From: an uncultured bacterium
Lineage (GTDB): Bacteria; Patescibacteriota; Minisyncoccia; UBA6257; 2-01-FULL-56-20
Length of the DNA: 64,000 bases
Assembly: GCA_963844965.1 (NCBI GenBank)
Contig: CAWJQC010000004.1
Coordinates: forward strand, 96,001 to 160,000
Direction: 5' to 3'
In this document: positions 1 through 64,000 of the stretch, piece after piece
How positions within the stretch are numbered: the stretch's first letter is position 1
Layout of the letters: each line of letters begins with the position of its first letter
Position numbers and translations under genes: made by a program
Notes under the pieces: model-generated
Database searches by the model: none
Seen by the model: only the letters and a program-made list of their open reading frames with translations
Told to the model about the DNA's origin: nothing

Positions 1-14
1 AACACCTGAAAAAA

Positions 15-1913
15 ATGATCTCGGAACTGCCATACGAACTCACGTTTTCGCAAAAGAAATCATTGTGGGAAATCATCCAGGACCTCGCCAAAAAACAGCC
101 GATGAACCGCCTGCTCCAGGGCGACGTGGGCTCCGGCAAGACGGTTGTCGCGGCGCTCGCCGCGGTAATTACCGCGGAAAACGGGCTGCAGACCGCGTTT
201 ATGGCGCCAACCGAGGTTCTCGCGAGACAGCATTTTGAAACATTGAAAAAATTATTCGCCGGAATTCCCTCGATCCATCAACCCGTAGTTGGGCTTCTCA
301 CGTCAAGCGAAGCAAAAATCCTCTACGCGACAGACCTTGAATCAAAAATCAAAAAACCGGAGTTGCAGGAAAAAATAAAAAACGGCGAGGTAAAAATAGC
401 CATCGGCACGCACGCTTTGATACAAAAAGACGTGGCGTTCGGCAATCTTGCCTTTATCATCATTGACGAACAGCATAGATTCGGCGTCTCACAACGAGCT
501 GCGCTCGTTCGCGGACAGACGCAGAATGATAATACGCGGACAGACGCTGAACAACTACTATACGAAAAAACGACGTTTGAGATAAGAAAAAGTCTGTTTG
601 AGGTGAGAAAACAACTGGGCCTTGGTCATAAAGAAGTGGTGTATCAGAAAGCATTGGAGGAGGAGTTCAAGAAATCCGGTGTAATATTTGAGAAAGAAAA
701 GAAAATTCCTGTCGTTTATAACAAGAAAAAGATTGGCGTTTATCAACCGGATTTTGTCATAGATAATGAAGTAATTTTGGAACTTAAGGCTCTTCCCTTT
801 ATCGGCGGCATCGAAAAAAAACAGCTGTGGAATTATTTGAGGGGTTCGGATTACAAACTCGCGCTTATGGCAAACTTTGGACCGGAAAGATTATCCATAG
901 AGCGGGTAGTATACGATATTGCGCGGAGTCGGCGGCTGTCAGCGTCCGGTCAGCAACTGTCCGCGCCTATCCCCCACCTCCTCTCAATGTCCGCCACGCC
1001 AATCCCACGCACGCTCATGCTCACCGTCTTCGGCGATTTGGATATATCGCTCATCACCGAACTTCCCGCCGGCAGAAAAAATATCGTAACAAAAATAATC
1101 CCCCCACGGGGCAGGAGCGAAGCCTATGAATTCATCCGCGGCGAAGTGAGGGCCAGCCGGCAGGTTTTTGTCATCTGCCCCCGCATTGACAAACCGCAGA
1201 CAGGCGCAGACCACACGCAGACAAACGCAGACAAGACACAGACAGACGCAGACAATTTTCAGCGGCTGTCTGCGTCAAGTCAGCGACTGTCCGCGTTAAG
1301 TCCACGTAAGTCCGCGTTAGTGTGGGAAGTAAGATCCGTGAAAGAAGAATTTGAAAAATTATCCAAGAAAATTTTTCCGGATTTGCGCGTCGCCATGCTC
1401 CACGGCCAGCTCAAGCCAAAAGAAAAAGCGGGTATCATGAAGGACTTCCGCAACTACAAAATAGATATTCTCGTTTCAACTTCCGTCGTGGAAGTTGGCG
1501 TGGACGTGCCGAACGCAACAATAATGATGATTGAAGGCGCCGATCGCTTCGGGCTGGCTCAGATCTACCAATTCCGCGGACGCGTGGGGCGCGGCGAACA
1601 CCAATCCTATTGCTTCCTGTTCACGGATTCGTCCGCCAAAACTACGCGCGAGCGGCTGCAGGCCGTCCTTGAAGCCAAGAACGGCTTTGAGCTCGCCGAG
1701 AAGGACCTGAAGATCCGCGGTCCCGGCGAATTCCTCGGCACGGCGCAGACCGGCTTTCCCGACACGGCGATGAGCGGCCTCATGAACCCGGAGCTCGTGA
1801 AAGCAAGCCGCGAAGCGGCGGCAAAAATCGTCCAAAAAGATCCGCTTTTCAAAAATTATCCGCTCCTGAAAACCAAATTAAACGAGTTCCGGAAGGAAAT
1901 CCACTTGGAGTAG
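15..1913 (+). CDS. recG: RecG-like ATP-dependent DNA helicase, helicase core only (N-terminal wedge domain lies upstream of the window); carries three in-frame insertions
   Basis: Walker A GDVGSGKT, IIDEQHRFGV (DEQH), SATPIPRTL, QFRGRVGRG motifs. About 150 extra aa between motifs II and III. Confidence 0.85.
   Translation: MISELPYELTFSQKKSLWEIIQDLAKKQPMNRLLQGDVGSGKTVVAALAAVITAENGLQTAFMAPTEVLARQHFETLKKLFAGIPSIHQPVVGLLTSSEAKILYATDLESKIKKPELQEKIKNGEVKIAIGTHALIQKDVAFGNLAFIIIDEQHRFGVSQRAALVRGQTQNDNTRTDAEQLLYEKTTFEIRKSLFEVRKQLGLGHKEVVYQKALEEEFKKSGVIFEKEKKIPVVYNKKKIGVYQPDFVIDNEVILELKALPFIGGIEKKQLWNYLRGSDYKLALMANFGPERLSIERVVYDIARSRRLSASGQQLSAPIPHLLSMSATPIPRTLMLTVFGDLDISLITELPAGRKNIVTKIIPPRGRSEAYEFIRGEVRASRQVFVICPRIDKPQTGADHTQTNADKTQTDADNFQRLSASSQRLSALSPRKSALVWEVRSVKEEFEKLSKKIFPDLRVAMLHGQLKPKEKAGIMKDFRNYKIDILVSTSVVEVGVDVPNATIMMIEGADRFGLAQIYQFRGRVGRGEHQSYCFLFTDSSAKTTRERLQAVLEAKNGFELAEKDLKIRGPGEFLGTAQTGFPDTAMSGLMNPELVKASREAAAKIVQKDPLFKNYPLLKTKLNEFRKEIHLE
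505..555. repeat. GCGGACAGACGC-type palindromic oligo-repeat, in frame in recG (left flank of GxxExxY insert)
   Basis: gcggacagacgcag...cgcggacagacgctg; same motif family recurs at 926, 1196, 15287, 24724 and 24919. Confidence 0.6.
575..880 (+). other. GxxExxY / PD-(D/E)XK-like (PDDEXK_3) domain inserted in frame inside recG
   Basis: LGLGHKEVVYQKAL...ILELKAL...LANFG matches the GxxExxY family signature. Sits between helicase motifs II and III and is bracketed by oligo-repeats at 505-555 and 926-967. Confidence 0.6.
926..967. repeat. oligo-repeat (inverted orientation: ggctgtc...gtccgcg), right flank of GxxExxY insert in recG
   Basis: gagtcggcggctgtcagcgtccggtcagcaactgtccgcgcc. Confidence 0.55.
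1196..1320. repeat. compound GCAGAC/GTCTGC palindromic repeat block, in frame in recG (encodes TQTNADKTQTDADNFQRLSASSQRLSALSPRKSAL)
   Basis: gcagacaaacgcagacaagacacagacagacgcagac followed by inverted copies gctgtctgcgtc, gactgtccgcg, gtaagtccgcg. Confidence 0.6.
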
Positions 1914-2179
1914 TGCCTTCGGTAAAAATGCTTTTCGGTAAAACTCGTTTTCAAACGACCGTCCGCTCATTCCGACAATCAATAGGCGGTAGCAGTGCCG
2001 CAAACGCCGTTCAGATAATTTTGAAGCGTTGCTTCCCAAGCATAATCGTTGCCAGCGGCGCAGAAGTGGGACAAGTGGCTCCACTTGTTACCTATTTCAC
2101 ATAAGCCTGCGTTTCCTTCCGATGCTCTGCCGGATTCTTTTGATCGGCTCTCGCTATTTTCGTGGAACTTGTTATGTCA

Positions 2180-3139
2180 CTACTGCTCCATATGACCGAC
2201 AAGGGTGCATGTATAAAAGTTACCAGTGCATTGGGATGAATTAGTAACATCCCAACAAGTTGAATAAGTCTCCAGCGCGCCACTACAAGGAGTGGTATTA
2301 GCGCATGAACTGTTGTAGTAACGAATATAAGTCATATACTGCGGGCAGAAGTAAATCGGCGTCCCGCCTGTAACTTTAAGAGTGCCGGGAATGATGACGT
2401 TGCCGTTTGCTAGAACCTGTATAGCTGCTCCGGTTGTAGTAGCTGTACCAGTATTCGGCATACTGCCGCCAATACCGACGTTGCCGGCATAGTTGATGAC
2501 TAATTTATTTGATTCTGCCGCACTAGGATAATTTCCCACCATAAGCATGGCGCCCTGATTAACATCGCCCACATCGAGCAGCACCGCATCCGCATTGGTC
2601 GTAGCCGCGGTGCCGTAGAACGTGCCGGTATTGGTATCCCTGTTCTGCTCGAACTGGGTGCCGTAATCACCGGTGTTATACAAGAACGAATAGGTGGGAT
2701 TACTAAAATCGCTGTACATCTCAAGGCCGGGGCCGGTACCGGCAGTATTTGAATATGCATAAAATTGATAGTTGGCGGGCGCCGCCGCTCCCACCCCGAT
2801 TCCGGAGGTGAATAAACCTCCTCCAGTTACCGTCAGTTTCTGGGTCGGCGCCGTATTCCCGATGCCGACGTTGCCGGAGGAATTCCAAATACCGGTGCCA
2901 GGCATCGTAACGTTGCCAGTAAAGGTCGGGCTCGCTAAAAGCGCCGCTCCGGTAACCTGCGCTACCCCGTAGTCACCAGATGCCGCCACCACGGCTCCGG
3001 TTCCGCCAAATACCGAGGTGACGCCGCCGCTCGGCCAAGCCGTGATGCAATTCGCCCCGGAGATGCAATATTGAGTGGCGTTTGCGGTAACCGTTGACGT
3101 ACAGAGCGTACCCTCCGCCTGAGTTTGTGAAATACCCAC
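2180..3139 (-). CDS. C-terminal part of tail-fibre-like surface protein 1 (Cys-rich C-terminus; joined to 2973-4625 by an apparent frameshift near 3125-3140)
   Basis: GNVGIGNTAP motif continues; ORF overlaps the upstream ORF in another frame. Confidence 0.5.
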   Translation of the reverse strand: MGISQTQAEGTLCTSTVTANATQYCISGANCITAWPSGGVTSVFGGTGAVVAASGDYGVAQVTGAALLASPTFTGNVTMPGTGIWNSSGNVGIGNTAPTQKLTVTGGGLFTSGIGVGAAAPANYQFYAYSNTAGTGPGLEMYSDFSNPTYSFLYNTGDYGTQFEQNRDTNTGTFYGTAATTNADAVLLDVGDVNQGAMLMVGNYPSAAESNKLVINYAGNVGIGGSMPNTGTATTTGAAIQVLANGNVIIPGTLKVTGGTPIYFCPQYMTYIRYYNSSCANTTPCSGALETYSTCWDVTNSSQCTGNFYTCTLVGHMEQ

Positions 3140-4625
3140 CGTAGCCGCCGGAGTTGGTGGCTAATCCATAAACTCCTACGCCGTTACCTGCCGCTGACTG
3201 TCCGGCAACCCCTACCCAGTAAGAAGCGCCGACCTGTCCGCCGAGAATCCCATTCGTTGTGGCGTTGCTATTATTTCCCGTTACCGAGCCGACCCATGAT
3301 GAATTGACGGCGCTCGTGAAACTGCCTACGCCAGCAACAACCAACGGATATGCCGGCGTCGTCGTCCCGATGCCGACGTTGCCGTTCGTGATGGAGAAAT
3401 ATGGACCACCCCCCATCCCAGTGCCAAGCGCCAAATTGAGGCCATAAGATTGTGACGTCAAATCAGCGTATGTAAATGCTCCGTTGCTGGTGGTGAACTT
3501 TATCCAATCTACGTTTGACCCGTTTGTATTGTCTAGCCGTAAGGTAGACGTACTTCCACTCTGAATATCAAGTTTTGCGACCGGCGCCGTGTTCCCGATG
3601 CCGACGTTGCCGTTGTTATTTATAAACAAGGCGGGTGACGCGCCGGATGAGTCAGAACCCTGAGTCAAAAAGGCCATTGGAGAACCGTTACTGCCGATCC
3701 GGGCCCAGTTCGCAACTGCTGCCGGTCCAAGCTGTAGCAAGGCATCGGTACCGTTAGATGTCAAGTCAAACTTGGCGAATTTTGACCCGTTCACGACATG
3801 CAACGTCGTTGCCGGCGACGCCGTCCCGATGCCGACGTTGCCGCCATATGCAAGCGTCATTATTTGGGAGTACCAACTGCTGGGGTTCTGATACCCAATC
3901 GTCAAGACCGAATTATCTGACGCTGGTGCAAAAACATACCCATTATTACTGCCAGCCATATCGCGGAGCTTGAAGGCTCCAAAGACATCAAGTGTATTTT
4001 GTGGTGACGGCGTCCCGATGCCGACCGAGCCCGAGAAATACCCGCCGCCGTAGACGGAGAGGGCCTGCGGCAAGTTGCTGGCGGAGGATGTGGTAACGCC
4101 CAGAGCGGAAGAAACAAACACACTGTGGGGGAACCCGTAGGGAACGCCGGAATCGGCCTCTAGAGAATTGAACACCGCGGGCGTGACATAGCCGGCGTTG
4201 ACGGTCCCGTTAAAATTGCCGTGGATCGTGCCGTTCACGTCAAGCTGGTAGCCAGGCGACGCCGTCCCGATGCCGACAGAACCGTCATTGCGCACGACAA
4301 GTATGGGCGACGAATTCGGATAAAGGATCTTCAATGTGTAATTCGCGGCATCAGCGGACGAAGAAGCAACGATGAGGAGTTTGGTTTCCGGCAGAGGCGT
4401 GGGCGTACCAACGCCCAGATTCCCAGCCGCATTAGTGCTTACCGCTCCCGAACCGAAACCGGGGGTGGGAGGAGGAGAGGCAAACGCGTAGTAGGTAGTA
4501 GGTAGTAGGTAGTAGGTAGTAGCGAGAATGACGAAAAACAAAACGTGCGGCGCAAAACTCGGACGCACACCGTAAAACTTGCGGCGGAGCTTTTGCTGTT
4601 TTTGGAACAAATCTGCGTCCATCAT
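2973..4625 (-). CDS. tail-fibre-like surface protein 1 (N-terminal part; paralog of 8555-11680)
   Basis: N-terminus about 95% identical to gene 8555-11680. KQQKLRRKF plus hydrophobic anchor, TTYYLLPTTYY, repeated NGNVGIGT(A/T)SP motifs. Block 3346-3850 is near-identical to 9464-9960. Confidence 0.6.
   Translation of the reverse strand: MMDADLFQKQQKLRRKFYGVRPSFAPHVLFFVILATTYYLLPTTYYAFASPPPTPGFGSGAVSTNAAGNLGVGTPTPLPETKLLIVASSSADAANYTLKILYPNSSPILVVRNDGSVGIGTASPGYQLDVNGTIHGNFNGTVNAGYVTPAVFNSLEADSGVPYGFPHSVFVSSALGVTTSSASNLPQALSVYGGGYFSGSVGIGTPSPQNTLDVFGAFKLRDMAGSNNGYVFAPASDNSVLTIGYQNPSSWYSQIMTLAYGGNVGIGTASPATTLHVVNGSKFAKFDLTSNGTDALLQLGPAAVANWARIGSNGSPMAFLTQGSDSSGASPALFINNNGNVGIGNTAPVAKLDIQSGSTSTLRLDNTNGSNVDWIKFTTSNGAFTYADLTSQSYGLNLALGTGMGGGPYFSITNGNVGIGTTTPAYPLVVAGVGSFTSAVNSSWVGSVTGNNSNATTNGILGGQVGASYWVGVAGQSAAGNGVGVYGLATNSGGYGGYFTNSGGGYALYVNGYRKRHSILHLRGELHHGLAERRRHLGIWRNRSRGGGIW
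4488..4521. repeat. (GGTAGTA)n heptamer array inside the signal-peptide region of surface protein 1
   Basis: gtaggtagtaggtagtaggtagtaggtagtag encodes TTYYLLPTTYY. Confidence 0.8.
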
Positions 4626-4633
4626 AATAATTT

Positions 4634-4658
4634 ACTACCTACTACCTACTACCTACCG
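4634..4658. repeat. (TACTACC)n heptamer array in the 5' leader of surface protein 1
   Basis: tactacctactacctactacctacc immediately 5' of ATG at 4625. Confidence 0.8.
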
Positions 4659-4661
4659 CTT

Positions 4662-4745
4662 TTAATTGTTTCGGGGCGACAATCTCATAGCTTTATTATA
4701 TAAGAACAGGGAAAGATATGTAGAAAGGGGTGTGCATAGGCGCGA
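4662..4745 (-). promoter_or_regulatory. conserved leader module (TATATAAT -10-like box) plus remnant mini-ORF ATGAGATTGTCGCCCCGAAACAATTAA, shared with locus at 12308-12915
   Basis: catagctttattatataagaacagggaaaga(c/t)atgta(a/g)aagggg recurs at 12846-12915. ttgttt(c/t)ggggcgacaa recurs at 12308. Confidence 0.45.
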
Positions 4746-4859
4746 AAACTGCCCGAGCGGCGGCCGCAAATTTCCCGGCCATCCGGGATATAAAAAAGGC
4801 TCTCGCGAGGAATTGCGAATTGCGAATCCTCACGAGAGCCAAACATACCGGAGGGGAAT

Positions 4860-5567
4860 CTAGTGGCCGACGATGGGTGGAAGACCGGCCTGGTAGCGGC
4901 GGTAATTCCCCATGTACCGGTCCGCCACCTGAATATTCCGCACGCCGTACCAAACGTGAACCGTGCTAAGGTAACCGGCAAAGCCGATGCTTGCGAGACG
5001 CTCGGCCCTCACCATTCTCCTGCCCCACTTATGTCCCCCCCATTTATGCTCTGTCCAGCGAGGGATAGCCGAAGAAAAGTAGGAAAAAACGACATCGAAC
5101 GCCGAGGCGCTCCCTAACACCCCAGCAATATTGCGATTGCCAAATTGGGTATATAGGGAGTCCGTCTCACGGGGGCCCTGCTGGCTAGCATAACGCAAAC
5201 CGTTGCTAGCGACGTACTCTGGAATAAAGGGTGGCGTAGAGAGGGAACGGAACGTGGTTATGTTGTCAAACGCAAATGGCCCGCGCTCAACACCCCACAT
5301 CCAAGCCTGTGTCCTCTCAAGCTTGCTCTGGTCCCGGTTTAACTTGCCGCCAGGCCAAGCCATAACCCTAAACACCTTATCAAAGGTTGATGGCTCAACC
5401 GGTGCCGCCGAACGCAAGGGCGAGATAGCGGGTGCGAGTGCCGGTGCAGACGCGGCGGATGCCGCCACGGGCGTTGACGCTAAGGGCAGTTCGGTAAGAC
5501 CGTCTGCCGGAAACGCGCGAACCGAAATGATTGTCAAGATTGTCAACAAAAGCACCAGTCGCTTCAT
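4860..5567 (-). CDS. secreted hypothetical protein
   Basis: Signal peptide MKRLVLLLTILTIISVRA followed by an Ala/Pro-rich linker; no recognisable domain. Confidence 0.4.
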   Translation of the reverse strand: MKRLVLLLTILTIISVRAFPADGLTELPLASTPVAASAASAPALAPAISPLRSAAPVEPSTFDKVFRVMAWPGGKLNRDQSKLERTQAWMWGVERGPFAFDNITTFRSLSTPPFIPEYVASNGLRYASQQGPRETDSLYTQFGNRNIAGVLGSASAFDVVFSYFSSAIPRWTEHKWGGHKWGRRMVRAERLASIGFAGYLSTVHVWYGVRNIQVADRYMGNYRRYQAGLPPIVGH

Positions 5568-5791
5568 AACGACCTCCTCAAAAAGATTTAATTTAATTGC
5601 GCAAAGCAATTTGGCTACTCCCAAGAATAACCAAATCGCTTTGCGCAAGCAATATATTCATTTTTCAAGATACTTGCCTATCTATGCTAATTATAGCACA
5701 AATAAACAACCTGTCAACCCCCACCTTTTTCCGAAAAGGTGGGGGTCAAGTGGCCGCGGCGGCTGACCCGCTGAAGCGACGATACCCTACA

Positions 5792-6046
5792 ACTCATAAA
5801 TCTCATCTCGCTTGCCTATTTTGAGTATATAAATTGCGCCATTTCTAACGTCAAATACCAACCTATAATCGCCCACGCGAAATCTGAACTCCCCGCCGCG
5901 GTTGTCAGCCAAACGCTTGGCAAACCTCAACGGATTATCCTCTGACGCATAAATGCGCATCTTCTTTGCTTTGCGATGCGCACTTGAACTTCTCTCGGCA
6001 GGGATTCCAACTGCTTAGCCGCCCGCTTGGCATAGAAAATCTTCGT
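5792..6046 (-). pseudogene. RelE/ParE-family toxin, decayed copy (start ATG->ACG plus 5-nt insertion)
   Basis: Aligned to intact copy 7812-8066: cttcgttaca vs cttcattaca, and ttctttgctttgcgatg vs ttcttcgcgatg. Confidence 0.6.
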
Positions 6047-6222
6047 TACAATCCCAACTTCTTAAACAGCTTATCCTGCGATATAGTTTTTTTTGCCTTG
6101 ATTTCTTTTCTCGCTTCGCGGACATCCAAAATATGCGCGAGGTAGCCAAGCAGGGCGCCGAAGCGAGCATCCGTTTTCCTCAAACGCTCGTATTCTTGTT
6201 TTGGTATAGTAACCGTGGTCAT
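6046..6222 (-). CDS. type II antitoxin (58 aa, MTTVTIPKQEYERLRKTDARF...), copy A
   Basis: Identical to 8066-8242; lies immediately upstream of the RelE-like toxin with a 1-nt TAATG overlap. Confidence 0.55.
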   Translation of the reverse strand: MTTVTIPKQEYERLRKTDARFGALLGYLAHILDVREARKEIKAKKTISQDKLFKKLGL

Positions 6223-6345
6223 ATAAGTGCATTATAGTAAACCGGCGGCGGATATCAACCCCCACACCAAACGAGGACTTTCCGGGTCCCGCGCCGAAGG
6301 CGCATGTCCTCGTTAGGATTCTCGATAGGAATTGCCGGTGCGACA

Positions 6346-6564
6346 TTACAACAGAGAAACAAACTGCTCCGGTGCAAGTTCGGCATCACGTAGTATTTTG
6401 CGAAGCAGAGAAACATCCACTGCCTTATAGTTCGGCACCGTTACGGATTTCTTGCCGGGACAGGACAAACGAATATGGCTGCCGCGCTGGCGAACTTCGC
6501 GATAACCGAACTTTGCCAAAGCAGAAATAATCTTGCGGCCGGAGATAACAGGCAGTTTAGACAT
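6346..6564 (-). CDS. hicA: HicA-family toxin (mRNA interferase)
   Basis: 72 aa, RGSHIRL motif, paired with upstream HicB. Confidence 0.7.
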   Translation of the reverse strand: MSKLPVISGRKIISALAKFGYREVRQRGSHIRLSCPGKKSVTVPNYKAVDVSLLRKILRDAELAPEQFVSLL

Positions 6565-6570
6565 GACGAG

Positions 6571-6822
6571 CTATACGGCAATTGTATGTAAGCTGATTTC
6601 CTGCGGCTTGTAATCCTGCAAAATTTGCCTGGACTGCTTTTCTTCCAAAATAAGCATTATAACCTCTCGGATATTGCGGAGCGCCTCGTCAATCGTCTTG
6701 CCCTGCGCATAACATCCTTCAAAAACAGGGCATTCAACAACATAAAACCCGCTCTCTCCTTTTTCGGCGAGGAGCGGCAATTGCCGGCCGCGGCCTATAA
6801 ATTTTGCTCTTGTTCTTGCCAT
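6571..6822 (-). CDS. hicB: HicB-family antitoxin
   Basis: FYVVECPVFEGCYAQGKTIDEALRNIREVI. Listed ORF extends to 6840; MARTRAKF is the likely start. Confidence 0.65.
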   Translation of the reverse strand: MARTRAKFIGRGRQLPLLAEKGESGFYVVECPVFEGCYAQGKTIDEALRNIREVIMLILEEKQSRQILQDYKPQEISLHTIAV

Positions 6823-7101
6823 AGTGAAATAATACCACAACCCTTTAGGCGGTCAAGTGAAATTGGTAGCCAAAATCGCCCTGCCACACTAAAACCCCTT
6901 TAAATTCTTCCAGCAAGCAAACTGCCCGCGCTTTTCCGCGCGGGCTTTTTTTAAATCCCCGCTGAATACCCAGCCGAGACGTGGCGGAGACGAAACAGTG
7001 AGATATCTTTCTTTCCTCGCTTCGCAAGAAATCTTGCCGTTCCTCCGCGAGCCAATATCTACGGCCCCCGGCTGGAGGGATGAAATGAAATGGACGCTCA
7101 A

Positions 7102-7296
7102 CTATTTCTGTTTAATCTCTCTAATACCGAGGTCCCGGCAGATTTTCTTTGCCAAAAATTCATTGATTTCGCTATGGCGGGGCACCGTAGACGAACGTCT
7201 GACTTTGGGGTTAAAAAAGACGCTGTGCTTGGCGCCTTCCCGAACAAAAACACACCCCTCATGCTCAATGTGGCAAATTAAAACAACTCGCTTCAT
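7102..7296 (-). CDS. hicA: HicA-family toxin, second pair
   Basis: 64 aa, HSEINEFLAKKICRDLGI, YcfA/HicA-like. Confidence 0.65.
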   Translation of the reverse strand: MKRVVLICHIEHEGCVFVREGAKHSVFFNPKVRRSSTVPRHSEINEFLAKKICRDLGIREIKQK

Positions 7297-7299
7297 TCA

Positions 7300-7515
7300 T
7301 CAAACTGTAAGCAGCTGCCGCGTCAACTTCTGTTTGCCGGCCTCGGCATCAGCCAGCGCCCGGTTGGTTTCCAAAATTAGCCGAAGCGCTTCTTTAAGAT
7401 TTTCTTTTACTTCCTTCACGCTTTTCCCTTGAGTATTTACCCCGGGCACTTCCTCTATCCAGCCGACATACCATTTACCGCTTTTTTTAAACACGGCTGT
7501 AAATTTGTATTTCAT
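7300..7515 (-). CDS. hicB: HicB-family antitoxin, second pair
   Basis: MKYKFTAVFKKSGKWYVGWIEEVPGVNTQGKSVKEVKENLKEAL. The longer listed ORF (to 7626) probably has an artefactual N-terminal extension. Confidence 0.6.
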   Translation of the reverse strand: MKYKFTAVFKKSGKWYVGWIEEVPGVNTQGKSVKEVKENLKEALRLILETNRALADAEAGKQKLTRQLLTV

Positions 7516-7811
7516 GACTGCCATACATTTAAGATAATCCCAAAGCATGTAGCTGTCAACTCCTCTCAACTCCCGAGAAAACCCAGATGGCGAGCTTCTC
7601 CCTGCCTCGATAGGGTAGAAAAACAACTCAAACAGCCCAACGAAATTCGTTGGGCTGGATTTTTTTAACCAATGGCGTCACCCGCCGTTGAATTCCTTAA
7701 TATCTTTTGGCGAACACCGTTTAAACTACCTGTCAACCCCCACCTTTTTTCCGAAAAGGCGGGGGTCAAGCGGCCGCGGCGGCTGACCCGCTGAGCTGAA
7801 GCGACGATACC

Positions 7812-8066
7812 CTACAACTCATAAATCTCATCTCGCTTGCCTATTTTGAGTATATAAATTGCGCCATTTCTAACGTCAAATACCAACCTATAATCGCCCA
7901 CGCGAAATCTGAACTCCCCGCCGCGGTTATCAGCCAAACGCTTGGCAAACCTCAACGGATTATCCTCTGACGCATAAAAGCGCATCTTCTTCGCGATGCG
8001 CATTTGAACTTCTCTCGGCAGGGATTCCAACCGCTTAGCCGCCCGCTTGGCATAGAAAATCTTCAT
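7812..8066 (-). CDS. RelE/ParE-family toxin (intact copy)
   Basis: 84 aa, ...RFRVGDYRLVFDVRNGAIYILKIGKRDEIY, typical RelE/ParE C-terminus. Confidence 0.7.
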   Translation of the reverse strand: MKIFYAKRAAKRLESLPREVQMRIAKKMRFYASEDNPLRFAKRLADNRGGEFRFRVGDYRLVFDVRNGAIYILKIGKRDEIYEL

Positions 8067-8242
8067 TACAATCCCAACTTCTTAAACAGCTTATCCTGCG
8101 ATATAGTTTTTTTTGCCTTGATTTCTTTTCTCGCTTCGCGGACATCCAAAATATGCGCGAGGTAGCCAAGCAGGGCGCCGAAGCGAGCATCCGTTTTCCT
8201 CAAACGCTCGTATTCTTGTTTTGGTATAGTAACCGTGGTCAT
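8066..8242 (-). CDS. type II antitoxin, copy B
   Basis: 58-aa ORF below the 60-aa track cutoff; stop overlaps toxin ATG (TAATG). Confidence 0.55.
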   Translation of the reverse strand: MTTVTIPKQEYERLRKTDARFGALLGYLAHILDVREARKEIKAKKTISQDKLFKKLGL

Positions 8243-8274
8243 ATTAAGTGCATTATAGCAAACCGGCGGCGGAT

Positions 8275-8345
8275 GTCAACCCCCACACCAAACGAGGACG
8301 CGCGCCTTCGGCGCAGGACCCGGAAAGTCCTCGTTTGGTGTGGGG
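8275..8345. repeat. 20-bp-stem palindromic hairpin element (cccccacaccaaacgaggac / gtcctcgtttggtgtggggg)
   Basis: Perfect inverted repeat; related copies at ~6250-6310 and 33165-33235; second hairpin family cccccacctttttccgaaaaggtggggg at 5714 and 7733. Confidence 0.75.
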
Positions 8346-8554
8346 GTAAATTATGCCGAAAAAGCCGGAAGGAAAGATGCGATCTATGTTTCTCCCGCAA
8401 GAATACCCCCGCCGCAGGCGGGGGATGAATTGCGGTTCGAGAAACATAAACCCCGCCGATGGCGGGGTGAACTACCACCTAACATGCTGCATGTGCTAAG
8501 TATTTCGTGCGCAGCACGGCAGTTGAGATACCACCGCTGTGAGGCGGTGGTAGT

Positions 8555-11500
8555 TCATTTCAGAAGAGCGTCAACTTTTTCTTGGAGCGCGGCGTTCTGC
8601 GCCTGAAGAGCGCTGATCTCTTGTTGCTGCTCCTTGATGGATTCTATCATCGGCGCGATAAGCCCAGTATAATCCAGACCAAGGGTTCCGCTCGCGTCAG
8701 TTTCCACCAACTGCGGGAAAACCGTCTGTACATTCTGCGCGGTTAAACCGAGCTGCTCTCCACTGCCCATCAGTTTTGTATCTTTCCATTCAAAGGAAAC
8801 CGGCGTCAGTAACTCAAGCTCCGCAAGCGAACCCGACAGTGGAACTATATTCTTCTTCAAACGCTCGTCGGAGCTATTTATCCACTGCCCAGCATTGTTT
8901 GTATACTCGCCGTGGGCTCCCTGAAAGTCATACGTACTGCCGGAACCATAGACGCCGATTGCAGCAGTTGAAAACACCCCATACCCTGCGGGATTACCGA
9001 AGTATCCAGCGGAACCGTTCGCGCCCGCGGTATCCGAATATCCTTCCACCCCAACCCCAGTACCAGCGTTGTAGCCATAGACGGCGGGAAGACCATTACC
9101 AGTACCGTAGCCATAGACCCCATACCCAGTCGCACCAGCAGTGCCATAGACACCATACATAGAGCCGGTGCCATAAATCCCTGCCCCAGCTTGCCCGGCG
9201 CCACCGACGCTTAATGTTGACGCCGGTGCCGTCGTCCCGATGCCGACGTTGCCGTTCGTGATGGAGAAATATGGACCACCCCCCATCCCAGTGCCAAGCG
9301 CCAAATTGAGGCCATAAGATTGTGACGTCAAATCAGCGTATGTAAATGCTCCGTTGCTGGTGGTGAACTTTATCCAATCTACGTTTGACCCGTTTGTTTT
9401 GTCTAGCCGTAAGGTAGACGTACTTCCACTCTGAATATCAAGTTTTGCGACCGGCGCCGTGTTCCCGATGCCGACGTTGCCGTTCGTGATGGAGAAATAT
9501 GGACCACCCCCCATCCCAGTGCCAAGCGCCAAATTGAGGCCATAAGATTGTGACGTCAAATCAGCGTATGTAAATGCTCCGTTGCTGGTGGTGAACTTTA
9601 TCCAATCTACGTTTGACCCGTTTGTATTGTCTAGCCGTAAGGTAGACGTACTTCCACTCTGAATATCAAGTTTTGCGACCGGCGCCGTGTTCCCGATGCC
9701 GACGTTGCCGTTGTTATTTATAAACAAGGCGGGTGACGCGCCGGATGAGTCAGAACCCTGAGTCAAAAAGGCCATTGGAGAACCGTTACTGCCGATCCGG
9801 GCCCAGTTCGCAACTGCTGCCGGTCCAAGCTGTAGCAAGGCATCGGTACCGTTAGATGTCAAGTCAAACTTGGCGAATTTTGACCCGTTCACGACATGCA
9901 ACGTCGTTGCCGGCGACGCCGTCCCGATGCCGACGTTGCCGGAACCTAAAATTGTCACGAGATCCGTTTTCGAAGAAGCGCCCGTTTTTTCACTAAACTG
10001 GAAAGCGGTGGTGGGATTGTTATAAACATTATAAAAATCAACTTCTGCATTTCCTCCCGTATAATTCCAACCGACGGCCAGACCACCAAGGCCATCACTC
10101 ACCGGTAAAGATTGCGTGTTATATGAAGTTTTCAGGAACCCACCCTCAACATCGAGCTTGTAACCTGGTGCCGCCGTCCCGATGCCGACCGAGCCCGTGA
10201 AATATCCGCCGCCGTAGACGGAAAGCGCCTGCGGACCTACGGCACTGCCCGAAGTGGCAACCGCCAACGAAGAGGAAACGACGACGCTGGCCGGGAAAAG
10301 ATAATTGCCCGTGCTGACAACGTTTGAACCGAAATACCCGGCCGCCACGTTGCTGGCGTTCACGGTGCCACCCGAAGAAGCGCAGTCGGAACCGGTGCCA
10401 GAAACAACGCCCGCAGCGCTTACGTGCAAACACTGGATAGAACCGCTGATTCCAGAAACAGTAAGGGTGTTGGCACTTGCGCCACTGCTGAAAGTTTGAA
10501 GCGCGGTCCAGGTGTTCGCATGTCCAAGATTCAATGCGGCGGACACGGCGCCCGCGGTTGGAGATATCGTTAGAGTTCCGACGCCGCTGTCGCTGACCGA
10601 GGTTACGCTGCCGCCTGCCGCAGACCAAGAAAGCGTGCCAGCGCCGTTGTTCGTGAGCACAGTACTTGCACCGCCTTGCGCGGCCGGCCAGGAATAAGTG
10701 ATACTGTTGATTTTCGCGATGTTGCCGTTATTGTCAACCTGGAATTGACTGCTCGCGCCGACGCTAAAAAGCGACGCTGGCCCCGTCGTCCCGATGCCGA
10801 CGTTGCCGCCCGCAGTTATCCTCATTCTCTCAGCAGCTCCAGCTGAAGTGTCAACCCTAAATATAAGACCATTCGTCGCAGCGCTCGCCTTGACATCTAT
10901 AAACCCTCCCCCAGAAGAATCACTACTGAAAAGTCTCATGCCGTTAACACCGACGCTCGTATCACCTCCAAAGAATAGGTTGCCGTTGACGTTGCCTGCT
11001 GCCATAGGCAAAAGCATATTTGACGTAAGCTGAAGCTGTTGAGTTGGGTTCGCCGTCCCGATGCCGACGTTGCCGCTGAAATACCCGCCGCCGTAGACGG
11101 AGAGGGCCTGCGGCAGATTGCTCGCGGTTGTCGTTGTGATTCCAAGACCGGAAGTGATAAACACGCTGTGGGGAAACCCGTAGGGAACGCCGGAATCGAG
11201 TTGGAGAGAGTTAAACACCCCGGGCGAGATGTTGCCGGCGCTTACGAGACCGCTCACGCTGCCATAAATGGACATGCCGCTGGCGAGATTCACACTGCCG
11301 GCATTAGTAAGATTTGAAGTGCCGATACCGACGGTGCCATCGTTGCGCACGACGAGAAGCGGAACAGCAGAGCCGGGCTGGACAACCTGCAGAGCGAAAT
11401 TTGAGCTGTCGGTTGACGAAGCCACAATCAGAAGCCTCACGTTGGCGGAGGGTGTTGACGTTCCAATGCCCAGATTGCCCGCGGCGTTAACGCTTATCGC

Positions 11501-11680
11501 TCCCGAACCGTAACCGGGAGTGGGAGGAGGAGAAGCAAACGCATAGTAGGTAGTAGGTAGTAGGTAGTAGGTAGTAGCGAGAATGACGAAAAACAAAACG
11601 CGCGGCGCAAAACTCGGACACGCACCGTAAAACTTGCGGCGGAGCTTTTGCTGTTTTTGGAACAAACCTGCGTCCATCAT
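8555..11680 (-). CDS. tail-fibre-like surface protein 2 with peptidase S74-type C-terminal intramolecular chaperone domain
   Basis: C-terminus has SSDERLKKNI...LTAQNVQTVFPQLV...coiled coil; repeated NGNVGIGT motifs; N-terminal anchor plus TTYYLLPTTYY. Confidence 0.7.
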   Translation of the reverse strand: MMDAGLFQKQQKLRRKFYGACPSFAPRVLFFVILATTYYLLPTTYYAFASPPPTPGYGSGAISVNAAGNLGIGTSTPSANVRLLIVASSTDSSNFALQVVQPGSAVPLLVVRNDGTVGIGTSNLTNAGSVNLASGMSIYGSVSGLVSAGNISPGVFNSLQLDSGVPYGFPHSVFITSGLGITTTTASNLPQALSVYGGGYFSGNVGIGTANPTQQLQLTSNMLLPMAAGNVNGNLFFGGDTSVGVNGMRLFSSDSSGGGFIDVKASAATNGLIFRVDTSAGAAERMRITAGGNVGIGTTGPASLFSVGASSQFQVDNNGNIAKINSITYSWPAAQGGASTVLTNNGAGTLSWSAAGGSVTSVSDSGVGTLTISPTAGAVSAALNLGHANTWTALQTFSSGASANTLTVSGISGSIQCLHVSAAGVVSGTGSDCASSGGTVNASNVAAGYFGSNVVSTGNYLFPASVVVSSSLAVATSGSAVGPQALSVYGGGYFTGSVGIGTAAPGYKLDVEGGFLKTSYNTQSLPVSDGLGGLAVGWNYTGGNAEVDFYNVYNNPTTAFQFSEKTGASSKTDLVTILGSGNVGIGTASPATTLHVVNGSKFAKFDLTSNGTDALLQLGPAAVANWARIGSNGSPMAFLTQGSDSSGASPALFINNNGNVGIGNTAPVAKLDIQSGSTSTLRLDNTNGSNVDWIKFTTSNGAFTYADLTSQSYGLNLALGTGMGGGPYFSITNGNVGIGNTAPVAKLDIQSGSTSTLRLDKTNGSNVDWIKFTTSNGAFTYADLTSQSYGLNLALGTGMGGGPYFSITNGNVGIGTTAPASTLSVGGAGQAGAGIYGTGSMYGVYGTAGATGYGVYGYGTGNGLPAVYGYNAGTGVGVEGYSDTAGANGSAGYFGNPAGYGVFSTAAIGVYGSGSTYDFQGAHGEYTNNAGQWINSSDERLKKNIVPLSGSLAELELLTPVSFEWKDTKLMGSGEQLGLTAQNVQTVFPQLVETDASGTLGLDYTGLIAPMIESIKEQQQEISALQAQNAALQEKVDALLK
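9236..9691. repeat. 228-bp (76-aa) tandem duplication inside surface protein 2 (single copy in paralog at ~3361-3590)
   Basis: Two copies differ by 1 nt (N/K); unit NGNVGIGNTAPVAKLDIQSG...GGGPYFSIT. Confidence 0.85.
11544..11577. repeat. (GGTAGTA)n heptamer array in signal-peptide region of surface protein 2
   Basis: gtagtaggtagtaggtagtaggtagtaggtagtag. Confidence 0.8.
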
Positions 11681-11687
11681 AATAATT

Positions 11688-11747
11688 TACTATCTACTAC
11701 TTACTACCTACCACCTACTACCTACTACCTACTACTTACTGCTTCGC
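11688..11747. repeat. degenerate TACTACC-type heptamer array (7 units) filling the gap between the stop of 11736-12200 and the ATG of surface protein 2
   Basis: tactatctactacttactacctaccacctactacctactacctactacttac. Confidence 0.8.
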
Positions 11748-12200
11748 AGGCGGTCCCTGGATGGTGCCGCTTGCCACTTGCGAAGGAAGCTGCTGCGAAG
11801 GAAGTTGCTGTCCCGATGACTGAAGCGAAGAAGGGTTGGCGAATGCCTGCACAAGCTGACTGTCGTTGCGCAGGCTCGTCCAGAAAATCACCTGCTTGGC
11901 GTTCAAATGGACCTCGTCAACCGGGCCCCAGAAAGCGTTCTTGAGGGCGGAGAGTCCGAGCTGTGCCTGATTCTGCTGATTGACGCTCCTCTGCAGGAAC
12001 CAGACGTTTGTCAGACGCAGGGACGGGAACCAGCTCAGTTTGCCGAAATAGATATCACCGGTCGTAAGATAGACCGCCGAATACTCGGAAGGGCCAGCCG
12101 GATTTTTGGGAGACATGAGTTTCAAGCCGAGCCACAGGCCGAAAATCAGGACGACGAGCACAATGAGAACCAGGACAGCGATTAATTTTTTGGGCAACAT
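11736..12200 (-). CDS. membrane-anchored hypothetical protein
   Basis: N-terminal TM helix; no recognisable domain. Confidence 0.4.
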   Translation of the reverse strand: MLPKKLIAVLVLIVLVVLIFGLWLGLKLMSPKNPAGPSEYSAVYLTTGDIYFGKLSWFPSLRLTNVWFLQRSVNQQNQAQLGLSALKNAFWGPVDEVHLNAKQVIFWTSLRNDSQLVQAFANPSSLQSSGQQLPSQQLPSQVASGTIQGPPAKQ

Positions 12201-12319
12201 GAACTATGATACTAATATACAAATTGTACTAATGATACGAATGAATACAAATTCGTATCATTTGTATCATTAGCATGATTAGTATATTGGTATCGCAATT
12301 ACTTGTGTTTACGACTTTT

Positions 12320-12852
12320 TTATTGTTTTGGGGCGACAACGAGGTAACCGATGGGACCTTTTTCCGGACCGCCGCAGGAAGCGCAGTAAAAGGTAAACTT
12401 GCCTTCAAGATAGGCCTGGAACTGGAACGTTTTGCTTGTCCCCTTTGGGGCAGAGAGATTCAGACCGTAATCGGGCTGGGTAAGGTCATAATTTCCGTCA
12501 ACCGCGTTCACGGTCAGGTTTATGACATCAAACTTGCGGACGATGATGGTGTCCGGTGTAAAGGCGTTGGCTTCAATCTTTATGGAAAAGTCGCGGTTGC
12601 TCGCGCTTGAGACCTGGCTCGCGGGGCTCACGGTCTGCGGAATGGCAACACCCTGCGGGACATTCTGGGAGTTCTGGTTGGGCACGACGATGTTCTGAGG
12701 CGCCACTTCGCGGGTCGCGGTAGCGTTGGGCTTGGCGTTGCCGCCGGCCTGAATGGCCGAGGTTCCGGGCTGGCGTTCTACGAGAAGGAAGATGCCCACA
12801 AAGACCACGACCACGACAACCGCCACAATGGCAATTATTTTGTTTTTGCTCA
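12320..12852 (-). CDS. membrane-anchored cupredoxin-like domain protein (copper ligands not conserved)
   Basis: TM helix, Thr/Pro/Gln linker, C-terminal ...FDVINLTVNAVDGNYDL...GKFTFYCASCGG...GYLVV beta-sandwich pattern; start assumed at MSKNKII. Confidence 0.45.
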
Positions 12853-12915
12853 TAGCTTTATTATATAAGAACAGGGAAAGACATGTAAAAGGGGGGTGTG
12901 CATAAGTGCGGAAAC
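12853..12915 (-). promoter_or_regulatory. conserved leader module (copy of 4681-4745) directly 5' of 12320-12852
   Basis: Near-identical 60-bp block with TATATAAT box. Confidence 0.45.
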
Positions 12916-12933
12916 CGCGGCGGGGGCTACTGC

Positions 12934-13797
12934 TTAGGTACAAGAAACGCTTGAAGTCGCAATCATGCCGCTGCCCGTAATATAAAGCCGATAGCAGGAA
13001 GCACCATTCTTCAGGATTATGCCGGACGCGCTATTGCTTATATATATATCTCCCCCGGCGACCTGAAGCGCCTGCGTCGGCTGCGAACCCATGTTCACGC
13101 CGGCGTAGCCGGTAAAATAAACATTATTTGAGCCGGGTAAGCCGAAATTGAGCACGCCGTTGACGTTACTCCAGTATTGCGTGGCAGTTCCAAGCGGCAG
13201 GCCGGTGGTTGACGATGGAAACACACCGGTATCAAAAGTCGCCGCATTCACGCGCGCAATCGCCGTCTGCAGTGCCTCCGAAAATTGCTGTGTCGCGTTC
13301 TGCGTATTGTTGGCCACAACGAATGAAACGCTCACGGAGTCGTGCCCCGGCGCGTTGGAACGCTTTATAAAAGTGAGGGAAGTAACGTTCACCCTCGGAG
13401 TTGTAAGCGGCTGCGGCGTGCCGGTAGCGGTCTGTTGCAAATATACCGTGCCAGGCGTACCGGAAGACAGATAAATGTAGGTCGGGTCCAACGAACTGGC
13501 TGCCATCCGCAACTTTAGGGTGCTCGTAGCGATATCCTGGTTTAACTCAACAAGACTTGAGCGTTCTATGTAATATTGGATCTGCTGCAACAGGAACTGG
13601 CTTTCTTGGTTCACCTCGGCGGCAGCCGACTGGCGGGATTGGATACGTATGACGGCGACCATCATCGTTATAAACGCAACCATGACTATTGCGAAGATCG
13701 CCGAAAAAGCAAGAAGTTCAATGATGGTGAAACCCTTCTTTGAACGGTAGGTGTAGTAAGTGGTAGGTGGTAAGTGGTAGGTGGTAAATTTCTTCAT
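12934..13797 (-). CDS. type IV pilin-like protein (class III signal peptide)
   Basis: ...KKG/FTIIELLAFSAIFAIVMVAFI prepilin cleavage/methylation motif. Unusually long leader MKKFTTYHLPPTTYYTYRS is encoded by degenerate heptamer repeats. Confidence 0.7.
   Translation of the reverse strand: MKKFTTYHLPPTTYYTYRSKKGFTIIELLAFSAIFAIVMVAFITMMVAVIRIQSRQSAAAEVNQESQFLLQQIQYYIERSSLVELNQDIATSTLKLRMAASSLDPTYIYLSSGTPGTVYLQQTATGTPQPLTTPRVNVTSLTFIKRSNAPGHDSVSVSFVVANNTQNATQQFSEALQTAIARVNAATFDTGVFPSSTTGLPLGTATQYWSNVNGVLNFGLPGSNNVYFTGYAGVNMGSQPTQALQVAGGDIYISNSASGIILKNGASCYRLYITGSGMIATSSVSCT
13746..13787. repeat. degenerate GGTAGGT/GGTAAGT heptamer array inside the pilin leader peptide
   Basis: ggtaggtgtagtaagtggtaggtggtaagtggtaggtggtaa. 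Confidence 0.65.
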
Positions 13798-13806
13798 ATT
13801 AACTAA

Positions 13807-14187
13807 TTATAACACTTGGGCGCCTAATGCGCTTATTGCCTTATTTATCATCCACATGATTTCATCTAAATCTTCGGCCAATTTCCTGTATGTTTCGGGG
13901 TTCAAATATTTTAATTCATAGACAATCTCTAACTGAGTTTCCAGCTCTGCGCCGGAACTATATGCGTTTCTCAAAAATTGTAATTTTTCTTTTTTGGAAC
14001 TTCTCCGAAAACCCTCGGCAATATTAGACGGCATAGAAATCGCCGCTCGCCGCATTTGACTTGTTAGACCATATAGTTCCGACGGTGGAAATTTTTCGGT
14101 AACTCCGTATATCAGAACCGCATACGATTTTGTGCGTTTCCAAATGTTCAAATCTCTGTAAGATTTAATGGCTGAATTTTCCGCCAT
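13807..14187 (-). CDS. four-helix-bundle protein (TIGR02436 / Avd-like, 23S rRNA IVS protein family)
   Basis: YRDLNIWKRTKSYAVLIYGVTEKFP...MRRAAISMPSNIAEGF. Confidence 0.7.
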   Translation of the reverse strand: MAENSAIKSYRDLNIWKRTKSYAVLIYGVTEKFPPSELYGLTSQMRRAAISMPSNIAEGFRRSSKKEKLQFLRNAYSSGAELETQLEIVYELKYLNPETYRKLAEDLDEIMWMINKAISALGAQVL

Positions 14188-14205
14188 GTCTAAATTCTAC
14201 TATAT

Positions 14206-14240
14206 CATACTACCTACCACCTACTACATACTACTTACCG
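14206..14240. repeat. degenerate TACTACC heptamer array in 5' leader of 13807-14187
   Basis: ctactatatcatactacctaccacctactacatactacttacc. Confidence 0.6.
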
Positions 14241-14331
14241 TGTCCGACCACCTCTCGCGTTTTCGGCGTTACCCAAAAGCGTCGCTCGCCTACGCTCGCT
14301 CCCTCACAACCTCTCGGTTTTGAGTAATTTC

Positions 14332-16005
14332 CTACACGGGAAAACTCCCGTTTTCCCGACCCCTTTCCCTGATTTTGGGCGTCACCCAAAATCCCAACCG
14401 CCATTTCCCTCCCAACATCAATCTGGTCTGCGCTTCAAGACCTGGCAACGCGCCAAAGATTATGAGCGTCAGCGGTATAAAAATCCACTGAAGAAAATAA
14501 ATGAGGTAGTGCCGCGCGCGGAACCAGCGCGGGCGCGGAGGCAAGAGCAGAATACCTAAAATCGCCGAACTTGCGATGCCTATCATGGAAAGCGAGACGA
14601 TGAAACGCGCGACTTGCGGCAGACTGTAAGAAAGGAGCGTGTAGTTGAAACGCCTGCCGCCGATGAACACCGGCAGCCACCCCAACGCGAAGATCATGAG
14701 GGAATTCGTCGCCCAAGAATGGAAACCTTCAAGGATATTGAAGGACCAATACCATTTTTTTCTTTTCGGAATTTCCGGGTCGCGCCGGAAGCCGTCCAGA
14801 AGATACGGAATATTTTCCGCGCCCCATCCCCAGCGCCGCTGTTGCCTGTAGATATTTTTCATCGTGGCCCAGAAAGTCGGCGCCGCGGGCGCGTCCATGG
14901 AAACCGGGTAAAGAAGGGGCTCAACGCGAAAATCGCCGTGATAGTGGAGATAGCACTGCCAAAAAATCCTTGAGTCCTCGGAGACAACGTCCTTATGCCA
15001 AAAACCGACGTCAATCAGCGTTTTCAGGGGAATTGACTGCGAAGAAAAAGAGGTCAGACGTTCCGGGCGCGACTGCTGCATCATCTGCCAGAAGGTTGAC
15101 GAAAAAGAAACGACGCGCGCCAAAGCCGGCGTCTCGTAAACGTTGTTCATGAAAAGCGGCACCGGCTGGTAAATCGCACGCTCGCGATCCTCCGAAGACA
15201 AAAAAACGTAGGCAAGCCGCCCGAAATATTCCGGGAAAACCTGCGTGTCAATGTCAAAAACCGACACTAAGATATTTTCATATCTTAACGCGGACTTACG
15301 CGGACTTAACGCGGAACTACGCGGAAAAACTTCTGCATTAGTCTGCACTTGCCCGCCTAAATTTCCTTCGGAAACTTTGGCGGGTAAATCTGCGTTAGTC
15401 TGCGCATTGACCAATGGGTCAATTATTAATTCTTTGGCGTGTGCCGCCGCCCACGCCTCATTGGAACCTTTGCCGGGAATTTCACCGGCTAAATTCCGCG
15501 GATGGACAGTGACAAGAAACCTGAAAAATTTATCGGCGAATTCTTTTTTTATTTTTTCGGCGACCGCTCTGGCGTCTTCCCCACCCGCTTCCTCCGTCGC
15601 CAGCACGACCAAAAGCTTATCCAGCGGATAATTCACGCGAACCAAGCTCTCAAAACTTCCGCGAACCACTTCATAGGGCTCTTTGTACATCGGAAGAATA
15701 ATAAGGTGATACACTTCCGACCATGACAATGACTTATGACGATGACCGCTCAAATTATTGTTATCGTTATTGTCATTTGTCATAGTCCGCAATTTTTCCA
15801 GCCAATCCACTCTCAGGTTTTTCCTCATCGCCGAAAAAGTTGAGCGCAAGTGCAGAGAGAGATAAATCGTTTTCAGGAGCCAGTAGATGTCAAAGAGTAT
15901 GATAAAAACCGCGACGGCGGCGGGCAGCTTCCACGACAGAAAGACCATCAAAAATAAAGTGAGCCAGGCAAGACCTCCGGGAAGAATTTCAAAAAAACGG
16001 TGCAT
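14332..16005 (-). CDS. family-2 processive beta-glycosyltransferase (cellulose/chitin synthase-like) with in-frame oligo-repeat insertion
   Basis: N-terminal TM helices; QQRRWGWG (QxxRW) motif; extra segment QTNADLPAKVSEGNLGGQVQTNAEVFPRSSALSPRKSAL. Confidence 0.65.
   Translation of the reverse strand: MHRFFEILPGGLAWLTLFLMVFLSWKLPAAVAVFIILFDIYWLLKTIYLSLHLRSTFSAMRKNLRVDWLEKLRTMTNDNNDNNNLSGHRHKSLSWSEVYHLIILPMYKEPYEVVRGSFESLVRVNYPLDKLLVVLATEEAGGEDARAVAEKIKKEFADKFFRFLVTVHPRNLAGEIPGKGSNEAWAAAHAKELIIDPLVNAQTNADLPAKVSEGNLGGQVQTNAEVFPRSSALSPRKSALRYENILVSVFDIDTQVFPEYFGRLAYVFLSSEDRERAIYQPVPLFMNNVYETPALARVVSFSSTFWQMMQQSRPERLTSFSSQSIPLKTLIDVGFWHKDVVSEDSRIFWQCYLHYHGDFRVEPLLYPVSMDAPAAPTFWATMKNIYRQQRRWGWGAENIPYLLDGFRRDPEIPKRKKWYWSFNILEGFHSWATNSLMIFALGWLPVFIGGRRFNYTLLSYSLPQVARFIVSLSMIGIASSAILGILLLPPRPRWFRARHYLIYFLQWIFIPLTLIIFGALPGLEAQTRLMLGGKWRLGFWVTPKIRERGRENGSFPV
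15287..15412. repeat. GCGGAC/GTCTGC oligo-repeat block in frame within the GT2 gene
   Basis: aacgcggacttacgcggacttaacgcggaactacgcgg...ctgcattagtctgcac...ctgcgttagtctgcgc. Confidence 0.6.
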
Positions 16006-16101
16006 GCAAAAGTCAATTAAAAAAATTTTAGTGTTACCTATCTATTATACACCTGCAACCGCTTTTGACTTTTAGGGTTTAGTTTTTTATCTTACTTATA
16101 A

Positions 16102-16176
16102 GGCCCTGTCGTCTAGTCTGGCCTAGGACACAGGCTTTTCAAGCCTGGTACACGGGTTCGAATCCCGTCGGGGCTG
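16102..16176 (+). tRNA. tRNA-Glu (anticodon UUC)
   Basis: Cloverleaf: acceptor GGCCCUG/CGGGGCU (two G-U pairs), anticodon loop uuUUCaa, T-loop GGTTCGAATCC; no encoded CCA. Confidence 0.75.
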
Positions 16177-16265
16177 CCGTGAAATAAAAACTCCGGGCGT
16201 TGTAGCGCGCCGCGGAGTTTCGGTTCCGCCCGAAAATCGGCCCGGCTCTGCCGTGATGCATGAGA

Positions 16266-16712
16266 TCAATTGACTCTGTCTTTATGTCCTTCTCGCTGTA
16301 GTTCCCCATACGACAGTTCTCCCTCGCCCTCAAAGTCCGGTGACGCTTCGCAACCCGCGCGCGAATAGGCCTCGTAAGCCATCACAAGCTGGCGCGCCCG
16401 CAAAAATACATCCCACAATCTCGCGCCGCTTACTGCACGCGCCTCAATAATCCCCCTCAAAACATTGTTCTGACAATCTTCGGGTAGTCGCCTGAATGCC
16501 AAACATAGGTCTCTCATCTCATCCAGCGTCACGATAAGTTCGGCACCGCAGAATTGACGTACGCTCTCCGTGTAAACATTCATGGTTGCCAGACTGACGA
16601 GGTATTCGCTTTCCACCTCGCGCTCTTGTCTGCGTCGGCGTCTTTGCCGCCGCAAGAATCTTTTCCAATCGCCATGACGGTTTTCAACCGCCACCTTATC
16701 TTCTTTTCTCAT
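16266..16712 (-). CDS. hypothetical protein (Arg-rich N-terminus)
   Basis: ORF only. Confidence 0.35.
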   Translation of the reverse strand: MRKEDKVAVENRHGDWKRFLRRQRRRRRQEREVESEYLVSLATMNVYTESVRQFCGAELIVTLDEMRDLCLAFRRLPEDCQNNVLRGIIEARAVSGARLWDVFLRARQLVMAYEAYSRAGCEASPDFEGEGELSYGELQREGHKDRVN

Positions 16713-16862
16713 CCTTCACCAACCCGTTCCTTGACAAAAATTTCTATTAGAATCATATAACACAACATTGCCTCCCACAACCGGAGGCAACGGCTCCATA
16801 AACTACGAGGTGAGACAAGAATAAAAAATCCCGCTTGCCAATCAGGCAACGGGATGAACAAC

Positions 16863-18158
16863 TCAGGCAGGCCGGATCAACACCCGCGCGTAATTTTTCG
16901 TGAAATATTTGTTGGCAACATCGCGCAATCTTTTCAATTTCAGACCTTTCATGCGCTTCTCAAAGTCGTGCAACCGCACAAGCTCTTCGTCGCCGTTCGA
17001 GGCGGCCATAACAATCGTATCGGCCAGACAATCGGGCAATCTGTGGAACATTTCATAGTACTCATCGAGCATTCTTTCCCTTGTGTCCGCAAATTGTCGT
17101 TCGTCCACCAGATCCGTTTTCAGTTTCCCAATCTCTTCAAGTGTGGCCCTTTCACCGTACGCAGCGAAGTCGCTACTTGCCGTGGCAAAACCCACGTAAA
17201 TCATGCCGTTAACAAAAGTCCGCGGTGTCTCAACGGAAACCCTGTACACGCCGCCATTGAAGTCGGTATTCTCATTCCGTAGGCGGCGATAGAGCCGCCG
17301 CTCTAGAATCCTTGCCAATACGTCAATCGTTTCAGCATCCGGACTAAGATAGGACTCCGTCGGAAAACCAATGCCGCAATAAAACAACTTGATGTCCCGG
17401 ACGATCTCCAGCGGCCTTATTTCATTGAGAACCGGCAAGTCGTCTAAATGGTCATAGTCCAGCTCGGGCGGTTCCGTGGCGCAATTCCAATCGCCGAAAT
17501 ATCTCTCGGCAATTTCCTTAACTCCCTGAAATGGCGGGCCGAGAATAATCAGAAACACGTTCTTCGGCACATAGTACCGATTCACGAATTTTCTCATAGC
17601 GTACGGAGTAATCTTGCGCAGAAGTTCCGGCTCGCAATCAATGCGGTAGCGGACAGGATTCTTCTCGTACATAAGCGCGTATACGGAATCTCGGAGAAGT
17701 TCTTTCATATCTTCAACGCCATACTCAAGATATTCCTTATACGCCGCCGCCATTTCAGACAGAGAAATCTTTCCCTGGTCAATAAGGCGATGGTCCTGAT
17801 GGACAAAGCTCGTCAGAATATCAAAAACTTCTTTCATGTATCTTTCCCGCCGGATGCTCGCGTGTCCGTAAAATGTGCACGTTCTCGTGGTGAATATGTT
17901 CCAGTCGCCGCTGTAATCGCCCAGATATCTCCAAAACTTGGACTCAACATCGTCGGCGCTATATTTGCGCGACTTGGTACAAATGACGTGTTCGGTGAAA
18001 TGCGCCATGCCGCCGTTCATGTGTATCGCTCCAACCTTCACGCCGACCCCGGAAAGCCAGGTCGTATGGGACGAATCATACTGCCCATAATAACGCATCC
18101 CGTTGCCGAGGACGTCGGTCTTGACCTTCAGTGATTCTCTCATCGGCGATTTCTCCAT
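16863..18158 (-). CDS. M16 (pitrilysin/insulinase) family zinc peptidase, single-domain
   Basis: Inverted zinc motif HFTEH (HxxEH) near N-terminus. Confidence 0.6.
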   Translation of the reverse strand: MEKSPMRESLKVKTDVLGNGMRYYGQYDSSHTTWLSGVGVKVGAIHMNGGMAHFTEHVICTKSRKYSADDVESKFWRYLGDYSGDWNIFTTRTCTFYGHASIRRERYMKEVFDILTSFVHQDHRLIDQGKISLSEMAAAYKEYLEYGVEDMKELLRDSVYALMYEKNPVRYRIDCEPELLRKITPYAMRKFVNRYYVPKNVFLIILGPPFQGVKEIAERYFGDWNCATEPPELDYDHLDDLPVLNEIRPLEIVRDIKLFYCGIGFPTESYLSPDAETIDVLARILERRLYRRLRNENTDFNGGVYRVSVETPRTFVNGMIYVGFATASSDFAAYGERATLEEIGKLKTDLVDERQFADTRERMLDEYYEMFHRLPDCLADTIVMAASNGDEELVRLHDFEKRMKGLKLKRLRDVANKYFTKNYARVLIRPA

Positions 18159-18278
18159 CGTGATGTAAAAAACTAAAAGTATCCTAAGTCAAATATGTAA
18201 AAAGTCAAATAATTCGGCGGGGATATTTCTCGCGATTTTTTCAGAACAAAACGGAGCGGCCAAGCCGCTCCGACACAC

Positions 18279-19970
18279 CTAATTTCCCGCCTTTTCTCGC
18301 AACGCAAGTTCTTTCTTCATCAAGCTGACTGGAATTGAGCCGAAGGAAAGGATCAGATCGTGGAACTCTTTAAGAGTCATGCCCTTCGCCAGACATTCCT
18401 CGCGCCATTTCAGTATCTCGCGCCTGCCCAGGAGATAACACATCGGATAGCCGGGTATCTCAGTATACATGCAAATTTCCCGCTTGGCGCGTTGCGGACT
18501 CCAACCAAGTTCGTCTATATAAATCTTCTGAGCTTCCTCGGGACTAATCTTCTTTGTGTGCAAACCGATGTCTATAATTACCCGGTATGACCTCCAGAGC
18601 TGGTCAACAAGATTCTGCATCTTAAGATACGGGTCGGTTATCAAGCCGACTTCTTCGGCGAGCTGTTCCACGTAAAACCCCCACCCCTCAATAAAGATGG
18701 TGAACGCGTTCAGCCGGCGTACGATACTCGGGTGTTTATGTGCAAGTGTCATCTGCAAATGGTGACCAGGATACGTTTCGTGGCAAGCGACCGGCACTAG
18801 TCCGAAGTGATCCTTGTATTGTTCCTGCTTCCGACGTTCGTCCGAATATCTGTCACCGGCAGGGTCCGAAACAAGGAAAAACGCCCATTTTTCTCTCTCA
18901 AAAGGTCCGCAAGGCCAATAGGCAGCTGTCGGTATAAGCGTCCGCCAAAAGCACGGGGTTGGCACAACGTCAACGCCTTCTTCTATCTTCGGCACCACCG
19001 AACCACGGTTGAAAAATCTTTCAACCTGAGCCGCGGCTTCCTTGTACAGTCGCATAAGATTTGACTCGTCAAAGCCGTGCGATTCAATCCGCCGCAGATA
19101 CAGTTCTCGCCATGTCTTGGATGGATCTATGCTCTTCGCAAGCTCTCCCAGTTTCGCCTTAGTTTCTCCAACGGCCTGCCAAGCAATTTCTTCAAGCTCC
19201 TCAAGGGAATACGGCAGGAAATGCCATTCGCGGACGATCTCCTGAAGCACTTCCCTGCCGGCGGCAAAATCTCCATTGGCGAGCGGTTTTATTTTGGCGA
19301 GCCACACTTCGTACACGTCAAGCGCGCGGCGCGCCTTCCGAATCGCTTCCCTGAAACAGTTACGCAGCCTCGGATAAAGAGCCGAAAATTTTCCCTCAAA
19401 CTCGTCAAAGAAACGCCGCGCGTTCTGAACTTCGTCTTCGGCCATTTCAACCCAAATGAGCGGCGGGTTAGCGATGGTCCGGCGGGCGCTTCGCAACACG
19501 GCGGGGATATGTCTCACGCGCCAGAGTATGCACCGCGCAACCAATTTTTGCGTACGGCGGGTCATAGTCACGAGCGGCACGTAGGTTGCGAAAACTGACC
19601 ACTCCAGGGGTATCACTGGATCCTTATCGTGAAACTTCTTGTCAACCAGCCAGCGATACAAGTTCAAGCAATGTTTCTGTTCCGCGACGGCAATTTCATA
19701 ATCCACCGTGCCCGTCGGAGAGAAAGCGGCCGGGGGAAGATATTCCCCAACAAGCTCCAAAAACCTGAGGCGGGCTTTATATGCCTTTAACCAAAACTTG
19801 TTTGACCCAACGGATTGTTGGGAGAGCATGTGGTCGTAATCGTGTATGCCGTAGCACGTTGCCAATTCGGGCTCCAGCGGCAGATCATGTAAAAACCAGG
19901 AATAATAGTGCCGATAAAATTCATCCTCAAACCGAGACGCCGACTCCGGAATTCTGACCATCCACTTCAT
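18279..19970 (-). CDS. DUF885-family putative metallopeptidase
   Basis: CHETYPGHHLQ (HExxPGHH) motif characteristic of DUF885. Confidence 0.55.
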   Translation of the reverse strand: MKWMVRIPESASRFEDEFYRHYYSWFLHDLPLEPELATCYGIHDYDHMLSQQSVGSNKFWLKAYKARLRFLELVGEYLPPAAFSPTGTVDYEIAVAEQKHCLNLYRWLVDKKFHDKDPVIPLEWSVFATYVPLVTMTRRTQKLVARCILWRVRHIPAVLRSARRTIANPPLIWVEMAEDEVQNARRFFDEFEGKFSALYPRLRNCFREAIRKARRALDVYEVWLAKIKPLANGDFAAGREVLQEIVREWHFLPYSLEELEEIAWQAVGETKAKLGELAKSIDPSKTWRELYLRRIESHGFDESNLMRLYKEAAAQVERFFNRGSVVPKIEEGVDVVPTPCFWRTLIPTAAYWPCGPFEREKWAFFLVSDPAGDRYSDERRKQEQYKDHFGLVPVACHETYPGHHLQMTLAHKHPSIVRRLNAFTIFIEGWGFYVEQLAEEVGLITDPYLKMQNLVDQLWRSYRVIIDIGLHTKKISPEEAQKIYIDELGWSPQRAKREICMYTEIPGYPMCYLLGRREILKWREECLAKGMTLKEFHDLILSFGSIPVSLMKKELALREKAGN

Positions 19971-20126
19971 CTGTTCTCGCCTCCTCTTTTCAAATAACCA
20001 CTGGATTAGAGTTTACACAAAAAAGAGAATTTGGCAATAGAAAAGGATTTTAGAAGATTCCGCAAAAATGAGCCGCCCATCAGCGGCGATTTACAACCGC
20101 GTCGTATTTTCCTATCATAAGCACCA

Positions 20127-20273
20127 TGATTATCCTGGGAATTGAAACGAGCTGCGAGGGCTACGATTTTCCTTTTCGAGGGACGGCTCGCTTCGCTCCA
20201 GCGGCGAAGCGGCGCTGTATCTCAATGCAGCGGTCGCCTTCGGCGAACCAAGCCCGCCGCATTTCCGATAACC
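20127..20273 (+). pseudogene. remnant 5' fragment of a tsaD/tsaB-like gene (MIILGIETSCE...)
   Basis: First 11 codons mimic the Kae1/TsaD N-terminus, then unrelated sequence; just upstream of the intact tsaD. Confidence 0.3.
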
Positions 20274-20317
20274 CCTCAAAAAAGAAAATCTCCGCTTAAG
20301 AAAAATTAACTAATTCA

Positions 20318-21361
20318 ATGAAGATATTAGCTATAGAAACCAGCTGTGATGAAACCGGGCTTGCCATTGTTGAGGCAAGCGGTGGTTTGCGCTCACCGCG
20401 GTTCAAGGTTTTGAAAAACCTGGTTGCTTCGCAAATCAAAATCCATCGTCCTTTTGGCGGCGTCGTTCCCAATCTCGCCAAGCGAGAACATCTGAAAAAT
20501 CTGCCGATCCTTTACAAGAAAATTGAAAATTCTAAGTTGAAAATTGAAAATTGTGACCTGGTCGTGGTAACTGTCGGTCCCGGACTGGAACCAGCCCTTT
20601 GGACCGGGATAGAATTTGCGAAAAACTTACCTGCCACCTGCCACCCACCACCCACCAAACTTGTCGGCACCAGTCACTTGGAGGGACATCTCTACAGTTT
20701 TTTGCTGCCCACGAAATCCACGAGCGGCTACGCTTCGGCACTCCTGCCGAAAGCCGTTTTTCCAGCTATAGCACTCATCGTCTCGGGCGGACACACTATA
20801 CTCTTATACATGGAATCGTTCTCCAAGTGGAAGCGGCTCGGCGAAACGCGCGATGACGCCGCGGGCGAGGCGTTTGACAAGGTCGCGCGCCTTCTTGAGC
20901 TTCCTTACCCCGGCGGGCCGGAGATAGAAAAGCTCGCAGCGAGAGGAAATCCATTCGCCATCACGTTCCCGCGCCCGATGCTTGACCAGAAAAATTACGA
21001 CTTCAGTTTCTCGGGGCTCAAAACTTCCGTCCTATACTACCTGAGAGACAATCCTCGCGCGAACAAAGCCGACGTTGCCGCGGGATTTGAGCAGGCGGTC
21101 GTTGATGTTCTCGTCGCGAAAGCCAAACGTGCCGCGCAGGAATACGGCGCCGAATCCATACTCCTCTCCGGCGGCGTCGCAGCGAACAAGCACTTGCGCA
21201 GGGCGCTCGCGCGCGCGGCTGAACTCATCGGCGCCAATTTCTTCGTTCCCGATTTCAAATACAACGCGGACAACGCCGTGATGATTGCGGCCGCCGGATA
21301 TATGGCGTATTTACGTAAGAAAAAATATAAACTTGAAGCACGGGGAAATTTAGAGATATAA
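20318..21361 (+). CDS. tsaD: tRNA N6-adenosine threonylcarbamoyltransferase TsaD
   Basis: MKILAIETSCDETGLAIV..., Kae1/Gcp fold; small low-complexity insert LPATCHPPPT. Confidence 0.85.
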   Translation: MKILAIETSCDETGLAIVEASGGLRSPRFKVLKNLVASQIKIHRPFGGVVPNLAKREHLKNLPILYKKIENSKLKIENCDLVVVTVGPGLEPALWTGIEFAKNLPATCHPPPTKLVGTSHLEGHLYSFLLPTKSTSGYASALLPKAVFPAIALIVSGGHTILLYMESFSKWKRLGETRDDAAGEAFDKVARLLELPYPGGPEIEKLAARGNPFAITFPRPMLDQKNYDFSFSGLKTSVLYYLRDNPRANKADVAAGFEQAVVDVLVAKAKRAAQEYGAESILLSGGVAANKHLRRALARAAELIGANFFVPDFKYNADNAVMIAAAGYMAYLRKKKYKLEARGNLEI

Positions 21362-21366
21362 ATAAA

Positions 21367-21395
21367 GAACCCAAATTAATGGGTTCGGTTTTGCG
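21367..21395. terminator. rho-independent terminator hairpin (gaacccaaattaatgggttc + T-run)
   Basis: Stem-loop followed by ggttttg. Confidence 0.5.
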
Positions 21396-21648
21396 TAGCT
21401 CCAAGCTTCAAAAGATAGGTGTCCTGCATTGAAGGATAGAACTTGCAACGTTCACAGTAAGAACTGAATCCCGCTGGGCGGACCACAACTTGGAGTGGTT
21501 CATCGCATTCCGCGCAATACAATATCGATTCCACGTTCGTTATGTTGCTTCTTTTACACTCTGGGCAGTATATTCCTCTGCCATTTGTCATCTGTAAAAG
21601 TTGGCAGCATTTAGCGCAGTACAACATGTACAACCGTCCTTTGGTCAC
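21376..21648 (-). CDS. zinc-ribbon protein (four CxxC pairs)
   Basis: CAKCC...CPEC...CAEC...CERC. Confidence 0.45.
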   Translation of the reverse strand: MTKGRLYMLYCAKCCQLLQMTNGRGIYCPECKRSNITNVESILYCAECDEPLQVVVRPAGFSSYCERCKFYPSMQDTYLLKLGATQNRTH

Positions 21649-21755
21649 ATAAACCAGGATCCATGTTCCCCCCCTCCTAAAAAACTGATTTGATTGTATG
21701 AAAAGAACTTAATTTAGTCAAACAATAGCTGGAGGCGCAAGGAGTATCTAAGAAT

Positions 21756-22220
21756 TTAAATAAAAAAACAATTGGGTTGGAGCGCGCGCTCCAACCCATT
21801 AGAAATAACCACGACAATGTCGGGATGCAAACTTTCACGGTCCGCTCCCTTGAAAAAGCCGCCGTTGATGAGCACGTATCGGAAAATATCGCCGTCGTTT
21901 GGGTCGCAAAATGTGGCTACGTGCTCTTCTTCCCCGGTCCAACCGACGGCAAACGTCTTGCCGTCGCGCACAAGGTTTGTTTGTATTCCTAAACTGCAAA
22001 CAAACCTGCCGCTCTTCGGGTTCCAACGGAAAGAACCGAAGTGCCAATTACCGTCGTTCACGTTCTCCCACTCGCTAGAATTCACTTCGGCAAGCACCAT
22101 GCCGCCCCTCATCAACCTTAACGTGACCGGCGTCCTAACAATATTGAAAAACCAATCATTGATCTTCCGATAAAGCTTCCTCAGCATAAACATAAGCTCC
22201 TCCCAAATCATACTTAACAA
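21756..22220 (-). CDS. hypothetical protein
   Basis: ORF only. Confidence 0.35.
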   Translation of the reverse strand: MLSMIWEELMFMLRKLYRKINDWFFNIVRTPVTLRLMRGGMVLAEVNSSEWENVNDGNWHFGSFRWNPKSGRFVCSLGIQTNLVRDGKTFAVGWTGEEEHVATFCDPNDGDIFRYVLINGGFFKGADRESLHPDIVVVISNGLERALQPNCFFI

Positions 22221-22306
22221 ATAAAAACTAACTAAATCTTACTCGGCCGGGATATTGATGTCAAGTTTTTGTGGAAAAAATTCGGAAAATGGCATAGAAT
22301 AACTTC

Positions 22307-25104
22307 ATGCCCGAAGAATTTCCTACGCGCTACGACATAAAGGAAGTTGAAACGAAAATCTACGACCTATGGGAAAAGTCTGGGTTTTTCAATCCCGATG
22401 TTTGCGTTGAAAAAGGCGCGACGAAACCGGACGCCGAACCTTTTTCCATCGTCCTGCCGCCGCCGAACGTAACCGGCACCTTGCACATCGGCCACGCCTT
22501 TGAGGACGCGATCCAAGACACCGTTGTCCGCTACGAGCGCATGCGCGGCAAGCGGACGCTCTGGGTTCCCGGGACCGACCACGCCGCCATCGCCACGCAG
22601 GCGAAAGTGGAGGAACTTCTGCGCAAGGAAGGGAAAACGAAATACGACCTCGGCCGGGAGGAATTCCTGCGGCGCGTGAACGAGTTCGCCAAAAATTCTC
22701 ATGACATCATAATCCGCCAGATAAAACGGCTCGGCGCTTCGCTTGATTGGGGCCGCGAGGCATATACGCTTGATGAAAAACGAAATCTCGCCGTCCGCAC
22801 CGCCTTTAAAAAAATGTACGACCTCGGCCTCATTTACCGCGGCGATCGTATCGTGAACTGGGACCCGAAGCTACAGACCACCGTCTCCGACGACGAGGTG
22901 GAATGGATAGACGAAACGACGCCTTTCTACTATCTGAAATATGGGCCGTTCGTCATCGGCACGGCAAGACCGGAAACGAAGTTTGGCGACAAATACGTCG
23001 TCATGCATCCGGACGACGAACGCTATAAAAAATATAAACACGGCGAAAAGATAGAACTTGAATGGATAAACGGGTCGGTCACGGCAACAATTATCAAGGA
23101 TAAGGTCATTGACGTGAATTTCGGCACGGGCGTGATGACAATCACACCATGGCACGACATGACGGACTTTGACATCGCGGAAAGGCATCGCCTGGATAGG
23201 GAGCAGATAATCGACCTGCGCGGCAAACTGCTGCCCATCGCCGGCGAATTCGCCGGAACGCCTATCGCCAAGGCCCGGCCGCTCATTATTGAAAAACTAA
23301 GAACAAAGGGTCTCGTGGAAAAGATTGACGAACATTACGCCCATCGCGTCGCCACGAACAGCCGCGGCGGCGGCCTCATCGAACCGCAGATCCTCAAACA
23401 ATGGTTCGTCAAGGTAAACTCCAAGTTCCAAATCCCAATTTCCAACCTAAAAGGGATAAAAAGCGGCCAAGAGGTGACGCTCAAGGAACTTATGAAAAAA
23501 GTCGTGGAGTCGGGGCAAATAAAAATCATACCCGGACAGTTTGAAAAAATTTACTATCATTGGATAGACAACCTGCGCGACTGGTGCATCTCGCGCCAGC
23601 TTTGGTTCGGGCACAGAATTCCGGTGTGGTATTGCCTCGCCTGCGGCGAGCCGCAAGTTGAACCGAAAATAAAATCGCGATGGTTCCTGGTGCGGCACGG
23701 AGAAACAGACTGGATCAAAGAGGGGCGGCACATGGGACATAAAGAGGTTCCCATGAATGAAACCGGCAAGCAGCAAGCGATGGTAGCCGGCGAACGGCTC
23801 GCAAACGAAAAAATTGATCTGATAATTTCTTCCACCACCATGCGCTGCAAAGAAACCGCCGAAATTATCGCGAAAAAACTGGGTGTCAAAATTATTTTTG
23901 ACGAACGTCTGCGCGAGCGCGGCAGTGGCGAATGGGAAGGACTGCTGCATGCGGAAATCAGGGAAAAATACAAACCTCTGGAGCAAAAATATGGACCGAG
24001 GAGTGGAACAAGCGCGCGCGCTATGAATTCAAACCGCCGGGAGGAGAAAATTGGCTGGAACTTGAAAAGCGCGTAATTCAATCGTTCAAAGAGCACAAAC
24101 TTCGATACGCCGACAAAAATATCGCGATTGTCACCCACGCCGGTCCGATCAGGATCCTGGAAAAAAATCTTAAAAACAAATCATTTGAAGAAGTGGTGGG
24201 ATTAATACCCGAGAATGCCGAGATTGCTAAGCTTTCAATCGCAACTGCTTCCTGTAAAAAATGTGGCAGTGATACTTACGAGCAGGATCCCGATACTCTG
24301 GATACCTGGTTCTCCTCCGCTATGTGGACGTTCTCAACTCTCGGCTGGCCTGAAAAAACCTCCGACCTCAGAACCTACCATCCAACCTCTTTGATGGCGC
24401 CGGGGTATGAAATCCTTTTCTTCTGGGTGGCGCGGATGATACTCATGAGCGGCTGTCTTTTGGGAGAAATCCCCTTCCGCACGGTTTATCTCCACGGCAT
24501 TGTGCGCGACAAGCAGGGCAAGAAATTCAGCAAATCCAGCGGTCACGCGCTTGACCCCCTGGAACTAGCCGACAAATACGGAGCGGACGCCCTGCGCATG
24601 GCTTTAATTGCCGGAGCGGCGCCGGGAAACGACGTGCAATTTGACGAGAATAGGGTCAAGGGCTACAGGAATTTTTCAACCAAGATATGGAACGTAGCGC
24701 GGTTTGTTTTACTAAACAAACCGCCGCAGACAGACGCTGACAAGACGCGGACAGCCGCGGACATTGCTGGCCGACCAGAGATAAAGGAGTTTGAGGCAAT
24801 TAAATCGGAAATAACGAAACATCTTGATGAATACGAACTGCATCTCGCAAGCGAAAAGATTTACCACTACTTCTGGCACACTTTCGCCGACAAAATAATT
24901 GAACAGGAAAAAGCCAACCTGCGGACAGCCGCCGACAAGACGCAGACAGACGCAGACATTGCGAGACGGGCAGAATCCTATGCCCTACTGGGATACATTC
25001 TCGTCGGTTCGCTTAAACTACTCCACCCTTTCATGCCGTTCGTAACAGAAGAGATTTATCAAAAATTTGAACTAAATAAGCTTCTCTTGACCGAAAAATG
25101 GTAA
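22307..25104 (+). CDS. valS: valyl-tRNA synthetase with inserted histidine-phosphatase domain; apparent frameshift at ~23985-24000 splits it into two ORFs
   Basis: HIGH (TLHIGHAF) and KMSKS-like (KFSKSSGH) motifs, DTWFSSAMWTFSTLGWPE; ORFs 22307-24076 and 23932-25104 overlap out of frame at the A5 run caaaaatatgg. Confidence 0.8.
23672..24250 (+). other. phosphoglycerate-mutase-family histidine phosphatase domain inserted between the CLAC and CKKC zinc-knuckle cysteines of ValRS
   Basis: RWFLVRHGETD (RHG catalytic His), ...RERGSGEWEG..., FKPPGGENW, VTHAGPIR motifs. Confidence 0.6.
24724..24780. repeat. GCAGACAGACGC oligo-repeat in frame in valS (QTDADKTRTAADIAGRP)
   Basis: ccgcagacagacgctgacaagacgcggacagccgcggac. 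Confidence 0.6.
24919..24965. repeat. GCGGACAGCC/GCAGACAGACGCAGAC oligo-repeat in frame in valS (LRTAADKTQTDADIARR)
   Basis: ctgcggacagccgccgacaagacgcagacagacgcagacattgcg. Confidence 0.6.
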
Positions 25105-25167
25105 ACGTTGACAAATTATGAATAGTGTGCTAGCATTGCATTAGCTTGCCACAAGGAGGGCTTTGCA

Positions 25168-25509
25168 ATGCAAATCTGGAAATGGAACAAAGAAGGGACG
25201 GGGTTGGTGAAATCGCGGTTCATGGCTTTCCCGCCGAGGAGAACTACTCTTCAAGAATTACTTCTCGGTCACCTCAAGAAAAATGATGGCAGGGGACAAT
25301 ATTGGATTGTATTCACAGAAAAAGAGGAGGGTGCAATCCGCAAGATGATATCTCCGTTTTTCCCCAAAACAATCCCGACCAGCGAAATACTTAACGCGCT
25401 TCTGTCTCCCGTGAGGAAAATATGGGCTGGCCCGCTTACCGCAACATATATTACCAAGAGTGGTATATTGGACGGCACACCTACTTTCCTAGCGATCATG
25501 ATTGACTAG
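25168..25509 (+). CDS. hypothetical protein
   Basis: ORF only. Confidence 0.35.
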   Translation: MQIWKWNKEGTGLVKSRFMAFPPRRTTLQELLLGHLKKNDGRGQYWIVFTEKEEGAIRKMISPFFPKTIPTSEILNALLSPVRKIWAGPLTATYITKSGILDGTPTFLAIMID

Positions 25510-25547
25510 CACATCATGCATTCTGCTGTGTAATACACAGACGGCAC

Positions 25548-25590
25548 AGGGCCCGAGCGCGTTCTCACTCTTGGGCCCTTTTACTTTAAA
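25548..25590 (+). terminator. rho-independent terminator (gggcccgagcgcgttctcactcttgggccc + TTTT)
   Basis: 10-bp GC stem followed by T-run. Confidence 0.6.
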
Positions 25591-25619
25591 AATCTTCCAA
25601 TTATATATAAAATGATTAT

Positions 25620-26297
25620 GTGAGTATTCTGACACTCATCCTCGCTCTTCTTCCCGGCTTCGCCTGGCTTCTTTTTTATCTGGAAGAAGACCTTCATCCG
25701 GAGCCGAAGCGGCTCATCGCCTACACATTTGTGATAGGAATGGCCTCGGCTTTTTTCGCGCTCGCCATAGAAATATTTTTCAAGTCTATTTTCAATAACG
25801 CGGGCGTCGCGGAACTTTCCCTGCTCCCGCTGCTCGTCTTCGCCTTTGTGGAAGAGATCATCAAATTCGGGGCAGCTTACCTGGCCGTTCACAAAAATCC
25901 TGCTTTTGACGAACCGGTGGACGCCATGATCTACTGCGTGGTCGCGGCCCTTGGATTCGCCACCGTGGAAAACATCGGTGCCTTGACCGGCGGTTATTCA
26001 GCGCAAACGGCGCTTTTAAGCCAGGTCTTCGCCGCGACCTCAACCCGATTCGTAGGCGCCACGCTTCTACATTCTCTCGCCTCGGCACTGGTCGGCTATT
26101 ATTGGGCGGTCGGCATCAGGGATATGCGGGTCAAAAAATATGTTCTATGGGGATTGCTCATCGCCACCGTCTTGCACGCCATTTTCAACTATCTTATAAT
26201 TATCTATGGAAACGTGGCCTACGTAGCTGTGTTTCTTTTAGTAATAGGTTTCTTTGTTCTCAGCGATTTTGAGAAATTAAAAAGAAGGTCGATATAA
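25620..26297 (+). CDS. PrsW-family intramembrane protease-like protein
   Basis: Multi-TM; FVEEIIKFG (EExxK), F..H and HAIFN motifs. Confidence 0.5.
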   Translation: MSILTLILALLPGFAWLLFYLEEDLHPEPKRLIAYTFVIGMASAFFALAIEIFFKSIFNNAGVAELSLLPLLVFAFVEEIIKFGAAYLAVHKNPAFDEPVDAMIYCVVAALGFATVENIGALTGGYSAQTALLSQVFAATSTRFVGATLLHSLASALVGYYWAVGIRDMRVKKYVLWGLLIATVLHAIFNYLIIIYGNVAYVAVFLLVIGFFVLSDFEKLKRRSI

Positions 26298-26398
26298 TAA
26301 AAAATTAAAAATTTAAAAATCAAAAATAAAAATGACTGAGTTCGCGAAGCGAACATCTGCATTTTACATTTTGATGTTTACATTTTAAATTTCCTATC

Positions 26399-26884
26399 AT
26401 GGACGACGAAAAGTTTTTTGAAGAATTAGCCAGCGGAAAATCCGCGGCCGACGAAGAATACAAGGTTGAACTCGCAAAGGCCGAATCCGTTCCCGCAAAA
26501 AAAATGCAAAAAGAACTAAAAGAGTCAAAGAACGAGGTGCCGGACAGCGAATCCGAGGGACAGCTCACAATTGACGTCTATCAAACACCGTCGGACATAG
26601 TGGTGGAGTCGGCGATAGCCGGAGTCAATCCCGACGACATAGACATAGACGTAACCAACGATTCCATCACCATAAAGGGCTCGCGTCATAGGGATAAAGA
26701 AGTTAAGGATGAAGATTATTTCTACCAAGAATGTTACTGGGGAAGATTTTCCCGCTCTGTGATACTGCCACAGGAGGTTGACCCTGAAAGCGCGGACGTA
26801 AAATTCAAAAACGGGATTCTCACGGTGCGCCTGCCGAAGCTGATCAAACAGAAATCCAAGAAACTAAAGGTCAAGGTGGAATAG
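26399..26884 (+). CDS. Hsp20/alpha-crystallin small heat-shock protein
   Basis: ...SITIKGSRHRDKEVKDEDYFYQECYWGRFSRSVILPQEVD...GILTVRLPK. Confidence 0.75.
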   Translation: MDDEKFFEELASGKSAADEEYKVELAKAESVPAKKMQKELKESKNEVPDSESEGQLTIDVYQTPSDIVVESAIAGVNPDDIDIDVTNDSITIKGSRHRDKEVKDEDYFYQECYWGRFSRSVILPQEVDPESADVKFKNGILTVRLPKLIKQKSKKLKVKVE

Positions 26885-26957
26885 GAACGGCCGCCGGGTA
26901 TTGCAAATTTCGGCGAACGATGCTAATATACGCGTTGTTAGCGGGAGTTTAATGTTA

Positions 26958-26975
26958 CCTGCCGGCAGGCAGATT
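26958..26975. repeat. palindrome TACCTGCCGGCAGGCAG just 5' of rpmB (related copies at 28046-28066 and 47926-47941)
   Basis: Perfect 14-16-bp palindrome recurring three times. Confidence 0.5.
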
Positions 26976-26980
26976 CACAA

Positions 26981-27178
26981 ATGTTTCCCATGAGACAATG
27001 CTCCATTTGCGGCAAGGGTTCGCAAATCGGAGGAAAAAGGATCCTTCTCCGCGGACACTACAATCCGACCAACAAATCCAGAAAATATCCCAATCTTCAG
27101 TGGGCGCGTGTTGAGGGCGTCCGGAAACTTATCTGCACGAATTGCCTGAAGACATTGCATAAAAATATCTCAAAATAA
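26981..27178 (+). CDS. rpmB: 50S ribosomal protein L28
   Basis: CSICGKGSQIGGKRILLRGHYNPTNKSRKYPNLQWARVEG. Confidence 0.7.
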   Translation: MFPMRQCSICGKGSQIGGKRILLRGHYNPTNKSRKYPNLQWARVEGVRKLICTNCLKTLHKNISK

Positions 27179-28014
27179 TGGCCTACCGCCCAGAACTTGT
27201 AAAATTGGTTTCGGAACGGGAAACCGAGGAGAAAGTGAAAAAACTCAGAAAGTTCATAGAAAACGCCGCAGCCGCGGATCGAAAAGAGGGTGTCCCAGTC
27301 GACACGGAGGGGCGGGTTGACATGCGGGCATTTCGCGGCCTGTATGCCGACGTTGAAAAAGACCGGGCAAACGTGCAAATGTGGTTTAAAGAAGAATTCT
27401 CCAAGAAACAGCCCGGTCAATCAGAAGGCCAATTTACGCGCGACGGAGAAAAATTGGAGCTGCTTATCCACGCCATTCTGTATAAAAATCTCCGCTCGGA
27501 ATACATCGTCGCGCGTTCAGCGCTTTTTGACGATATACATGGGGGTATAGATAACGGTCTTTTTGATAAAGAAACCGGCAGTCCGATTTGCGTGTTTGAC
27601 GATGTTGGCGATACTAACGATGAAAGATACAGGGACAAACAAAGTGGCGTTAAGAAACTCAACCTTGAAAAAGGGGGTGCCGACCTGAAATATGGGCTGA
27701 GGATGGAGAACGTGGGTGGTAAGAAAAAAATCGTGCCAAGCGCCGTTAGCAATATTCCTATTTTCTACATTGCCCTCCCCAAGGTTATGATCGATAGGGG
27801 CTTGAAGGAATTTGCTCCGTCACCAACAGAACAATCGGAATTTGAGAAAAAATTATTTGAATATATCTTGAAAGCTATGATGATTCAAATCAAAGATCTT
27901 GAAGTGTATATGCACAGCGGACGTCTCAATCAAAATCTGAGCGACAGGATCGCCGCCTTCAAAAAGACAATCATATCTCTCCAGGCCGCGAAAAGTTATC
28001 AGGCCGCGGCATAA
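27178..28014 (+). CDS. hypothetical protein (278 aa)
   Basis: ORF only; adjacent to tRNA-Pro and the mobile region. Confidence 0.4.
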   Translation: MAYRPELVKLVSERETEEKVKKLRKFIENAAAADRKEGVPVDTEGRVDMRAFRGLYADVEKDRANVQMWFKEEFSKKQPGQSEGQFTRDGEKLELLIHAILYKNLRSEYIVARSALFDDIHGGIDNGLFDKETGSPICVFDDVGDTNDERYRDKQSGVKKLNLEKGGADLKYGLRMENVGGKKKIVPSAVSNIPIFYIALPKVMIDRGLKEFAPSPTEQSEFEKKLFEYILKAMMIQIKDLEVYMHSGRLNQNLSDRIAAFKKTIISLQAAKSYQAAA

Positions 28015-28084
28015 CGGCGGTCAAAAACGGAGTATCGTATAATGGTAGTGCCTGCCGGCAGGCAGGCACATGCATGGCCCAGCA

Positions 28085-29686
28085 CTAAAATTTTCGGGCT
28101 GTAGTATAGCGGCAGTACGCACCCTTGGGGTGGGTGTAGACCGGGTTCGACTCCCGGCAGCCCGACATAACGGAACTTGCATCAACTTTTTCAAAATCAA
28201 CGCGCTCGCTTCGCTCGCTGTCTTTATGCACGAGGGGCAAATGGAGAAGCAAATCCGTAACTACTTTCCATTCGTCTTTCCAATCCCAAAAAATTTCCCT
28301 GTCCCGCAGGCGGCGGTTCGTTCCGATTTTCCCCGCAAAGGATTTTATGGCGTCGAATTCTTCGGACGAAGCCAGTTTTGCCGCGTGAAACGCGGATATA
28401 ATCCATTCCCGCAATGGTTCGATCCAATAGTTTCCCCTCCGCCCGCAATCATCATTCTGCTTGGACAAGGAAACTTTAGTTTTGATAAGCTCGTCCTTTT
28501 TGGCAAGATAGATTTCTTTTTCAATTGAGCCGTCCAAAAAGGCGTTCACGAGCTTGTCTAATTTCTGCTCGGTTTCCTTGAGTTGGGTTTCGAGATTGCG
28601 GGCGGAATTCTCCGAAGATTGGATGCCTTCTTTTTCCCACGCTTCCACTTGAACCAGCATTTTCTCTTTCCAATCTTCGGGGATGGCGACCTCCGAGATT
28701 TTCTCTTTGAGCTGTTGCACGAGTAAATCTTCGCGCAGATAGCTTTGTGAACACGGGCCAAGCCGTTTCGTACAGCGATAATACTTGTAGAGGCCGCCGT
28801 TCCCTTTCGCGTATTGGGCGGTGATGGCCGCGCCGCACTCGCCGCAGGTGAGCAATCCGGTGAACGGGAAATAATGACGCTTCTTGGAGTGGCGCGGCTT
28901 GGCTTTGTTCCTCAAAACCTCCTGCACTTTCTTGAAGGTCGCCTCGGGAACTATCGGCAGGAAATTGCCGACATAGCTCTCGCCGTTGTGTTTTATCACT
29001 CCGAGATAGGCGGAGTTCGTGAGCATCCGTTGGAGCGTGGCCTTCGGCATGGGATTTCCCGTACCGCTCACGATGCCGAAAAACTGGAAGCGGGCGGCGA
29101 GCGTCTTTAGGGTGTGCCTCCCTTCGGCGTATTCCTCAAAAACTTTTCTGATGATTCTCGCCCGCACGGGGTCGGGTTCGATGTTCCGCGTCTTGGGATT
29201 GTTGAGGTAACCGAAGGGGGCTTTGGTCGGCCACTCGCCGCGCCGCAATTTCTGCCGGATGCCGCGCTTCACGTTCTCGGAAAGGTTATCGCTGTAATAC
29301 TTGGACTGGCCGAAGGCGACCTGCAACATGAAAAGTCCCTGCGGGGTCGGCTCAAACCAGAACGTCGGGAACTTCAGCGAGGCAATCTTCTGGGTATCGA
29401 TGAGGTAGATGATTTGGCCGCCGTCTATGGAGTTGCGAGCCAATCGGTCGGGATGCCACGCCAATATGCCGACGGGTTCTTTGCTCTCGTGAATTTTCTT
29501 GATAAGGTCGCCGAACACTTCCCTGCCCGGACTTTTCGCGCTCTTGCTCTCGATGAAGGTCTCGATAATCTTTATATGTTCCCGTTTAGCGAACTCGGCA
29601 AGCTCCGCGAGTTGGGCTTCAATGCTCATCACCTGCCGTTCCTCGTCCTCGGTGGACTTGCGGGCATAGAGGAAATATGGGGTCAT
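28085..29686 (-). CDS. large serine recombinase (integrase/invertase type); 3' end reads through the tRNA-Pro 3' end
   Basis: N-terminal YARKSTEDEERQVMSIEAQ resolvase catalytic domain, recombinase domain, zinc ribbon CGECG...YYRC, coiled coil. Last ~27 codons are the reverse complement of tRNA-Pro. Alternative C-terminus ...SQLLNAVRTYFIENPRD is preserved at 30050-30260. Confidence 0.8.
   Translation of the reverse strand: MTPYFLYARKSTEDEERQVMSIEAQLAELAEFAKREHIKIIETFIESKSAKSPGREVFGDLIKKIHESKEPVGILAWHPDRLARNSIDGGQIIYLIDTQKIASLKFPTFWFEPTPQGLFMLQVAFGQSKYYSDNLSENVKRGIRQKLRRGEWPTKAPFGYLNNPKTRNIEPDPVRARIIRKVFEEYAEGRHTLKTLAARFQFFGIVSGTGNPMPKATLQRMLTNSAYLGVIKHNGESYVGNFLPIVPEATFKKVQEVLRNKAKPRHSKKRHYFPFTGLLTCGECGAAITAQYAKGNGGLYKYYRCTKRLGPCSQSYLREDLLVQQLKEKISEVAIPEDWKEKMLVQVEAWEKEGIQSSENSARNLETQLKETEQKLDKLVNAFLDGSIEKEIYLAKKDELIKTKVSLSKQNDDCGRRGNYWIEPLREWIISAFHAAKLASSEEFDAIKSFAGKIGTNRRLRDREIFWDWKDEWKVVTDLLLHLPLVHKDSERSERVDFEKVDASSVMSGCRESNPVYTHPKGAYCRYTTARKF
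28095..28165 (+). tRNA. tRNA-Pro (anticodon GGG)
   Basis: Acceptor CGGGCUG/CAGCCCG, anticodon loop uuGGGgu, T-loop GGGTTCGACTCCC. Confidence 0.7.
28163..28321. repeat. IR-A left arm (recombinase 3' coding end), inverted copy at 30050-30208
   Basis: ~159 bp identical in inverted orientation; inner boundary at the tRNA-Pro 3' end. Confidence 0.85.
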
Positions 29687-29759
29687 ATCAATATTATAGC
29701 GTCATCACGCCATATAGCGCAATAGTGCCCTGCCTGATACGATATTCATAAGAATACTC

Positions 29760-29963
29760 ATGGATATAGCGGCTAAATTCGGACAGAAGATAAAGAGGTT
29801 GCGATTGAGCGGAAAGATGTCTCAAGGTGGCCTCGCCAAGAAGCTCGGCGTTGGTGCTTCCTATGTCAGCAAGATAGAGCGTGGCATACAAAACGTATCT
29901 CTTAAGGGCGTGGAGAAATTAGCCGATGCGTTGGGCGTACCACCCGACCGCCTCTTGAAATAA
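29760..29963 (+). CDS. XRE-family helix-turn-helix transcriptional regulator
   Basis: KRLRLSGKMSQGGLAKKLGVGASYVSKIERG; divergent from recombinase. Confidence 0.75.
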   Translation: MDIAAKFGQKIKRLRLSGKMSQGGLAKKLGVGASYVSKIERGIQNVSLKGVEKLADALGVPPDRLLK

Positions 29964-30049
29964 CTGGCCTCGTCCGAAAGTTTCGGATAGATAAAATCCG
30001 CAAGGGAAAAATCGGGACAAAGATTCTTTCTTGTCGCAATTCACTTGCG

Positions 30050-30208
30050 ACGAACCGCCGCCTGCGGGACAGGGAAATTTTTTGGGATTGGAAAGACGAA
30101 TGGAAAGTAGTTACGGATTTGCTTCTCCATTTGCCCCTCGTGCATAAAGACAGCGAGCGAAGCGAGCGCGTTGATTTTGAAAAAGTTGATGCAAGTTCCG
30201 TTATGTCG
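30050..30208. repeat. IR-A right arm
   Basis: Reverse complement of 28163-28321. Confidence 0.85.
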
Positions 30209-30580
30209 CAGTTGCTGAACGCTGTACGAACCTATTTTATCGAAAATCCGAGGGATTAGCCACCGGATTTACCCCTTCATTCACCCCTTCATTCGGGTAT
30301 GCTCGGAATGAAGGGGTAGCAAGTCCTGATTGCCCTGAAAACGCTGGGCTTTTTGACTCTCGCCGGACAAAACCAGAAGTCCTACTTCACTCCGGTTTGC
30401 CTAGTCAATCACCCCGTCAATCACGATTGACTACCCTGACGGCCATTCCGCCCTTACGAGACCTCGCTTTTCTCAAAAATCCTGACCCCCGACAATACCC
30501 CTAAACGGGTCTGTGCTCAGCCCCTCAGCCGCTCACTGTTGTTCGGGCTTCGGGGCTTCGCGTATGGCGCGCCCAAATTC
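30203..30580. repeat. IR-B left arm (~380 bp), inverted copy at 32562-32942; abuts IR-A right arm at shared TGTCG
   Basis: Near-perfect reverse-complement identity. Confidence 0.85.
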
Positions 30581-30719
30581 CTCCCCCAACCCCTCCTTTG
30601 GGGCGCGCCGAGGGCGGTTGCGGCAACCCTTGGAACAGGGTATGGTTGAGATATCCACGCATAGGCGATGAAGCTCGCCGCAACCGCCCTTAGGGGCTGA
30701 TAGCTTCTATCTCAAAAAG

Positions 30720-30923
30720 ATGGAAGTTTTTTATTTATTGCTCATCATAGGATTAATCTTCGGCTCGCTCGGTGCGCTCATGGCCTACCTCATCACCTAC
30801 AAGGAATGGATGCATCATTACACATCGCCGAAGATTCCCCGACGTATAGCTCTTGAGACGGCGGTGTTCACACTCGTCTTTTTCATTGTGGTCGCCATGC
30901 TCGTCGGGGCATTCGTCAAATAG
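30720..30923 (+). CDS. small two-TM membrane protein
   Basis: Hydrophobic 67-aa ORF. Confidence 0.35.
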   Translation: MEVFYLLLIIGLIFGSLGALMAYLITYKEWMHHYTSPKIPRRIALETAVFTLVFFIVVAMLVGAFVK

Positions 30924-30959
30924 CGGTTTCTTGCCTCCAGCCCCCCGATACGCTACGAC

Positions 30960-31919
30960 TTACAATATCGCGTTGAATAGATAGCCCGTAAAGACAATCC
31001 CTAACGCTACGATGCCAGCGAAAATGAGTATGAGTTTCGGCTTCATCACCTTTTTCAAAATCATGAACTCCGGCAGGGATAGCGCGGTAACGGACATCAT
31101 AAAAGCAAGTGTGGTGCCCATCGCCACGCCTTTTTCGGTTAATGCGCTCACGAGCGGAATAACGCCTGCGGCGTTGGAATAAAGCGGAATACCGATAAGG
31201 ACGGCGAGCGGCACGGCATACCACGTTCCGCCTCCTGCGTAGCGGGCGATGAGTGAGGCGGGGACGTATCCGTGAATCCACGCACCCACGCCGATGCCGA
31301 CAACGACGTACAACCAGACCCTTTTCAAAATATTCAGAACGTAATCCTTGGCGTAGACGACCCGCTCCTTCCTCGTCATGTGGGGCGAATCAAAGTTCCC
31401 ATTCGCGGCATTTTGATAGATAAACGGCTCGACCAGATTCTCCATTTTCATTTTGCCAATGATTGCTCCCGAAAGCATGGCGATGACAAGACCGCTCGTT
31501 ATATAGATTGCCGCTATCTTCCAACCGAAAAGACCAAGGAGCATCACGAGCGCAACCTCGTTAATCATCGGCGAGGCGACGAGGAAAGAGAAAGTTGTTC
31601 CTAAGGGCACGCCCGCCTGCACGAATCCCAAAAACAACGGGATGGCCGAGCAGGAGCAGAACGGCGTGACGATGCCGAGGAGCGAAGCAAGCACGTTTCC
31701 GACGTACTGTTTTTTATGCGCCAAGACCGCACGCACTTTCTCCGGCGGCAAATAGGAACGGACGATGGACACGGCGAAGATGATGACCGCAAGGAGTAGA
31801 AATATCTTCGTCGTATCAAGGATAAAGAAATCTACCGCGCTTCCAAGGAGTGTGTTCGGCGCGATGCGGAACAGGCCATAAGTCATCCAGTCGGCCAATA
31901 ACTGGAGGGGGTAAAACAT
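30960..31919 (-). CDS. permease (COG0701/DUF318 family, ArsP-like)
   Basis: Multi-TM with paired CxC/CSC motifs (PFCSCSAIP); follows the ArsR and thioredoxin-like genes in an operon-like arrangement. Confidence 0.55.
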   Translation of the reverse strand: MFYPLQLLADWMTYGLFRIAPNTLLGSAVDFFILDTTKIFLLLAVIIFAVSIVRSYLPPEKVRAVLAHKKQYVGNVLASLLGIVTPFCSCSAIPLFLGFVQAGVPLGTTFSFLVASPMINEVALVMLLGLFGWKIAAIYITSGLVIAMLSGAIIGKMKMENLVEPFIYQNAANGNFDSPHMTRKERVVYAKDYVLNILKRVWLYVVVGIGVGAWIHGYVPASLIARYAGGGTWYAVPLAVLIGIPLYSNAAGVIPLVSALTEKGVAMGTTLAFMMSVTALSLPEFMILKKVMKPKLILIFAGIVALGIVFTGYLFNAIL

Positions 31920-31921
31920 CG

Positions 31922-32164
31922 TTATTTTATATTTTGGGAGATTATCTGCCTTATCTTGTCTTTGTCGGGAACCGACCCGACCAATACCGCCTTGCCATCC
32001 ATTGCCAAGACGGGGCTGGACAGCAAACCCATCGCGGCGATTTTCTGAATGTCGTTCACATACTCGACCTCCGTCCCCAAGTTCAATTCCTCGACCGCCT
32101 TTTTAGTCAGCTCAAACAGCTTTTTGCACTTTTGACAGCCCGAACCCAACACTTGAATCTTCAT
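31922..32164 (-). CDS. thioredoxin-fold redox-active disulfide protein 2-like
   Basis: MKIQVLGSGCQKC...; 80 aa. Confidence 0.6.
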   Translation of the reverse strand: MKIQVLGSGCQKCKKLFELTKKAVEELNLGTEVEYVNDIQKIAAMGLLSSPVLAMDGKAVLVGSVPDKDKIRQIISQNIK

Positions 32165-32168
32165 GTTG

Positions 32169-32489
32169 TTATTTGATTTGCTTTATCATCTGTACAAATT
32201 TCCGACCTTTCTTCGTTAATCGGTATTCCACGAACGTGCTTTCTTTGGAGCTTTCGATAATGCCTCCGTCGGCCAAATCCTTGAGATGATGGGAGAGGAG
32301 GGTTTGCGACAATCCCGTATGCGTTTCGAGGTCGCAGACGCAATGAGGGGCTTTATACAAAAGCGAGAGCATGGCGATTCTGCTTGGGGCGGAAACGAGC
32401 TTCATCTGCTCCGCCACGGGGTTGAACTCCGCGAGGTCAACCTTATCGTGAGGCCGTACCTTGCATACACACCGCTTATATATGAACAT
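32169..32489 (-). CDS. arsR: ArsR/SmtB-family metalloregulatory repressor
   Basis: HCVCDL metal-binding motif, LSHHLKDL recognition helix. Confidence 0.7.
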   Translation of the reverse strand: MFIYKRCVCKVRPHDKVDLAEFNPVAEQMKLVSAPSRIAMLSLLYKAPHCVCDLETHTGLSQTLLSHHLKDLADGGIIESSKESTFVEYRLTKKGRKFVQMIKQIK

Positions 32490-32561
32490 GCGTTCATATT
32501 ATAGCGATGCCCAGAGTGCGTCAAGTATGACCACGGCCATGCGGCCGTGAGCTATTTTGGG

Positions 32562-32942
32562 GGAGGAATTTGGGCGCGCCATACGCGAAGCCCCGAAGCC
32601 CGAACAACAGTGAGCGGCTGAGGGGCTGAGCACAGACCCGTTTAGGGGTATTGTCGGGGGTCAGGATTTTTGAGAAAAGCGAGGTCTCGTAAGGGCGGAA
32701 TGGCCGTCAGGGTAGTCAATCGTGATTGACGGGGTGATTGACTAGGCAAACCGGAGTGAAGTAGGACTTCTGGTTTTGTCCGGCGAGAGTCAAAAAGCCC
32801 AGCGTTTTCAGGGCAATCAGGACTTGCTACCCCTTCATTCCGAGCATACCCGAATGAAGGGGTGAATGAAGGGGTAAATCCGGTGGCTAATCCCTCGGAT
32901 TTTCGATAAAATAGGTTCGTACAGCGTTCAGCAACTGCGACA
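32562..32942. repeat. IR-B right arm
   Basis: Reverse complement of 30203-30580. Confidence 0.85.
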
Positions 32943-33164
32943 ATAAATAAAAACGGCGAGGTAAACTCGTCGCCTTTAGGTCCCACTTTAGACGTCCCGG
33001 CCAACTGCCAGGTGGGCTCCTCAGTCGGACTTACCGGGATCAACTGTTTTAAGAGCCGACCCACCGAGTCTGACTATTGCGGATCCCTAAATAGATTGTT
33101 TGATCCGGAATCTACAAGTGGGATTGTTTTTATCATAACATAAAGCGAGGTGAACGCAATGTGA

Positions 33165-33235
33165 ACCCCCACACCCAACGAGGAGTGCTGGTAACAACGC
33201 ACAAGGCATTGCTCCTCGTTAGGTGTGGGGGTGAA
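33165..33235. repeat. palindromic hairpin element (cccccacacccaacgaggag...ctcctcgttaggtgtggggg), same family as 8275-8345
   Basis: Imperfect 20-bp stems. Confidence 0.65.
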
Positions 33236-33454
33236 TTCAACGAAAAAGTGCATAAGTTACAAACCAGTGATTGATAAAGCACAGGTTTTCGGTTATAAAG
33301 CTTAATATATGCCCGGTACTACAACTTTGACGACGCCACTCTGTGCTTATATGTTTTATTCGGCAACAGCGGCCATAATAAACGGCCCGCACAAAGTTTT
33401 GTTACCAGGCAAACGGTCAAGGTCGCAGCATAAATCAAAGTTGTAGCACTGGGT

Positions 33455-34777
33455 ATGACCAAAAAAAGGCGGCGAATCATATTTTATACGCTTCTTCTCC
33501 TTTTTATTCTCGCGGGGGCGAGCGTCATTCTGTACGTAAACGGCTGGAGATTCAATTTCACGACATTCAGATTGGGGAAGGTCGGGGCCATATACGTCCG
33601 AAGCTATCCCCCCCAGGCGAACATGTATCTCGGCGGCCGGTCGGTGGAGAACAAATCCGGATTTTTCCAGAAAGGCACTTTCGTGAGCGACCTTTTTCCT
33701 AAGAACTACAAGCTTAAACTCACCCTGGATGGTTACGAAACTTGGGAAGAAAATGTCCCAGTTTTGCCGTCACTCGTGAGCGAGGTGAAATACGCGGTCC
33801 TTATACCGGAAAATTCCCGAATGGCTGCCACGGGGACTTTCAAAAACTTCTGGCTGCTCGGCAGCGGGGCGCTCACGGAAAACGCCGGAAATAATCTGCT
33901 CTACGACGGCAAAAAAATCGGCGCCGGCAGCGCCGCGGGATGGACGAGCGATTTCAAAAATATTCTCATACACAATGAGGCGCTTGGTAGCTATTCCCTG
34001 TACAACACCGACACCGCAAGCAGCACCGACGTGAATCTCCTCCTGAAAAAATCCAAATTCAACACGAAGCAGGATTTTGAAGTTTTCGCGGATTCGGAGG
34101 ACAAGAGAACACTCATAGTCCGGCAGCAGAATAAATTATACGCGCTGAACATCGGGGAGCCGTCGCTCACGAGTATTTACAAAACAAATCTGGAGCTCGG
34201 AGAAAAAATCGTATCGTCCCAATTCTATTACGCCTGGACGGAATGGAATGTCGCGGAAAATACTTCCACCCTTGTCGTTTACGACAAATTTCTGCAAAGA
34301 ATCAGACCGGAACTGCCAGAACTTCACGGCAAAAACTCGGAACTTGAGTGGATAAACGGAACGAACGAGATCGCCTTGCTTCAGGACGACGGCAGTTTAT
34401 ACACCTACGACATTTCAAGCGATAACATGCAAAAAATCGCCGACGACGTGAAAACATTTGCGTTCACGGACGGTGGCGACGCAGTGGCCGCCCTCGAACA
34501 CCGGTCGCTGGAAATCTTCTTCTTCAACGCGGACAAGGATTACTACCGTTTCAATTTGCCGGATGTCGGCCGCGCCGAAAGTATCATCTGGTACTCCGAC
34601 AAGAACCATCTGTTCGTCGTTTACCCCGGCGAGATAAAATTCCTGGACATTCAAGACGCTTCGCTTGATTACTTCCCCGTTGTCGCCGAGGGCCACCTGC
34701 CGCAATATGACGAGAAAAACAACATTCTCTATCTCGTGGCAAACGATGGCCTGAAAACGCTGGATTTTCCGAAGTGA
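33455..34777 (+). CDS. membrane-anchored protein with PEGA-like beta-sandwich domain
   Basis: N-terminal TM; GAIYVRSYPPQANMYLGG...YKLKLTLDGYETWEENVPV. Confidence 0.4.
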   Translation: MTKKRRRIIFYTLLLLFILAGASVILYVNGWRFNFTTFRLGKVGAIYVRSYPPQANMYLGGRSVENKSGFFQKGTFVSDLFPKNYKLKLTLDGYETWEENVPVLPSLVSEVKYAVLIPENSRMAATGTFKNFWLLGSGALTENAGNNLLYDGKKIGAGSAAGWTSDFKNILIHNEALGSYSLYNTDTASSTDVNLLLKKSKFNTKQDFEVFADSEDKRTLIVRQQNKLYALNIGEPSLTSIYKTNLELGEKIVSSQFYYAWTEWNVAENTSTLVVYDKFLQRIRPELPELHGKNSELEWINGTNEIALLQDDGSLYTYDISSDNMQKIADDVKTFAFTDGGDAVAALEHRSLEIFFFNADKDYYRFNLPDVGRAESIIWYSDKNHLFVVYPGEIKFLDIQDASLDYFPVVAEGHLPQYDEKNNILYLVANDGLKTLDFPK

Positions 34778-34863
34778 GCGGGGTGGAAAGATTCGCTGAG
34801 TCGGTTACGAAAACAGCCCCGATTTTCTCGGAGTTGTTGTACATTTCTGCCCACGGTATCGCT

Positions 34864-35649
34864 TTACCGTTTCTCCCATTTATTCAATTTATTCTGCTCG
34901 TCCTGTTGAAGCGTCTGGAGGGCTTCCTTAACGGTTGTCATGAACTGCGCCGGGAAAATTATCGTGGAATTCTTTTCGGTGGCTATCTCCGCCATGGTCT
35001 GGAGCGTGCGGAGCTGGAGCGCAACGGGATGGGTCGCAATGATATCAGCCGCTTGCCCCAATTTTTCAGCCGCTTGAAATTCACCTTGCGCGGCGACGAT
35101 CTTCGCCCGGCGCTCGCGTTCGGCTTCGGCCTCTTTCGCCATGGCTCTTTGCATGTTGTCGGGTAAAATAACGTCCTTAATTTCTACGGCGGTCACCTGG
35201 ATGCCCCACGGCTCCGTATGGACGTCTATCACATTTTTTATTTTTTCGTTTATATCAACCGTCTGCGACAAAAATTGGTCAAGCATAAATTGGCCCACGA
35301 CGTTCCTCACTGTCGTCTGGCTTATCTGATTCACCGCATCGTGGACGTTCTCTATCGCAACTACGGACTTCTGGGAATCCACCACGTGGTAATATGCCAC
35401 AGCTGCGATGTCTATTGAAACATTATCCTTTGTAATAATCTTCTGCGACGGGATATTCATCGTAACCGTCCGAAGCTCCACACGCACCATCCTCTCAAAA
35501 ATAGGAAGGATGTAAATCAGACCAGGACCACGCGCTCCAACAAGGCGGCCCAAGCGGAACACAACCGCTCGCTGATATTCCTTTATCACCTTAATCCCCG
35601 AGAGGAGCAAGACAACAATGATGATAGCTATGTACATGAGCCACTCCAT
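34864..35649 (-). CDS. SPFH/band-7 (stomatin/prohibitin-like) membrane protein
   Basis: [16 protein letters not shown]...[14 protein letters not shown]...[16 protein letters not shown]. Confidence 0.75.
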
Positions 35650-35817
35650 GTAGTCATTATATACTATTGCGGGTATTAATAATAGGGAAACGCAGAAATG
35701 ATGATGCTTTAAAAGCCCACCTATCGCTTCGTCCACAAGTAAAAATCCGATACTATTGACAAATATTTTATTGCATACTAACCTACGGCCAGCTATCTCC
35801 AGCCAGGAGGTTATCCA

Positions 35818-36135
35818 ATGAAAATTCTGGGTTGTGCTGCAGTACCGCTAGTTTGCATCCAAATGACCGTCGGCGACATAGGAATCCCCGAAAAGGGCGG
35901 CATCGTCCCTTTACTAGAGAAACCAGAAGAAGGAAAATTGCGACTTTACATCCCCAAGAAACTCGCTAAGGAACTTTTTCCGGGAAGCGTAATCGAAGCT
36001 CTATGTGTGCCCACGCCGGATTTGTCGATGGGCTATCAAACTTTTGTCCTCGCCAAAAAAGATGGCGGCATCACGCGGGTGATATACTCAGCTGGAAACT
36101 ATTGGGCAGAGCAATTTCGCTCACTGGTTTTCTGA
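35818..36135 (+). CDS. hypothetical protein
   Basis: ORF only. Confidence 0.3.
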
Positions 36136-36212
36136 CAAGCTCCCAGAACAAAATCATGGGGCTCCGACCAAAATCGGGGCCTGTTTTTATATCTCCCGGC
36201 CGTGCAGCACTT

Positions 36213-36684
36213 CTAGCGCTTCGCCCACTGGGGAGCCCTTCGTGCTTTCTTTAAGCCGTATTTCTTTCTTTCCACCATGCGCGGGTCGCGGCGGAGGTAG
36301 CCGAGCTTACTCAGGCGCTTTTCAAAATCGGGGTTCTTCAGGGCGAGCGCGCGGGCAAGTCCCAAACGCACCGCCTCGGCTTGGGCATTGATGCCGCCGC
36401 CATAGACCTTAGCCGACACGTCATACTTGTCACCGAGCTTCATTTTCTCCAGCGGCGCGAAAGCCAGTAATATGCAAGCGCGACAGGTCAAAGTAATTCT
36501 TGTATCCTTCTTCGTTCACCAAAAACTTTCCGTGCCCGCCTAAAACTCGCACGCGCGCAATGGCGGTCTTTCTTCTTCCCACACCCTCAACGTATCTGTC
36601 CGGTTTTTTCACCGCCTTAACCGCGGAGACCTCTTTGGTTTCCTTCGTTTGGATCTTTTTTGCTGGTTCTTTCTTTGTTGGCAT
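36213..36684 (-). CDS. rpsI: 30S ribosomal protein S9 (two ORFs joined by apparent frameshift ~36430-36490)
   Basis: GRRKTAIARVRV... N-terminal part and ...YLRRDPRMVERKKYGLKKARRAPQWAKR C-terminal part, in different frames. Confidence 0.75.
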
Positions 36685-36708
36685 TTAAATAATATATTGG
36701 TACCGCCG

Positions 36709-37055
36709 TTATTTATCAACGAAGATCAAATTCTTCAACCTTTTTTGATTCAGAAAATTTTTGGGCAGCATGTGGCGCACCGTTTCCCTGAGCGTTTTCT
36801 CCGGATCTTTGGTAAAAACCTGCTCAAAAGTCTTTTCTTTCAGGGTGCCCCATGTAGCCGGTATGGCGATAATAGATCTTCTCTTTGAACTTTTTTCCGG
36901 TAACAACGAGGATCCTTGCAATTTTTCACGTATACTTTGTCACCACCGACGAGCCGCCGCTCGTATTTCGGGCTTTTCTTACCCTGTAAAATCAAAGCTA
37001 TCTCCGAGGCCAGTCGCCCCAATATCTTGTTTTTGGCATCTATGTGATAATCCAC
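36709..37055 (-). CDS. rplM: 50S ribosomal protein L13 (two apparent +1 frameshifts within ~75 bp near 36840-36930; GTG start)
   Basis: IDAKNKILGRLASEIA... then VTGKKFKEKIYYRHTGYMG (third frame) then ...VRHMLPKN. Confidence 0.7.
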
Positions 37056-37058
37056 AGA

Positions 37059-37127
<69 letters not shown>

Positions 37128-37132
37128 CTTTA

Positions 37133-37486
37133 TTATACGAATTCCACGGCTGCCAGCCGCGAACCGTCCCTTTTTCTGGACTTTTGAAGTTTGATGATCC
37201 TGAGATATCCGCCGGCGCGCGCAGCGTAACGCGGACCCAGTTCTTCATAAATTTTATTGGCGATCCTCGGATTGTGCACGCGTTTCAAGATAAGGCGGCG
37301 TGCCGCCAAATTCTGTTTTTTCGCGATGGTGACGAGGCGCTCCACAACCGGCCTGATGGCCTTAGCTCTCGCCTCGGTAGTTTCAATTCGTCCCACCTTT
37401 ACCAAATCGTTCGCGAGATTGCGTAAAAAAGCACGCCTCTGTCCCCTTAACCTGTGAAATTTTTTCCCTTCTTTTAAATGTCTCAT
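37133..37486 (-). CDS. rplQ: 50S ribosomal protein L17
   Basis: Typical bL17 sequence. Confidence 0.85.
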   Translation of the reverse strand: MRHLKEGKKFHRLRGQRRAFLRNLANDLVKVGRIETTEARAKAIRPVVERLVTIAKKQNLAARRLILKRVHNPRIANKIYEELGPRYAARAGGYLRIIKLQKSRKRDGSRLAAVEFV

Positions 37487-37489
37487 AAA

Positions 37490-37560
37490 CTAGAATCTAG
37501 AAAGTAGAATCTAGAAAGTAGAAGTCTTAGATTCTATTTTCTATTTTCCATTTTCTAGTT
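37490..37560. repeat. TAGAAAG/TAGAATC heptamer array plus inverted partner, directly 5' of rplQ start
   Basis: ctagaatctagaaagtagaatctagaaagtagaag...attctattttctattttccattttctag. Confidence 0.75.
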
Positions 37561-37569
37561 ACGGCGCTA

Positions 37570-38337
37570 TTATGATTTCTTCGTTCTGCCGCGCTTCTTC
37601 GGCGCAGCTGCTTCGGCCTCAACTTTCGGCGCTGCGAATTCCTGGACGTTCAACGCCGAGACCTTCTCAAAATGATCTTTCAGGGCATTAGCCGATTTAT
37701 GCAAAGCCGACGACGGACTGATGGTTCCGTCGGTCTCTATCTCAACGCGCAAGCGGTTATAGTCGGTCCTGTCACCGACGCGCATGTTCTCAATTGAATA
37801 ATTGACCCTCTGCACCGGCGTGAAGATGGCGTCAATGGCTATGGTGCCGATGGAAAGCCGGCCTTCCTTCCGCGCCTCGACCGGCGAGTATCCGAGGCCG
37901 CGCTCCACCTTAACCTCCATATCAAGTTCAGCGTCTTTCGCTGTCAAGGTGGCTAGATAACTGTCCGGATTTACAAGTTCAACTTCCGAGCTCATTTTTA
38001 TCTCGCTGGCAGTCACGCCTTTCTCACCCTTTACCTTCAAGGTCAACACTTGTGGTTCATCGGTATGCATGCGGAATCTCAGTTTTTTGAAGTTCAGGCT
38101 TAGCTCTACCAGGTCCTCTTTGACTCCCGGCAAAGTTGAGAACTCATGGGGCGCGTTTTTGATCTTCAGTTCCGTAACGGCCGCGCCCGGCAGAGACGAG
38201 AGAAGCGCCCTTCGGAGCGCGTTGCCGACCGTAAGCCCGTAACCGGCGTATAATCCTTCAATCTCAAAAACGCCGTTTTTCGCGTCCTCGGAAACGGTTT
38301 TTATGGTAACGGTGGAACTTAAGTGAGAATGCTCCAT
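37570..38337 (-). CDS. rpoA: DNA-directed RNA polymerase subunit alpha, N-terminal domain only (255 aa; no alpha-CTD)
   Basis: alpha-NTD sequence ...GYGLTVGNALRRALLSSLPGAAV...; ends in a Lys/Ala-rich tail. Confidence 0.8.
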   Translation of the reverse strand: MEHSHLSSTVTIKTVSEDAKNGVFEIEGLYAGYGLTVGNALRRALLSSLPGAAVTELKIKNAPHEFSTLPGVKEDLVELSLNFKKLRFRMHTDEPQVLTLKVKGEKGVTASEIKMSSEVELVNPDSYLATLTAKDAELDMEVKVERGLGYSPVEARKEGRLSIGTIAIDAIFTPVQRVNYSIENMRVGDRTDYNRLRVEIETDGTISPSSALHKSANALKDHFEKVSALNVQEFAAPKVEAEAAAPKKRGRTKKS

Positions 38338-38353
38338 TGTTTTTTAATTATTG

Positions 38354-38959
38354 TTATTTGCTGAATGATTCGACCAATAAGTTGACATCAAACGGGGAGG
38401 TAGCCTCCGGAGGCGAAAGCACGCGCCCCTCCAATTTCTCTCTGTCCAAATGAAGCCACGCGGGCGGCTCGTATTTCTTGAGAATTTCGGCTCTCTTCTT
38501 TACCGCGTCAACGTCGCCCTGCGCAGTTATAACATCGCCAGCCTTGACCGAATACCCCGGCGATCTCACCCTGCGCTTGTTAACAAAAATATGGCCGTGG
38601 ACTATAAGCTGGCGCGCCGCTCCGCGCGAAGAAGCAAACCCAACCCTGTAAACCACGTTATCAAGCCGGCTCTCTAAAAATTCCACGATTTTCGCAGCCG
38701 AAGATCCTTTCGCTCTGACCGCCATCGCGAATATTCGCCTCAAATTACGCTCGTCCAAGCCGTAGCTCAACTTGAATTTCTTTTTTTCTTTGAGCTGCAA
38801 CCCGAATTCCGACAAACTCCTTCTTTGACGCTGCGGACCGTGAACGCCCGGCCGGTATGGCTTTCTCACAAAAGCACATTTTGGCGTGGAACAACGCTCG
38901 CCCTTCAGATTAAGGCGCTCGCCGACCGCTCTTTCTTTTTTTTCTTTGGGACCGATCAT
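38354..38959 (-). CDS. rpsD: 30S ribosomal protein S4
   Basis: Zinc-finger-like CSTPKC, S4 domain. Confidence 0.85.
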   Translation of the reverse strand: MIGPKEKKERAVGERLNLKGERCSTPKCAFVRKPYRPGVHGPQRQRRSLSEFGLQLKEKKKFKLSYGLDERNLRRIFAMAVRAKGSSAAKIVEFLESRLDNVVYRVGFASSRGAARQLIVHGHIFVNKRRVRSPGYSVKAGDVITAQGDVDAVKKRAEILKKYEPPAWLHLDREKLEGRVLSPPEATSPFDVNLLVESFSK

Positions 38960-39029
38960 AAACGTAAGTGTAAAGTTAAAAGTGTAAAGTGTAAAGTTTT
39001 TTGGCCATTTCCCATGTCGCTTTTCACAT

Positions 39030-39485
39030 TTATACTCGCCTCACTTTCGGCGGCCGGGGGCCGTTGTGCGGAATCGGCGTGACATCTTTTATGGAAAGGA
39101 CATCAAATCCCTGATTGATGAGAGACCTGATGGCGGAGTCACGACCGCCGCCTATCCCCTTCACGATTATCTCAACCTTGTTCGGACCGGTGTTCTTAAG
39201 CTTCTCCGCGATAACGGCAACAACTTTGGAAGAGGCGAAAGGTGTCGCTTTTTTCGGACCGGAAAAACCCAGGGCGCCCGCGGATGACCAGGCGAGCACG
39301 TCGCCCCGCGTATCCGTCACTGTCACGACCGTGTTGTTGTAAGACGCGTTAATGTAGACGCGGCCTTCTTCTGTTTTCTTGGATTTCTTGGCTGTCTGCG
39401 CGGCCTGCGGCGCTTGAGCCGCCGGGCTTTCTTTCCCGGTCTTAACTTCTTCAGCTGTTTGTTCTTTTATTTTTTTCTTACCCAT
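39030..39485 (-). CDS. rpsK: 30S ribosomal protein S11 (with KE-rich N-terminal extension)
   Basis: ...VTDTRGDVLAWSSAGALGFSGPKKATPFASS... Confidence 0.85.
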   Translation of the reverse strand: MGKKKIKEQTAEEVKTGKESPAAQAPQAAQTAKKSKKTEEGRVYINASYNNTVVTVTDTRGDVLAWSSAGALGFSGPKKATPFASSKVVAVIAEKLKNTGPNKVEIIVKGIGGGRDSAIRSLINQGFDVLSIKDVTPIPHNGPRPPKVRRV

Positions 39486-39487
39486 GT

Positions 39488-39871
39488 TTACTTCAATTCA
39501 ACTTTCCTCTTACCGCTGCCGGCGGTTCTCCGAACGTTTCCGCGGACGGTCCGCGAATTCGTGCGCGTCCGCTGTCCTCTTGAGGGCAGCCGCCGCAAGT
39601 GGCGCGAACCGCGATACGTCTTCAAGTCTTTTAACCTTTGGATATTTCTTTTTATAAGCTGGCGGAGTTCGCCTTCTATCGCGAAATTTTTTTCAACGAT
39701 ATTTTGGACGCGCGCAATCTCTTCGTTCGTGAGCGCGTTCGCCCTTTTATTCATGTCAACTTTGGCCGAACCCAAAATTTTCCGGCTCGCCGGCACGCCT
39801 ATGCCGTAAATATAAGTCAGCGCTATCTCAATTCTTTTATTATCTGGAATGTTAACGCCGAGAATGCGCAT
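39488..39871 (-). CDS. rpsM: 30S ribosomal protein S13
   Basis: MRILGVNIPDNKRIEIALTYIYGIG. Confidence 0.85.
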   Translation of the reverse strand: MRILGVNIPDNKRIEIALTYIYGIGVPASRKILGSAKVDMNKRANALTNEEIARVQNIVEKNFAIEGELRQLIKRNIQRLKDLKTYRGSRHLRRLPSRGQRTRTNSRTVRGNVRRTAGSGKRKVELK

Positions 39872-39872
39872 G

Positions 39873-39948
<76 letters not shown>

Positions 39949-39954
39949 CTTTAT

Positions 39955-40068
39955 TTATCCTTGTCTTTGTTTATGTTTGGGATTAACACAGACGATATAA
40001 AGCCGCCCCCTGCGCTTAACGACCTGGCAATTTTTGCAAATTTTTTTTATTGAACTTCTTACCTTCAT
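39955..40068 (-). CDS. rpmJ: 50S ribosomal protein L36 (37 aa; below ORF-track cutoff)
   Basis: Manual translation [37 protein letters not shown]; sits between infA and rpsM as expected. Confidence 0.75.
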
Positions 40069-40158
40069 GTTAACGCAATCCGAATCTGCGAATACATCCG
40101 AATGATACGAATTTTTATTCGGGGCATTCGGATGAAATTCGGATTTTTCGGGTCGCTA

Positions 40159-40377
40159 TTATAACCTCCGCACTATTCTTCCTCTTCTGCCGTCCGGACC
40201 AAGCTCAACCAAAACCCTATCGCCGGCTAGAACCCGGATATTGTTCAGCTTCATTTTGCCCGCCAAGTGAGCCAAAACCTCCACGCCTGCCTTTTGTTTA
40301 AGGCTGACCCTGAAAGTTAGACCGGGCAATGCTTCTAAAACCGTGCCTTCCTCGGACGCTTTCATCACGTTACTCAA
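40159..40377 (-). CDS. infA: translation initiation factor IF-1
   Basis: [17 protein letters not shown]...[20 protein letters not shown]. Confidence 0.8.
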
Positions 40378-40482
40378 AAATTGAATGACGCATATATCCT
40401 ATGTGTGGGGTGGCTCAACTCACAACTTATTATGTAGATTATAAGCGATAGGGAGTATATCTGTCAATGCCTTTTCGTAACC

Positions 40483-42195
40483 CTAATTTACCGTTATTTT
40501 CACATGATTCGGGTTCGCGGGCAGGCTCCAAAGCCAGATCGGCCAGAGTGAAACCTTCGCCGAAGCAAGGTGAGGCAATGCGGCGATTGCAGAGCGCACG
40601 TCGCTCACATTTTTGCCGAGAATGCTTGACTTGAAATCGTCGGCGGAGAAATCGGGTTTCAGATCGCCCGAGGCGGAAACGTCAAAAGTTTCTTTGCCAT
40701 TTTTAAAATCCACCTTTATCTGGCTGTAGTTGATCTGCGGATTGCCGTCAAAAACCATATTCGGGTTGCTCGCCGCCGCCGCCGCAGAAAGGAAAGAATC
40801 CAAACTTTTTTCTCCAGTCTCGCGGAAACACAGAACTAGAATATTTGCTTCTCCCAAGACGCTGAAACTGCCGCTCGCATTGGTATCTTCATCCACCTTC
40901 AGTTTCGTGACATTGAATTGCTCGGCGCCGTCCAAAACCTTGCAATCCGTCGGATAAGCGGCGGTAAGAGAATTATCAAGGGCGCTACGCAAGGCCGCAG
41001 TAGTTTTATCCTTGGCTTTCGCAATGTCGTCCGCGGTGGGCACCGCTTTTTCGCCGATGAAACCGCCGCTTGTCCCGCTCTTCAGTTCCCCGTAAAAACC
41101 GTCGTAGCGCGGTGAACCCTTGAAACCGGGGATAGTAAGCTTGGAAACCGGCCCGACATTGTATCCCTCGCCGGCAACGTCGGCTACCACGGTGGCATCT
41201 ATCGACGACGGTATGATATTGCCGTTATTGATTTGCGCGCCGGGAACAATCACGCTTGCCGGAATTCTGAAAATCTTGCCGTCTGGGGTCGCGAACCGCG
41301 TGGTTGCCACCAGTGTTTGGGGCGCTGAGCTGTAAGCGTTGTAGATAGTGATGGTTCCCTGCGCTTTTTGCGATACATCCTTATTTGAAGATGCTGGGTA
41401 AAGCTGAACGGTGTTCTTGGTATCGGTCACTATCCAGCCGGGCAGAATATTCTTGTTAAAATCAACGTTTGAAACGGACTTATCCGCCGAGAAAGCGTGC
41501 TCGTAACTCCACGGCGTCCTCGTAAAAGTTATCACTACGTCGGCTTTGTTGAAATAGTTGTTAACGATCAAAAAGATGGCGACGAGAATCAAAATCGAAA
41601 CTCCTATCAAGAGCACCGGTTTGAAAATTTTACGCCTCTGTTCCGCTGTTATGACGGGAATTCTACTAATCTTCCCAACGGCCGGCTCTTTCACGATCTT
41701 TTCCACCACAGCTTCCTGCTTAGGAGGCGCGCTTACCGGAGCTGCTTCTTTCTCGTAAAGCACGGCTGGGGGTTGCTCTTCTTTTTCTTTGCGGCCTCTT
41801 TTTGGCTGGATGGGCGCTTCCGGCTTATCTTCTTTCGAGCCGCGCGGAACTATGTCGGAAAGCGAAGAACTCTTGCGGTCTCCCTCAAAAAATGAATGGG
41901 TAGCGACGAGATTCGCGGACTTGGACAACGCCAGAATCTCATCGTCCACGGACTCCACAAAAACATTCTTGCCGCTCGCAGCGGCTTCCCTCCTTATTAA
42001 ATGAAAATTGCTCACAGACTCCTTGAGCCGTGAATTTTTCGGCACGACGAGCGTCAAATCCGTCTCTTCGTCGCCGATGATTTTTTCCACAACCTCCGCC
42101 ACGCCTTCGTTTTTGTCTATGAAAAGTTTTTTCACGGAGTATTCGCGAATAATGCGAATTTTGTTTGGATAGTAACCGCTAAAGCCGATTCGCAT
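40483..42195 (-). CDS. hypothetical single-pass membrane protein (cytoplasmic N-terminal region, large extracytoplasmic domain)
   Basis: TM helix at ~aa 200; no known domain recognised. Confidence 0.4.
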   Translation of the reverse strand: MRIGFSGYYPNKIRIIREYSVKKLFIDKNEGVAEVVEKIIGDEETDLTLVVPKNSRLKESVSNFHLIRREAAASGKNVFVESVDDEILALSKSANLVATHSFFEGDRKSSSLSDIVPRGSKEDKPEAPIQPKRGRKEKEEQPPAVLYEKEAAPVSAPPKQEAVVEKIVKEPAVGKISRIPVITAEQRRKIFKPVLLIGVSILILVAIFLIVNNYFNKADVVITFTRTPWSYEHAFSADKSVSNVDFNKNILPGWIVTDTKNTVQLYPASSNKDVSQKAQGTITIYNAYSSAPQTLVATTRFATPDGKIFRIPASVIVPGAQINNGNIIPSSIDATVVADVAGEGYNVGPVSKLTIPGFKGSPRYDGFYGELKSGTSGGFIGEKAVPTADDIAKAKDKTTAALRSALDNSLTAAYPTDCKVLDGAEQFNVTKLKVDEDTNASGSFSVLGEANILVLCFRETGEKSLDSFLSAAAAASNPNMVFDGNPQINYSQIKVDFKNGKETFDVSASGDLKPDFSADDFKSSILGKNVSDVRSAIAALPHLASAKVSLWPIWLWSLPANPNHVKITVN

Positions 42196-42256
42196 TATTT
42201 GCTATCATTCGCGTTATTAGCGATTACTCCAAAATTATAGCACAAAACTCCAAACA

Positions 42257-43396
42257 TTACTCCTGTATCAGCCAGTGCAGGCGCCTGCGCAGTTTATTGT
42301 TTATATCCGAATCGCTCTTGTCGCGGTAAAATTCAAAAAATGGCGCGAGTTTAATGAATATATCCCGCTCGGCGAGTGGCCACTCGCCGAAATCCGCCCG
42401 AAAACCTCCTTTTTCAAGAGCTTTCGCGAGCGGAAGGTCCGAGAAAGCAAGCCGCCCGACGGCCCGCGACGCGTCAAATGGAACCGGAACCGTCGAATAC
42501 AGGAACACCCGACCCTTGAGCCGCGACTTCTTGACCTCGGCCAAAAAATTATCAACCTCCGGCCGCAGAATTCGGTAAAAAGAACCGACAAAGGCGGGAG
42601 AAGCGTCTTTCCTCATAAAGGCGCCGTATAGCTTCATTGACGCCGGCTGGCTCACTTGGAGCGCCGAGATAATCGCCTTCCAGAACGACTTCATCCGCCA
42701 CTCTATTTCTCCCGAATAAACAGCGTTGCCCCAAGCGGCCTTGTCCAGTGTGAGGTAGGAAGTTTTTTCTTCGCCGACCAAAAGCAAATTGACCGGCAAC
42801 GATTCCACCCAGGCGAGAGAACGCAGGCCGGCAAGATGCGAGCCGGTAAAGAAAAAGCCTTCTTTGGAATTGAATAGGTCCTTGAGGCCGTAGAAAACCG
42901 GGCGCGTCGTGAACGTAAGCTCCAGCACCCCCTCAACCGTTTTGCCGCCAAAGCCAACGGGGTTCAAGACGGCGTGGCCGTCCATTTTGAAGTTGGTGAT
43001 CTTGGAATTAACGAGAATGGTATCAAGCTCGTCCGCCCCCAGGCGCGCGCTTGCGTTCTTCCTCTCATTATTGAACAATCTGCCGATTGCCTGTGCGAGA
43101 AGATTTTCCAGCTCCACGAGCGTAAGCGAATGAGAGACGGCGGACGTATCGCGCGCGAGCTTGACCGGAAAAGTTGTCGTGTGTATGAGCTCGGGCGCGG
43201 CCGAGACAATGACTTTCCTCCCGCGCAAATTCCGCGCCCGCGCGGCGCCGATTTTCTTCAAAGGAAAATCGTGCCAAATTTTTTCAAGACGCAAATTTCT
43301 TTCGCCGTCAACGCTCAAAAGCAAGGCGGAGGTTTTATCCTCGGCAACCTCCAAAAGCAAAAATTTTTCCTTGCCCCGTAGTAAATTTCTAAACAT
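42257..43396 (-). CDS. hypothetical protein, possibly actin-like ATPase fold (PilM/FtsA-like)
   Basis: N-terminal LLLEVAEDKTSALLLSV resembles the phosphate-1 region of actin-like ATPases; weak. Confidence 0.3.
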   Translation of the reverse strand: MFRNLLRGKEKFLLLEVAEDKTSALLLSVDGERNLRLEKIWHDFPLKKIGAARARNLRGRKVIVSAAPELIHTTTFPVKLARDTSAVSHSLTLVELENLLAQAIGRLFNNERKNASARLGADELDTILVNSKITNFKMDGHAVLNPVGFGGKTVEGVLELTFTTRPVFYGLKDLFNSKEGFFFTGSHLAGLRSLAWVESLPVNLLLVGEEKTSYLTLDKAAWGNAVYSGEIEWRMKSFWKAIISALQVSQPASMKLYGAFMRKDASPAFVGSFYRILRPEVDNFLAEVKKSRLKGRVFLYSTVPVPFDASRAVGRLAFSDLPLAKALEKGGFRADFGEWPLAERDIFIKLAPFFEFYRDKSDSDINNKLRRRLHWLIQE

Positions 43397-43536
43397 CTAC
43401 GTAAACTGCCTTAATTTTGCGACGCAGGATACGAGGATTTTCCCGAGAAAATCATTGTTTGAAATTTTACTTCGGGGGCGCGGGCGAAAAAAATTTAGAT
43501 TCATCGCTTACTATTATCTTAACACAAACGGCGCGT

Positions 43537-44442
43537 TTACCGAAGCACGTTGTGCGGAAAATTTTCAAATCGACGGATGACGAAGCGGGGGACAGAATGC
43601 AAAAACTGGAGATAGGCGCGGAGATAATGTTTTTTTATGATCATCTCGCTGTTGTGCTCAACTATGAGCTTGAAAATCGTGTCAAGCGTCCGCCGATAAT
43701 GAGCGAGGTCTTCGCGCCGAATCGCGCCTTGCCATGTTTTCGTAAGATTTTCAGTCAGAGGCAGAGTCGCTTCAACTGAAAAAAGAGATTTCGTGTGGAG
43801 AATGCTGTAAATTTCGTGCGCGTCCGGATCGCCGATGATGGGATATTTCCCTTTGTAGCTGCAGAGGATGCGGGGAAACGGGTCATATCCGGTTTTTTCC
43901 TCAACGAGAAGCGGCGCCTTCACGTGTTCCTCTTCTATCTCGCTCTCCAATTTTCTGATCTGCTTTTTTCCATAGTAATCAACCACAAAATGTTTCGGAT
44001 GCGGAACAATAAGGACCATCTCCCGCTTTTTCGCGATATAATCCAAAAATTCCGTTTCCGTGAGATTTCCAAAAATCTCGTCGTTCTTGAGAATTGTGTA
44101 ATTGGTCCTCTTTTTGACGTAGTCGCGGAGATTGTCGTGGTCACCGAACGTTAAAAGTTCACGCCGGGCCACCAGTTTGAAAACCGCGTCAACGAACCGC
44201 TTTTTCAATTTCCACTGTATCCCAGGAATGACAAGAACTTTTTCGGTGCTGTAGGCCAACGCTTCTTTCATCGTTATCGGAATCACATTATGGTCCGAGA
44301 TTCCGAGAACCGCGCGCTCGCCGCCGGGCAGGTTGCGTTCAAGATACTCAACGTACCTCTCAATCGGCACCGCCGAATCGTGCGAGCGGTCGGAGTGAAC
44401 GTGAAATTCCAGAAGCAGCCGCGGTTTCATCGTAATTGTCAT
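43537..44442 (-). CDS. PHP-domain metal-dependent phosphoesterase
   Basis: EFHVHSDRSHDS ... HP motifs. Confidence 0.6.
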   Translation of the reverse strand: MTITMKPRLLLEFHVHSDRSHDSAVPIERYVEYLERNLPGGERAVLGISDHNVIPITMKEALAYSTEKVLVIPGIQWKLKKRFVDAVFKLVARRELLTFGDHDNLRDYVKKRTNYTILKNDEIFGNLTETEFLDYIAKKREMVLIVPHPKHFVVDYYGKKQIRKLESEIEEEHVKAPLLVEEKTGYDPFPRILCSYKGKYPIIGDPDAHEIYSILHTKSLFSVEATLPLTENLTKTWQGAIRREDLAHYRRTLDTIFKLIVEHNSEMIIKKHYLRAYLQFLHSVPRFVIRRFENFPHNVLR

Positions 44443-46379
44443 TCAATAACTCCGCGGATGCGCCTCACGCCCGCGCCGACCGCCTCTTCTTTCGCGATCC
44501 TGAAACGCCCTATTTCTCCGGTGTGTTCCACGTGCGGGCCGCCACAAAATTCTATAGAGAACGCCTTATCGAACTGCGGACTTTCCGGCGTAGCCGATTT
44601 CGGTCCAACGGAATAGACCGAGACGCGGTCGGGGTACTTCTGCCCAAACTCGTGCTCGGCGCCCAGCTTCTCCGCCTCTTCGCGGGCTATTTCACTACGG
44701 ATAACGGGTAAATCTTCGGCGATTTTTTCATTCACGATACGCTCAACTTCTTTCTTTTGTTCTTCGGTCATCTTTTCATTGTGGACAAAATCCATCCGCA
44801 AACGTTCACTCGTGATATTACTCCCCCGCTGTTTCACCTCTGGTCCAAGCACAATTTGCAGGGCCTTCAATAGCAAATGATGCGCAGTATGCAACCGCGT
44901 CGTCTTTTCGGAATGGTCGGCAAGCCCACCTTTAAATGTACCGGCGGATGCTGTACGGGATAGTTTTTGATGCCCCGCAAAAGATTTTTCGAACCCAGCT
45001 TCATCAACTTTTATCCCAACTCTTTCCGCCTCATCCTTAATGTAGTCTATGGGCAAACCATACGTCGAAAAAAGAATGAAGGCTTTATCCCCAGGAATAA
45101 CGCCATCGGATACCGATATTCGGATGACTCTCTCTAACTCTGAACGCGATTTTAGAATTTCGGTGAATTTTCCAGCTTCCCTCAAAACAACTTCTTTAAT
45201 CTTGTCTTCTTTTCCCACTAACTCCATATAGAATTTTATTGCATTCGAAATAATAGAATTAATAACAAAATGCGTTTTCTCATCCCATCCCATTCGCGGC
45301 CTCGAATCTAATGGAATAATTGCATCTTTTTTGGTAAGGCTGATAACATGAAAAATTGCTCTACGGAGAATGCGCCGCAAAACATATCCTCGCTCTTTAT
45401 TGCTTGGTTCTACGCCATCACCAATCAAATTTATGGCGGCCCGTAAATAATCTAGGATTATTCTCTTTTTTCGGACATCCTCACTTTCTTTATATTGATG
45501 AAGTGGTTCGGCCATAGCTTGGAATACGTCGATTTTGAAGATGTCGGGGTCGTTATTCGCCGCCGCGGTAATGCGCTCAAGTCCGCCGCCGAAATCTACG
45601 TTTCGCTGCGGAAGTTTTTCAAAAGAGCCATCCTCTCTTTTTTTGAATTCCATAAAAACGGAGTTCCCTATTTCAAGAAAGCGTCCACAATCACAGTTCG
45701 GATGGCACTTTTTCCCAAACTTAGTATCGTGCGACGTACCAAAATCGTAGAAAACTTCCGAATCCGGTCCGCCCGGCTCGCCCGCAGGCATCTCTGAGGG
45801 CATGCCGGCGCGGCTCCACCAATTCTTTTTTACTCCGTAGCCGAAAATGCGTTCGTCGGTCCGCATACCCTTCTCGCTTGCGTCTTCTTCGGTATTCATC
45901 TCGGCATATTTCGCAGAAATTTTCTTTTCGGCAAAAAGTTTCTGCCAGATTTCAACGGAATCATTATCGCGCTCAACGCCTTCTCCTCCTGAAAACACCG
46001 TTACATAAAGATTCTCCGGTTTGAGGCCAACGCCGCCTTCTTCCGGTTTATTCGTCAAAAATTCAAAGAACCAGCGAAGTTGGTCCCGTTTCCAATAATC
46101 TCCGAGCGACCAGTTGCCGAGCATCTCGAAAAAAGTCGTATGCCGATTGTCGCCTACTTCGTCTATGTCTTCGGTGCGAAAACTTTTTTGCGAGTTAGCG
46201 ACCCGCTTTCCTTCTGGATGCGGTGCGCCCAAAATATACGGCATGAGCGGCTGCATACCGCTTCCCGTAAAAAGCGTCGTCGGATCATTTTCTGGCACAA
46301 GCGAAGCCGAAGGAATAATCGCGTGCCCGCGCGCCTTGAAAAACTCCAGAAACTTTCGGCGGATTTCTTCAGAAGTCAT
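44439..46379 (-). CDS. alaS: alanyl-tRNA synthetase, short form (646 aa: catalytic plus editing domains, no C-Ala domain)
   Basis: ...FTGSGMQPLMPYILG...FFEMLGNWSLGDYWK...HTAHHLL...CGGPHVEHTGEIG. Confidence 0.8.
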   Translation of the reverse strand: MTSEEIRRKFLEFFKARGHAIIPSASLVPENDPTTLFTGSGMQPLMPYILGAPHPEGKRVANSQKSFRTEDIDEVGDNRHTTFFEMLGNWSLGDYWKRDQLRWFFEFLTNKPEEGGVGLKPENLYVTVFSGGEGVERDNDSVEIWQKLFAEKKISAKYAEMNTEEDASEKGMRTDERIFGYGVKKNWWSRAGMPSEMPAGEPGGPDSEVFYDFGTSHDTKFGKKCHPNCDCGRFLEIGNSVFMEFKKREDGSFEKLPQRNVDFGGGLERITAAANNDPDIFKIDVFQAMAEPLHQYKESEDVRKKRIILDYLRAAINLIGDGVEPSNKERGYVLRRILRRAIFHVISLTKKDAIIPLDSRPRMGWDEKTHFVINSIISNAIKFYMELVGKEDKIKEVVLREAGKFTEILKSRSELERVIRISVSDGVIPGDKAFILFSTYGLPIDYIKDEAERVGIKVDEAGFEKSFAGHQKLSRTASAGTFKGGLADHSEKTTRLHTAHHLLLKALQIVLGPEVKQRGSNITSERLRMDFVHNEKMTEEQKKEVERIVNEKIAEDLPVIRSEIAREEAEKLGAEHEFGQKYPDRVSVYSVGPKSATPESPQFDKAFSIEFCGGPHVEHTGEIGRFRIAKEEAVGAGVRRIRGVIE

Positions 46380-46494
46380 AGTATATAAACTTTATCCCGC
46401 AAATCATAAATCGTCAAAAACAAAACGACCCTCCTACCTCTTCGCGATTGCGAAGTTTCGGAGGGTCGGGCACTAAAGCCAAAGTGAAAAAGAA

Positions 46495-47082
46495 TCAGCG
46501 GGCGAGGACCTGGGAGCCGACGAGCCACCTGAACGGGCGATCGACCGAGTAGGCGTGCATGTCCCAGCCACTGCCGTGCCAGTCCGCGTATACCGCCCAG
46601 AGGTTGCCGTCGCTGCCAATGATGTAAGCGATGTTCGCATACCCATTGGTAAGGAACAGCCCTGCCTCGCCCTTTGACTGCTTTTCGAGCAGTTCAAAGA
46701 AGTGGGCGAGAAAAATCCGGGCCCGTTCACCGAGTTCAGCGAGGACTTGGGCGTCGAGCAACGCCCTTTCCAAATTGTACGCGTTGAGGGTCGTTGCCTC
46801 GACGTTTTCCTCAACCATGTCGAAGAAAAGCTTCCTAAAGTTGCCGTCCATCCGGACGACGTTCGCTGCCTTGATGTGATCTTTGGCGACAAATTTCTTC
46901 GAGCCGTTGACCGCGACTGTCGCGACTTGTTTAAGCAAATCTGACATTTTCACGACAAGCTCGCCGCGGAGGAACCGTTCGGGTCCGTCTTCGCCGGCCT
47001 GCTTTTTGAGTAACTTAACAATTGCGTTCAGTTTGCCAGCGGTATAATCCTTCGATGCAAACTCTGCATTCTCTGCACTCAT
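46495..47082 (-). CDS. hypothetical protein
   Basis: ORF only. Confidence 0.35.
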   Translation of the reverse strand: MSAENAEFASKDYTAGKLNAIVKLLKKQAGEDGPERFLRGELVVKMSDLLKQVATVAVNGSKKFVAKDHIKAANVVRMDGNFRKLFFDMVEENVEATTLNAYNLERALLDAQVLAELGERARIFLAHFFELLEKQSKGEAGLFLTNGYANIAYIIGSDGNLWAVYADWHGSGWDMHAYSVDRPFRWLVGSQVLAR

Positions 47083-47099
47083 GGTCTTGCCTCCTTACC

Positions 47100-47880
47100 C
47101 TAATTTGGGCGTTTAGATTTTCCTCTAATCCGAGGATGGAGCTGCCACACGGCAAAGCAACTTGCGCTTGGCTTCGTAGTCACAGCCAGAAATCCCCTGT
47201 TTTCCAAGGAACTTTTGGCCGTGACTACGATTTACGATTTTCAATGTACGCCAACATTATACATCCAAATAGTCTATTTTGTCAATCACCGCGGGCTAAA
47301 GCCCGCGGCTTGTGTTCGGCTCCTGTTCCCACTGGTTTCTGATATATTCTCTCATCGCTTTTTCGTTTTGACGGCCAACGGTTTCGGCAAAGTAACCATC
47401 CTGCCACAAGCTGTCTCCCCAGAGGAATTCTTCCAGCTCGGGAAATTCTTTTCTGACAGCCCTGGACGTACCGCCTTTGAGATAAAACACCGCTTTGGCA
47501 ACCGTCAGGGTAGCAGGAATTTGAAGCAATAGATGGACATGGTCGGGCATTATCTGCGCTTCATGGATGAACCATTTATTCATCTTGGCGGCTTGAAAGA
47601 ACAATGTCTTGAGTCGCCCGACCATGTCCCCTCGCAGTATCGAGCGGCGGTACTTTGGGCAGAAAACAACGTGGTACAAACATCGCGTATAGCTGTGGTT
47701 GCTTGGCCAGAATCCAGAGGGCATTATCTTCATTATCGCACCGGCAGAAACCAGTGGGAACAGGCAAATAAGCCCTCCGCCCCTCGCTTCGCTCGGGGCT
47801 ACGGGGTCGCCTTATCCTCGGCCTAAAGGCCGGGGCTTGCGGCGGAGCGGGTCAATGTACTATCTTGTCCTTGTTTTACA
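47100..47880. mobile_element. IS200/IS605-family element (tnpA only); approximate limits
   Basis: HUH Y1 transposase ORF; GC hairpin caccgcgggctaaagcccgcggc at 47287-47309; 20-bp inverted repeat cctgttcccactggtttctg at 47322 and 47745. Confidence 0.6.
47296..47733 (-). CDS. tnpA: IS200/IS605-family transposase TnpA (HUH Y1)
   Basis: ...YHVVFCPKYRR...HVHLLLQIP...GYFAETVG. Confidence 0.85.
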   Translation of the reverse strand: MKIMPSGFWPSNHSYTRCLYHVVFCPKYRRSILRGDMVGRLKTLFFQAAKMNKWFIHEAQIMPDHVHLLLQIPATLTVAKAVFYLKGGTSRAVRKEFPELEEFLWGDSLWQDGYFAETVGRQNEKAMREYIRNQWEQEPNTSRGL

Positions 47881-47966
47881 ATGAAAACTGCAATGGTACA
47901 TATCCATTTCTTGGGCATGGAGATCCCCCGCCTGCCGGTAGGCAGGTTCGCCGTGCTCAGGATGAC

Positions 47967-48003
47967 ATAAAAATCAGCGATTATATCTCGCTGATTTTTA
48001 TGT
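47967..48003. terminator. bidirectional rho-independent terminator (aaaaatcagcga...tcgctgattttt)
   Basis: 12-bp stem flanked by A- and T-runs at the rpoD 3' end. Confidence 0.6.
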
Positions 48004-49257
48004 CAGGTTCTCAAAACCTTCTAGTGCCTTTGATTTCCCATGCTCCCTAATTTTCTCCAGCGCCTTCGCCTCAATCTGGCGGATGCGCTCGCGCGTGACG
48101 CCGAAGGCCTTTCCCACTTCTTCAAGCGTGTGGTTCACGCCATCGTCCAAGCCGAAACGCATCTTGAGAATTTTCTGTTCGCGCTCCGCGAGGTCCACCA
48201 GAATTTCCTTTATCAAATCGCGGAGCAGGGCGTGCGCGGCGAGCTGAGCCGGTGTTTGGTTCCGCTCGTCGGGGATGAAATCGGAGAGCGTGGAGTCCTC
48301 CTCGTCGCCGATGGGAGTTTCAATGGACAGAACCTCCTGCGAAATTTTTTGGATGTGCCGCACCTTGTCCACTTCCAACCCCATCTCGGCGGCGATTTCT
48401 TCCGCCAAGGGTTCACGCCCGAGTTCCTGGATCAGCTGGCGGCGCGCCTGCGTGTATTTGGAAATCGTCTCCACCATGTGCACCGGAATGCGCACCGTGC
48501 GCGACTGGTCGGCGAGTGCCCGCGTAATCGCCTGCCGAATCCACCACGTCGCATACGTTGAAAATTTGAAACCCTTGCGGTAATCAAATTTCTCCACGGC
48601 GCGCGAAAGCCCGATATTCCCCTCCTGTATCAAGTCAAGAATGGAGAGGTGCGGCGTGCGGTTCACGTAACGCTTGGCGATGGAAACCACGAGTCGCAGG
48701 TTGGCTTTCATAAGTTTCTGGCGGGCGTCTTCGTCCCCACGCTCGGCGCGCTTCGCCAATTCTTTTTCTTCTGCCTTAATTAAGAGCGGGGTCTTCCCTA
48801 TTTCCTTGAGATATATCTGAACCGCGTCCGGCACCTCTCCTTCCATCGCCAAGGCGTCGTCCAATTCTTTTTGGGCGAGTTCTTCCTTTGAAAAGCCGAC
48901 GAGTGCGCTTGTTTCTATGACTTTGATGCCGGCTTTTTCCAGACGGTCGTACACTTCATCCAAAAACGCCACGTCGTCTTCTATTTTCGGAAAGTAATAG
49001 AGAATCTCATTATCTGTCACAAAACCGCGCGGCTTCCCGCGTTCCAAAAGTTCCTTCAGGGATTCTTCGCGCGCCTCGGCCGCCGCCGCGGCTTTCCTGC
49101 CTAAACGGCGGGTCTTGCGCTTGGCTTTCTTCGGCTTCGCCGAAGACCGTCGTTCCCCCCTGTGCTTGCGGTACTTCCCGCGTTTTTTCCCGGACTTTTT
49201 ATTTTCCATAACTTTATCATAAAAAACTCCCAAAACTTCACACCATATACGAAGCAA
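47998..49257 (-). CDS. rpoD: RNA polymerase sigma-70 factor
   Basis: Regions 1.2-4 present: ...[40 protein letters not shown]... Confidence 0.85.
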
Positions 49258-49341
49258 TTATGGACATTTTATTAATAGAATACAGGTGTTTCCATAATTT
49301 TTCAACCCAATCGCAGAAGTTAAATGAACAAGCGCGAAACA

Positions 49342-49818
49342 TTAAAACCAGCTGGCGTTATTCACAATCAAACCTCCCAAGTATTTGCTTAACAATACAA
49401 TAACAAGGGCGACGGCGGCGTGCTCAACAATTATCGGCAAAGGAGCCACCCGTTTCCTTTCGGCGACGGCGCGGCTCACTAACGACAAAACCGCCAGGCC
49501 GTACACAAGAGAGGCAAGAATCGCAATATTTAAGGGAAGGAGGGCGACAATAATGACAAATCCAAGCGAAACAATCAGCCGGCTGACGAAATTGGTGAAA
49601 GTGGATATCCAAACGTTGCGTGAATTCTGCCCTTCCGATTCCTGAAATATATGGATCCCAAGAGAGTCGGATAAATTATCCGCGATGGCGATCACAAACA
49701 AGCCGTCTATGATGCCCACCTTGGCGTTGACCGCCGAGCTGAGTCCCGTAATCAGGGCCATGTTGGTGATTATCGCCGACGCACTTCCGAAACTTATCCT
49801 GGTTAGGGGCAATTTCAT
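49342..49818 (-). CDS. small multi-TM membrane protein (VIT/DUF125-like?)
   Basis: Hydrophobic; weak resemblance only. Confidence 0.3.
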   Translation of the reverse strand: MKLPLTRISFGSASAIITNMALITGLSSAVNAKVGIIDGLFVIAIADNLSDSLGIHIFQESEGQNSRNVWISTFTNFVSRLIVSLGFVIIVALLPLNIAILASLVYGLAVLSLVSRAVAERKRVAPLPIIVEHAAVALVIVLLSKYLGGLIVNNASWF

Positions 49819-49879
49819 TTATTAAAATCGAAAAAAATAATTTAACCGATCCAGATTACGATTTGGATAGTGATATTTT

Positions 49880-51625
49880 CTAAGATTCGTACACGGGCGC
49901 TGACAGGCCGTTCAGCTTCTCATTGATGCTCTGCAATTCCCGAATGGCGGATTCGCGGCCGGCTTCGTCGCCCACATCCTCGCGCTGCTTGACCTCATCC
50001 GCGAGCCGGCGTCTTTCTTCTTTGCAATGTTCTTTGATCAGCTCCGTTTTCAGCTCACCAAGTTCCTGCGCGCCGATATCAGCCGCACCAAGCACGATAA
50101 AATCCAAGAATCTCGTCCAAGGCGGGATCCGGAAGCTTCCTTTCTCCCTTTTGGAGAGCTTCCAAAATTTTTCCGCAATCCTTCGCAAGATAAGGAACAA
50201 TGTCATCCAAAATGCCGTAGTCGCTCTTCGCAACCGCCGCGCGCAGGAGAGTTTCGCTCACAAGTTCGCGCCGCGAATATTTCCGCGCGTGCGCATTCGA
50301 GACGTCCGTATCTTTTGAAAAGTCGCTGGTTTTAGATTCCGGTTTCGGCAAATTCATTTTTTCTGATTCCTCAATCAAAATCTTTTCGTCAATGCGCGCG
50401 CGCTTGGAAAGTTCCTTGAGCCAGAAACTTCTCTCAATCGGACTGGAGATGTTCACGATCTTGCCCAGCACAAGCCGCACATTATGGAGACCCCTGCGGC
50501 TGGAATAATCGGCTGAATTGCCTTTTTCCAAGTACTTGTCAAGATAGAATGCCATCGCCGGCACGGCTTCCTTGATGGCTTTCGTGAGATTTTCCGCTCC
50601 GGCTTCCGCGGCTTCGGCGGGATCCTTGAAGTCGGCGAACGTCGCGACCTTGACGCTGAAATCGTTGGCTTCAGCGAGGTCAATCGCCCGCTCCGAGGCC
50701 GCGGAACCGGCCGCGTCGGAATCAAAACTCAAAATAATTTCCTCGGTAAGGCGCTTAATACTCTAAGATGGTCGGCCGTAAGCGCGGTGCCGGAAGTCGC
50801 CACGGCATTCTTCACTCCGGCTTGCCAGCTCGCGAGAAAATCCATCTGCCCCTCCACGAGGAAAACCGAGCCGGCGTCGTGTATGGAATTTTTGCTTTTC
50901 CAAAATCCGTAGAGGAGACGGGACTTGTTAAAGATTGGCGTCTCCGGCGAATTCACGTACTTGCCGACGTTCTCGTTCTCAAACTGAGGAAGCAGCCGCC
51001 CGGTAAAGCCGACCACCTTGCCGAAATGATTGTGGATGGGAAACATTATCCGGCCGCGGAACCTGTCAAGAAGCAGGCCGCGCTCGGTTTTCACCGCGAG
51101 CCCGGCGCGTAAAATATCGTCCGGCGCGTAGCCCCTGTTCAAAAAATGCATGGAGAGCGCTTCCGGCTCGTTCGGCGCCCAGCCCAATTCAAACTCGTCT
51201 ATGGTTTCGGGTTTTAGCTGCCGGCCCACGAGATACTTCTTCACGACGGGAGTGCTCGTGAGCGCTTTGATATAAAATTCTTTCGCGGCGTTCTGAAGTT
51301 CAAATAAAAGTCCCGTATATTTGTGTTCGGCGGGATCAAGCCGCCTTAACTCCACGCCCGCCTTCTCGGCCAAAATCCGCAAGGCCTCGCCGAATTCCAG
51401 ATTCTCGTAGCGCATGACGAATCCGAAAATGTCGCCGCCCAAACCGCAGCCGAAGCAATGCCAGGACTGCCGTTCCGGCGAAACCATGAAAGAAGGCGTC
51501 TTCTCCTTATGGAAAGGGCAGGATGCCTTGAAATTTTTTCCGGCCGGCTGCAAATTCAAATACCCGCGCAGGAACTGCACTATGTCCAATTTCTCCTTGA
51601 TAAGCTCGGTGGTGGAGGAAGGCAT
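49880..51625 (-). CDS. dnaG: DNA primase (three ORFs joined by two apparent frameshifts at ~50730 and ~50100-50230)
   Basis: Zinc-binding CPFHKEKTPSF...CFGCG, Toprim EGQMDFLAS...SFDSDAAG continuing across the frame change. Confidence 0.7.
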
Positions 51626-51696
51626 TTGTCTTCATTGTAGGTTGTAAATTGGAAATTGGAAATTGGTTTCTGTGCGTATCTTGGGCAAGAGATAGG

Positions 51697-51725
51697 TCAA
51701 TCATCTTGACGCATGCCCGAGGCTT
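51697..51725 (+). promoter_or_regulatory. sigma-70-type promoter TTGACG-17 nt-TAGAAT, followed by AAGGAGG RBS
   Basis: cttgacgcatgcccgaggcttcgctagaatc, 36 nt upstream of ATG 51762. Confidence 0.55.
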
Positions 51726-51761
51726 CGCTAGAATCATGGAAGTCCATTAAGGAGGCGGGTC

Positions 51762-52109
51762 ATGAAACGAAAAACTGGCTGCCTTTTCGTTCCTCTTACG
51801 AAAAGCGCCTTTGAAGATTTTCTGCGCGGGAAGTCGTGGGAGTTGCGGAAGGCGGAACGGCAATGGAACGAAAGACAAATTGTTAGCGGTAAAAAGGCAA
51901 TACTCTCGCGCGGCTATAATGGCCCGCGCATTGAAGGACTCACCGTCGGTAAAGTTGTTTTCGGCGCTCTTCGGGAAATTTTTGAAAAGGTGCCGTGGCA
52001 AAAAATTGAACCTCGTGCGCAAAACAGGGCTGAGGCGATAAAGATGAATCGGCTGCTTTTGGGCAAGGCGCGGCGTTATGTCGCATTCCGAGTGTACGTC
52101 AAATTTTGA
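51762..52109 (+). CDS. hypothetical protein (possibly ASCH/PUA-like)
   Basis: ORF with strong promoter/RBS; fold assignment weak. Confidence 0.4.
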   Translation: MKRKTGCLFVPLTKSAFEDFLRGKSWELRKAERQWNERQIVSGKKAILSRGYNGPRIEGLTVGKVVFGALREIFEKVPWQKIEPRAQNRAEAIKMNRLLLGKARRYVAFRVYVKF

Positions 52110-52112
52110 CCG

Positions 52113-52150
52113 CGGTCCGATAGAATCGGGCCGTTTTTTATTACACAACA
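52113..52150 (+). terminator. rho-independent terminator (cggtccgatagaatcgggccg + TTTTTTATT)
   Basis: Stem-loop plus T-run. Confidence 0.55.
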
Positions 52151-52290
52151 ATCGGCAACGAAAAATAACGAAAAATTAAGTGTTAATCCCTTTCTCTTCC
52201 CTTCCGATTCAACCCAGATTTTTCCGCTCATTTTTCCTACACAAACAATAAAATAAAAGCTCCGACGCCGGTCGGAGCACAATCATCGTC

Positions 52291-52944
52291 TCAACGCACA
52301 AATAAATTCATTGCGGTCAATATTAAACCGGCAGCGACGGGACATAACCACAAATTATCCTCACCGTCCGTCAACTTTCCTTCAACAATTGTCAGAACAC
52401 CAGCCATCAGCAGGCTAAACAGAAACGCTTCAATAAGCGACGCGTGGGCAAGAGCCAAAATCACGAAGCCGATGAGAACGGCGCTTGCAAAAAACGCCGC
52501 GCTTCCGGCATATGACTTATCGGCGCATAAAAGCCGGCGAAATTTTCTTATGCCATACCTTTGGCCAATAATACTTGCCAAGGCGTCGCTTATTCCCAAA
52601 ACCAGCACGCCGTATACGTATTGCGACACATTTGGAAAAAATAGGGCTGTTACAAGAACTCCAAGCGGAAAATAAATCTCGCCGTAGGTATGGCGCCTAA
52701 CGCCATGCATTGAGCTGAAAACATTGTACCTTATGGATAAACATATTATCGCCACAAAACATGAACTAAGAAAGGCGATCTGGTCAAACGACATATATCT
52801 CGGCAATAATGCTGAGATAACCCCTGCGGTAATATGAATTATTCTCCGGGAGACATCTTTGCTCAAAGGCGAACTTTTCACGATGAGCTCCATCAATCCC
52901 AGCAATGCAAGATAGACCGCTGCCGCGATAAGCATCGCTATCAT
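52291..52944 (-). CDS. CTP-dependent polyprenol kinase / CdsA-family membrane protein
   Basis: Multi-TM; C-terminal DALASIIGQRYG (DxxAxxxGxxxG) motif. Confidence 0.5.
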   Translation of the reverse strand: MIAMLIAAAVYLALLGLMELIVKSSPLSKDVSRRIIHITAGVISALLPRYMSFDQIAFLSSCFVAIICLSIRYNVFSSMHGVRRHTYGEIYFPLGVLVTALFFPNVSQYVYGVLVLGISDALASIIGQRYGIRKFRRLLCADKSYAGSAAFFASAVLIGFVILALAHASLIEAFLFSLLMAGVLTIVEGKLTDGEDNLWLCPVAAGLILTAMNLFVR

Positions 52945-53056
52945 TGGTTATCCTCCTCTCCTGTCAACGTAAAATAGCCAATAAAAACATAGCGCAGACA
53001 GACCTCCGCGTCAATCCGGAGCCAAATCAGACCAACCGCTTACCAACAATGAAAAA

Positions 53057-54061
53057 CTAAATAATAATCACGCCTGTATAGGCGAAATGCTGATTGAGCA
53101 CGATAAGCAATCCGACGATGAGAATGACGAGCATGCCGCCCAAAATCACCTGCGAATGCTGAATGTGAATTTTTATGAATACATTAAGGACGAGAGCGGC
53201 GGCGAAAATCAAAACAACCGCCAGATAAAAATAATCAATGGTGCGGCGCGGATTCGCGGCCGCGCGCTGGACGATATTGGCCTGTTCCGTGTTGACTTGC
53301 TCCGCATGTGCAAGCGGAGCGGGCGTTGCTGTCGCTTCCGAAGCGATCCCGGTTCCGGCTCCTTTCACGGCAACAAAGAGATCTCCGCCGGTCGTTGAAG
53401 CCATCATGAGTTCCGGCGCGGGCTTCGCGGACACCTCCGGCGGGCGCGCGGCTGCCGCGGCAATCGGTGCGACCGCGGACGGCGGCGCCGGCTTTCCGAA
53501 AAGTTCAACCACGTAAACAGCTGGCTGGCCGTTAAATTCCCCCTGGGCGGTAGCCATACCAATATCGGTGAAGCCGGCGTTCGTAATATTCGCCCTATGT
53601 TCGGGAGAACTAAGCCAGGCATCGGTAACGTTTTGCGAATCCGAAAAGTTCACGGCGAGATTTTCGCCGGCGGCGAGAAAATTGTATCCGACTTTTTCAA
53701 ACCAATACCACGGAGTGACGCCGGAGGGACTCGTATGCGCGAAATAATTGTTCGCCACCATATCGTTCGCCTTGGCCTGCGCCGCCGCATCAAGAAGATA
53801 ATTCTCGCGGAGCACGTACAAATTGTTCGCGGCCCGGGCGGCATTGGTTTCGTCAATCAGCGCGTTCACGAGGACAATGCCAAAAAACTTTGAACGCGTG
53901 ATGACGGCGGACGAGCCGAAAATAAAAAGCGACTCCAGAGCGAGGGCAATGATAATCACGAACGCCACTATCCGCGGCCGCAGAATATGCGGCTTGTAAT
54001 CGTTCTCTTCGTGGGGAATGAAATATTTTTTCAGTTTCCTCGTTATGCCACCCATGGCCAT
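53057..54061 (-). CDS. CAP/SCP/PR1-like domain membrane protein
   Basis: ...ETNAARAANNL..LDAAAQAKANDMVANNYFAHTSPSGVTPWYW..., TM helices at both ends; start uncertain. Confidence 0.55.
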   Translation of the reverse strand: MAMGGITRKLKKYFIPHEENDYKPHILRPRIVAFVIIIALALESLFIFGSSAVITRSKFFGIVLVNALIDETNAARAANNLYVLRENYLLDAAAQAKANDMVANNYFAHTSPSGVTPWYWFEKVGYNFLAAGENLAVNFSDSQNVTDAWLSSPEHRANITNAGFTDIGMATAQGEFNGQPAVYVVELFGKPAPPSAVAPIAAAAARPPEVSAKPAPELMMASTTGGDLFVAVKGAGTGIASEATATPAPLAHAEQVNTEQANIVQRAAANPRRTIDYFYLAVVLIFAAALVLNVFIKIHIQHSQVILGGMLVILIVGLLIVLNQHFAYTGVIII

Positions 54062-54145
54062 ATTATACCACATAAACCTTGAAAACACAACCGCCCCGTC
54101 ATCCATATGGATGACGGGGCGGTTGCTGATTTTTACAGTCAGTCG

Positions 54146-57100
54146 TTACGGCAATTGCGGGATCTGAAGATTCAGAGAAGGGCACATGAGCATGTTGATC
54201 CACCACCTCGTTGTCTTGTAGACGTAACCTGTGGCGATGGTGTTGCTCTTAAGACCGTGCGGTACCCACGGCTCAAGCACCTTAATGTTGTACTTCAACT
54301 GAAATTGTATCACGGCGTTGTACGTCAAACTTCCATAATATCCGGTGACGGGAAGGTTAATCCCCAAATTCTGATTTAGGAATTCCTGAAGTTTTTTCAC
54401 TTCACTTGGATCGTTGTTCGCTCCAAGCTTGATGTAATCTCTGAGGTACATGCCGCAGCTCACTGAAGCGCCGAGTACTTGTCCGCCTGTTTGTCCGCCC
54501 AAAAGCTGAATTGAATCATCGGCAGTCCCGATATCAGTATTGGTTACGGAGCGGTACTTAACATACACGGTCTCCGTACCCTGTGTGGACCCGATAACCC
54601 ACGGCTTAGTGGTAACGTACGGCTCCCATGTGGCGCCGGCGAAATCCGGAGTGTTGGAGAGTTCCATCGTGTACGCGCCTGTTCCGTAAAGGGACAGCGT
54701 CACGCTCGTGGTCGCGGTTGAAGGAGCTCCACTATCAATGGAGATGCTATATGCCGATCCACCGCCGCCACCCAAAACCGTAGAGCCTCCTCCGCCACCT
54801 CCGCCACCGCCTCCACCACAATTTGACGTGCAGGGTGCGGCTTGAACCGCAATCGAAACTGAAGACGAATTATTGGCGGGGTCATCTACAAGTGAATCCA
54901 ATTCCTTGATCGTCGCGGTATTTGTGAGCGTTGTCCCCGCAGTCTGCGGGAGAACCGTCACTGAAATAACGAGTGTTGCCGTGGCGTTCGGTGAGATTGT
55001 TCCGACGCTCCATCCGATGGTAGCGCCCATACTGGAAGTACCCTGTGATGAAGTTATGGAGTTTACGCTCAAGCCGATCGGGAGGATATCGTTTACTACA
55101 ACGTATGTGGAAGTCACGGAACCGAGGTCGGTCGCGGTTAGGGTATATGTTATCGTATCGCCGCCTTTCGGATTTGCATTATCCACCGTCTTTGTGATCG
55201 CGACGTCCGCCGTGTTATTTGCTATTGCCGTTGGCGTGAAGGTCACAGAGCATGTCGTGCTCGCGGAAAGCGTCCCTGCGCAACCGCTGGAAGTCGCAAC
55301 CACGTAGTTGGAACTCGCCGCCGTAACGCCATAGAGGTCATTTGTAGGAAGAACGAACAATCCCGTGCCGTTACCGGTGGACGTTGACTGCGTTGCGGAA
55401 GCCGTTGAATCCAAAACCGTGATCGTCGCGGTATCGCTCGCGTTGAGGCCGCTCACGGAAACCGAGAGTGTGCTTGTCGTGTTTAGGGCAGGCGATCCTC
55501 CGGTCCCCACCAATACAGTTGCGTCTGACGAATTGTTCCCCAAATTAGGATCGGTGGTTGAAGAATTCTCACCGACCGAAGCTGTATTGGTTATCGTCCC
55601 CGTGGCGTTCACCACTGCCGCGATCGCCAATGTCGCCGTAGAGCTCACAGGCATGTCGCCTATCATCCAGCTTCCTGTTGAACTCACGTAGCTTCCTTCG
55701 GAATTGGAAGAAGTGGCATTCAGGAAAGTGAGACCGGAAGGCAGAGTGTCGGTAGCTACTACGCCGGTTGACGTAGAAGGGCCGAGCGCCGTCACGGTAA
55801 GCGTATAGTGAACGGTGCCGCCTTCAACGGTTGAAGTCACGTCGGCCACTTTAGCGATGGAGATGTCGGCGGAAGGAATGGTTGAGGTGGGAGTCGGAAC
55901 CGGCGCGCCGCATGAAGAACCGGCTTCGGTCACGGTGAGCTTGTAAAGCAAACCGGCCGGATTTGACTGAGCCGTAGAGCTCGCCAGACCAAAGTTCGTC
56001 ACCGTAAGCGCCAGATGATTCACACCCTGGTGCACCGCGGATAACGCGTCAACGTGCCCCTCGTTCTCGAGGAAATAGTTGAATTCACCAGAGTTGAGAG
56101 CCACGTCCGTCCCATTCAGCGCCGCATCGTACGAATTATCTGCCGCGATATCAAGATGGGCCGCGAGAGGACCGCCAGTCACCATAAAGTCCTTAGTGAA
56201 TGTGAATGTCTGGTTATGCGCCGGGTCAGTCACGTAAGGCGTCGCCCAAATCCACGTCGCGCCAGGAATTGAGGCGGTCCAACGCGAATCGTAGGGCGTC
56301 GCGACGAGCGCCGCCGAGCTGCCGTTTACCATGTTCGTCGCATCGCTCACGATGACATCCGAACAAGTAGCAGCCGGCGCAGGCGTCGCGGTTATAGACG
56401 ATGTCGCATTGTTGTTTGTCGTGTTCGGATCGGTGGTTGAAGAATTCTCACCGACCGAAGCTGTATTGGTTATCGTCCCCGTGGCGTTCACCACTGCCGC
56501 GATCGCCAATGTCGCCGTAGAGCTCACAGGCATGTCGCCTATCATCCAGCTTCCTGTTGAACTCACGTAGCTTCCTTCGGAATTGGAAGAAGTGGCATTC
56601 AGGAAAGTGAGACCGGAAGGCAGAGTGTCGGTAGCTACTACGCCGGTTGACGTAGAAGGGCCGAGCGCCGTCACGGTAAGCGTATAGTGAACGGTGCCGC
56701 CTTCAACGGTTGAAGTCACGTCGGCCACTTTAGCGATGGAGATGTCGGCGGAAGGAATGGTTGAGGTGGGAGTGGAGGTTGAAATCGCGCCGAGGAACCG
56801 ATTGAGAACGATAAGCTGCCGCGTGGGCCGCGATGCCTCAAGATAGATGTCTCCGTCGGCGTTCGTATTCCTTAGACCATCGTTCGTCGGATCGTTGTCA
56901 AACAATTGCCCGCTGTAGGAGAAAAAATCGGATGTCGCATTTGCGGTAACTGTGTCCTGGTCGTTGTAAAGCGGCATTGCCCAGTTGTAGCTCGAGCTCG
57001 CAATCCGCTCCTCGCCATAGTAATAATGGCCAAGCGCGAGATTGTTGTAAGTCACGCACTGGGCGTTCGCCGCGGACGCGCCGAAAAGCTCTGCGTTCGC

Positions 57101-57670
57101 GGAAAGTGGGGTCGTGAAAACCGCGGTAGGCAGTAATCCTGCCGCAGCGGCCGTTGTTGAGGGCACGGAAACGAAGCCGGGAACCGTAAAGGTCTGCCCC
57201 GGAAACGCCGTGCCGTCCACGACCGTGCCGCTCGCATTCACAATCGCCTTGCAGACGCTTATAGACCCCGTCGTTGGCGCGGGAGGAACGAAGGTATCGG
57301 TGATGACGCAGGTCTTCGCGTCTTTTCTTTCCATCGTTCCCGAACAGTCAGCGGAAAAACCAGCAGTGTAATCCGAACTTGAAGCCTGACTAACGTGGTA
57401 CGTTCCGGTTCCCATTGAGACCAAGGTTCCGGAAGCGGAACCCTGGAACGTTGACGGAGAAGGATTGTCGCCGGAAACCATCACTGTAAAATCGGAGGCG
57501 GATTTGGTGCCGCCACCGGTGTTCACGACGTTCACGACAACTGTAAGCTTGGCGCAAGAATCAGAATCCTCGCCGCAACTGCATGCATATGTTTTTGTCG
57601 CCGCGAGGATCGCCGACCAGAGAAGAATTCCAGTAATAATCAGACCTGTAATCGCAATCTTTCTTTTCAT
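54146..57670 (-). CDS. giant cell-surface protein with DUF11 repeats, poly-Gly tract and C-terminal peptidoglycan-binding domain
   Basis: Signal peptide; repeated ...ADISIAKVADVTSTVEGGTVHYTLTVTALGPSTSTGVVATDTLPSGLT... (DUF11); C-terminal ...LQEFLNQNLGINLPVTGYYGSLTYNAVIQFQ (PG_binding_1-like). Confidence 0.65.
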   Translation of the reverse strand: MKRKIAITGLIITGILLWSAILAATKTYACSCGEDSDSCAKLTVVVNVVNTGGGTKSASDFTVMVSGDNPSPSTFQGSASGTLVSMGTGTYHVSQASSSDYTAGFSADCSGTMERKDAKTCVITDTFVPPAPTTGSISVCKAIVNASGTVVDGTAFPGQTFTVPGFVSVPSTTAAAAGLLPTAVFTTPLSANAELFGASAANAQCVTYNNLALGHYYYGEERIASSSYNWAMPLYNDQDTVTANATSDFFSYSGQLFDNDPTNDGLRNTNADGDIYLEASRPTRQLIVLNRFLGAISTSTPTSTIPSADISIAKVADVTSTVEGGTVHYTLTVTALGPSTSTGVVATDTLPSGLTFLNATSSNSEGSYVSSTGSWMIGDMPVSSTATLAIAAVVNATGTITNTASVGENSSTTDPNTTNNNATSSITATPAPAATCSDVIVSDATNMVNGSSAALVATPYDSRWTASIPGATWIWATPYVTDPAHNQTFTFTKDFMVTGGPLAAHLDIAADNSYDAALNGTDVALNSGEFNYFLENEGHVDALSAVHQGVNHLALTVTNFGLASSTAQSNPAGLLYKLTVTEAGSSCGAPVPTPTSTIPSADISIAKVADVTSTVEGGTVHYTLTVTALGPSTSTGVVATDTLPSGLTFLNATSSNSEGSYVSSTGSWMIGDMPVSSTATLAIAAVVNATGTITNTASVGENSSTTDPNLGNNSSDATVLVGTGGSPALNTTSTLSVSVSGLNASDTATITVLDSTASATQSTSTGNGTGLFVLPTNDLYGVTAASSNYVVATSSGCAGTLSASTTCSVTFTPTAIANNTADVAITKTVDNANPKGGDTITYTLTATDLGSVTSTYVVVNDILPIGLSVNSITSSQGTSSMGATIGWSVGTISPNATATLVISVTVLPQTAGTTLTNTATIKELDSLVDDPANNSSSVSIAVQAAPCTSNCGGGGGGGGGGGSTVLGGGGGSAYSISIDSGAPSTATTSVTLSLYGTGAYTMELSNTPDFAGATWEPYVTTKPWVIGSTQGTETVYVKYRSVTNTDIGTADDSIQLLGGQTGGQVLGASVSCGMYLRDYIKLGANNDPSEVKKLQEFLNQNLGINLPVTGYYGSLTYNAVIQFQLKYNIKVLEPWVPHGLKSNTIATGYVYKTTRWWINMLMCPSLNLQIPQLP
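55548..55893. repeat. ~346-bp exact internal repeat (second copy 56427-56773) inside the DUF11 protein gene
   Basis: Identical DNA over the whole length, encoding a duplicated DUF11 module. Confidence 0.85.
56427..56773. repeat. second copy of 346-bp internal repeat
   Basis: See 55548-55893. Confidence 0.85.
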
Positions 57671-57984
57671 GGATATTCATTTTTATTATTTATTTTTCGA
57701 CCTTTGAATTTATATTCAGTTCTCAAAGGACGAAAAATATTTTCAAGGAACAAAGCACTCTTTTAAACCAAGAGTGCTTTAGAGCATCCCATTGCTTAAC
57801 CAAAATAAGTTACGAAGCGGCCGTGAAACATAGACCGCTCTGACCTATTATGGTTCAAGAATACTCCGTTTTTCTACCATAGGACACGTGAAAAAGCAAA
57901 ACCGTGTGTCAATACCCGCAACCCGCCGTGGCAATTGCCGCCGCGCGGAAATTTTCTATCAGTAAAAATTGGAGCGAAAATATA

Positions 57985-59805
57985 CTAACCAGCGGAGTTG
58001 TCCGTTGACTTCTTGTTTTCAGGCGGCGCGACTTGCAGCGAAAAAGTGAAGGTTGAACCCTTGCCTTCCCCGGCGGATTCCGCCCAGATCGTCCCTCCCA
58101 TTTTCTCCACCGTTTCCCTCACGATGAAAAGACCGAGGCCCGTCCCCGTGATGCCCTTGGTTTGGTCCGTTTGCACGCGGTAAAACTTCTGGAAAAGTTT
58201 CGTCTGCGCTTCCTTGGAAATGCCGAATCCCGTATCTTTCACGCGCGTTATTAAATTATCGCCGTAGATCTCATGAGTGATGATGACCCTTCCGCCGGGA
58301 TCGCTGTACTTTATAGAGTTACCCACTAAATTAACAATAATTTCCTTCAACCGCTCGGAGTCGGCCATAACTTTCGGAATGTTTTCCGGTATTTCGTAAA
58401 GCATCTCCGTCTTATTTTGATCGGCCAATGATTTCAGCTCGCCTAACGCCGAATCAATCGCCTCGGTTATGTCCACCGGCGAGACCTTGATCATGAGCCG
58501 TCCCGCTTCCGAACGGGAAACATCAAGAAGGTCGTTCACAAGCTGGATCAGGCGCTGGTTGGAATTGATAACCTTATTCACGAATTCCTTCGTCTTATCC
58601 GTGATGGGCCCCGTAAGGCCGTCGCGTATGAGGGTAAGATATCCCTTCATCGCCGCAACCGGCGTCCGAAGTTCGTGGGCGGCGATGAAGACGAATTCGT
58701 CTTTCAATTGCTGCAGTTGTTTCAGCCCGGCAATCATTTTATTGAACGCTTGTCCCAGTTCCTCAAGCTCGTCTCCGCTTTTGATATCAACACTCTCATC
58801 AAACTTCCCCTCCGCGACAAGTCTCGTTCCTTCCTCCAGTTTGCGCACGGGGCGGACAATAACCACGGCCAGCGCTATGCTCGCGATAATGACCGCAAAA
58901 AGCACGAAGGCCGAAACGGCGACATCCTTATACATGAGGTCGTTGACGCTCGCGTCCGCTTCCTTAGCCGGCCACTCGGCTATCAGTCCCAGCTTAAAAT
59001 CGGGCAGATACTTGCCGGCGGCAACGACCTCTTCGCCAAAATAATTTTTGTAGCGACGCTGACCGTCGGCGCCGAGAAAATCCATCCCATTCACGGTTTC
59101 GGAAACAATTCCTATATTGCCCACAAAAGTGTACAAAGGAACCCTAAGACCTCCGCCGACAAGAACGCCCTTGCCATCAACGAGGTACAAATAACCGCTA
59201 TTGCCCAAGGAAACATTTTTAAGGATCGCCTGAATACCGGCCAAACTTATCTCACCGCGCGTCACGGAAATAATCTTCTTCTCGCTGTTCAAAACCGGGA
59301 AGGCAACGGTCATCATCGGGACGTTCGCGGTAAAGTAAAGAGGGCTTACGTAGTCGTCGCCCTTGATCGCCGCGAGGAACGCCTCGCTTTGGCTTTCGTC
59401 CTTTAGATCGGAGCCGGCAATGCCGCTGGGATTTTTCCTGTTTATCACGAAAGCTTCGGTTCCGGAAGTGTTCAGCCAGGCGAATTCCTGCAATTCCTGG
59501 TGAGAATTCATAGCGGCAATGGCGCCGATCTTCACTCCGTCCATGTCAACGCTCTCCAGCGTGACCGGGAATGGAACGTATGTTTTTATCCCGCCCTCCG
59601 CGCCGGCTATGAAATCTTCTATTTCGTTGTACTTCTGTTCAATCAGCGCGTTCTCCAGATTCGCCACGTCTATGCGGTGCGACAATGTGACGCTGTATAT
59701 GGACAAAAATGCTGCGATCAAAATCGGCAGCAAACCGACAAGCATCATCAATAAAAATATCTTATTGCGCAATTTGCCTCGCGGATGTGAAACCTCCTCG
59801 GCCAT
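57985..59805 (-). CDS. sensor histidine kinase (TM - extracytoplasmic sensor - HAMP - HisKA - HATPase_c)
   Basis: H-box FIAAHELRTPVAAMKGY; G-boxes DTGFGIS...GTGLGLFIV. Confidence 0.8.
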   Translation of the reverse strand: MAEEVSHPRGKLRNKIFLLMMLVGLLPILIAAFLSIYSVTLSHRIDVANLENALIEQKYNEIEDFIAGAEGGIKTYVPFPVTLESVDMDGVKIGAIAAMNSHQELQEFAWLNTSGTEAFVINRKNPSGIAGSDLKDESQSEAFLAAIKGDDYVSPLYFTANVPMMTVAFPVLNSEKKIISVTRGEISLAGIQAILKNVSLGNSGYLYLVDGKGVLVGGGLRVPLYTFVGNIGIVSETVNGMDFLGADGQRRYKNYFGEEVVAAGKYLPDFKLGLIAEWPAKEADASVNDLMYKDVAVSAFVLFAVIIASIALAVVIVRPVRKLEEGTRLVAEGKFDESVDIKSGDELEELGQAFNKMIAGLKQLQQLKDEFVFIAAHELRTPVAAMKGYLTLIRDGLTGPITDKTKEFVNKVINSNQRLIQLVNDLLDVSRSEAGRLMIKVSPVDITEAIDSALGELKSLADQNKTEMLYEIPENIPKVMADSERLKEIIVNLVGNSIKYSDPGGRVIITHEIYGDNLITRVKDTGFGISKEAQTKLFQKFYRVQTDQTKGITGTGLGLFIVRETVEKMGGTIWAESAGEGKGSTFTFSLQVAPPENKKSTDNSAG

Positions 59806-59904
59806 AGATAAATTATAGCAGATAATGAATGGTTCCGGGCCCCGCGTGGCGGCATTTGAGCATAAGCCGGCGACGGGTTAAAATGATTGATATAAGAAAG
59901 AGAG

Positions 59905-60618
59905 ATGCAAAAAATCCTGACGGTTAAAGATCTCAGCGTGAGCTTCGGCGAACAGAACGTGCTCGCCAATTTAAATTTTGACCTGGACAAAGGCGAAAAT
60001 CTGGCGGTCATCGGACCGAACGGCGCGGGAAAAACCGTGCTCCTGCGGGCGCTTTTGAACATGATCCCGTACAACGGCGAAATCTCCTGGGAGACGGGAA
60101 TACGCCTAGGCTACGTGCCGCAAAAGATAGAGGCCGACCGACACCTACCCATCAATCTGAAAAATCTTCTCGCGGCTAAAGCAAGTGTTCTTGGCCTGCC
60201 GAAATCGGATATAAAAACGGTGGTTGAAGCGACGAAGCTGACCGAAAAAATAATGACGACGCCCATCGGCCACCTCTCCGGCGGACAATTTCAGCTGGCG
60301 CTCATCGCCTTCGCGCTTCTCGGCCGCCCCGACGTGATACTTCTTGACGAGCCGACCGCGAGCATTGACCAGCTCGGCGAAGAACAGGTGTACGAACTGA
60401 TACACGAGCTTCAGGACAAATACGGCATCACCGTCATGCTCGTCACGCACGATCTGCATTTCGTGAACCATTACGCAACGAAAGTTTTGTGCATCAACAA
60501 AGCCGGCCTTTGTTACGGCACTCCCGAAGAAGCATTGACGCCGGAAATTTTGCACAAGCTCTACGGCGAACAGCACAAATACTACCACCACATGCATCAC
60601 CACGAACACGGCCAGTAA
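59905..60618 (+). CDS. znuC: ABC transporter ATP-binding protein, metal (Zn/Mn) uptake type, His-rich C-terminus
   Basis: GPNGAGKT, LSGGQ, LLDEP; tail YYHHMHHHEHGQ. Confidence 0.7.
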   Translation: MQKILTVKDLSVSFGEQNVLANLNFDLDKGENLAVIGPNGAGKTVLLRALLNMIPYNGEISWETGIRLGYVPQKIEADRHLPINLKNLLAAKASVLGLPKSDIKTVVEATKLTEKIMTTPIGHLSGGQFQLALIAFALLGRPDVILLDEPTASIDQLGEEQVYELIHELQDKYGITVMLVTHDLHFVNHYATKVLCINKAGLCYGTPEEALTPEILHKLYGEQHKYYHHMHHHEHGQ

Positions 60619-60645
60619 TTTCCAACAATATTCAAGTTTCAAAAC

Positions 60646-61413
60646 ATGCTTAGCGAAACATATTCAATAATTTTGGCGATATGCGCGGCGGCGGCGGCCG
60701 GCCTCGTCGGCGCTTTCGCGTTGATGAAAAAAACCGTGCTTGCCGGGGACGTAATGTCGCACGTCGCGATTCCCGGTTTGGGACTCGCCATCATCTGGCA
60801 CCTGAATCCCCTGCTCGGCGGCGGACTCACTCTTTTGGTTGGTGCGATTCTCATTTCGCAACTTGAAAGGAAAGCGGAACTGTCGTCGGAAGCGGCGATC
60901 GGCGTGATTTTCGCGAGTTCGGTCGCTCTGGGCGCGCTTCTCATCAACTCAAAGGAAGAACTGATAGACGCTCTCTTCGGTGGCTTCGGTAACTTATCCC
61001 TGAACGAATTTGTCTTCGGCGTCGCGGCAAGCGTTTTCATCGTCGTAGCACTTTGGCTTCTCCGCAACCGGCTCATCATCAGATTGTTCTCGGAGGACCT
61101 GGCAACCGCGACAAATATAAAATTGGGCGCTTTGAATCTCTGGTTTCTCCTTCTTTTCGCGCTTGCCATCCTTTTGGGACTTAGATTTCTCGGCGCCCTA
61201 TTAGCCGGAGCTCTGATAATAGTCCCGGCCTCCGCCGCGAGGCAGCTCACGCACACCCTCGGCTGGTTTCTCACCTCCTCGGTAGCTCTTTCGGTGCTAT
61301 CAATGGTGCTTGGCTACGCCATTTCTTCGGTCTATGGACCGGAGCTCGGCCCGACAGTCGTTGTCGTCGCCGCGGCGCTTTTCGTCTTGAGCTTACTGAA
61401 AAAAAAGGAGTAA
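60646..61413 (+). CDS. znuB: ABC-3 family metal permease
   Basis: 8-TM ABC-3 pattern, paired with upstream ATPase. Confidence 0.7.
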   Translation: MLSETYSIILAICAAAAAGLVGAFALMKKTVLAGDVMSHVAIPGLGLAIIWHLNPLLGGGLTLLVGAILISQLERKAELSSEAAIGVIFASSVALGALLINSKEELIDALFGGFGNLSLNEFVFGVAASVFIVVALWLLRNRLIIRLFSEDLATATNIKLGALNLWFLLLFALAILLGLRFLGALLAGALIIVPASAARQLTHTLGWFLTSSVALSVLSMVLGYAISSVYGPELGPTVVVVAAALFVLSLLKKKE

Positions 61414-61473
61414 AAAAACCAAAAAGAGCGGCTTACTTGCCGCTCCCAAAAGCTCGCCAGGCGCGGAAGCGTA

Positions 61474-61890
61474 TCAATTATGGGCGGATTCGGAAAGATA
61501 ACCGCACAGCGTCTCGTGGATCTCGCCCGCCATCCTCCGTAAAAGTTCCCGGCGCTTCCAGAAAGAATTGTTCTCGGAGACCTCTTTGTTCCGGATCAGG
61601 CCGAGCTCGCGGATAGCCACATAACGATCGTGCCCAAGATCGTCCGTGGTGCGGATATCTATATCTTCAATCCCCTGATAGACCTGCTTCATAATGAAAT
61701 ATTTGGGAGAGAGCTCGGATGCCCGGCTACCCCTTTTCGCGCCTTTGAAAAAGACCGCAAACGACGGCGTGGATTCTATATATTGGACGAAATCGTGGAG
61801 TGAGACGAAAAAAGGAAAGCTCGCGGGAGTTTCACGGACAATTTTGAGTTTTTGATCAAGAACCAGCCTGACTTTTTCCGTTGTTGTCAT
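61474..61890 (-). CDS. hypothetical protein
   Basis: ORF only. Confidence 0.35.
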   Translation of the reverse strand: MTTTEKVRLVLDQKLKIVRETPASFPFFVSLHDFVQYIESTPSFAVFFKGAKRGSRASELSPKYFIMKQVYQGIEDIDIRTTDDLGHDRYVAIRELGLIRNKEVSENNSFWKRRELLRRMAGEIHETLCGYLSESAHN

Positions 61891-62191
61891 TTACCTTATT
61901 CTACCACGCCCGCGGTAAAATAGCCATATTCTGCGGGATGTCTTTGCCCGTTTCTTTGTTTTAACAAAGAAGTGCGGGCTTTGGAAAATTAACGCGGGGG
62001 GCGGGTTAGTGAATAACGATAGAACCTGTTTTGTGCAAAAAATCCAGCATTTTCAGGTGCCGAGTTGTTCATGATCAAGAAATGTTGAAGAAAAAATGTT
62101 CCAGCGGCCGGAGGATGTAGAACTTCCTGCCTTGGTTACTAGGCAGGAGAGAACCAGTTTATACCAGTTTATATAAGTAAACACACTTGTA

Positions 62192-62977
62192 TTAAAGCTG
62201 ATATTTTCGCTTAAACCTTTTTATCGCCTCTCTAGCGCCAGGCAAAGCTGTGGTGTTGTACAACTTACTTAGGTTGTCAAGAAAACTCGGACCAAATGAT
62301 TCCTCAAATAATTTAACAACGTCCTGGTTTTCAAGCGTCTCCCCGTTCAATAAAGCCTGCACCAATGCCTCCCAACACACGCGCTCGCTCTGCTGATTCT
62401 TAGTTGCCAACCTCTTTACCATGGCATTGACTAAAGAAACTTCTAGGTTATAGGAAAATCCTTGATCGCTTGCGACTGCCGTTTTGTATGCACTTACCCG
62501 ATCCTCGGGCCATCTTGATCGCTCTGCGTAAGCCACGGTGATTTCCCTGGAGAGCTTTTCCACTACGCCCTCGTTAAGCGCATCGAACAAGCAGCCGAAA
62601 TTACTGTTGCGGTATATGCTGCTGACTCGGCCCGACCTTCGGAAGTTGATGCCTTCTTCGCCCAACTTTCGAAACAGGCCGGATTGTTTATAGTCTACGT
62701 ATTCTTCGGTTCTTCGATCTGGGTGTTCGTAGGTATTCCACATACAGATATTTCGACTTACTGCATGCGTTTCCTCGTGTGCCAGCACAGCAAGCTGTAT
62801 TAACTCTGCCCCTCCGCATTTTTCAAGTTTCGCTTTTGCTGACTTCCGCCTTTTCGGATCCAAGTCAGAATAATCATCAACACGGCTAAGCACAATGACG
62901 TTGTTTTCCGGATTGTAGCTATGACCTGGACCCGCTATTTTAGACACAAAGGTCGAAACCAAGTACCATTGTGTCAT
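62192..62977 (-). CDS. HExxH zinc metallopeptidase-like protein (possibly ImmA/IrrE-like)
   Basis: LAVLAHEETHAV motif; start assumed at MTQWYL (listed ORF extends to 63100 across the opposite-strand recombinase). Confidence 0.4.
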   Translation of the reverse strand: MTQWYLVSTFVSKIAGPGHSYNPENNVIVLSRVDDYSDLDPKRRKSAKAKLEKCGGAELIQLAVLAHEETHAVSRNICMWNTYEHPDRRTEEYVDYKQSGLFRKLGEEGINFRRSGRVSSIYRNSNFGCLFDALNEGVVEKLSREITVAYAERSRWPEDRVSAYKTAVASDQGFSYNLEVSLVNAMVKRLATKNQQSERVCWEALVQALLNGETLENQDVVKLFEESFGPSFLDNLSKLYNTTALPGAREAIKRFKRKYQL

Positions 62978-64000
62978 GACTAACAAAAAGGGGCATCGTA
63001 TCCCCATGCTCCGCCGCATTGAGCGGGGCGAGGCGCAGGGTATCATCTGTTGGAAACTAGATCGAGTGGCACGCAATATGCAGGACGGCGGAAAGACCAT
63101 TGAACTCCTTAAACAAGGAGTGATCCAACATATTCGTGCCTTCGCAAGCAGTTACTATCCGCAAGACAACGTGCTCCTCATGTGCATAGAGTTCGGCATA
63201 GCTGACCAATATGTTCGCGATTTAAGTGCTAACACTTCGCGCGGATTGAGATACAAAGCAAGCTTGGGTATCTACCCCGGCCTCGCCCCGTTCGGATATA
63301 TAAACGATCCACAGACCAAGACCGTTATCGTAAACCGCAAGAACGCAAAGCTCGTCAAAAAAACTTTTGAGATTTACGCGACGGGCAAAGTCCGCCTTGA
63401 AAATCTTGCCGATCTTTGGGAGAAGGCGGGCGTCATGTCTAAAGGCAACCGTCGCGTCCATATTTCAAGAATGTCTTTCATTCTGCAAAATCCTTTCTAC
63501 TACGGACACTTTCGTTATTGCGGCGAGATACACGAAGGCAAGCATGAGCCAATCATTACGAAAGACCTCTACGATAAAGCGAACGCTGTCCTGCGAAGCC
63601 GAGGCCGTGTGCCGGACATTAAGAACGACCCAAGCCCTTACTGCGGCCTCCTGCGGTGCGGCGAGTGCGGTATGGGTATTACGGCCGAGGACAAGACAAA
63701 GCACCAAAAGAACGGCAACGTCCACCACTACGTTTATTACCGTTGTACCCGCAAATCGAAGACGCACAAGTGCCACGAAGCACCCGTGCGGAGCGAGATA
63801 CTGGATCGGCAGTTGTCGGCTCTTATCGCCGACTACGCCATGCCCAAAGAGTGGGTAGCCCCTTTGTCGGCTATGCTCGACCAAGAGGCCATAAACGCCA
63901 AACAGACGGCGTCGGTGGCCGTTCAAGAGTTGCGGGAGCAGGTGCAAGACCTTACCCGCGACCTCGCCAGACTTACCGATGTCTATGTTGCACAAGACAT
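62976..64000 (+). CDS. large serine recombinase, 5'-truncated (no catalytic Ser region) and running off the window end
   Basis: Manual translation ...LDRVARNMQDGGKTIELL...NDPQTKTVIVNRKNAKLVKK...CGLLRCGECGMGI...YYRCTRKSKTHKC..., homologous to 28085-29686; not in ORF track because there is no stop before window end. Confidence 0.6.
   Translation, partial: MTNKKGHRIPMLRRIERGEAQGIICWKLDRVARNMQDGGKTIELLKQGVIQHIRAFASSYYPQDNVLLMCIEFGIADQYVRDLSANTSRGLRYKASLGIYPGLAPFGYINDPQTKTVIVNRKNAKLVKKTFEIYATGKVRLENLADLWEKAGVMSKGNRRVHISRMSFILQNPFYYGHFRYCGEIHEGKHEPIITKDLYDKANAVLRSRGRVPDIKNDPSPYCGLLRCGECGMGITAEDKTKHQKNGNVHHYVYYRCTRKSKTHKCHEAPVRSEILDRQLSALIADYAMPKEWVAPLSAMLDQEAINAKQTASVAVQELREQVQDLTRDLARLTDVYVAQD

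Follow-up and report, generated by a model that had tools for sequence, protein, structure and literature searches.

Probable young duplication and toxin decay in a chromosomal cluster of type II toxin–antitoxin operons, with a CPR palindromic element at the breakpoint

Four toxin–antitoxin (TA) gene pairs lie in series, all on the minus strand, within the window (the whole 64,000-nt stretch of DNA analysed here); one of these pairs is duplicated, and one of its two toxin copies is broken (Table 1). We read the region as four type II TA operons, each transcribed independently and clustered on the chromosome, marked by a young duplication and by decay of the redundant toxin, in which the hairpins are not parts of the TA modules; we put the probability of this reading at roughly 0.75. 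The genome itself most likely belongs to the Patescibacteria (CPR), a group of ultra-small bacteria. Four TA pairs in a row, with one recent duplication and one broken toxin, is an ordinary arrangement.

Table 1. Features of the TA cluster and of the palindromic elements (window coordinates; a dot marks features without strand).
Feature	Coordinates	Strand	Remarks
Left repeat copy	5702..6317	-	Promoter, antitoxin, dead toxin, small hairpin
Right repeat copy	7722..8338	-	Promoter, antitoxin, intact RelE toxin, small hairpin
Small hairpin, 28 bp	5718..5745	.	CCCCCACC...GGTGGGGG; TCAA/TCAA flanks; terminator-like for RelE operon
RelE toxin pseudogene	5787..6046	-	ACG start, +5 nt, F30I
Antitoxin, left copy, 58 aa	6046..6222	-	Present in L001
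Left (orphan) antitoxin promoter (putative)	6231..6258	-	TTGATA, 16 nt, TATAAT; 11/12, no TG extension
Truncated palindromic element	6259..6317	.	Full proximal arm, 12 nt of distal arm
HicA-1 toxin, 72 aa	6346..6564	-	PF07927, 55.5 bits (cut-off 27), E = 6.4e-15
HicB-1 antitoxin, 83 aa	6571..6822	-	PF15919, 30.4 bits (cut-off 27); gene call in L001
HicBA-1 promoter-like site	6829..6856	-	10/12; ATG 6 nt past -10 box
Terminator-like hairpin, GC-rich	6924..6945	.	Between HicA-2 and HicBA-1 promoter
HicA-2 toxin, 64 aa	7102..7296	-	PF07927, 34.9 bits (cut-off 27), E = 1.7e-8
HicB-2 antitoxin, 74 aa from ATG 7524	7300..7524	-	UPF0150, 26.3 bits (cut-off 27.3); upstream of HicA-2
HicBA-2 promoter-like site	7531..7559	-	10/12; ATG 7524 6 nt past -10 box
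Terminator-like hairpin	7633..7657	.	Between right RelE module and HicBA-2 promoter
Small hairpin, right-copy version	7737..7765	.	Downstream promoter removed by repeat boundary
RelE-type toxin, intact, 84 aa	7812..8066	-	Pfam match, PDB relatives, invariant residues
Antitoxin, right copy, 58 aa	8066..8242	-	Conserved family without a name
Right RelE module promoter (putative)	8252..8279	-	TTGACA, 16 nt, TATAAT; 12/12, TG extension
Complete palindromic element, 67 bp	8280..8346	.	20-bp perfect arms (CCCCCACACCAAACGAGGAC / GTCCTCGTTTGGTGTGGGGG), 27-nt loop
Third palindromic element, diverged	33166..33231	.	TGAA/TGAA flanks

The duplicated pair is carried on two direct repeats of ~616 bp, which are ~98% identical and spaced 2020-2025 nt apart; the earlier note had recognised both, with bounds (5704-6310 and 7729-8345) close to those that we obtain. 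Leaving the hairpin loop aside, ~11 substitutions and four indels separate the copies; the indels are of 1 nt in the loop of the small hairpin, 5 nt (GCTGA) 3' of the toxin stop, 5 nt within the toxin, and 1 nt immediately 5' of the antitoxin ATG. Homology between the copies passes ~15 nt beyond the small hairpin at one end, and at the other it stops inside the distal arm of the large hairpin, the left copy terminating 12 nt into that arm: the truncated palindrome of the left copy is the duplication breakpoint. The left copy retains the full downstream promoter and the right copy retains the full palindrome, so that each copy has one native and one novel junction. We found no relatives above 64% RecG identity that could serve to date or polarise the duplication.

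The toxin of the right copy is, by sequence, a member of the RelE/ParE superfamily, as the earlier note had proposed: it matches PF05016 over its full length (35.7 bits against a cut-off of 23, E = 1.4e-8), and its sequence relatives in the PDB are RelE-type, namely 2khe (E = 1e-7), M. tuberculosis RelE1 (9g12), Rv2866 (3g5o), M. jannaschii RelE3 (3bpq) and aRelE (1wmi). Five residues (R53, R55, R60, R78 and Tyr82) are invariant in 18 homologues of the subfamily and all are present in the intact copy; we take these conserved basic residues and the C-terminal Tyr to occupy positions matching the catalytic set of E. coli RelE (K52, K54, R61, R81 and Y87). By homology, the protein would be a ribosome-dependent mRNA endonuclease of the RelE kind and not a gyrase poison like ParE. 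The subfamily comprises 66 homologues, and those with a named source are labelled Patescibacteria, Nomurabacteria or Sungbacteria.

The left toxin carries three lesions. Its start codon is ACG instead of ATG (6046..6044), an extra 5 nt at ~5967-5972 (GCAAAGCAAAG in place of GCGAAG) breaks the frame, and F30, which is invariant in the 18 homologues, is replaced by Ile. The start-codon loss and the frameshift had been reported before, together with an intact antitoxin, and all of this stands. Q13 of the left toxin is the ancestral state, which indicates that both copies have changed since the duplication. What is left of the gene includes a 57-codon C-terminal ORF with its own ATG (5960..5787), which still matches the C-terminal half of PF05016 (29.4 bits) and could be expressed.

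The 58-aa gene that precedes the toxin is identical in the two copies at 177/177 nt, and it behaves as the cognate antitoxin, which would neutralise RelE. Its family has 84 cluster representatives at E <= 1e-3, and all loci sampled (9/9) place a homologue directly 5' of a toxin of the RelE subfamily described above (83-84 aa), with the two genes touching or overlapping in most. The right copy has such an overlap, where the antitoxin stop and the toxin ATG run into each other as TAATG (8068..8064); this overlap and the constant pairing describe the conserved pair of small adjacent genes by which a type II TA module is recognised. The model predicted for the antitoxin (pLDDT 95) consists of a long helix (residues 8-42) and a short C-terminal helix (49-56). 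In Pfam, neither the query reached a curated cut-off nor was any family common to 57 family members; there was no match among NCBIfam, PADLOC or PDB sequences, and neither profile nor structure matched RelB, ParD/RHH, Phd/YefM, HigA/HTH or AbrB/MazE. Foldseek searches of the PDB returned only ParD (E = 2.2) and RelB1 (E = 3.3), both non-significant. Nor was a DNA-binding domain detectable by Pfam or in the predicted structure, which leaves autoregulation without explanation. The expectation that the small ORFs of the cluster would match TA families holds for the toxin, both HicA proteins and HicB-1, and fails for this antitoxin, which belongs to no named family. In its order of antitoxin then toxin, its stop/start overlap and its 84-aa toxin related to solved RelE structures, the module resembles the RelBE/ParDE type II modules (PF05016); it departs from them in having an antitoxin that falls outside RelB, ParD/RHH, Phd/YefM and every other family of Pfam, NCBIfam or the PDB and shows no recognisable fold for binding DNA, and in mRNAs that are predicted to be leaderless.

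Two HicB-HicA pairs, antitoxin first, separate the repeats, as had been noted before; both HicA proteins and HicB-1 pass their Pfam cut-offs, and HicB-2, encoded directly upstream of HicA-2, falls 1 bit below that of UPF0150 (we use the ATG at 7524 as its start; the gene caller picked 7548). The likeness to HicAB systems extends to the conserved His, which is kept in both toxins (GSH in HicA-1, KH in HicA-2), and to the HicB-like protein encoded directly alongside each HicA. In E. coli, hicA precedes hicB; here HicB comes first. Another distinguishing feature is that the HicB proteins are short (74-83 aa) and do not have the C-terminal RHH or HTH DNA-binding domain of HicAB systems: HicB-1 consists of the HicB-like N-terminal domain alone, and no domain for binding DNA was detected in it.

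Each antitoxin ATG has a sigma-70-type site directly upstream, scoring 12/12 (right RelE module), 11/12 (left copy) or 10/12 (both HicBA pairs). In the right RelE module the ATG lies 9 nt past the -10 box, from which we predict a near-leaderless mRNA. A homologous RelE module elsewhere (L008) has the promoter TTGACATCCGAC, with no hairpin upstream. The flank of the small hairpin at 5718-5745 supplies the -35 TTGACA of a further 12/12 promoter (5717-5690) that faces the gene at 5567..4860. These sites probably function as promoters, and the hairpins between the operons as terminators.

We hypothesize that the ~616-bp segment, comprising a strong predicted promoter, antitoxin and RelE toxin, was duplicated recently (~2% divergence), with one breakpoint inside a 67-bp palindrome; this palindrome would itself have entered the module at the TTGA of its -35 box. 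The redundant left toxin would then have decayed through loss of its start codon, a 5-nt slippage frameshift and F30I; the antitoxin genes would have stayed identical, both with a promoter. A cell in this state would make antitoxin from two genes and toxin from one: a safe intermediate of TA decay, rather than a dedicated anti-addiction device. The small hairpins would serve as terminators, their 3' flank forming the -35 box of the next promoter. We infer this order of events from the present arrangement.

The arrangement had been called "textbook anti-addiction" in the earlier note, and it does share with anti-addiction modules an expressed-looking antitoxin beside an inactivated toxin. Both orphan antitoxins and anti-addiction have been treated in work on TA systems (PMC7354431, PMC7192599); an orphan could be selected against RelE toxins carried by mobile elements or phages, or because it permits loss of the intact module. 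The left antitoxin has no lesion, has the same sequence as the functional one, and keeps a promoter that scores 11/12. Furthermore, decay is asymmetric: the 177 nt of the antitoxin differ nowhere and the 255 nt of the toxin have taken ~7 events, a contrast for which the simple binomial (255/432)^7 gives ~0.025, on few events. Nevertheless, the anti-addiction reading is unnecessary, and we consider it unlikely: the intact module 2 kb away has a live toxin and already encodes this very antitoxin, which means that no specificity is gained through the orphan. No plasmid, phage or other mobile element with a matching toxin came up among the homologues, which were drawn from outside the dedicated phage and plasmid collections. 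Given the youth of the duplication (~2%), 177 unchanged nt argue only weakly for selection, and their identity could in part reflect gene conversion instead. In addition, the left promoter has been slightly weakened (TTGATA, with the TG extension lost). A recent duplication whose redundant toxin decays first is the simpler explanation of the arrangement.

The source contig is metagenome-assembled, and assembly might have joined an intact and a broken strain variant of a single RelE module, or the 5-nt difference might be an error. An independent contig of 1812 bp, L001, which comes from the Logan assembly of run ERR10755942, matches window 6013-7824 at 100% identity and bears out the two novel junctions, the two HicBA pairs, the ACG start and the left antitoxin. 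It does not span the outer junctions or the 5-nt indel; the 5-nt insertion and the junctions of the left and right copies with their outer flanks come from one assembly. In L001, however, the HicBA block is bordered by the 5' part of the RelE module on one side and by its 3' part on the other, which requires either two copies or a circle. Its two ends each lie 30-31 nt past the last copy-specific base, exactly where 31-mers become common to both copies; this is expected if the reads hold both variants, and it fits a real two-copy repeat in a k = 31 graph. Moreover, the flanks are specific and different for each copy (a truncated palindrome for one, a truncated promoter for the other), and errors are an improbable source of three separate changes that disable or alter the toxin, of which one is confirmed. 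An artefact is therefore very unlikely.

The hairpins that had been described at the module edges are real palindromes and fold far more stably than shuffled sequence does (z = -5.2 for 5718-5745, -3.7 for 7737-7765 and -7.2 for 8280-8346); they are not TA module-edge signals, since the homologous RelE modules of other loci have no such hairpins and the large hairpin occurs in unrelated genes and genomes. The co-oriented modules with hairpins between them, and the RelE module with CCCCCAC...GTGGGGG palindromes and TCAA flanks at both ends, might suggest an array of integron-like cassettes, or a composite transposon bounded by palindromes, with the hairpins as attC-like recombination sites. We find this most improbable: the limits of the repeat homology do not coincide with the outer ends of the palindromes, a Pfam scan of the neighbouring ORFs revealed neither integrase nor transposase beside the island, the attC R''/R' motifs RYYYAAC/GTTRRRY are absent from the hairpins by inspection, each module has its own promoter where cassettes are promoterless, and homologous modules elsewhere have no palindromes. 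That the large palindrome is an immobile operator, bound by the antitoxin or the TA complex, is barely credible although it adjoins the -35 box and TA operators are usually promoter palindromes, because the same palindrome occurs in UvrA, LeuRS, TsaD, RecJ and other genes and at intergenic CPR sites unrelated to TA, because the homologous L008 promoter has none, and because the orphan copy keeps its promoter with only half the palindrome.

The large palindrome, which adjoins the -35 box of the right RelE module, is instead a copy of an element family that we consider very probably real and mobile. Searching species-representative genomes for the exact arms gave 27 matches, nearly all of them in CPR. 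Copies have arms of 20-21 bp and overall sizes of 58-139 bp (mode 74), with no coding capacity; the inner stem covaries, and the outer 12-14 bp are invariant across CPR classes. The 4-nt flanks are identical in 15/30 copies (TAAA, TCAA, TTTA, TGAA or TTGA) and agree at 3/4 positions in the copy at 8280 (TCAA/TAAA), which suggests that insertion duplicates four T-rich bases of the target, the TTGA of -35 boxes among them. Of the copies that lie within genes 13/13 are in frame, against 8/17 of the others (Fisher p = 0.003); with its duplication the element adds 24-30 codons to genes such as UvrA, LeuRS, TsaD, RecJ and Mfd, and it also occupies intergenic sites in many CPR genomes. TsaD provides an empty site: two homologues, P0155 (93% identity) and P0156 (91%), lack exactly the 27-aa insert. 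Small size, terminal inverted repeats, target-site duplication, multiple copies and an empty site are all features of a MITE, and the element is MITE-like. Several copies can occur per genome: one locus (L018) holds three full copies and one mini copy within 8 kb, and another (L035) has a 26-bp mini-hairpin with TCAA/TCAA flanks similar to those of the cluster; the shared ends (CCCCCAC...GTGGGGG) and TCAA flanks are grounds for supposing that the small hairpins may be mini-derivatives of the family. The loop of the truncated copy at 6259..6317 is inverted relative to that of the right copy (3/27 mismatches once flipped), and loops of the element may flip recurrently. A very limited search found no autonomous element with a transposase and the same ends in ~0.55 Mb of loci, and no copies in IMG/VR viral contigs.

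Two known families offer comparisons of features. The first is that of the Rickettsia palindromic elements: both these and the CPR element are short palindromic repeats of reduced genomes that insert into genes in frame. The Rickettsia elements enter protein-coding genes with the frame kept, and the host protein gains a peptide (PMC10969869). They measure ~150 bp against ~74 bp for the CPR element, which, unlike them, has clear 4-bp target duplications in half of its copies, and whose outer arms are invariant across classes of a phylum-level radiation, compared with one genus for the Rickettsia elements. The Correia repeat enclosed elements, which are Neisseria MITEs, are likewise small with terminal inverted repeats. 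Like the CPR element, they often lie just 5' of genes, where the element end and its flank make or abut promoter hexamers, much as the CPR element abuts TTGACA. The duplicated target is TA for Correia elements and 4 bp (T[TGAC][TGA]A) for the CPR element, which has a length of ~74 bp and often lies within genes, in frame. A Correia element measures 100-200 bp, is mostly found between genes and contains an IHF site; it can form a hairpin in transcripts, as the CPR element could, and inversion has been reported for it (PMC10969869), for which the two loop orientations of the CPR element are a parallel.

We found no description of a ~74-bp palindromic element of CPR in the literature, and we lean slightly towards the family being yet to be described; that it is real, mobile and also undescribed is a tentative proposition, a little short of an even chance. 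If it is true, the element would be a CPR counterpart of the Rickettsia palindromic elements, tolerated in essential housekeeping proteins, and one of its copies would also have seeded the breakpoint of a TA duplication.

Repeat search and pairwise alignment define two direct copies of about 616 bp (window 5702-6317 and 7722-8338), which start 2020-2025 nt apart, share long blocks at 98% identity, and lie in a region where all of the genes are on the minus strand (see the table). The duplicated module of some 600 bp described in the earlier note is thereby borne out, as are two HicB-HicA pairs (antitoxin first) between its copies, a small antitoxin ORF in each copy (58 codons in both, with the TAATG overlap seen in the right copy), and inactivation of the left toxin by an ACG start and a 5-nt frameshift, next to an intact antitoxin. 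The palindromic hairpins also exist, and they are far more stable than shuffled controls.

Features of the toxin-antitoxin region and its flanks (window positions)
Feature	Position	Strand	Remark
Smaller surface-protein gene	4625..2973	-	flanks island
Promoter of next gene (5567..4860)	5717-5690	-	fifth site, perfect
Residual left-toxin C-terminal ORF, 57 codons	5960..5787	-	all that survives
Left toxin, +5 nt	~5967-5972		GCAAAGCAAAG vs GCGAAG, slippage-type duplication; frame shifted
Left toxin start codon, ACG	6046..6044	-
58-codon antitoxin ORF, left copy	6222..6046	-	177/177 positions same as right-copy ORF
Left antitoxin promoter	6258-6231	-	11/12
HicB-1 / HicA-1	6822..6571 / 6564..6346	-	between repeat copies
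HicBA-1 promoter-like site	6856-6829	-	10/12
HicB-2 / HicA-2	7524..7300 / 7296..7102	-	between repeat copies
HicBA-2 promoter-like site	7559-7531	-	10/12
84-codon toxin ORF, right copy	8066..7812	-	start overlaps antitoxin stop as TAATG
58-codon antitoxin ORF, right copy	8242..8066	-
Right RelE-module promoter	8279-8252	-	TTGACA, 16 nt, TATAAT; 12/12 with TG extension
Larger surface-protein gene	11680..8555	-	flanks island; ends in Peptidase_S74 (tail-fibre chaperone) domain

Window 6013-7824 is matched at 100% identity by an independent Logan contig (L001; run ERR10755942; 1,812 bp), on which the 58-aa protein and HicA-1 are also encoded; the ACG start, the left antitoxin, the two HicBA pairs and both novel junctions (left copy/HicA-1 side; HicB-2 side/right copy) thus have independent support. 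On both sides this contig ends 30-31 nt past the last copy-specific base, as expected of a k = 31 graph at a true two-copy repeat. The A-B-A arrangement is, then, probably not an assembly artefact; the 5-nt insertion and the outer junctions fall outside the L001 span, and their support comes from the window assembly alone. Exact-protein look-ups with the 84-aa toxin and the 57-aa residual ORF matched no record.

Consensus scans located a sigma-70-type site directly upstream of all four antitoxins. The antitoxin ATGs (8242, 6222, 6822, 7524) follow the -10 hexamer by 6-9 nt and have no Shine-Dalgarno sequence, so the toxin-antitoxin (TA) mRNAs would be leaderless or nearly so. Each module is followed by a terminator-like hairpin: with a predicted promoter before and such a hairpin after every module, the region is best described as four putative, separate operons. 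Relative to its right-hand counterpart, the left promoter has TTGATA in place of TTGACA, has lost the TG extension and carries a 1-nt deletion before the ATG; it is predicted to be somewhat weaker yet intact. We also noted a predicted terminator stem that overlaps the -35 box of the next promoter (5714-5749), apparently an economical terminator-promoter fusion; a like arrangement occurs in another contig, L002.

The family assignments of the earlier note are mostly right: profile searches place the toxin in RelE/ParE, both HicA proteins in PF07927 (55.5 and 34.9 bits, both passing) and HicB-1 in PF15919, while HicB-2 is 1 bit under the UPF0150 cut-off and the 58-aa antitoxin belongs to no named family. 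Both HicB proteins are short and have no DNA-binding domain; NCBIfam and PADLOC scans gave no match for any of the six TA proteins. The 84-aa toxin matches PF05016 (ParE_toxin) over its full length (35.7 bits; cut-off 23), and its best solved relatives are RelE-type: 2khe (E = 1e-7) and Mycobacterium tuberculosis RelE1 (9g12), followed by Rv2866 (3g5o), Methanocaldococcus jannaschii RelE3 (3bpq) and Pyrococcus horikoshii aRelE (1wmi). It belongs to a tight subfamily of 82-84 aa whose source-named members are labelled Patescibacteria, Nomurabacteria or Sungbacteria. Within an 18-member alignment R53, R55, R60, R78 and Y82 are invariant, and the 84-aa toxin keeps them all. We take these positions to be equivalent to K52, K54, R61, R81 and Y87 of Escherichia coli RelE; because of this correspondence, the toxin may well be a ribosome-dependent mRNase.

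Its partner is less familiar. The 58-aa antitoxin has no curated-threshold match in Pfam, NCBIfam, PADLOC or PDB sequences, and a word-index homologue search retrieved only 2-3 proteins, two of them relatives that are each directly followed by a PF05016 gene. An exhaustive profile search, on the other hand, brought up 84 cluster representatives with E <= 1e-3, of which 38 reach E <= 1e-10; most are 58-67 aa long. The gene upstream of the RelE homologue was a member of this family in 9/9 loci (on Patescibacteria-type contigs), each time with the motif (V/I)xIPKxEYxRLKxL...DIxEARxExKxGKxISQExLFKxLGL. No Pfam family is common to 57 members, and a profile built from them had no match in the PDB. 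An AlphaFold2 model from the family alignment (pLDDT 95.3) consists of an extended N-terminus, a long helix (8-42) and a short C-terminal helix (49-56); Foldseek returned only two hits in the PDB, both of them antitoxins, ParD (6xrw_D) and RelB1 (9g12_C), at a non-significant E = 2-3. The consistent pairing, the lack of Pfam and PDB relatives and the confident model together argue for a real, conserved and as yet unnamed antitoxin family that partners one RelE subfamily. With no Pfam, NCBIfam or PDB relative, a family of ~58-67 aa is worth keeping, and it is easy to model and test.

Differences between the two copies are distributed unevenly: of about seven coding-sequence events, all are in the toxin part (start codon; frameshift, plus a silent change next to it; R/Q13; M/V22; F/I30; one more silent change) and none in the antitoxin part. 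A simple estimate puts the chance of all events falling in the toxin, if random over the 432 coding nt, at ~0.025. F30 is invariant among homologues, which makes I30 a change of the left copy; Q13 is the usual residue in homologues, so R13 is a change of the intact right copy. Evolution since the duplication has therefore touched both copies. The pattern fits relaxed or negative selection acting on a toxin that is redundant. The earlier note had gone further, and called the orphan antitoxin beside a dead toxin a textbook anti-addiction arrangement. The confinement of changes to the toxin would be in keeping with selection for such a role, but the intact module 2 kb away already yields an identical antitoxin, so that the orphan only raises antitoxin dose, and the pattern can be explained without a selected anti-addiction role. 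We consider that selection for anti-addiction improbable, and the claim unsupported as stated. The TA island itself is routine, and duplicates with a decayed toxin are expected intermediates: contigs of CPR bacteria (Patescibacteria) commonly hold RelE, HicA, AbiE and like modules in clusters. We noted, for example, a dense TA/abortive-infection island on the Nomurabacteria-type contigs L008-L011, with AbiEii pairs, a ParE-like gene, the same RelE family, RelB-YafQ and Gp49/HTH, which indicates that TA clustering is common in CPR genomes.

The truncations at the repeat ends are complementary. The left copy has a complete downstream promoter for gene 5567..4860, and the distal arm of its large palindrome (6259-6317) is cut to 12 nt; in the right copy the palindrome (8280-8346) is complete, and the downstream promoter is cut ~15 nt past the -35 box. 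Each copy thus has one native and one novel junction, as expected if the module was duplicated with the HicBA block between its copies; either insertion at the junction or capture through template switching could have placed that block there. Bearing in mind that one breakpoint lies inside the large palindrome, and that the 27-nt loop has opposite orientations in the two copies (3/27 mismatches after flipping), we infer that a palindrome-provoked replication or recombination event may have made the rearrangement.

The whole neighbourhood is recombination-prone. The island sits between paralogous surface-protein genes with nearly identical N-termini and common 300-bp segments (3353-3652 vs 9223-9750) of 90-99% identity; the larger gene also contains internal 228-bp tandem repeats. 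Repeats of 47 nt are present at 4684-4730 and 12849-12895. Three more GC-rich hairpins (8406-8424, 8450-8468, 8529-8552) occupy window 8395-8552, which separates the palindromic element from the 1041-aa gene; Rfam gave only sub-threshold noise there. TA occupancy of the locus is variable: the closest RecG relative in JGI metagenomes (on contig L043) is only 64% identical, and directly after its recG (L043 10306-10770) stands a different TA-like pair. The antitoxin of that pair shares only the N-terminal motif MTTITIPKKEYERLK with the window antitoxin, which suggests that a common N-terminal module may be joined to different toxin-binding tails; in a related protein on L043, a faint similarity of the N-terminal strand to RHH_1 (E = 0.08) is only a hint as to DNA binding. 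The small downstream gene looks RelE/ParE-like by eye and has no Pfam match, and it is followed by a large surface protein whose end is, again by eye only, the same tail-fibre-chaperone-like (Peptidase_S74-type) sequence. The RecG-like helicase of the window (15-1913, +) carries a PD-(D/E)XK_3 nuclease domain (residues 186-297) between DEAD and Helicase_C, an insertion also visible by eye in the 64%-identical relative. Elsewhere in the window, Rfam identifies a fluoride riboswitch (30655-30716, +; RF01734, 47.8 bits); the only other matches at gathering score are tRNAs (16102-16176 and 28095-28165).

An incidental finding proved to be the most interesting result, and deserves its own study. 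The hairpins sit at the module edges, as the earlier note says, yet are not specific to the TA system: the large one belongs to an element present in many CPR lineages, and homologous RelE modules elsewhere lack such palindromes. In one of these modules (on L008) the promoter (TTGACATCCGAC...) is clearly related and the sequence upstream of it is ordinary, which points to the copy at 8280-8346 as a probable secondary insertion at or beside the TTGA of the -35 box. The arm recurs within the window at 33166-33231. This third copy lies at the end of a stretch of ~0.9 kb (32,500-33,450) that is GC-rich, has many local hairpins, no convincing ORF and no Rfam match, and may represent a gene in decay or an RNA gene that has diverged. 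A scan with CCCCCACACCMAACGAGGAS, one genome per species, returned 27 stretches, almost all from CPR MAGs of different lineages (Saccharibacteria, Nealsonbacteria, Parcubacteria, Liptonbacteria, Minisyncoccales, Jorgensenbacteria). Two matches have non-CPR labels: in Polyangiaceae it is a lone arm without partner, and a 5.3-kb Gammaproteobacteria contig, which may be misbinned, has three full copies.

The element has a modal length of 74 bp; its arms (CCCCCACACCAAACGAGGAC / GTCCTCGTT(A)TGGTGTGGGGG) measure 20 nt and 21 nt, the longer one including a one-base bulge, and they enclose a ~30-nt loop that contains a small GC hairpin. The outer 12 bp of the arms are nearly invariant, and compensatory changes are seen at five inner-stem pairs: pairing holds in 92% of cells, compared with 45-59% once the partner is slid, and none of 500 shuffles reaches the observed covariation score. 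The loop occurs in both orientations and the bulge stays in the same arm, so the loop inversion between the window copies is a recurrent property of the family. Half of the copies (15/30) have identical 4-nt flanks (TAAA, TCAA, TTTA, TGAA or TTGA), read as target duplications. The element's ends (CCCCCAC...GTGGGGG) are shared by the small hairpin (5718-5745), whose TCAA/TCAA flanks are perfect; a 26-bp look-alike on L035 has these flanks too. The small hairpin may be a mini-derivative of the family, which is the weakest link. Readings of the hairpins as attC/integron cassettes, bounds of a composite transposon or a TA operator were rejected, and so was that of the 20-nt arm as a piece of a conserved RNA gene, because copies turn up both in intergenic sites and within unrelated coding genes, and come with target duplications and one empty site. 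No copies were found in IMG/VR viral contigs, and no autonomous partner was seen in the loci examined.

Thirteen copies are intragenic, each in a reading frame that stays open for 50 codons or more to either side. Every one has a length of 2 mod 3 and, together with its duplication, thus contributes a whole number of codons; 8/17 of the remaining copies do likewise (Fisher p = 0.003). Host proteins, as read from sequence, include UvrA (at least two full copies), LeuRS, Mfd, TsaD, RecJ, a protein-isoaspartate methyltransferase, a geranylgeranyl-reductase-like enzyme and a histidine kinase. The 27-residue insert of the TsaD on L029 is exactly what its two nearest homologues (identities of 93% and 91%) lack, which makes this an empty site; more distant homologues lack it too. 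The same ORF begins MNPHTKQG...YPCYGVGV (L029 5208-5290), a second, diverged element copy (5213-5283) fused N-terminally, which is common to the two closest homologues and absent from others. On L018 (~4990-7830), a UvrA-like ORF of 1038 codons apparently holds two full copies and a 33-bp mini-hairpin with its frame unbroken, and a third full copy lies just past it.

Rfam has no family for any hairpin, whether window copies or canonical copies of the element. Full-text searches for MITEs (miniature transposable elements with inverted repeats) or palindromic elements with CPR names, and for the arm sequence, gave nothing relevant, and the element may have been described elsewhere; CPR bacteria go unmentioned in a review on prokaryotic MITEs from 2024 (PMC10969869). 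The closest analogues are the Rickettsia palindromic elements, which are inserted in frame in many genes, and the Correia elements, which provide promoters or lie against them, are cleaved by RNase III and can invert (PMC10969869). The edge hairpin is thus a member of a widespread CPR element that is apparently mobile and tolerated in frame within genes, essential ones among them. If confirmed and undescribed, this element would affect CPR gene calling and protein-family alignments (through spurious 25-aa inserts and split genes), provides a marker for horizontal exchange among uncultured CPR bacteria, and raises the question of which enzyme mobilises its copies where genomes carry very few transposases.

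Follow-up and report, generated by a model that had tools for sequence, protein, structure and literature searches.

A predicted histidine phosphatase domain nested in the zinc knuckle of valyl-tRNA synthetases from Patescibacteria

Few enzymes have been studied as thoroughly as the aminoacyl-tRNA synthetases, and extra domains within them usually signal new biology, such as editing, regulation or signalling. What, then, is a histidine phosphatase doing inside the valyl-tRNA synthetase (ValRS) gene of this bacterium, and why is the gene interrupted by a frameshift within that very domain? We analyzed this gene within the window, by which we mean the entire 64-kb stretch of DNA, and we compared it to its relatives.

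The synthetase gene and its insert

As deposited, valS is made up of two ORFs that overlap by 145 nt (Table 1). If one A is added to a run of five A's (gagCAAAAAtatgg), a single ORF of 932 amino acids is restored. The frameshift that the original prediction had noticed is truly there in the sequence as deposited. The frame-corrected protein passes NCBIfam's models for valS (844 bits for NF004349, vs. a cutoff of 704, and 794 bits for TIGR00422, vs. a cutoff of 612). The Rossmann fold is in two halves, the first in the N-terminal part of the protein, together with the CP1 editing domain, CP2, and the CP2-CP3 linker (NLRDWCISRQLWFGHRIPVWY), and the second in the C-terminal part (QDPDTLDTWFSS), together with a KMSKS-type loop whose variant is common to the close relatives P0125 and P0137, and the anticodon-binding domain. 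In the window's ValRS, which ends with ...LLLTEKW, there is no Pfam match to the C-terminal coiled-coil arm that binds tRNA (PF10458); this arm is present only in homologs of the Moraniibacteria type, with about 1060-1080 amino acids. The AF2 model of the corrected 932-aa protein has a mean pLDDT of 90.0 and a pTM of 0.87, and its top fold match in PDB is the ValRS 1GAX (E = 6e-56; the TM-score is 0.74 when normalised to 1GAX). Judging from its sequence, the gene encodes a normal class Ia valyl-tRNA synthetase that is host to the insert. There is no second valS within the 64-kb window. Elsewhere in the window, ORFs 2180-3139 and 2973-4625 (minus strand) overlap by 166 nt; their homologs are repetitive and tail-fibre-like, and the alignments across the junction are low-identity matches between repeats.

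Table 1. Features of valS, with positions in the window and residue numbers in the frame-corrected protein
Feature	Position	Strand	Residues	Basis or detail
valS	22307..25104	+		Complete class Ia ValRS gene with a nested phosphatase domain and one frameshift; from ORFs and reconstruction
First ORF	22307-24076	+		589 aa
Second ORF (ORF B)	23932-25104	+		390 aa
ValRS N-terminal part	22307..23632	+	1-442	Pfam tRNA-synt_1, 3e-125, residues 17-454
HIGH motif	22484-22495	+	60	LHIGH
CP3 zinc knuckle, first CxxC pair	23633..23644	+	443-446	CLAC; aligns with WYCEDC of T. thermophilus ValRS 1GAX
Nested His_Phos_1 (histidine phosphatase branch 1)	23684..24243	+	460-646	About 190 aa; Pfam PF00300
Catalytic Arg and His	23693-23698	+	R463/H464	
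Position of the pocket Asn	23714-23716	+	470	Ile
Catalytic Arg	23843-23845	+	R513	
Catalytic Glu	23915-23917	+	E537	
A5 homopolymer	23985..23989	+		One base short relative to the frame of all homologs; alignment to PhoE and 100+ relatives is continuous across the site
Catalytic His	24136-24138	+	H611	
CP3 zinc knuckle, second CxxC pair	24253..24264	+	650-653	CKKC; aligns with CEAC of 1GAX
ValRS C-terminal part	24265..25104	+		Pfam tRNA-synt_1 and Anticodon_1, 6.5e-20; aligns to 1GAX residues 368-591
KMSKS-type loop	24523-24537	+	740	KFSKS

The segment between the CLAC and the CKKC of the CP3 zinc knuckle matches His_Phos_1, with E = 9.8e-47 in the whole protein and E = 4.5e-48 if the segment is excised (159.6-163.9 bits vs. 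a gathering cutoff of 21.7), and the match covers positions 2-182 of the 194 in the profile. At the junctions, KIKS is followed by RWFLV, and SIATAS is followed by CKKC. The motifs RHGET (residues 463-467), RLRERGSGEWEG (with E537), PPGGE (577), and VTHAG (with H611) are all present; the original prediction had listed these elements and both CxxC pairs, and we found every one of them at or near where it had put them. The closest solved relative is the broad-specificity phosphatase PhoE (1EBB/1H2E, E = 1e-22), followed by PspA (4IJ5, E = 2e-20), and the alignment to PhoE runs unbroken through the domain. The AF2 model has pLDDT of 92-98 over residues 451-650, with lower values (83 and 63) in just one loop, 551-570. 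By the profile search, the alignment to PhoE, and the structural model, the segment is, as had been proposed, a complete histidine-phosphatase fold of the PGM family within a loop of ValRS. Chance is excluded by the profile E-values and by the presence of the same architecture in over 100 independent assemblies. Because an essential gene is interrupted at a conserved site, we also considered, and rejected, an intein: the protein has no match to a Hint or intein domain in Pfam.

Which phosphatase does the domain resemble? The nearest solved relatives are all small-molecule phosphatases: PhoE, the phosphoserine phosphatase PspA, glucosyl-3-phosphoglycerate phosphatase, and CobC. The nearest NCBIfam model is for alpha-ribazole phosphatase (ribazole_cobC, TIGR03162), with 136-140 bits, which is below its cutoff of 162.9, and the second-best phosphatase match in NCBIfam is NF005567. 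No subfamily's cutoff was reached (PspA's model gives 94-98 bits vs. a cutoff of 350, and the dPGM models are far below theirs).

The catalytic core is in place (the nucleophilic H464 of RHG, R463 and R513 of the phosphate pocket, the proton donor E537, and the second His, H611), but the domain is not fully canonical. In the window's copy, residue 470 is isoleucine, so the phosphate-pocket Asn of the RHGxxxN motif is missing. This Asn is found in 98% of nested domains and in 99% of free ones; P0172, P0356, and P0295 are the only others that lack it. Because a near-invariant residue has been replaced, the activity of the window's phosphatase may be reduced.

Spread and turnover of the nested domain

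The same layout, as one intact ORF, occurs in over 100 independent sequences of ValRS from Patescibacteria (Kaiser-, Lipton-, Colwell-, and Moraniibacteria). Among the top 120 homologs of the ValRS, about 65 are intact proteins of 900-1080 amino acids with both PF00133 and PF00300, and 153 of the retrieved proteins join His_Phos to parts of a class Ia synthetase. Isoleucyl-tRNA synthetase (IleRS) carries His_Phos at the equivalent site (7 of the 7 long proteins that we tested were IleRS, above the cutoff). The guest is also found at other loops and in tandem copies. Both CxxC pairs are retained in 55 of 71 full-length ValRS with the insert.

The original prediction had called such a fusion unusual, and had considered that the segment might instead be present in ValRS broadly. 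Each view is half right. The nested layout is absent from ValRS in general: between the CxxC pairs, 1GAX has about 20 residues, vs. about 200 in the window's ValRS, and many close relatives have a loop of 8-30 residues. But it is not singular, and it is broadly present within one clade: it is typical of, and common within, the Patescibacteria.

The catalytic residues are as well conserved in nested copies of the domain as in free ones. Across 126 nested copies, R463 is conserved in 97%, H464 in 100%, R513 in 99%, E537 in 98%, and H611 in 100%; across 186 free copies of His_Phos, conservation of these core residues is the same (97-100%). This implies that the phosphatase's chemistry is under selection. 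The divergence of the window's domain is ordinary for the distance between the ValRS (mean residual of -2.0, standard deviation of 3.6, rank 17 of 65), so evolutionary rates give no support to the idea of a decaying relic.

The guest is often lost or exchanged. On a simple neighbor-joining tree of 123 ValRS bodies, whose sequences were collected with an insert-bearing query, there are at least 15 changes in the state of the insert (loss or swap of the guest). So, aminoacylation does not need the guest. In the window's clade of 13 leaves, 7 have no insert, 3 have another guest, and 3 have His_Phos. The nearest relative, P0125, has a ValRS body that is 85% identical and a different guest at the same site. 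There are nine members of this alternative guest, and their Pfam matches are weak (ASCH for 3 of 9, with a best E value of 4e-4; DUF3850 for 2 of 9; and End_beta_barrel for 5 of 9). The AF2 model of this guest, from the alignment of nine sequences, has a pLDDT of 44.7.

UniRef has contained ValRS with nested phosphatases since 2016 (A0A1G2CNI6 is an example), and our full-text search of the literature found no description of histidine phosphatase or ASCH-like guests in the CP3 of ValRS or IleRS. The architecture is apparently common in Patescibacteria yet undescribed. Many of these proteins are named only "class I tRNA ligase family protein" by NCBI, and automated surveys of these genomes may therefore overlook ValRS.

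The frameshift and the competing explanations

The coding sequence is in frame 2 before the A5 run and in frame 1 after it, and translation in the upstream frame meets a stop at 24074-24076. NCBI and ENA list the 589-aa ORF, on a contig of 216,488 bp. None of the relatives that we compared (over 100) has the frameshift: all of them read in frame, including those at 64-65% overall identity. The 2.8 kb of valS contains no further stops or indels. We looked for DNA of the same strain in metagenome contigs, and there were 0 matches to the exact flanks of the A5 run. Elsewhere in the window, the long ORFs look intact, and this speaks against an assembly that is full of errors. The frameshift is private to this assembly, and is probably either an error or a very recent lesion. 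Most likely, it is an error in the length of the homopolymer or a minority variant in the assembly; a very recent lesion is less likely.

Our preferred explanation, to which we give somewhat better than even chances, is that the window encodes an inherited enzyme with a nested domain, that is, a ValRS with an autonomous PhoE/CobC-like phosphatase in a permissive loop of CP3, and that the shift at A5 is not by design. The host would charge tRNA-Val as usual, and the two activities would be chemically independent. From its family resemblance, the guest is probably an autonomous phosphomonoesterase that works via a phospho-His464 intermediate, and our best guess for the substrate, on the same grounds, is a small phosphorylated metabolite or a nucleotide. 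The hairpin of the CP3 zinc knuckle, which is a surface loop right after the CP2-CP3 linker, may be merely a permissive place to dock, and, in a very small genome, the guest would profit from being expressed together with an essential gene. There is a precedent in MSMEG_4305/Rv2228c, in which a CobC-like domain is fused to a nucleic-acid enzyme and the two domains are functionally dissociated in vivo (PMC7466739).

Several alternatives concern the state of the gene rather than the role of the guest. The original prediction had allowed for a misassembly, and a chimera, in which a phosphatase gene was joined into valS, would explain the oddity of the layout, which is all that speaks for it. The same junctions (WYCxxC...KSxWFxVRHGET and ...CxxCGxDxYEQDPDTLDTWFSS) recur in over 100 independent assemblies from NCBI, JGI, ENA, and Logan, which refutes this idea, and the synteny of valS, PrsW, and HSP20 is retained in three unrelated contigs; we give a chimera practically no chance. 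It had also been suggested that valS might be expressed as two polypeptides, and the A5 run could serve for programmed -1 recoding, or mark where a ValRS has deliberately been divided into two subunits. The run does permit re-pairing of Lys-tRNA at -1, and the ORFs overlap, but this seems very improbable. No homolog has the shift and the intact relatives all read through; the site (with codons CAA AAA TAT) has no slippery X_XXY_YYZ heptamer; the downstream 100 nt has no stimulatory RNA structure (z = -1.29, and 20 of 200 shuffled sequences were as good); and the sequence upstream of ORF B is GC-rich and within the gene, without the AT-rich or TATAAT-like context that precedes other genes in the window. 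Or the frameshift could be real and the insert a decaying relic, with valS broken, expressed as two fragments, or rescued by rare slippage; the window's guest would then be early in the course of the loss that is seen in sister lineages. The deposited sequence does have the frameshift, a residue that is conserved in 98-99% of the domains has been replaced (I470), and P0172, from the Liptonbacteria cluster, which is the only close relative by ValRS body to bear His_Phos, also lacks the Asn. The guest has been lost or swapped repeatedly in the immediate clade, and on A_AAA_A, re-pairing at -1 would be possible for a single Lys-tRNA. Furthermore, split class Ia synthetases can function, as with the LeuRS of Aquifex and fragment complementation of IleRS. 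Yet we consider a relic to be improbable: the five core catalytic residues are intact, the domain has diverged at an ordinary rate, the rest of valS is free of stops and indels, ORF B lacks the context of a real start, and the window has no other valS. Also, a guest can be lost only in frame, since a shift of frame takes away the C-terminal half of ValRS, which is essential.

The remaining alternatives are about function. Instead of being independent of the host, the nested phosphatase might act in cis on the tRNA or its acceptor end, for instance by clearing the CCA end, before charging, of a 3'-phosphate, a 2',3'-cyclic phosphate, or a 3'-pyrophosphate that was added by a toxin. In this view, accessory enzymes that are directed at tRNA would dock on the CP3 loop of ValRS and IleRS, which would serve as their platform. 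This is the likeliest of the alternatives, and still unlikely. The insert lies 1-20 residues past the CP2-CP3 linker (RDWCISRQLWFG), and the homologous linker of yeast IleRS helps to form the pocket that binds the 3'-CCA of the tRNA (PMC7955072). That the guest's seat adjoins this linker suggests a functional tie to the synthetase, and so does the fact that the same guest recurs in two synthetases that are paralogs, at the equivalent site, in several loops, and in tandem, which does not look like passive hitch-hiking. The alternative guests at the same loops weakly match ASCH or DUF3850, which are PUA-like, and the model's pTM of 0.87 suggests that the domains have a defined orientation, rather than a floppy one. 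Finally, toxSAS enzymes pyrophosphorylate the CCA end of tRNA (PMC11559606), so a counter-activity would have a use. On the other hand, no RNA-end-acting member of this branch of the superfamily was among the relatives that we found, and the nearest ones act on small molecules. We know of no histidine phosphatase of this branch that acts on the ends of RNA. Nor are the nested domains basic (their mean net charge is -1.3 vs. -2.7 for free domains, which is a small shift that says little about RNA binding), the guest is frequently lost without replacement, the ASCH assignment is weak, and the modeling of the P0125-type guest failed. A broader proposal is that, in the ValRS and IleRS of Patescibacteria, the CP3 loop and another two or three loops at the surface form an exchangeable platform for enzymes that act on the acceptor end of tRNA or on released nucleotides. 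The phosphatase would clear a blocking 3'-phosphate or pyrophosphate in cis, and ASCH-like guests would be alternative modules. We find this less probable than either the narrower proposal or a decaying relic.

Significance and comparison with known systems

A catalytically conserved phosphatase lies within ValRS and IleRS across a radiation of ultra-small, host-dependent bacteria, which offers a lead for a second activity that is tied to tRNA charging. The original prediction had proposed that the fusion may have a moonlighting or regulatory function. If the phosphatase does act on the acceptor end, then it would be a tRNA repair or anti-toxin activity that is integrated into a synthetase, without known precedent. 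At minimum, these proteins are a natural example of the nesting and turnover of modular domains in an essential gene. The window also illustrates that a single homopolymer indel can split an essential marker gene.

The guest and the host each have well-known counterparts. Enzymes such as PhoE from Geobacillus (1EBB/1H2E), CobC, and PspA from Hydrogenobacter (4IJ5) share the guest's fold, its size of about 190 amino acids, and the same catalytic residues (the His of RHG, two Arg, a Glu, and a second His). However, those enzymes are free-standing, while the window's domain is nested in a loop of another enzyme, lacks the pocket Asn, and scores below the cutoff for every subfamily. The host shares HIGH, a KMSKS-type loop, the CP1 editing domain, CP2, the CP3 knuckle, and the anticodon-binding domain with the ValRS of T. 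thermophilus (1GAX) and of bacteria in general. Besides the size of the loop within the knuckle, it differs from 1GAX in that the window's clade lacks the C-terminal coiled-coil arm.

Other fusions are similar in part. The mycobacterial protein RnhC (Rv2228c/MSMEG_4305), which combines RNase HI with a CobC-like acid phosphatase, likewise joins His_Phos_1 to a nucleic-acid enzyme in a restricted lineage. But RnhC is an end-to-end fusion, with another host enzyme and in another phylum, whereas the window has a nested insertion. It is known that class Ia synthetases can host nested domains (PMC13114784). Like the window's guest, the CP1 editing domain is nested, and it is the classic insert of class Ia synthetases. 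Similarly, the IleRS with a GNAT domain (NF040702) is a variant of IleRS with an added enzyme domain, and NCBIfam already recognizes it.

A phosphatase domain within the zinc knuckle of valyl-tRNA synthetase

In the deposited sequence, valS is split between an ORF at 22307-24076 (589 aa) and an overlapping one at 23932-25104 (390 aa; ORF B), whose frames are one base apart. With one extra A in the A5 run at 23985-23989 (gagCAAAAAtatgg), the gene encodes an uninterrupted protein of 932 amino acids, which we used for residue numbering. This corrected protein exceeds the cutoffs of two NCBIfam valS models (844 bits vs. 704 and 794 vs. 612) and matches the Pfam families tRNA-synt_1 (E = 3e-125) and Anticodon_1 (E = 6.5e-20). 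An AlphaFold2 model, built from an alignment of 73 sequences, had a mean pLDDT of 90.0 and a pTM of 0.87, and its best structural match as a whole was the ValRS of T. thermophilus (1GAX).

A His_Phos_1 (histidine phosphatase) domain lies between the two Pfam matches. It is bounded by CLAC (443-446) and CKKC (650-653), which correspond in the alignment to both CxxC pairs of 1GAX. In T. thermophilus these pairs are just ~20 residues apart, whereas here they enclose a whole domain. Homology to IleRS assigns this zinc-binding hairpin to CP3, the subdomain that follows CP2 and precedes the second half of the Rossmann fold (PMC7191050). Every element listed in the original prediction (the CxxC pairs, the frameshift at the A5 run, and the phosphatase domain, which the Pfam search confirmed) was correct. 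Two complete enzyme modules share one chain.

By sequence, the closest solved relatives of the nested domain are PhoE (1EBB/1H2E, E = 1e-22), a broad-specificity phosphatase; PspA (4IJ5, E = 2e-20), a phosphoserine phosphatase; glucosyl-3-phosphoglycerate phosphatase; and CobC. All of these act on small molecules, and the alignments to solved phosphatases are unbroken across the frameshift site. Among NCBIfam subfamily models, alpha-ribazole phosphatase scored best, yet under its cutoff (136-140 bits vs. 162.9); the second best was the phosphatase half of mycobacterial RNase H/acid phosphatase. Because no subfamily cutoff was reached, neither a subfamily nor a substrate can be assigned. The domain was modeled with pLDDT of 92-98 except for the loop at 551-570, which is lineage-specific and includes the frameshift site.

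Features of the window and relatives with alternative guests
Feature	Position (nt)	Strand	Details
valS	22307-25104	+	single gene holding the whole region under study
His_Phos_1 domain	23684-24243	+	residues 460-646; Pfam E = 1e-47, profile positions 2-182 of 194
54-nt GAC-rich repeat in valS	24726-24779, 24921-24974	+	two in-frame copies, 80% identical
RecG-like helicase ORF	15-1913	+	PD-(D/E)XK_3 nuclease domain (residues 186-297) between DEAD and Helicase_C
Tail-fibre-like ORFs	2180-3139, 2973-4625	-	319 and 550 aa; repetitive GNVGIGT-type sequence
Surface-type protein	8555-11680	-	1041 aa; C-terminal Peptidase_S74 (endosialidase chaperone) domain
Large serine recombinase	28085-29686	-	Resolvase, Recombinase, Zn_ribbon_recom
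tRNA-Pro(GGG)	28095-28166	+
Fluoride riboswitch	30655-30716	+	Rfam RF01734, 47.8 bits vs. gathering score 34
Alanyl-tRNA synthetase	44439-46379	-	just 646 aa; tRNA-synt_2c + tRNA_SAD
Surface-type protein	54146-57670	-	1174 aa; three DUF11 repeats + peptidoglycan-binding domain
Relatives with alternative guests			P0125, P0137, P0141, P0172, P0168, P0175, P0266, P0278, P0259

The 54-nt repeats fall in the anticodon-binding part of ValRS and encode PQTDADKTRTAADIAGRPE and LRTAADKTQTDADIARRAE; relatives have different low-complexity peptides at both positions, and the window has comparable runs of the GCAGAC type at 1217-1270 and ~16626. The RecG-like protein, which starts near the window edge, is another nested-domain protein. 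Both surface-type proteins are very large. Typical bacterial AlaRS are longer than the one found here. The recombinase gene overlaps tRNA-Pro(GGG) on the opposite strand, which may mark the edge of an integrated element.

The frameshift in valS

The original prediction also suggested that valS might be expressed as two polypeptides, which our analysis did not support. In a full-length search, no homologue shared the shift. Its codons (CAA AAA TAT) form no canonical slippery heptamer; re-pairing by -1 is possible for a single Lys-tRNA, which would favor a programmed shift. The fold of the 100 nt downstream does not stand out from shuffled sequence (z = -1.29). Gene starts in the window follow AT-rich leaders, often TATAAT-like and without Shine-Dalgarno motifs, whereas the ATG of ORF B is in GC-rich coding sequence. 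Thus, neither a programmed shift nor a designed two-subunit enzyme is supported by conservation, codons, RNA fold, or start context. The TATAAT-like box is often a few bases before the ATG (as upstream of 22307, 28085-29686 (-), and 57985-59805 (-)), and starts of this kind suggest leaderless or Shine-Dalgarno-independent initiation.

The frameshift belongs to the deposited record, where the 589-aa ORF is listed for a contig of 216,488 bp. Scanning metagenome contigs with the exact flanks found no DNA from the same strain. ValRS cannot do without its downstream half, so we favor a homopolymer-length error or a minority variant over a real fixed frameshift, and this part of the observation is probably uninteresting. 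The two tail-fibre-like ORFs overlap by 166 nt on the same strand, which may be a second frameshift; alignments of their homologues over the putative junction are repeat matches of low identity.

Distribution and turnover of the nested domain

Our first query, the insert with short flanks, returned fragments. These hinted at a systematically split valS, which we rejected after examining the fragments' contigs and searching with the full-length protein. Among three related loci, which share the gene order valS-PrsW-HSP20 with the window, the valS fragment of L002 is cut by the contig end (its frame stays open upstream through SKWFVVRHGETDW), while L001 and L003 have several breaks in valS and neighboring genes, a pattern typical of error-rich assemblies. 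With the full-length corrected protein as the query, ~65 of the 120 top-ranking cluster representatives were intact proteins of 900-1080 aa with both PF00133 and PF00300 (53-65% identity, 99-100% coverage). The presence of this domain inside a synthetase is real, and it is more general than the original prediction, which called it unusual, had supposed. The intact homologues came from NCBI, JGI, ENA, and Logan, and the named taxa include Candidatus Kaiserbacteria (also in UniRef), Colwellbacteria, Liptonbacteria, Paceibacterota, Moraniibacteriota, and Minisyncoccia. Further, more divergent cases turned up when a profile was searched against 1.84 billion representatives.

Mapping domains in all fetched proteins gave 153 in which His_Phos is joined to parts of a class Ia synthetase. 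The knuckle is the usual site of the guest. Tandem copies are found in some of the proteins, and other loops serve as the site in some: near ValRS residues 376-388 or 212-214, past the GWP motif, or past roughly residue 150 of the C-terminal part. All seven long proteins tested were IleRS above the TIGR00392 cutoff (P0329, P0343, P0356, P0374, P0381, P0262, and P0272; 1100-1470 aa), with one or two His_Phos_1 domains at the equivalent of the ValRS knuckle and at one further site.

Phosphatase chemistry is under selection in the nested copies. Conservation of the catalytic residues in 126 near-complete nested domains (R463 97%, H464 100%, R513 99%, E537 98%, H611 100%) matched that in 186 free-standing domains. 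The nearest neighbor of a nested ValRS domain was another nested ValRS domain in 66 of 75 cases. The window's copy has Ile470 in place of the Asn of the RHGxxxN phosphate pocket, which is present in 98% of nested and 99% of free domains; it is missing from only three other nested domains, including that of P0172, whose host is the most similar among the His_Phos-bearing relatives. Apart from Ile470, the window's copy shows no unusual divergence given the distance of its host (mean residual -2.0, sd 3.6, rank 17 of 65), so its rate offers no evidence of decay.

The guest is dispensable for the host ValRS. Of the 164 homologues in which both flanks are present, 104 carry His_Phos, 54 have just a short loop (8-30 residues, one of 68, with or without cysteines), and 6 have a long gap without a detected domain (an alternative guest in three, diverged His_Phos in two). 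A neighbor-joining tree of the ValRS body alone requires at least 15 changes of insert state for 123 sequences; the sample is biased and the tree is simple, and frequent loss or swapping of the guest is robust as a qualitative result. The closest ValRS body, P0125 (85%), has a different guest of ~130 aa at the same site; the second closest, P0135 (78%), has neither guest nor knuckle; and the nearest with His_Phos is just 72% identical. P0172, whose 90% cluster includes Liptonbacteria OGZ02330.1 (UniRef A0A1G2CNI6), has both guest types in tandem. Two other guest types of ~110-130 aa occur in these loops, sometimes in tandem with the phosphatase, and have weak Pfam matches to ASCH/DUF3850 or a small beta-barrel.

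Possible roles and known systems

We lean slightly towards the guest being an autonomous PhoE/CobC-like phosphomonoesterase, which would act on a small metabolite or nucleotide, would sit in a permissive surface hairpin, and would be made together with an essential gene. In the mycobacterial RNase H-CobC fusion, a precedent for an autonomous phosphatase joined to another enzyme, the domains are functionally dissociated in vivo (PMC7466739). The main rival, that the nested phosphatase acts on the tRNA end, seems unlikely to us. The insert does start 1-20 residues past the RDWCISRQLWFG linker, whose homologue in IleRS lines the pocket for the tRNA CCA end (PMC7955072); the same guest is found in two paralogous synthetases; the co-guests might be PUA-like; and enzymes that block the CCA end via pyrophosphorylation exist (PMC11559606). 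However, family resemblance indicates small substrates, and the nested domains are not basic.

The observation is genuine. The nested architecture has been in public databases since ~2016, under names that include "class I tRNA ligase family protein" and "hypothetical protein". Our targeted full-text literature search found no published description of it, and in a 2026 survey on domain insertions, synthetases appear only as proteins that host editing domains (PMC13114784). We place valS with its nested phosphatase among the synthetases with nested accessory domains.

Follow-up and report, generated by a model that had tools for sequence, protein, structure and literature searches.

Seven single-base frame breaks in a Patescibacteria contig are very probably uncorrected long-read consensus errors, several of them at GGNNCC sites

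Results

Five genes in the window, the 64,000-nucleotide stretch of DNA analysed here, are interrupted by seven single-base frame breaks (one each in valS, rpsI and tail-fibre gene 1, two each in rplM and dnaG), which are very probably uncorrected errors of a long-read consensus and not biology. All of the breaks listed in the original prediction are present, and single-base indels do give full-length proteins, as it had proposed: seven such edits suffice and leave no internal stops, and the repaired proteins measure 932 aa (ValRS), 156 aa (S9), 114 aa (L13), 581 aa (DnaG) and 814 aa (tail-fibre-like protein). The direction of the breaks is mixed, with five extra bases and two missing bases. 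The breaks had been located approximately; they are real, but their true sites lie up to ~50 nt from the predicted positions (Table 1).

Table 1. Interrupted genes, frame-break sites and possible substitution errors in the window
Feature	Position	Strand	Description	Original prediction
valS, ValRS with inserted His_Phos_1 domain	22307..25104	+	ORFs 22307-24076 and 23932-25104, in different frames	
valS break, 1 base missing	23985..23989	+	best candidate an A5 run (true A6); bounded by homology to ~23976-23992	
rpsI, ribosomal protein S9	36213..36684	-	ORFs 36430-36684 and 36213-36491	
rpsI break, 1 extra base	~36460..36467	-	best placed at ACTGGC (window 36466) by nucleotide alignment	
rplM, ribosomal protein L13	36709..37055	-	three frames	
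rplM break 1, 1 extra base	within 36905..36925	-	GGATCC at 36910-36915 lies in the interval	
rplM break 2, extra C	36843..36845	-	GGGGCAC[C]CTG; unambiguous; adjoins a GGCACC (GGNNCC) site	
dnaG, primase	49880..51625	-	ORFs 50729-51625, 50079-50732 and 49880-50233	
dnaG break 1, 1 base missing	~50750..50755	-	inside GGCGCC	50730
dnaG break 2, 1 extra base	50099..50102	-	ggaTTTTatc (true T3; A4 on the + strand)	50150
Tail-fibre-like surface protein gene 1	2180..4625	-	ORFs 2973-4625 and 2180-3139	
Tail-fibre break, candidate site	3086..3092	-	GGTTACC in the window, presumed GGTACC; bounded by homology to ~3060-3100	3130
Possible substitution error	27022..27027	+	GGTTCG in the window, GGTTCC in a Logan contig (ERR11596056)	
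Similar substitution case	27276-27281		GGATCG in the window, GGATCC in Logan	

Several lines of evidence indicate that the interrupted reading frames belong together. Pfam profiles and the proteins of intact relatives are continuous over every break, and uninterrupted orthologues occupy the same positions in the relatives (L002, L003, L004 and L005). The out-of-frame parts retain 63-93% amino acid identity to relatives, and the corrected frame is free of stops. Once repaired, L13, S9 and DnaG are 83-85% identical to their counterparts in relatives. No second copies of L13, S9, ValRS or DnaG were found in the window. In NCBI/ENA, the fragment proteins of the split genes occur on one contig only (216,488 bp).

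In valS, where the repair adds one A, two profiles are shared between the consecutive ORFs: the first matches positions 1-260 of tRNA-synt_1 and 2-105 of His_Phos_1, and the second continues with 260-413 and 102-182, respectively. The first frame keeps the conserved EKY motif, and agreement in the second begins at WTEEW...PPGGE. Dozens of ValRS proteins of 900-950 aa with a His_Phos insert cover 99-100% of the repaired ValRS and share its architecture. For tail-fibre gene 1, which is repaired by deleting one base, the homologues P0251, P0252 and P0255 align over the ORF junction.

The neighbouring genes rpsI and rplM are repaired by deletions, of one base and of two single bases, respectively. 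The Ribosomal_S9 profile is divided between positions 1-32 in one rpsI ORF and 40-121 in the other; 131 residues of the repaired protein are identical to the 154-aa S9 of L002, and over its C-terminal part the identity to relatives is 93%. The extra base at ACTGGC, which contains no homopolymer run, gives ...LHITAFAPLEKM; another placement is the T3 run at 36460-36462. A tblastn search placed rplM in frames -3, -1 and -2, and the gene must therefore contain two breaks. The repaired L13 shares 97 of its 114 residues with that of L002, which is intact at the same length. The A6 and G4 runs originally named as the rplM sites are not where the gene is broken (Table 1). The placement of break 2 is firm because the relatives' sequence ..YMGHLKEK.. 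requires cac and then ctg, and for break 1 the best-fitting candidate is an extra C after GATC. The rpsI break and both rplM breaks are crowded into ~460 bp beside GTAGAAA tandem repeats, a cluster that a uniform error process leaves unexplained.

Compared with the intact 580-aa DnaG of a relative (P0126), the dnaG reading passes through frames -1, -3 and -1, and thus contains two breaks. One insertion and one deletion restore a protein with 484 residues identical to P0126; its middle part has 77% identity to relatives. The intact relative L005, whose DnaG has 580 aa, carries GGCGCC at the position of break 1. The readings at this position are AAGCGCCTT in the window, AAGGCACTT in Logan contig L006 and CGGCGCCTT in L005.

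Independent consensus builds of the same strain are available as Logan contigs, which are k-mer assemblies of runs ERR10755942 and ERR11596056. Over 16,002 bp their identity to the window is 99.75-100%, with 11 differing loci. They may be built from the window's own reads, which would make them a separate consensus of shared data. At dnaG break 1 contig L006 is frameshifted too, but its garbled sequence differs from that of the window, and its DnaG is also truncated, at 298 aa. Contigs L006, L007 and L090 carry frameshifting indels of their own. The Logan indels fall where the window is in frame (at ~24288, 50458 and 41570, and at a garbled GGTTCC site near 42490) and disrupt valS, dnaG and a conserved 570-aa ORF, indicating that the underlying reads are indel-noisy. 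A clean copy of this strain's rplM, rpsI or valS break regions was not found; the best S9 in a set of 5.8 billion proteins was 87% identical, and a protein search of JGI data returned no near-identical strain.

Homopolymers account for a minority of the breaks. The original prediction had tied the frameshifts to homopolymer runs, a link that holds for valS (A5) and dnaG break 2 (A4) but not for the other five of the seven, which lie outside runs of at least 4 nt. Within homology-covered coding sequence, none of 67 homopolymers of at least 6 nt was frameshifted. Longer runs were not preferentially broken, in contrast to classical homopolymer error. The absence of breaks in long runs fits newer nanopore chemistry, for which long homopolymers are no longer the main problem.

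A disproportionate share of the errors is found at GGNNCC palindromes. Two of the seven breaks certainly occur at such sites (rplM break 2 and dnaG break 1); two more, rplM break 1 (GGATCC) and the tail-fibre break (GGTTACC), are candidates only; and three (valS, rpsI and dnaG break 2) lie away from them. Sites with an intact GGNNCC in the window, extended by ±1 nt, make up 1.9% of bases and contain 4 of the 11 differences between the window and the Logan contigs (binomial estimate ~4e-5); when one-substitution variants of the motif are included, the count rises to 7 of 11 (P = 0.002). Logan contig ends adjoin GGNNCC in 5 of 14 cases. The motif was proposed post hoc, from the first four Logan contigs; in the three contigs fetched after it had been proposed, four of five new differences were at GGNNCC-type sites. 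A scheme with two motifs, GGYRCC and GATC, was dropped, and GGNNCC retained, because a new GGTTCC mismatch fits GGNNCC better. GATC is a possible second error motif.

Methylation of the NlaIV type is known to target GGNNCC, and the error pattern points to nanopore miscalls that are linked to the motif and probably to its methylation. The 64-kb window yielded no methyltransferase gene. Both motifs are rarer in the window than expected, with 192 GGNNCC sites (261 expected) and 140 GATC sites (249 expected); as a sign of modification, the scarcity of GGNNCC is only suggestive.

Most genes in the window are intact, and the claim that the errors affect all ORF calls was therefore overstated. A further 13 genes in synteny with L002 each occupy one frame, and in ~30 further ORFs the Pfam matches are not split between neighbours; the remaining ORFs have no family match. 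A homology scan of 26.6 kb revealed no additional breaks. The detectable frameshift rate is ~1 per 4-9 kb, corresponding to six in the 26.6 kb of testable coding sequence and seven in 64 kb. The ORF pairs 35818/36003 and 46473/46495 gave no evidence of split genes, with no family match on either ORF. Two other suspicious regions had an ordinary explanation: the 5.7-8.5 kb interval, which lacks long ORFs, carries small toxin-antitoxin genes, and the ORFs at 31.9-33.3 kb encode thioredoxin and ArsR, both complete, without signs of more split genes. A 67-aa ORF following a fluoride riboswitch had no CrcB match, and its truncation is not demonstrable. Codon-usage frame plots discriminated too weakly, at ~50% GC, to detect hidden frameshifts.

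Discussion

We consider it very probable that the window belongs to the metagenome-assembled genome of a Patescibacteria bacterium of the Paceibacteria type, built from long reads, very probably nanopore reads only, with a consensus that accurate reads did not correct. On this reading the seven breaks are leftover consensus errors, and the five genes are intact in the organism. The errors are not randomly placed: medium homopolymers (A5, A4) hold a minority and GGNNCC palindromes a disproportionate share, with others possibly at GATC. Base modification at a motif, if mis-read by the basecaller or polisher, would yield such a pattern; the part played by methylation is putative. Among species-representative genomes, the nearest are 'MFD' MAGs, and the assembly may be linked to the Danish project that produces nanopore-only MAGs from soil and sediment. 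In the long-read MAG workflow of that project, Microflora Danica, Nanopore reads alone were assembled with Flye and polished once with Medaka (PMC12313526), and residual indel errors in nanopore-only assemblies are reported to leave truncated or split ORFs (Sereika et al. 2022, PMC9262707).

The original prediction favoured indel errors over pseudogenes and programmed frameshifts, and the relatives, the stop-free corrected frames and the discordant assemblies support that choice. It is most unlikely that the strain, or its dominant variant, has pseudogenised valS, rpsI, rplM and dnaG through genome decay or in the presence of compensating copies. The breaks are truly in the deposited sequence, a second assembly (L006) likewise has a truncated 298-aa DnaG, and genomes are reduced in Patescibacteria, all of which would suit such decay. 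However, L13, S9, ValRS and DnaG are indispensable and without a second copy in the window, and the out-of-frame segments show no decay, having acquired no stops and kept their identity to relatives. The differing sequences of the window and L006 at dnaG break 1 are incompatible with a single real allele, and the Logan contigs are frameshifted elsewhere, where the window is intact. Programmed recoding, with full-length proteins produced through ribosomal frameshifting or transcriptional slippage, is extremely unlikely. The A5 of valS and the T4 of dnaG break 2 (mRNA sense) could be slippery, but the five extra bases require a +1 shift and the two missing bases a -1 shift, the heptamer X XXY YYZ is absent at the sites inspected, valS included, and no relative is frameshifted at any site, so that nothing is conserved. 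Transcriptional slippage is known only with runs far longer than those found here, and we know of no precedent for two shifts less than 70 nt apart in a 114-codon ribosomal protein gene.

The differences at GGNNCC might instead be real polymorphism, arising where restriction pressure favours the loss of sites and co-existing strains are merged into a chimeric consensus. The scarcity of GGNNCC and GATC is in keeping with this, as are the substitutions GGTTCC/GGTTCG, GGATCC/GGATCG and GGTGCC/AGTGCC, each of which abolishes a site. Polymorphism may contribute to some of the substitutions, but it can account neither for the essential-gene frameshifts at GGNNCC (rplM break 2 and dnaG break 1) nor for the Logan indels that break valS, dnaG and the conserved 570-aa ORF, and we regard it as a very unlikely explanation of the differences. 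There is also little chance that even one break is genuine, whether as a two-piece ValRS divided in the histidine-phosphatase insert or as a product of mutational hot spots at GGNNCC under restriction pressure. The evidence speaks against both the genuine valS split and the hot spots.

The breaks serve mainly as a warning about data quality. For this genome they affect gene calls, counts of pseudogenes, estimates of completeness and claims of a "missing essential gene". Searches for errors that consider only homopolymers would overlook most of those described here, and GGNNCC sites, possibly with GATC sites, may hold silent substitution errors too. If the link to the motif is true, the errors themselves disclose a motif that this uncultivated Patescibacteria organism probably methylates.

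The pattern can be set against several known systems. As in the pseudogenes of reduced or decaying genomes, the reading frames of genes are disrupted; unlike those pseudogenes, the genes here carry no further lesions, are essential and single-copy, and are strongly conserved. The arrangement of two overlapping ORFs for one protein resembles prfB (+1), dnaX (-1) and IS transposases, but the sites in the window are unconserved, have no slippery heptamer or stimulatory element, occur several to a gene and run in mixed directions. The pattern also resembles the residual errors of nanopore-only assemblies: single-base indels fragment conserved genes, the contig is long (216 kb) and the nearest relatives are nanopore-only MAGs. 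Classical descriptions of nanopore error concern long homopolymers, whereas most of the present breaks are in runs of 1-3 bases. Systematic nanopore basecalling errors are known at Dam (GATC) and Dcm (CCWGG) sites in enterobacteria. As with those errors, one short palindrome recurs over several consensus builds, with both indels and substitutions; unlike Dam and Dcm methylation, that of GGNNCC is putative here.

Frame breaks in five genes

The original prediction listed valS, rpsI, rplM, dnaG and tail-fibre gene 1 as split by frame breaks, and Pfam profile continuity and comparison with relatives' proteins show that every one of these splits is real. The valS gene is represented by two overlapping ORFs in differing frames, over which both the tRNA-synt_1 profile (positions 1-260 in the first ORF and 260-413 in the second) and the His_Phos_1 profile (2-105 and 102-182) are divided. 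The S9 profile falls on two ORFs (1-32 and 40-121), and the L13 profile is divided into positions 4-62 and 58-110 with a third frame in between. Alignment of dnaG with an intact 580-aa relative (P0126) runs through frames -1, -3 and -1. For tail-fibre gene 1, alignments of the homologues P0251, P0252 and P0255 bridge the junction, and the conserved module YCISGANCITAWPSGG...VTSVFG is encoded in the downstream frame, ahead of any start codon.

As predicted, single-base indels suffice for repair: seven such edits yield uninterrupted proteins, namely ValRS (932 aa), tail-fibre protein (814 aa), L13 (114 aa, 97 residues identical to L13 of the syntenic relative locus L002), S9 (156 aa, 131 identical to the 154-aa S9 of L002) and DnaG (581 aa, 484 identical to P0126). 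Break positions were set by comparison with relatives; the predicted coordinates were approximately right, though exact positions differ. Of the seven breaks, just two or three fit the attribution to homopolymers. Relatives' proteins cover 26.6 kb of the coding sequence, and of the 67 runs of at least 6 nt in this part none is frameshifted.

Positions of the frame breaks in the window
Break	Position	Strand	Change	Remarks
valS	23985-23989	+	one base missing	A5 run is best candidate
rpsI	about 36466 (ACTGGC), or T3 run 36460-36462	-	one extra base	
rplM break 1	within 36905-36925	-	one extra base	interval includes GGATCC
rplM break 2	36843-36845	-	one extra base	extra C in GGGGCAC[C]CTG, unambiguous
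dnaG break 1	about 50750-50755	-	one base missing	in GGCGCC; relative L005 reads GGCGCC there
dnaG break 2	50099-50102	-	one extra base	T4 run
tail-fibre gene 1	about 3060-3100	-	one extra base	candidate GGT[T]ACC

Sequencing error or biology

Relatives carry continuous genes at every break site: rplM and rpsI are intact in L002, L003 and L004, dnaG is intact in L005, and dozens of ValRS proteins of 900-950 aa that share the window's phosphatase insert are continuous. In the window's genes, the displaced parts are still highly conserved and contain no stops. The strongest evidence on the question comes from Logan assemblies of public runs with the same strain: seven contigs from ERR10755942 and ERR11596056, 99.75-100% identical to the window, together span 16,002 bp of it. 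One of these, L006, is likewise frameshifted at dnaG break 1, but reads GTATTAAG-GCACTTACC where the window has GTATTAAGCGC-CTTACC; as judged from these two assemblies, the site is garbled and not one allele. L006 and two further contigs, L007 and L090, have indels of their own at places where the window keeps its frame and agrees with relatives. Examples are the T of GATC dropped at 50458, GGATCC[C] at 24288, T6 versus T5 at 41570 and, near 42490, a garbled GGTTCCGGTTCC. From the different frameshifts produced by different consensus methods, we infer that the source data behind both were indel-noisy long reads.

Programmed frameshifting at the breaks has a vanishingly small probability and is excluded because the sites are unconserved in relatives, the shift directions are mixed and slippery signals are absent. 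Pseudogenisation, scarcely more credible, is excluded because essential genes are affected, with no sign of decay and with different readings between assemblies. The intact relatives, the conserved displaced parts and the discordant Logan contigs support the prediction of sequencing or assembly errors, and the frame breaks are almost certainly an assembly-quality artefact with no biological feature behind them.

The further expectation that all ORF calls are affected was not borne out; among genes with homologues, most calls are sound, since the 13 other genes syntenic with L002 are all single-frame, a scan using every ORF from 84 related loci flagged no sites but those in rpsI, rplM and dnaG, and Pfam matches in about 30 further ORFs are unsplit across neighbouring ORFs. 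The scan missed valS because its insert has diverged. The remaining ORFs have no family match.

Gene content

Pfam scans and relatives identify the window as a chromosome segment of Paceibacteria-type Patescibacteria (CPR). Its genes include a RecG-like helicase, two tail-fibre-like surface proteins, TsaD, ValRS, PrsW, HSP20, a serine-recombinase island, an S13-S11-S4-RpoA-L17-L13-S9 block, AlaRS, RpoD and DnaG. Its fragment proteins are present on a single NCBI/ENA contig only, of 216,488 bp.

In the ValRS (22307-25104), a complete histidine-phosphatase (His_Phos_1) insert (about 23670-24260), with the catalytic motifs RHGET and THAG, separates the catalytic domain's two CxxC knuckles. This architecture is common to dozens of Patescibacteria protein clusters (900-1080 aa); in L002, the closest syntenic relative, about 125 aa of unrelated sequence are inserted at the site, and other relatives lack an insert. 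A literature search for ValRS with a histidine-phosphatase insert found no describing paper among those covered. The RecG-like helicase (15-1913), with a PD-(D/E)XK nuclease domain between DEAD and Helicase_C, is a further case of domain insertion in a housekeeping enzyme.

The island (28085-33400) adjoins tRNA-Pro(GGG) and is missing from L002. It contains a serine recombinase (28085-29686), a fluoride riboswitch (30655-30716), an ArsP-type permease, a thioredoxin and an ArsR regulator; the 67-aa ORF after the riboswitch has no CrcB/Fluc match. The tail-fibre-like genes (2973-4625 and 8555-11680) are paralogous, with near-identical N-terminal and internal segments, and HicA/HicB-like genes lie between them. 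A RelE/ParE-type toxin-antitoxin cassette occurs twice (5787-6222 and 7812-8242), with the toxin truncated in one copy, and an IS200-type Y1 transposase gene (47296-47733) lies between rpoD and the cluster downstream of AlaRS.

Distribution and proposed origin of the errors

Three of the seven breaks (rpsI, rplM) lie within about 460 bp and adjoin GTAGAAA tandem repeats, which are found again at 39.9 kb; a plausible cause would be locally reduced usable coverage during polishing. Short repeats of this type flank the S13-L17 block (37060-37100 and 39882-39940), and the three-break cluster starts just past the 37.06-kb copy. Both ends of a 2.8-kb Logan contig, L001, lie within such repeats.

In the first four Logan contigs, errors and contig ends cluster at GGNNCC palindromes. 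This idea arose post hoc and was then tried on the three later contigs: each of the three L089 mismatches occurs at a GGNNCC-type site, L090 has its multi-base garble at GGTTCCGGTTCC, and only one of the new differences is a homopolymer. Intact GGNNCC ± 1 nt, which makes up 1.9% of bases, accounts for 4 of the 11 differences between the window and Logan (binomial estimate about 4e-5), or 7 of 11 if one-substitution variants count (P = 0.002). Two of the seven window breaks are certainly at GGNNCC (rplM break 2 and dnaG break 1) and two possibly (rplM break 1 and the tail fibre). Both GGNNCC and GATC are under-represented in the window. At 27022-27027 and 27276-27281 the window has GGTTCG and GGATCG, and a Logan contig from ERR11596056 has GGTTCC and GGATCC; these differences may be substitution errors at GGNNCC or site-destroying polymorphisms.

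Among species-representative genomes, the nearest are 'MFD' MAGs, from a project that used Nanopore-only Flye assemblies with one Medaka round (PMC12313526). Many of the errors in the window would arise as nanopore miscalls linked to GGNNCC and to a putative base modification there. Apart from this tie to a motif, which is its practical point, and the side observation on ValRS, the artefact is of low interest. Restriction-modification of the NlaIV type is known to use the motif GGNNCC, and nanopore basecalling is known to produce motif-specific miscalls where bases are modified.
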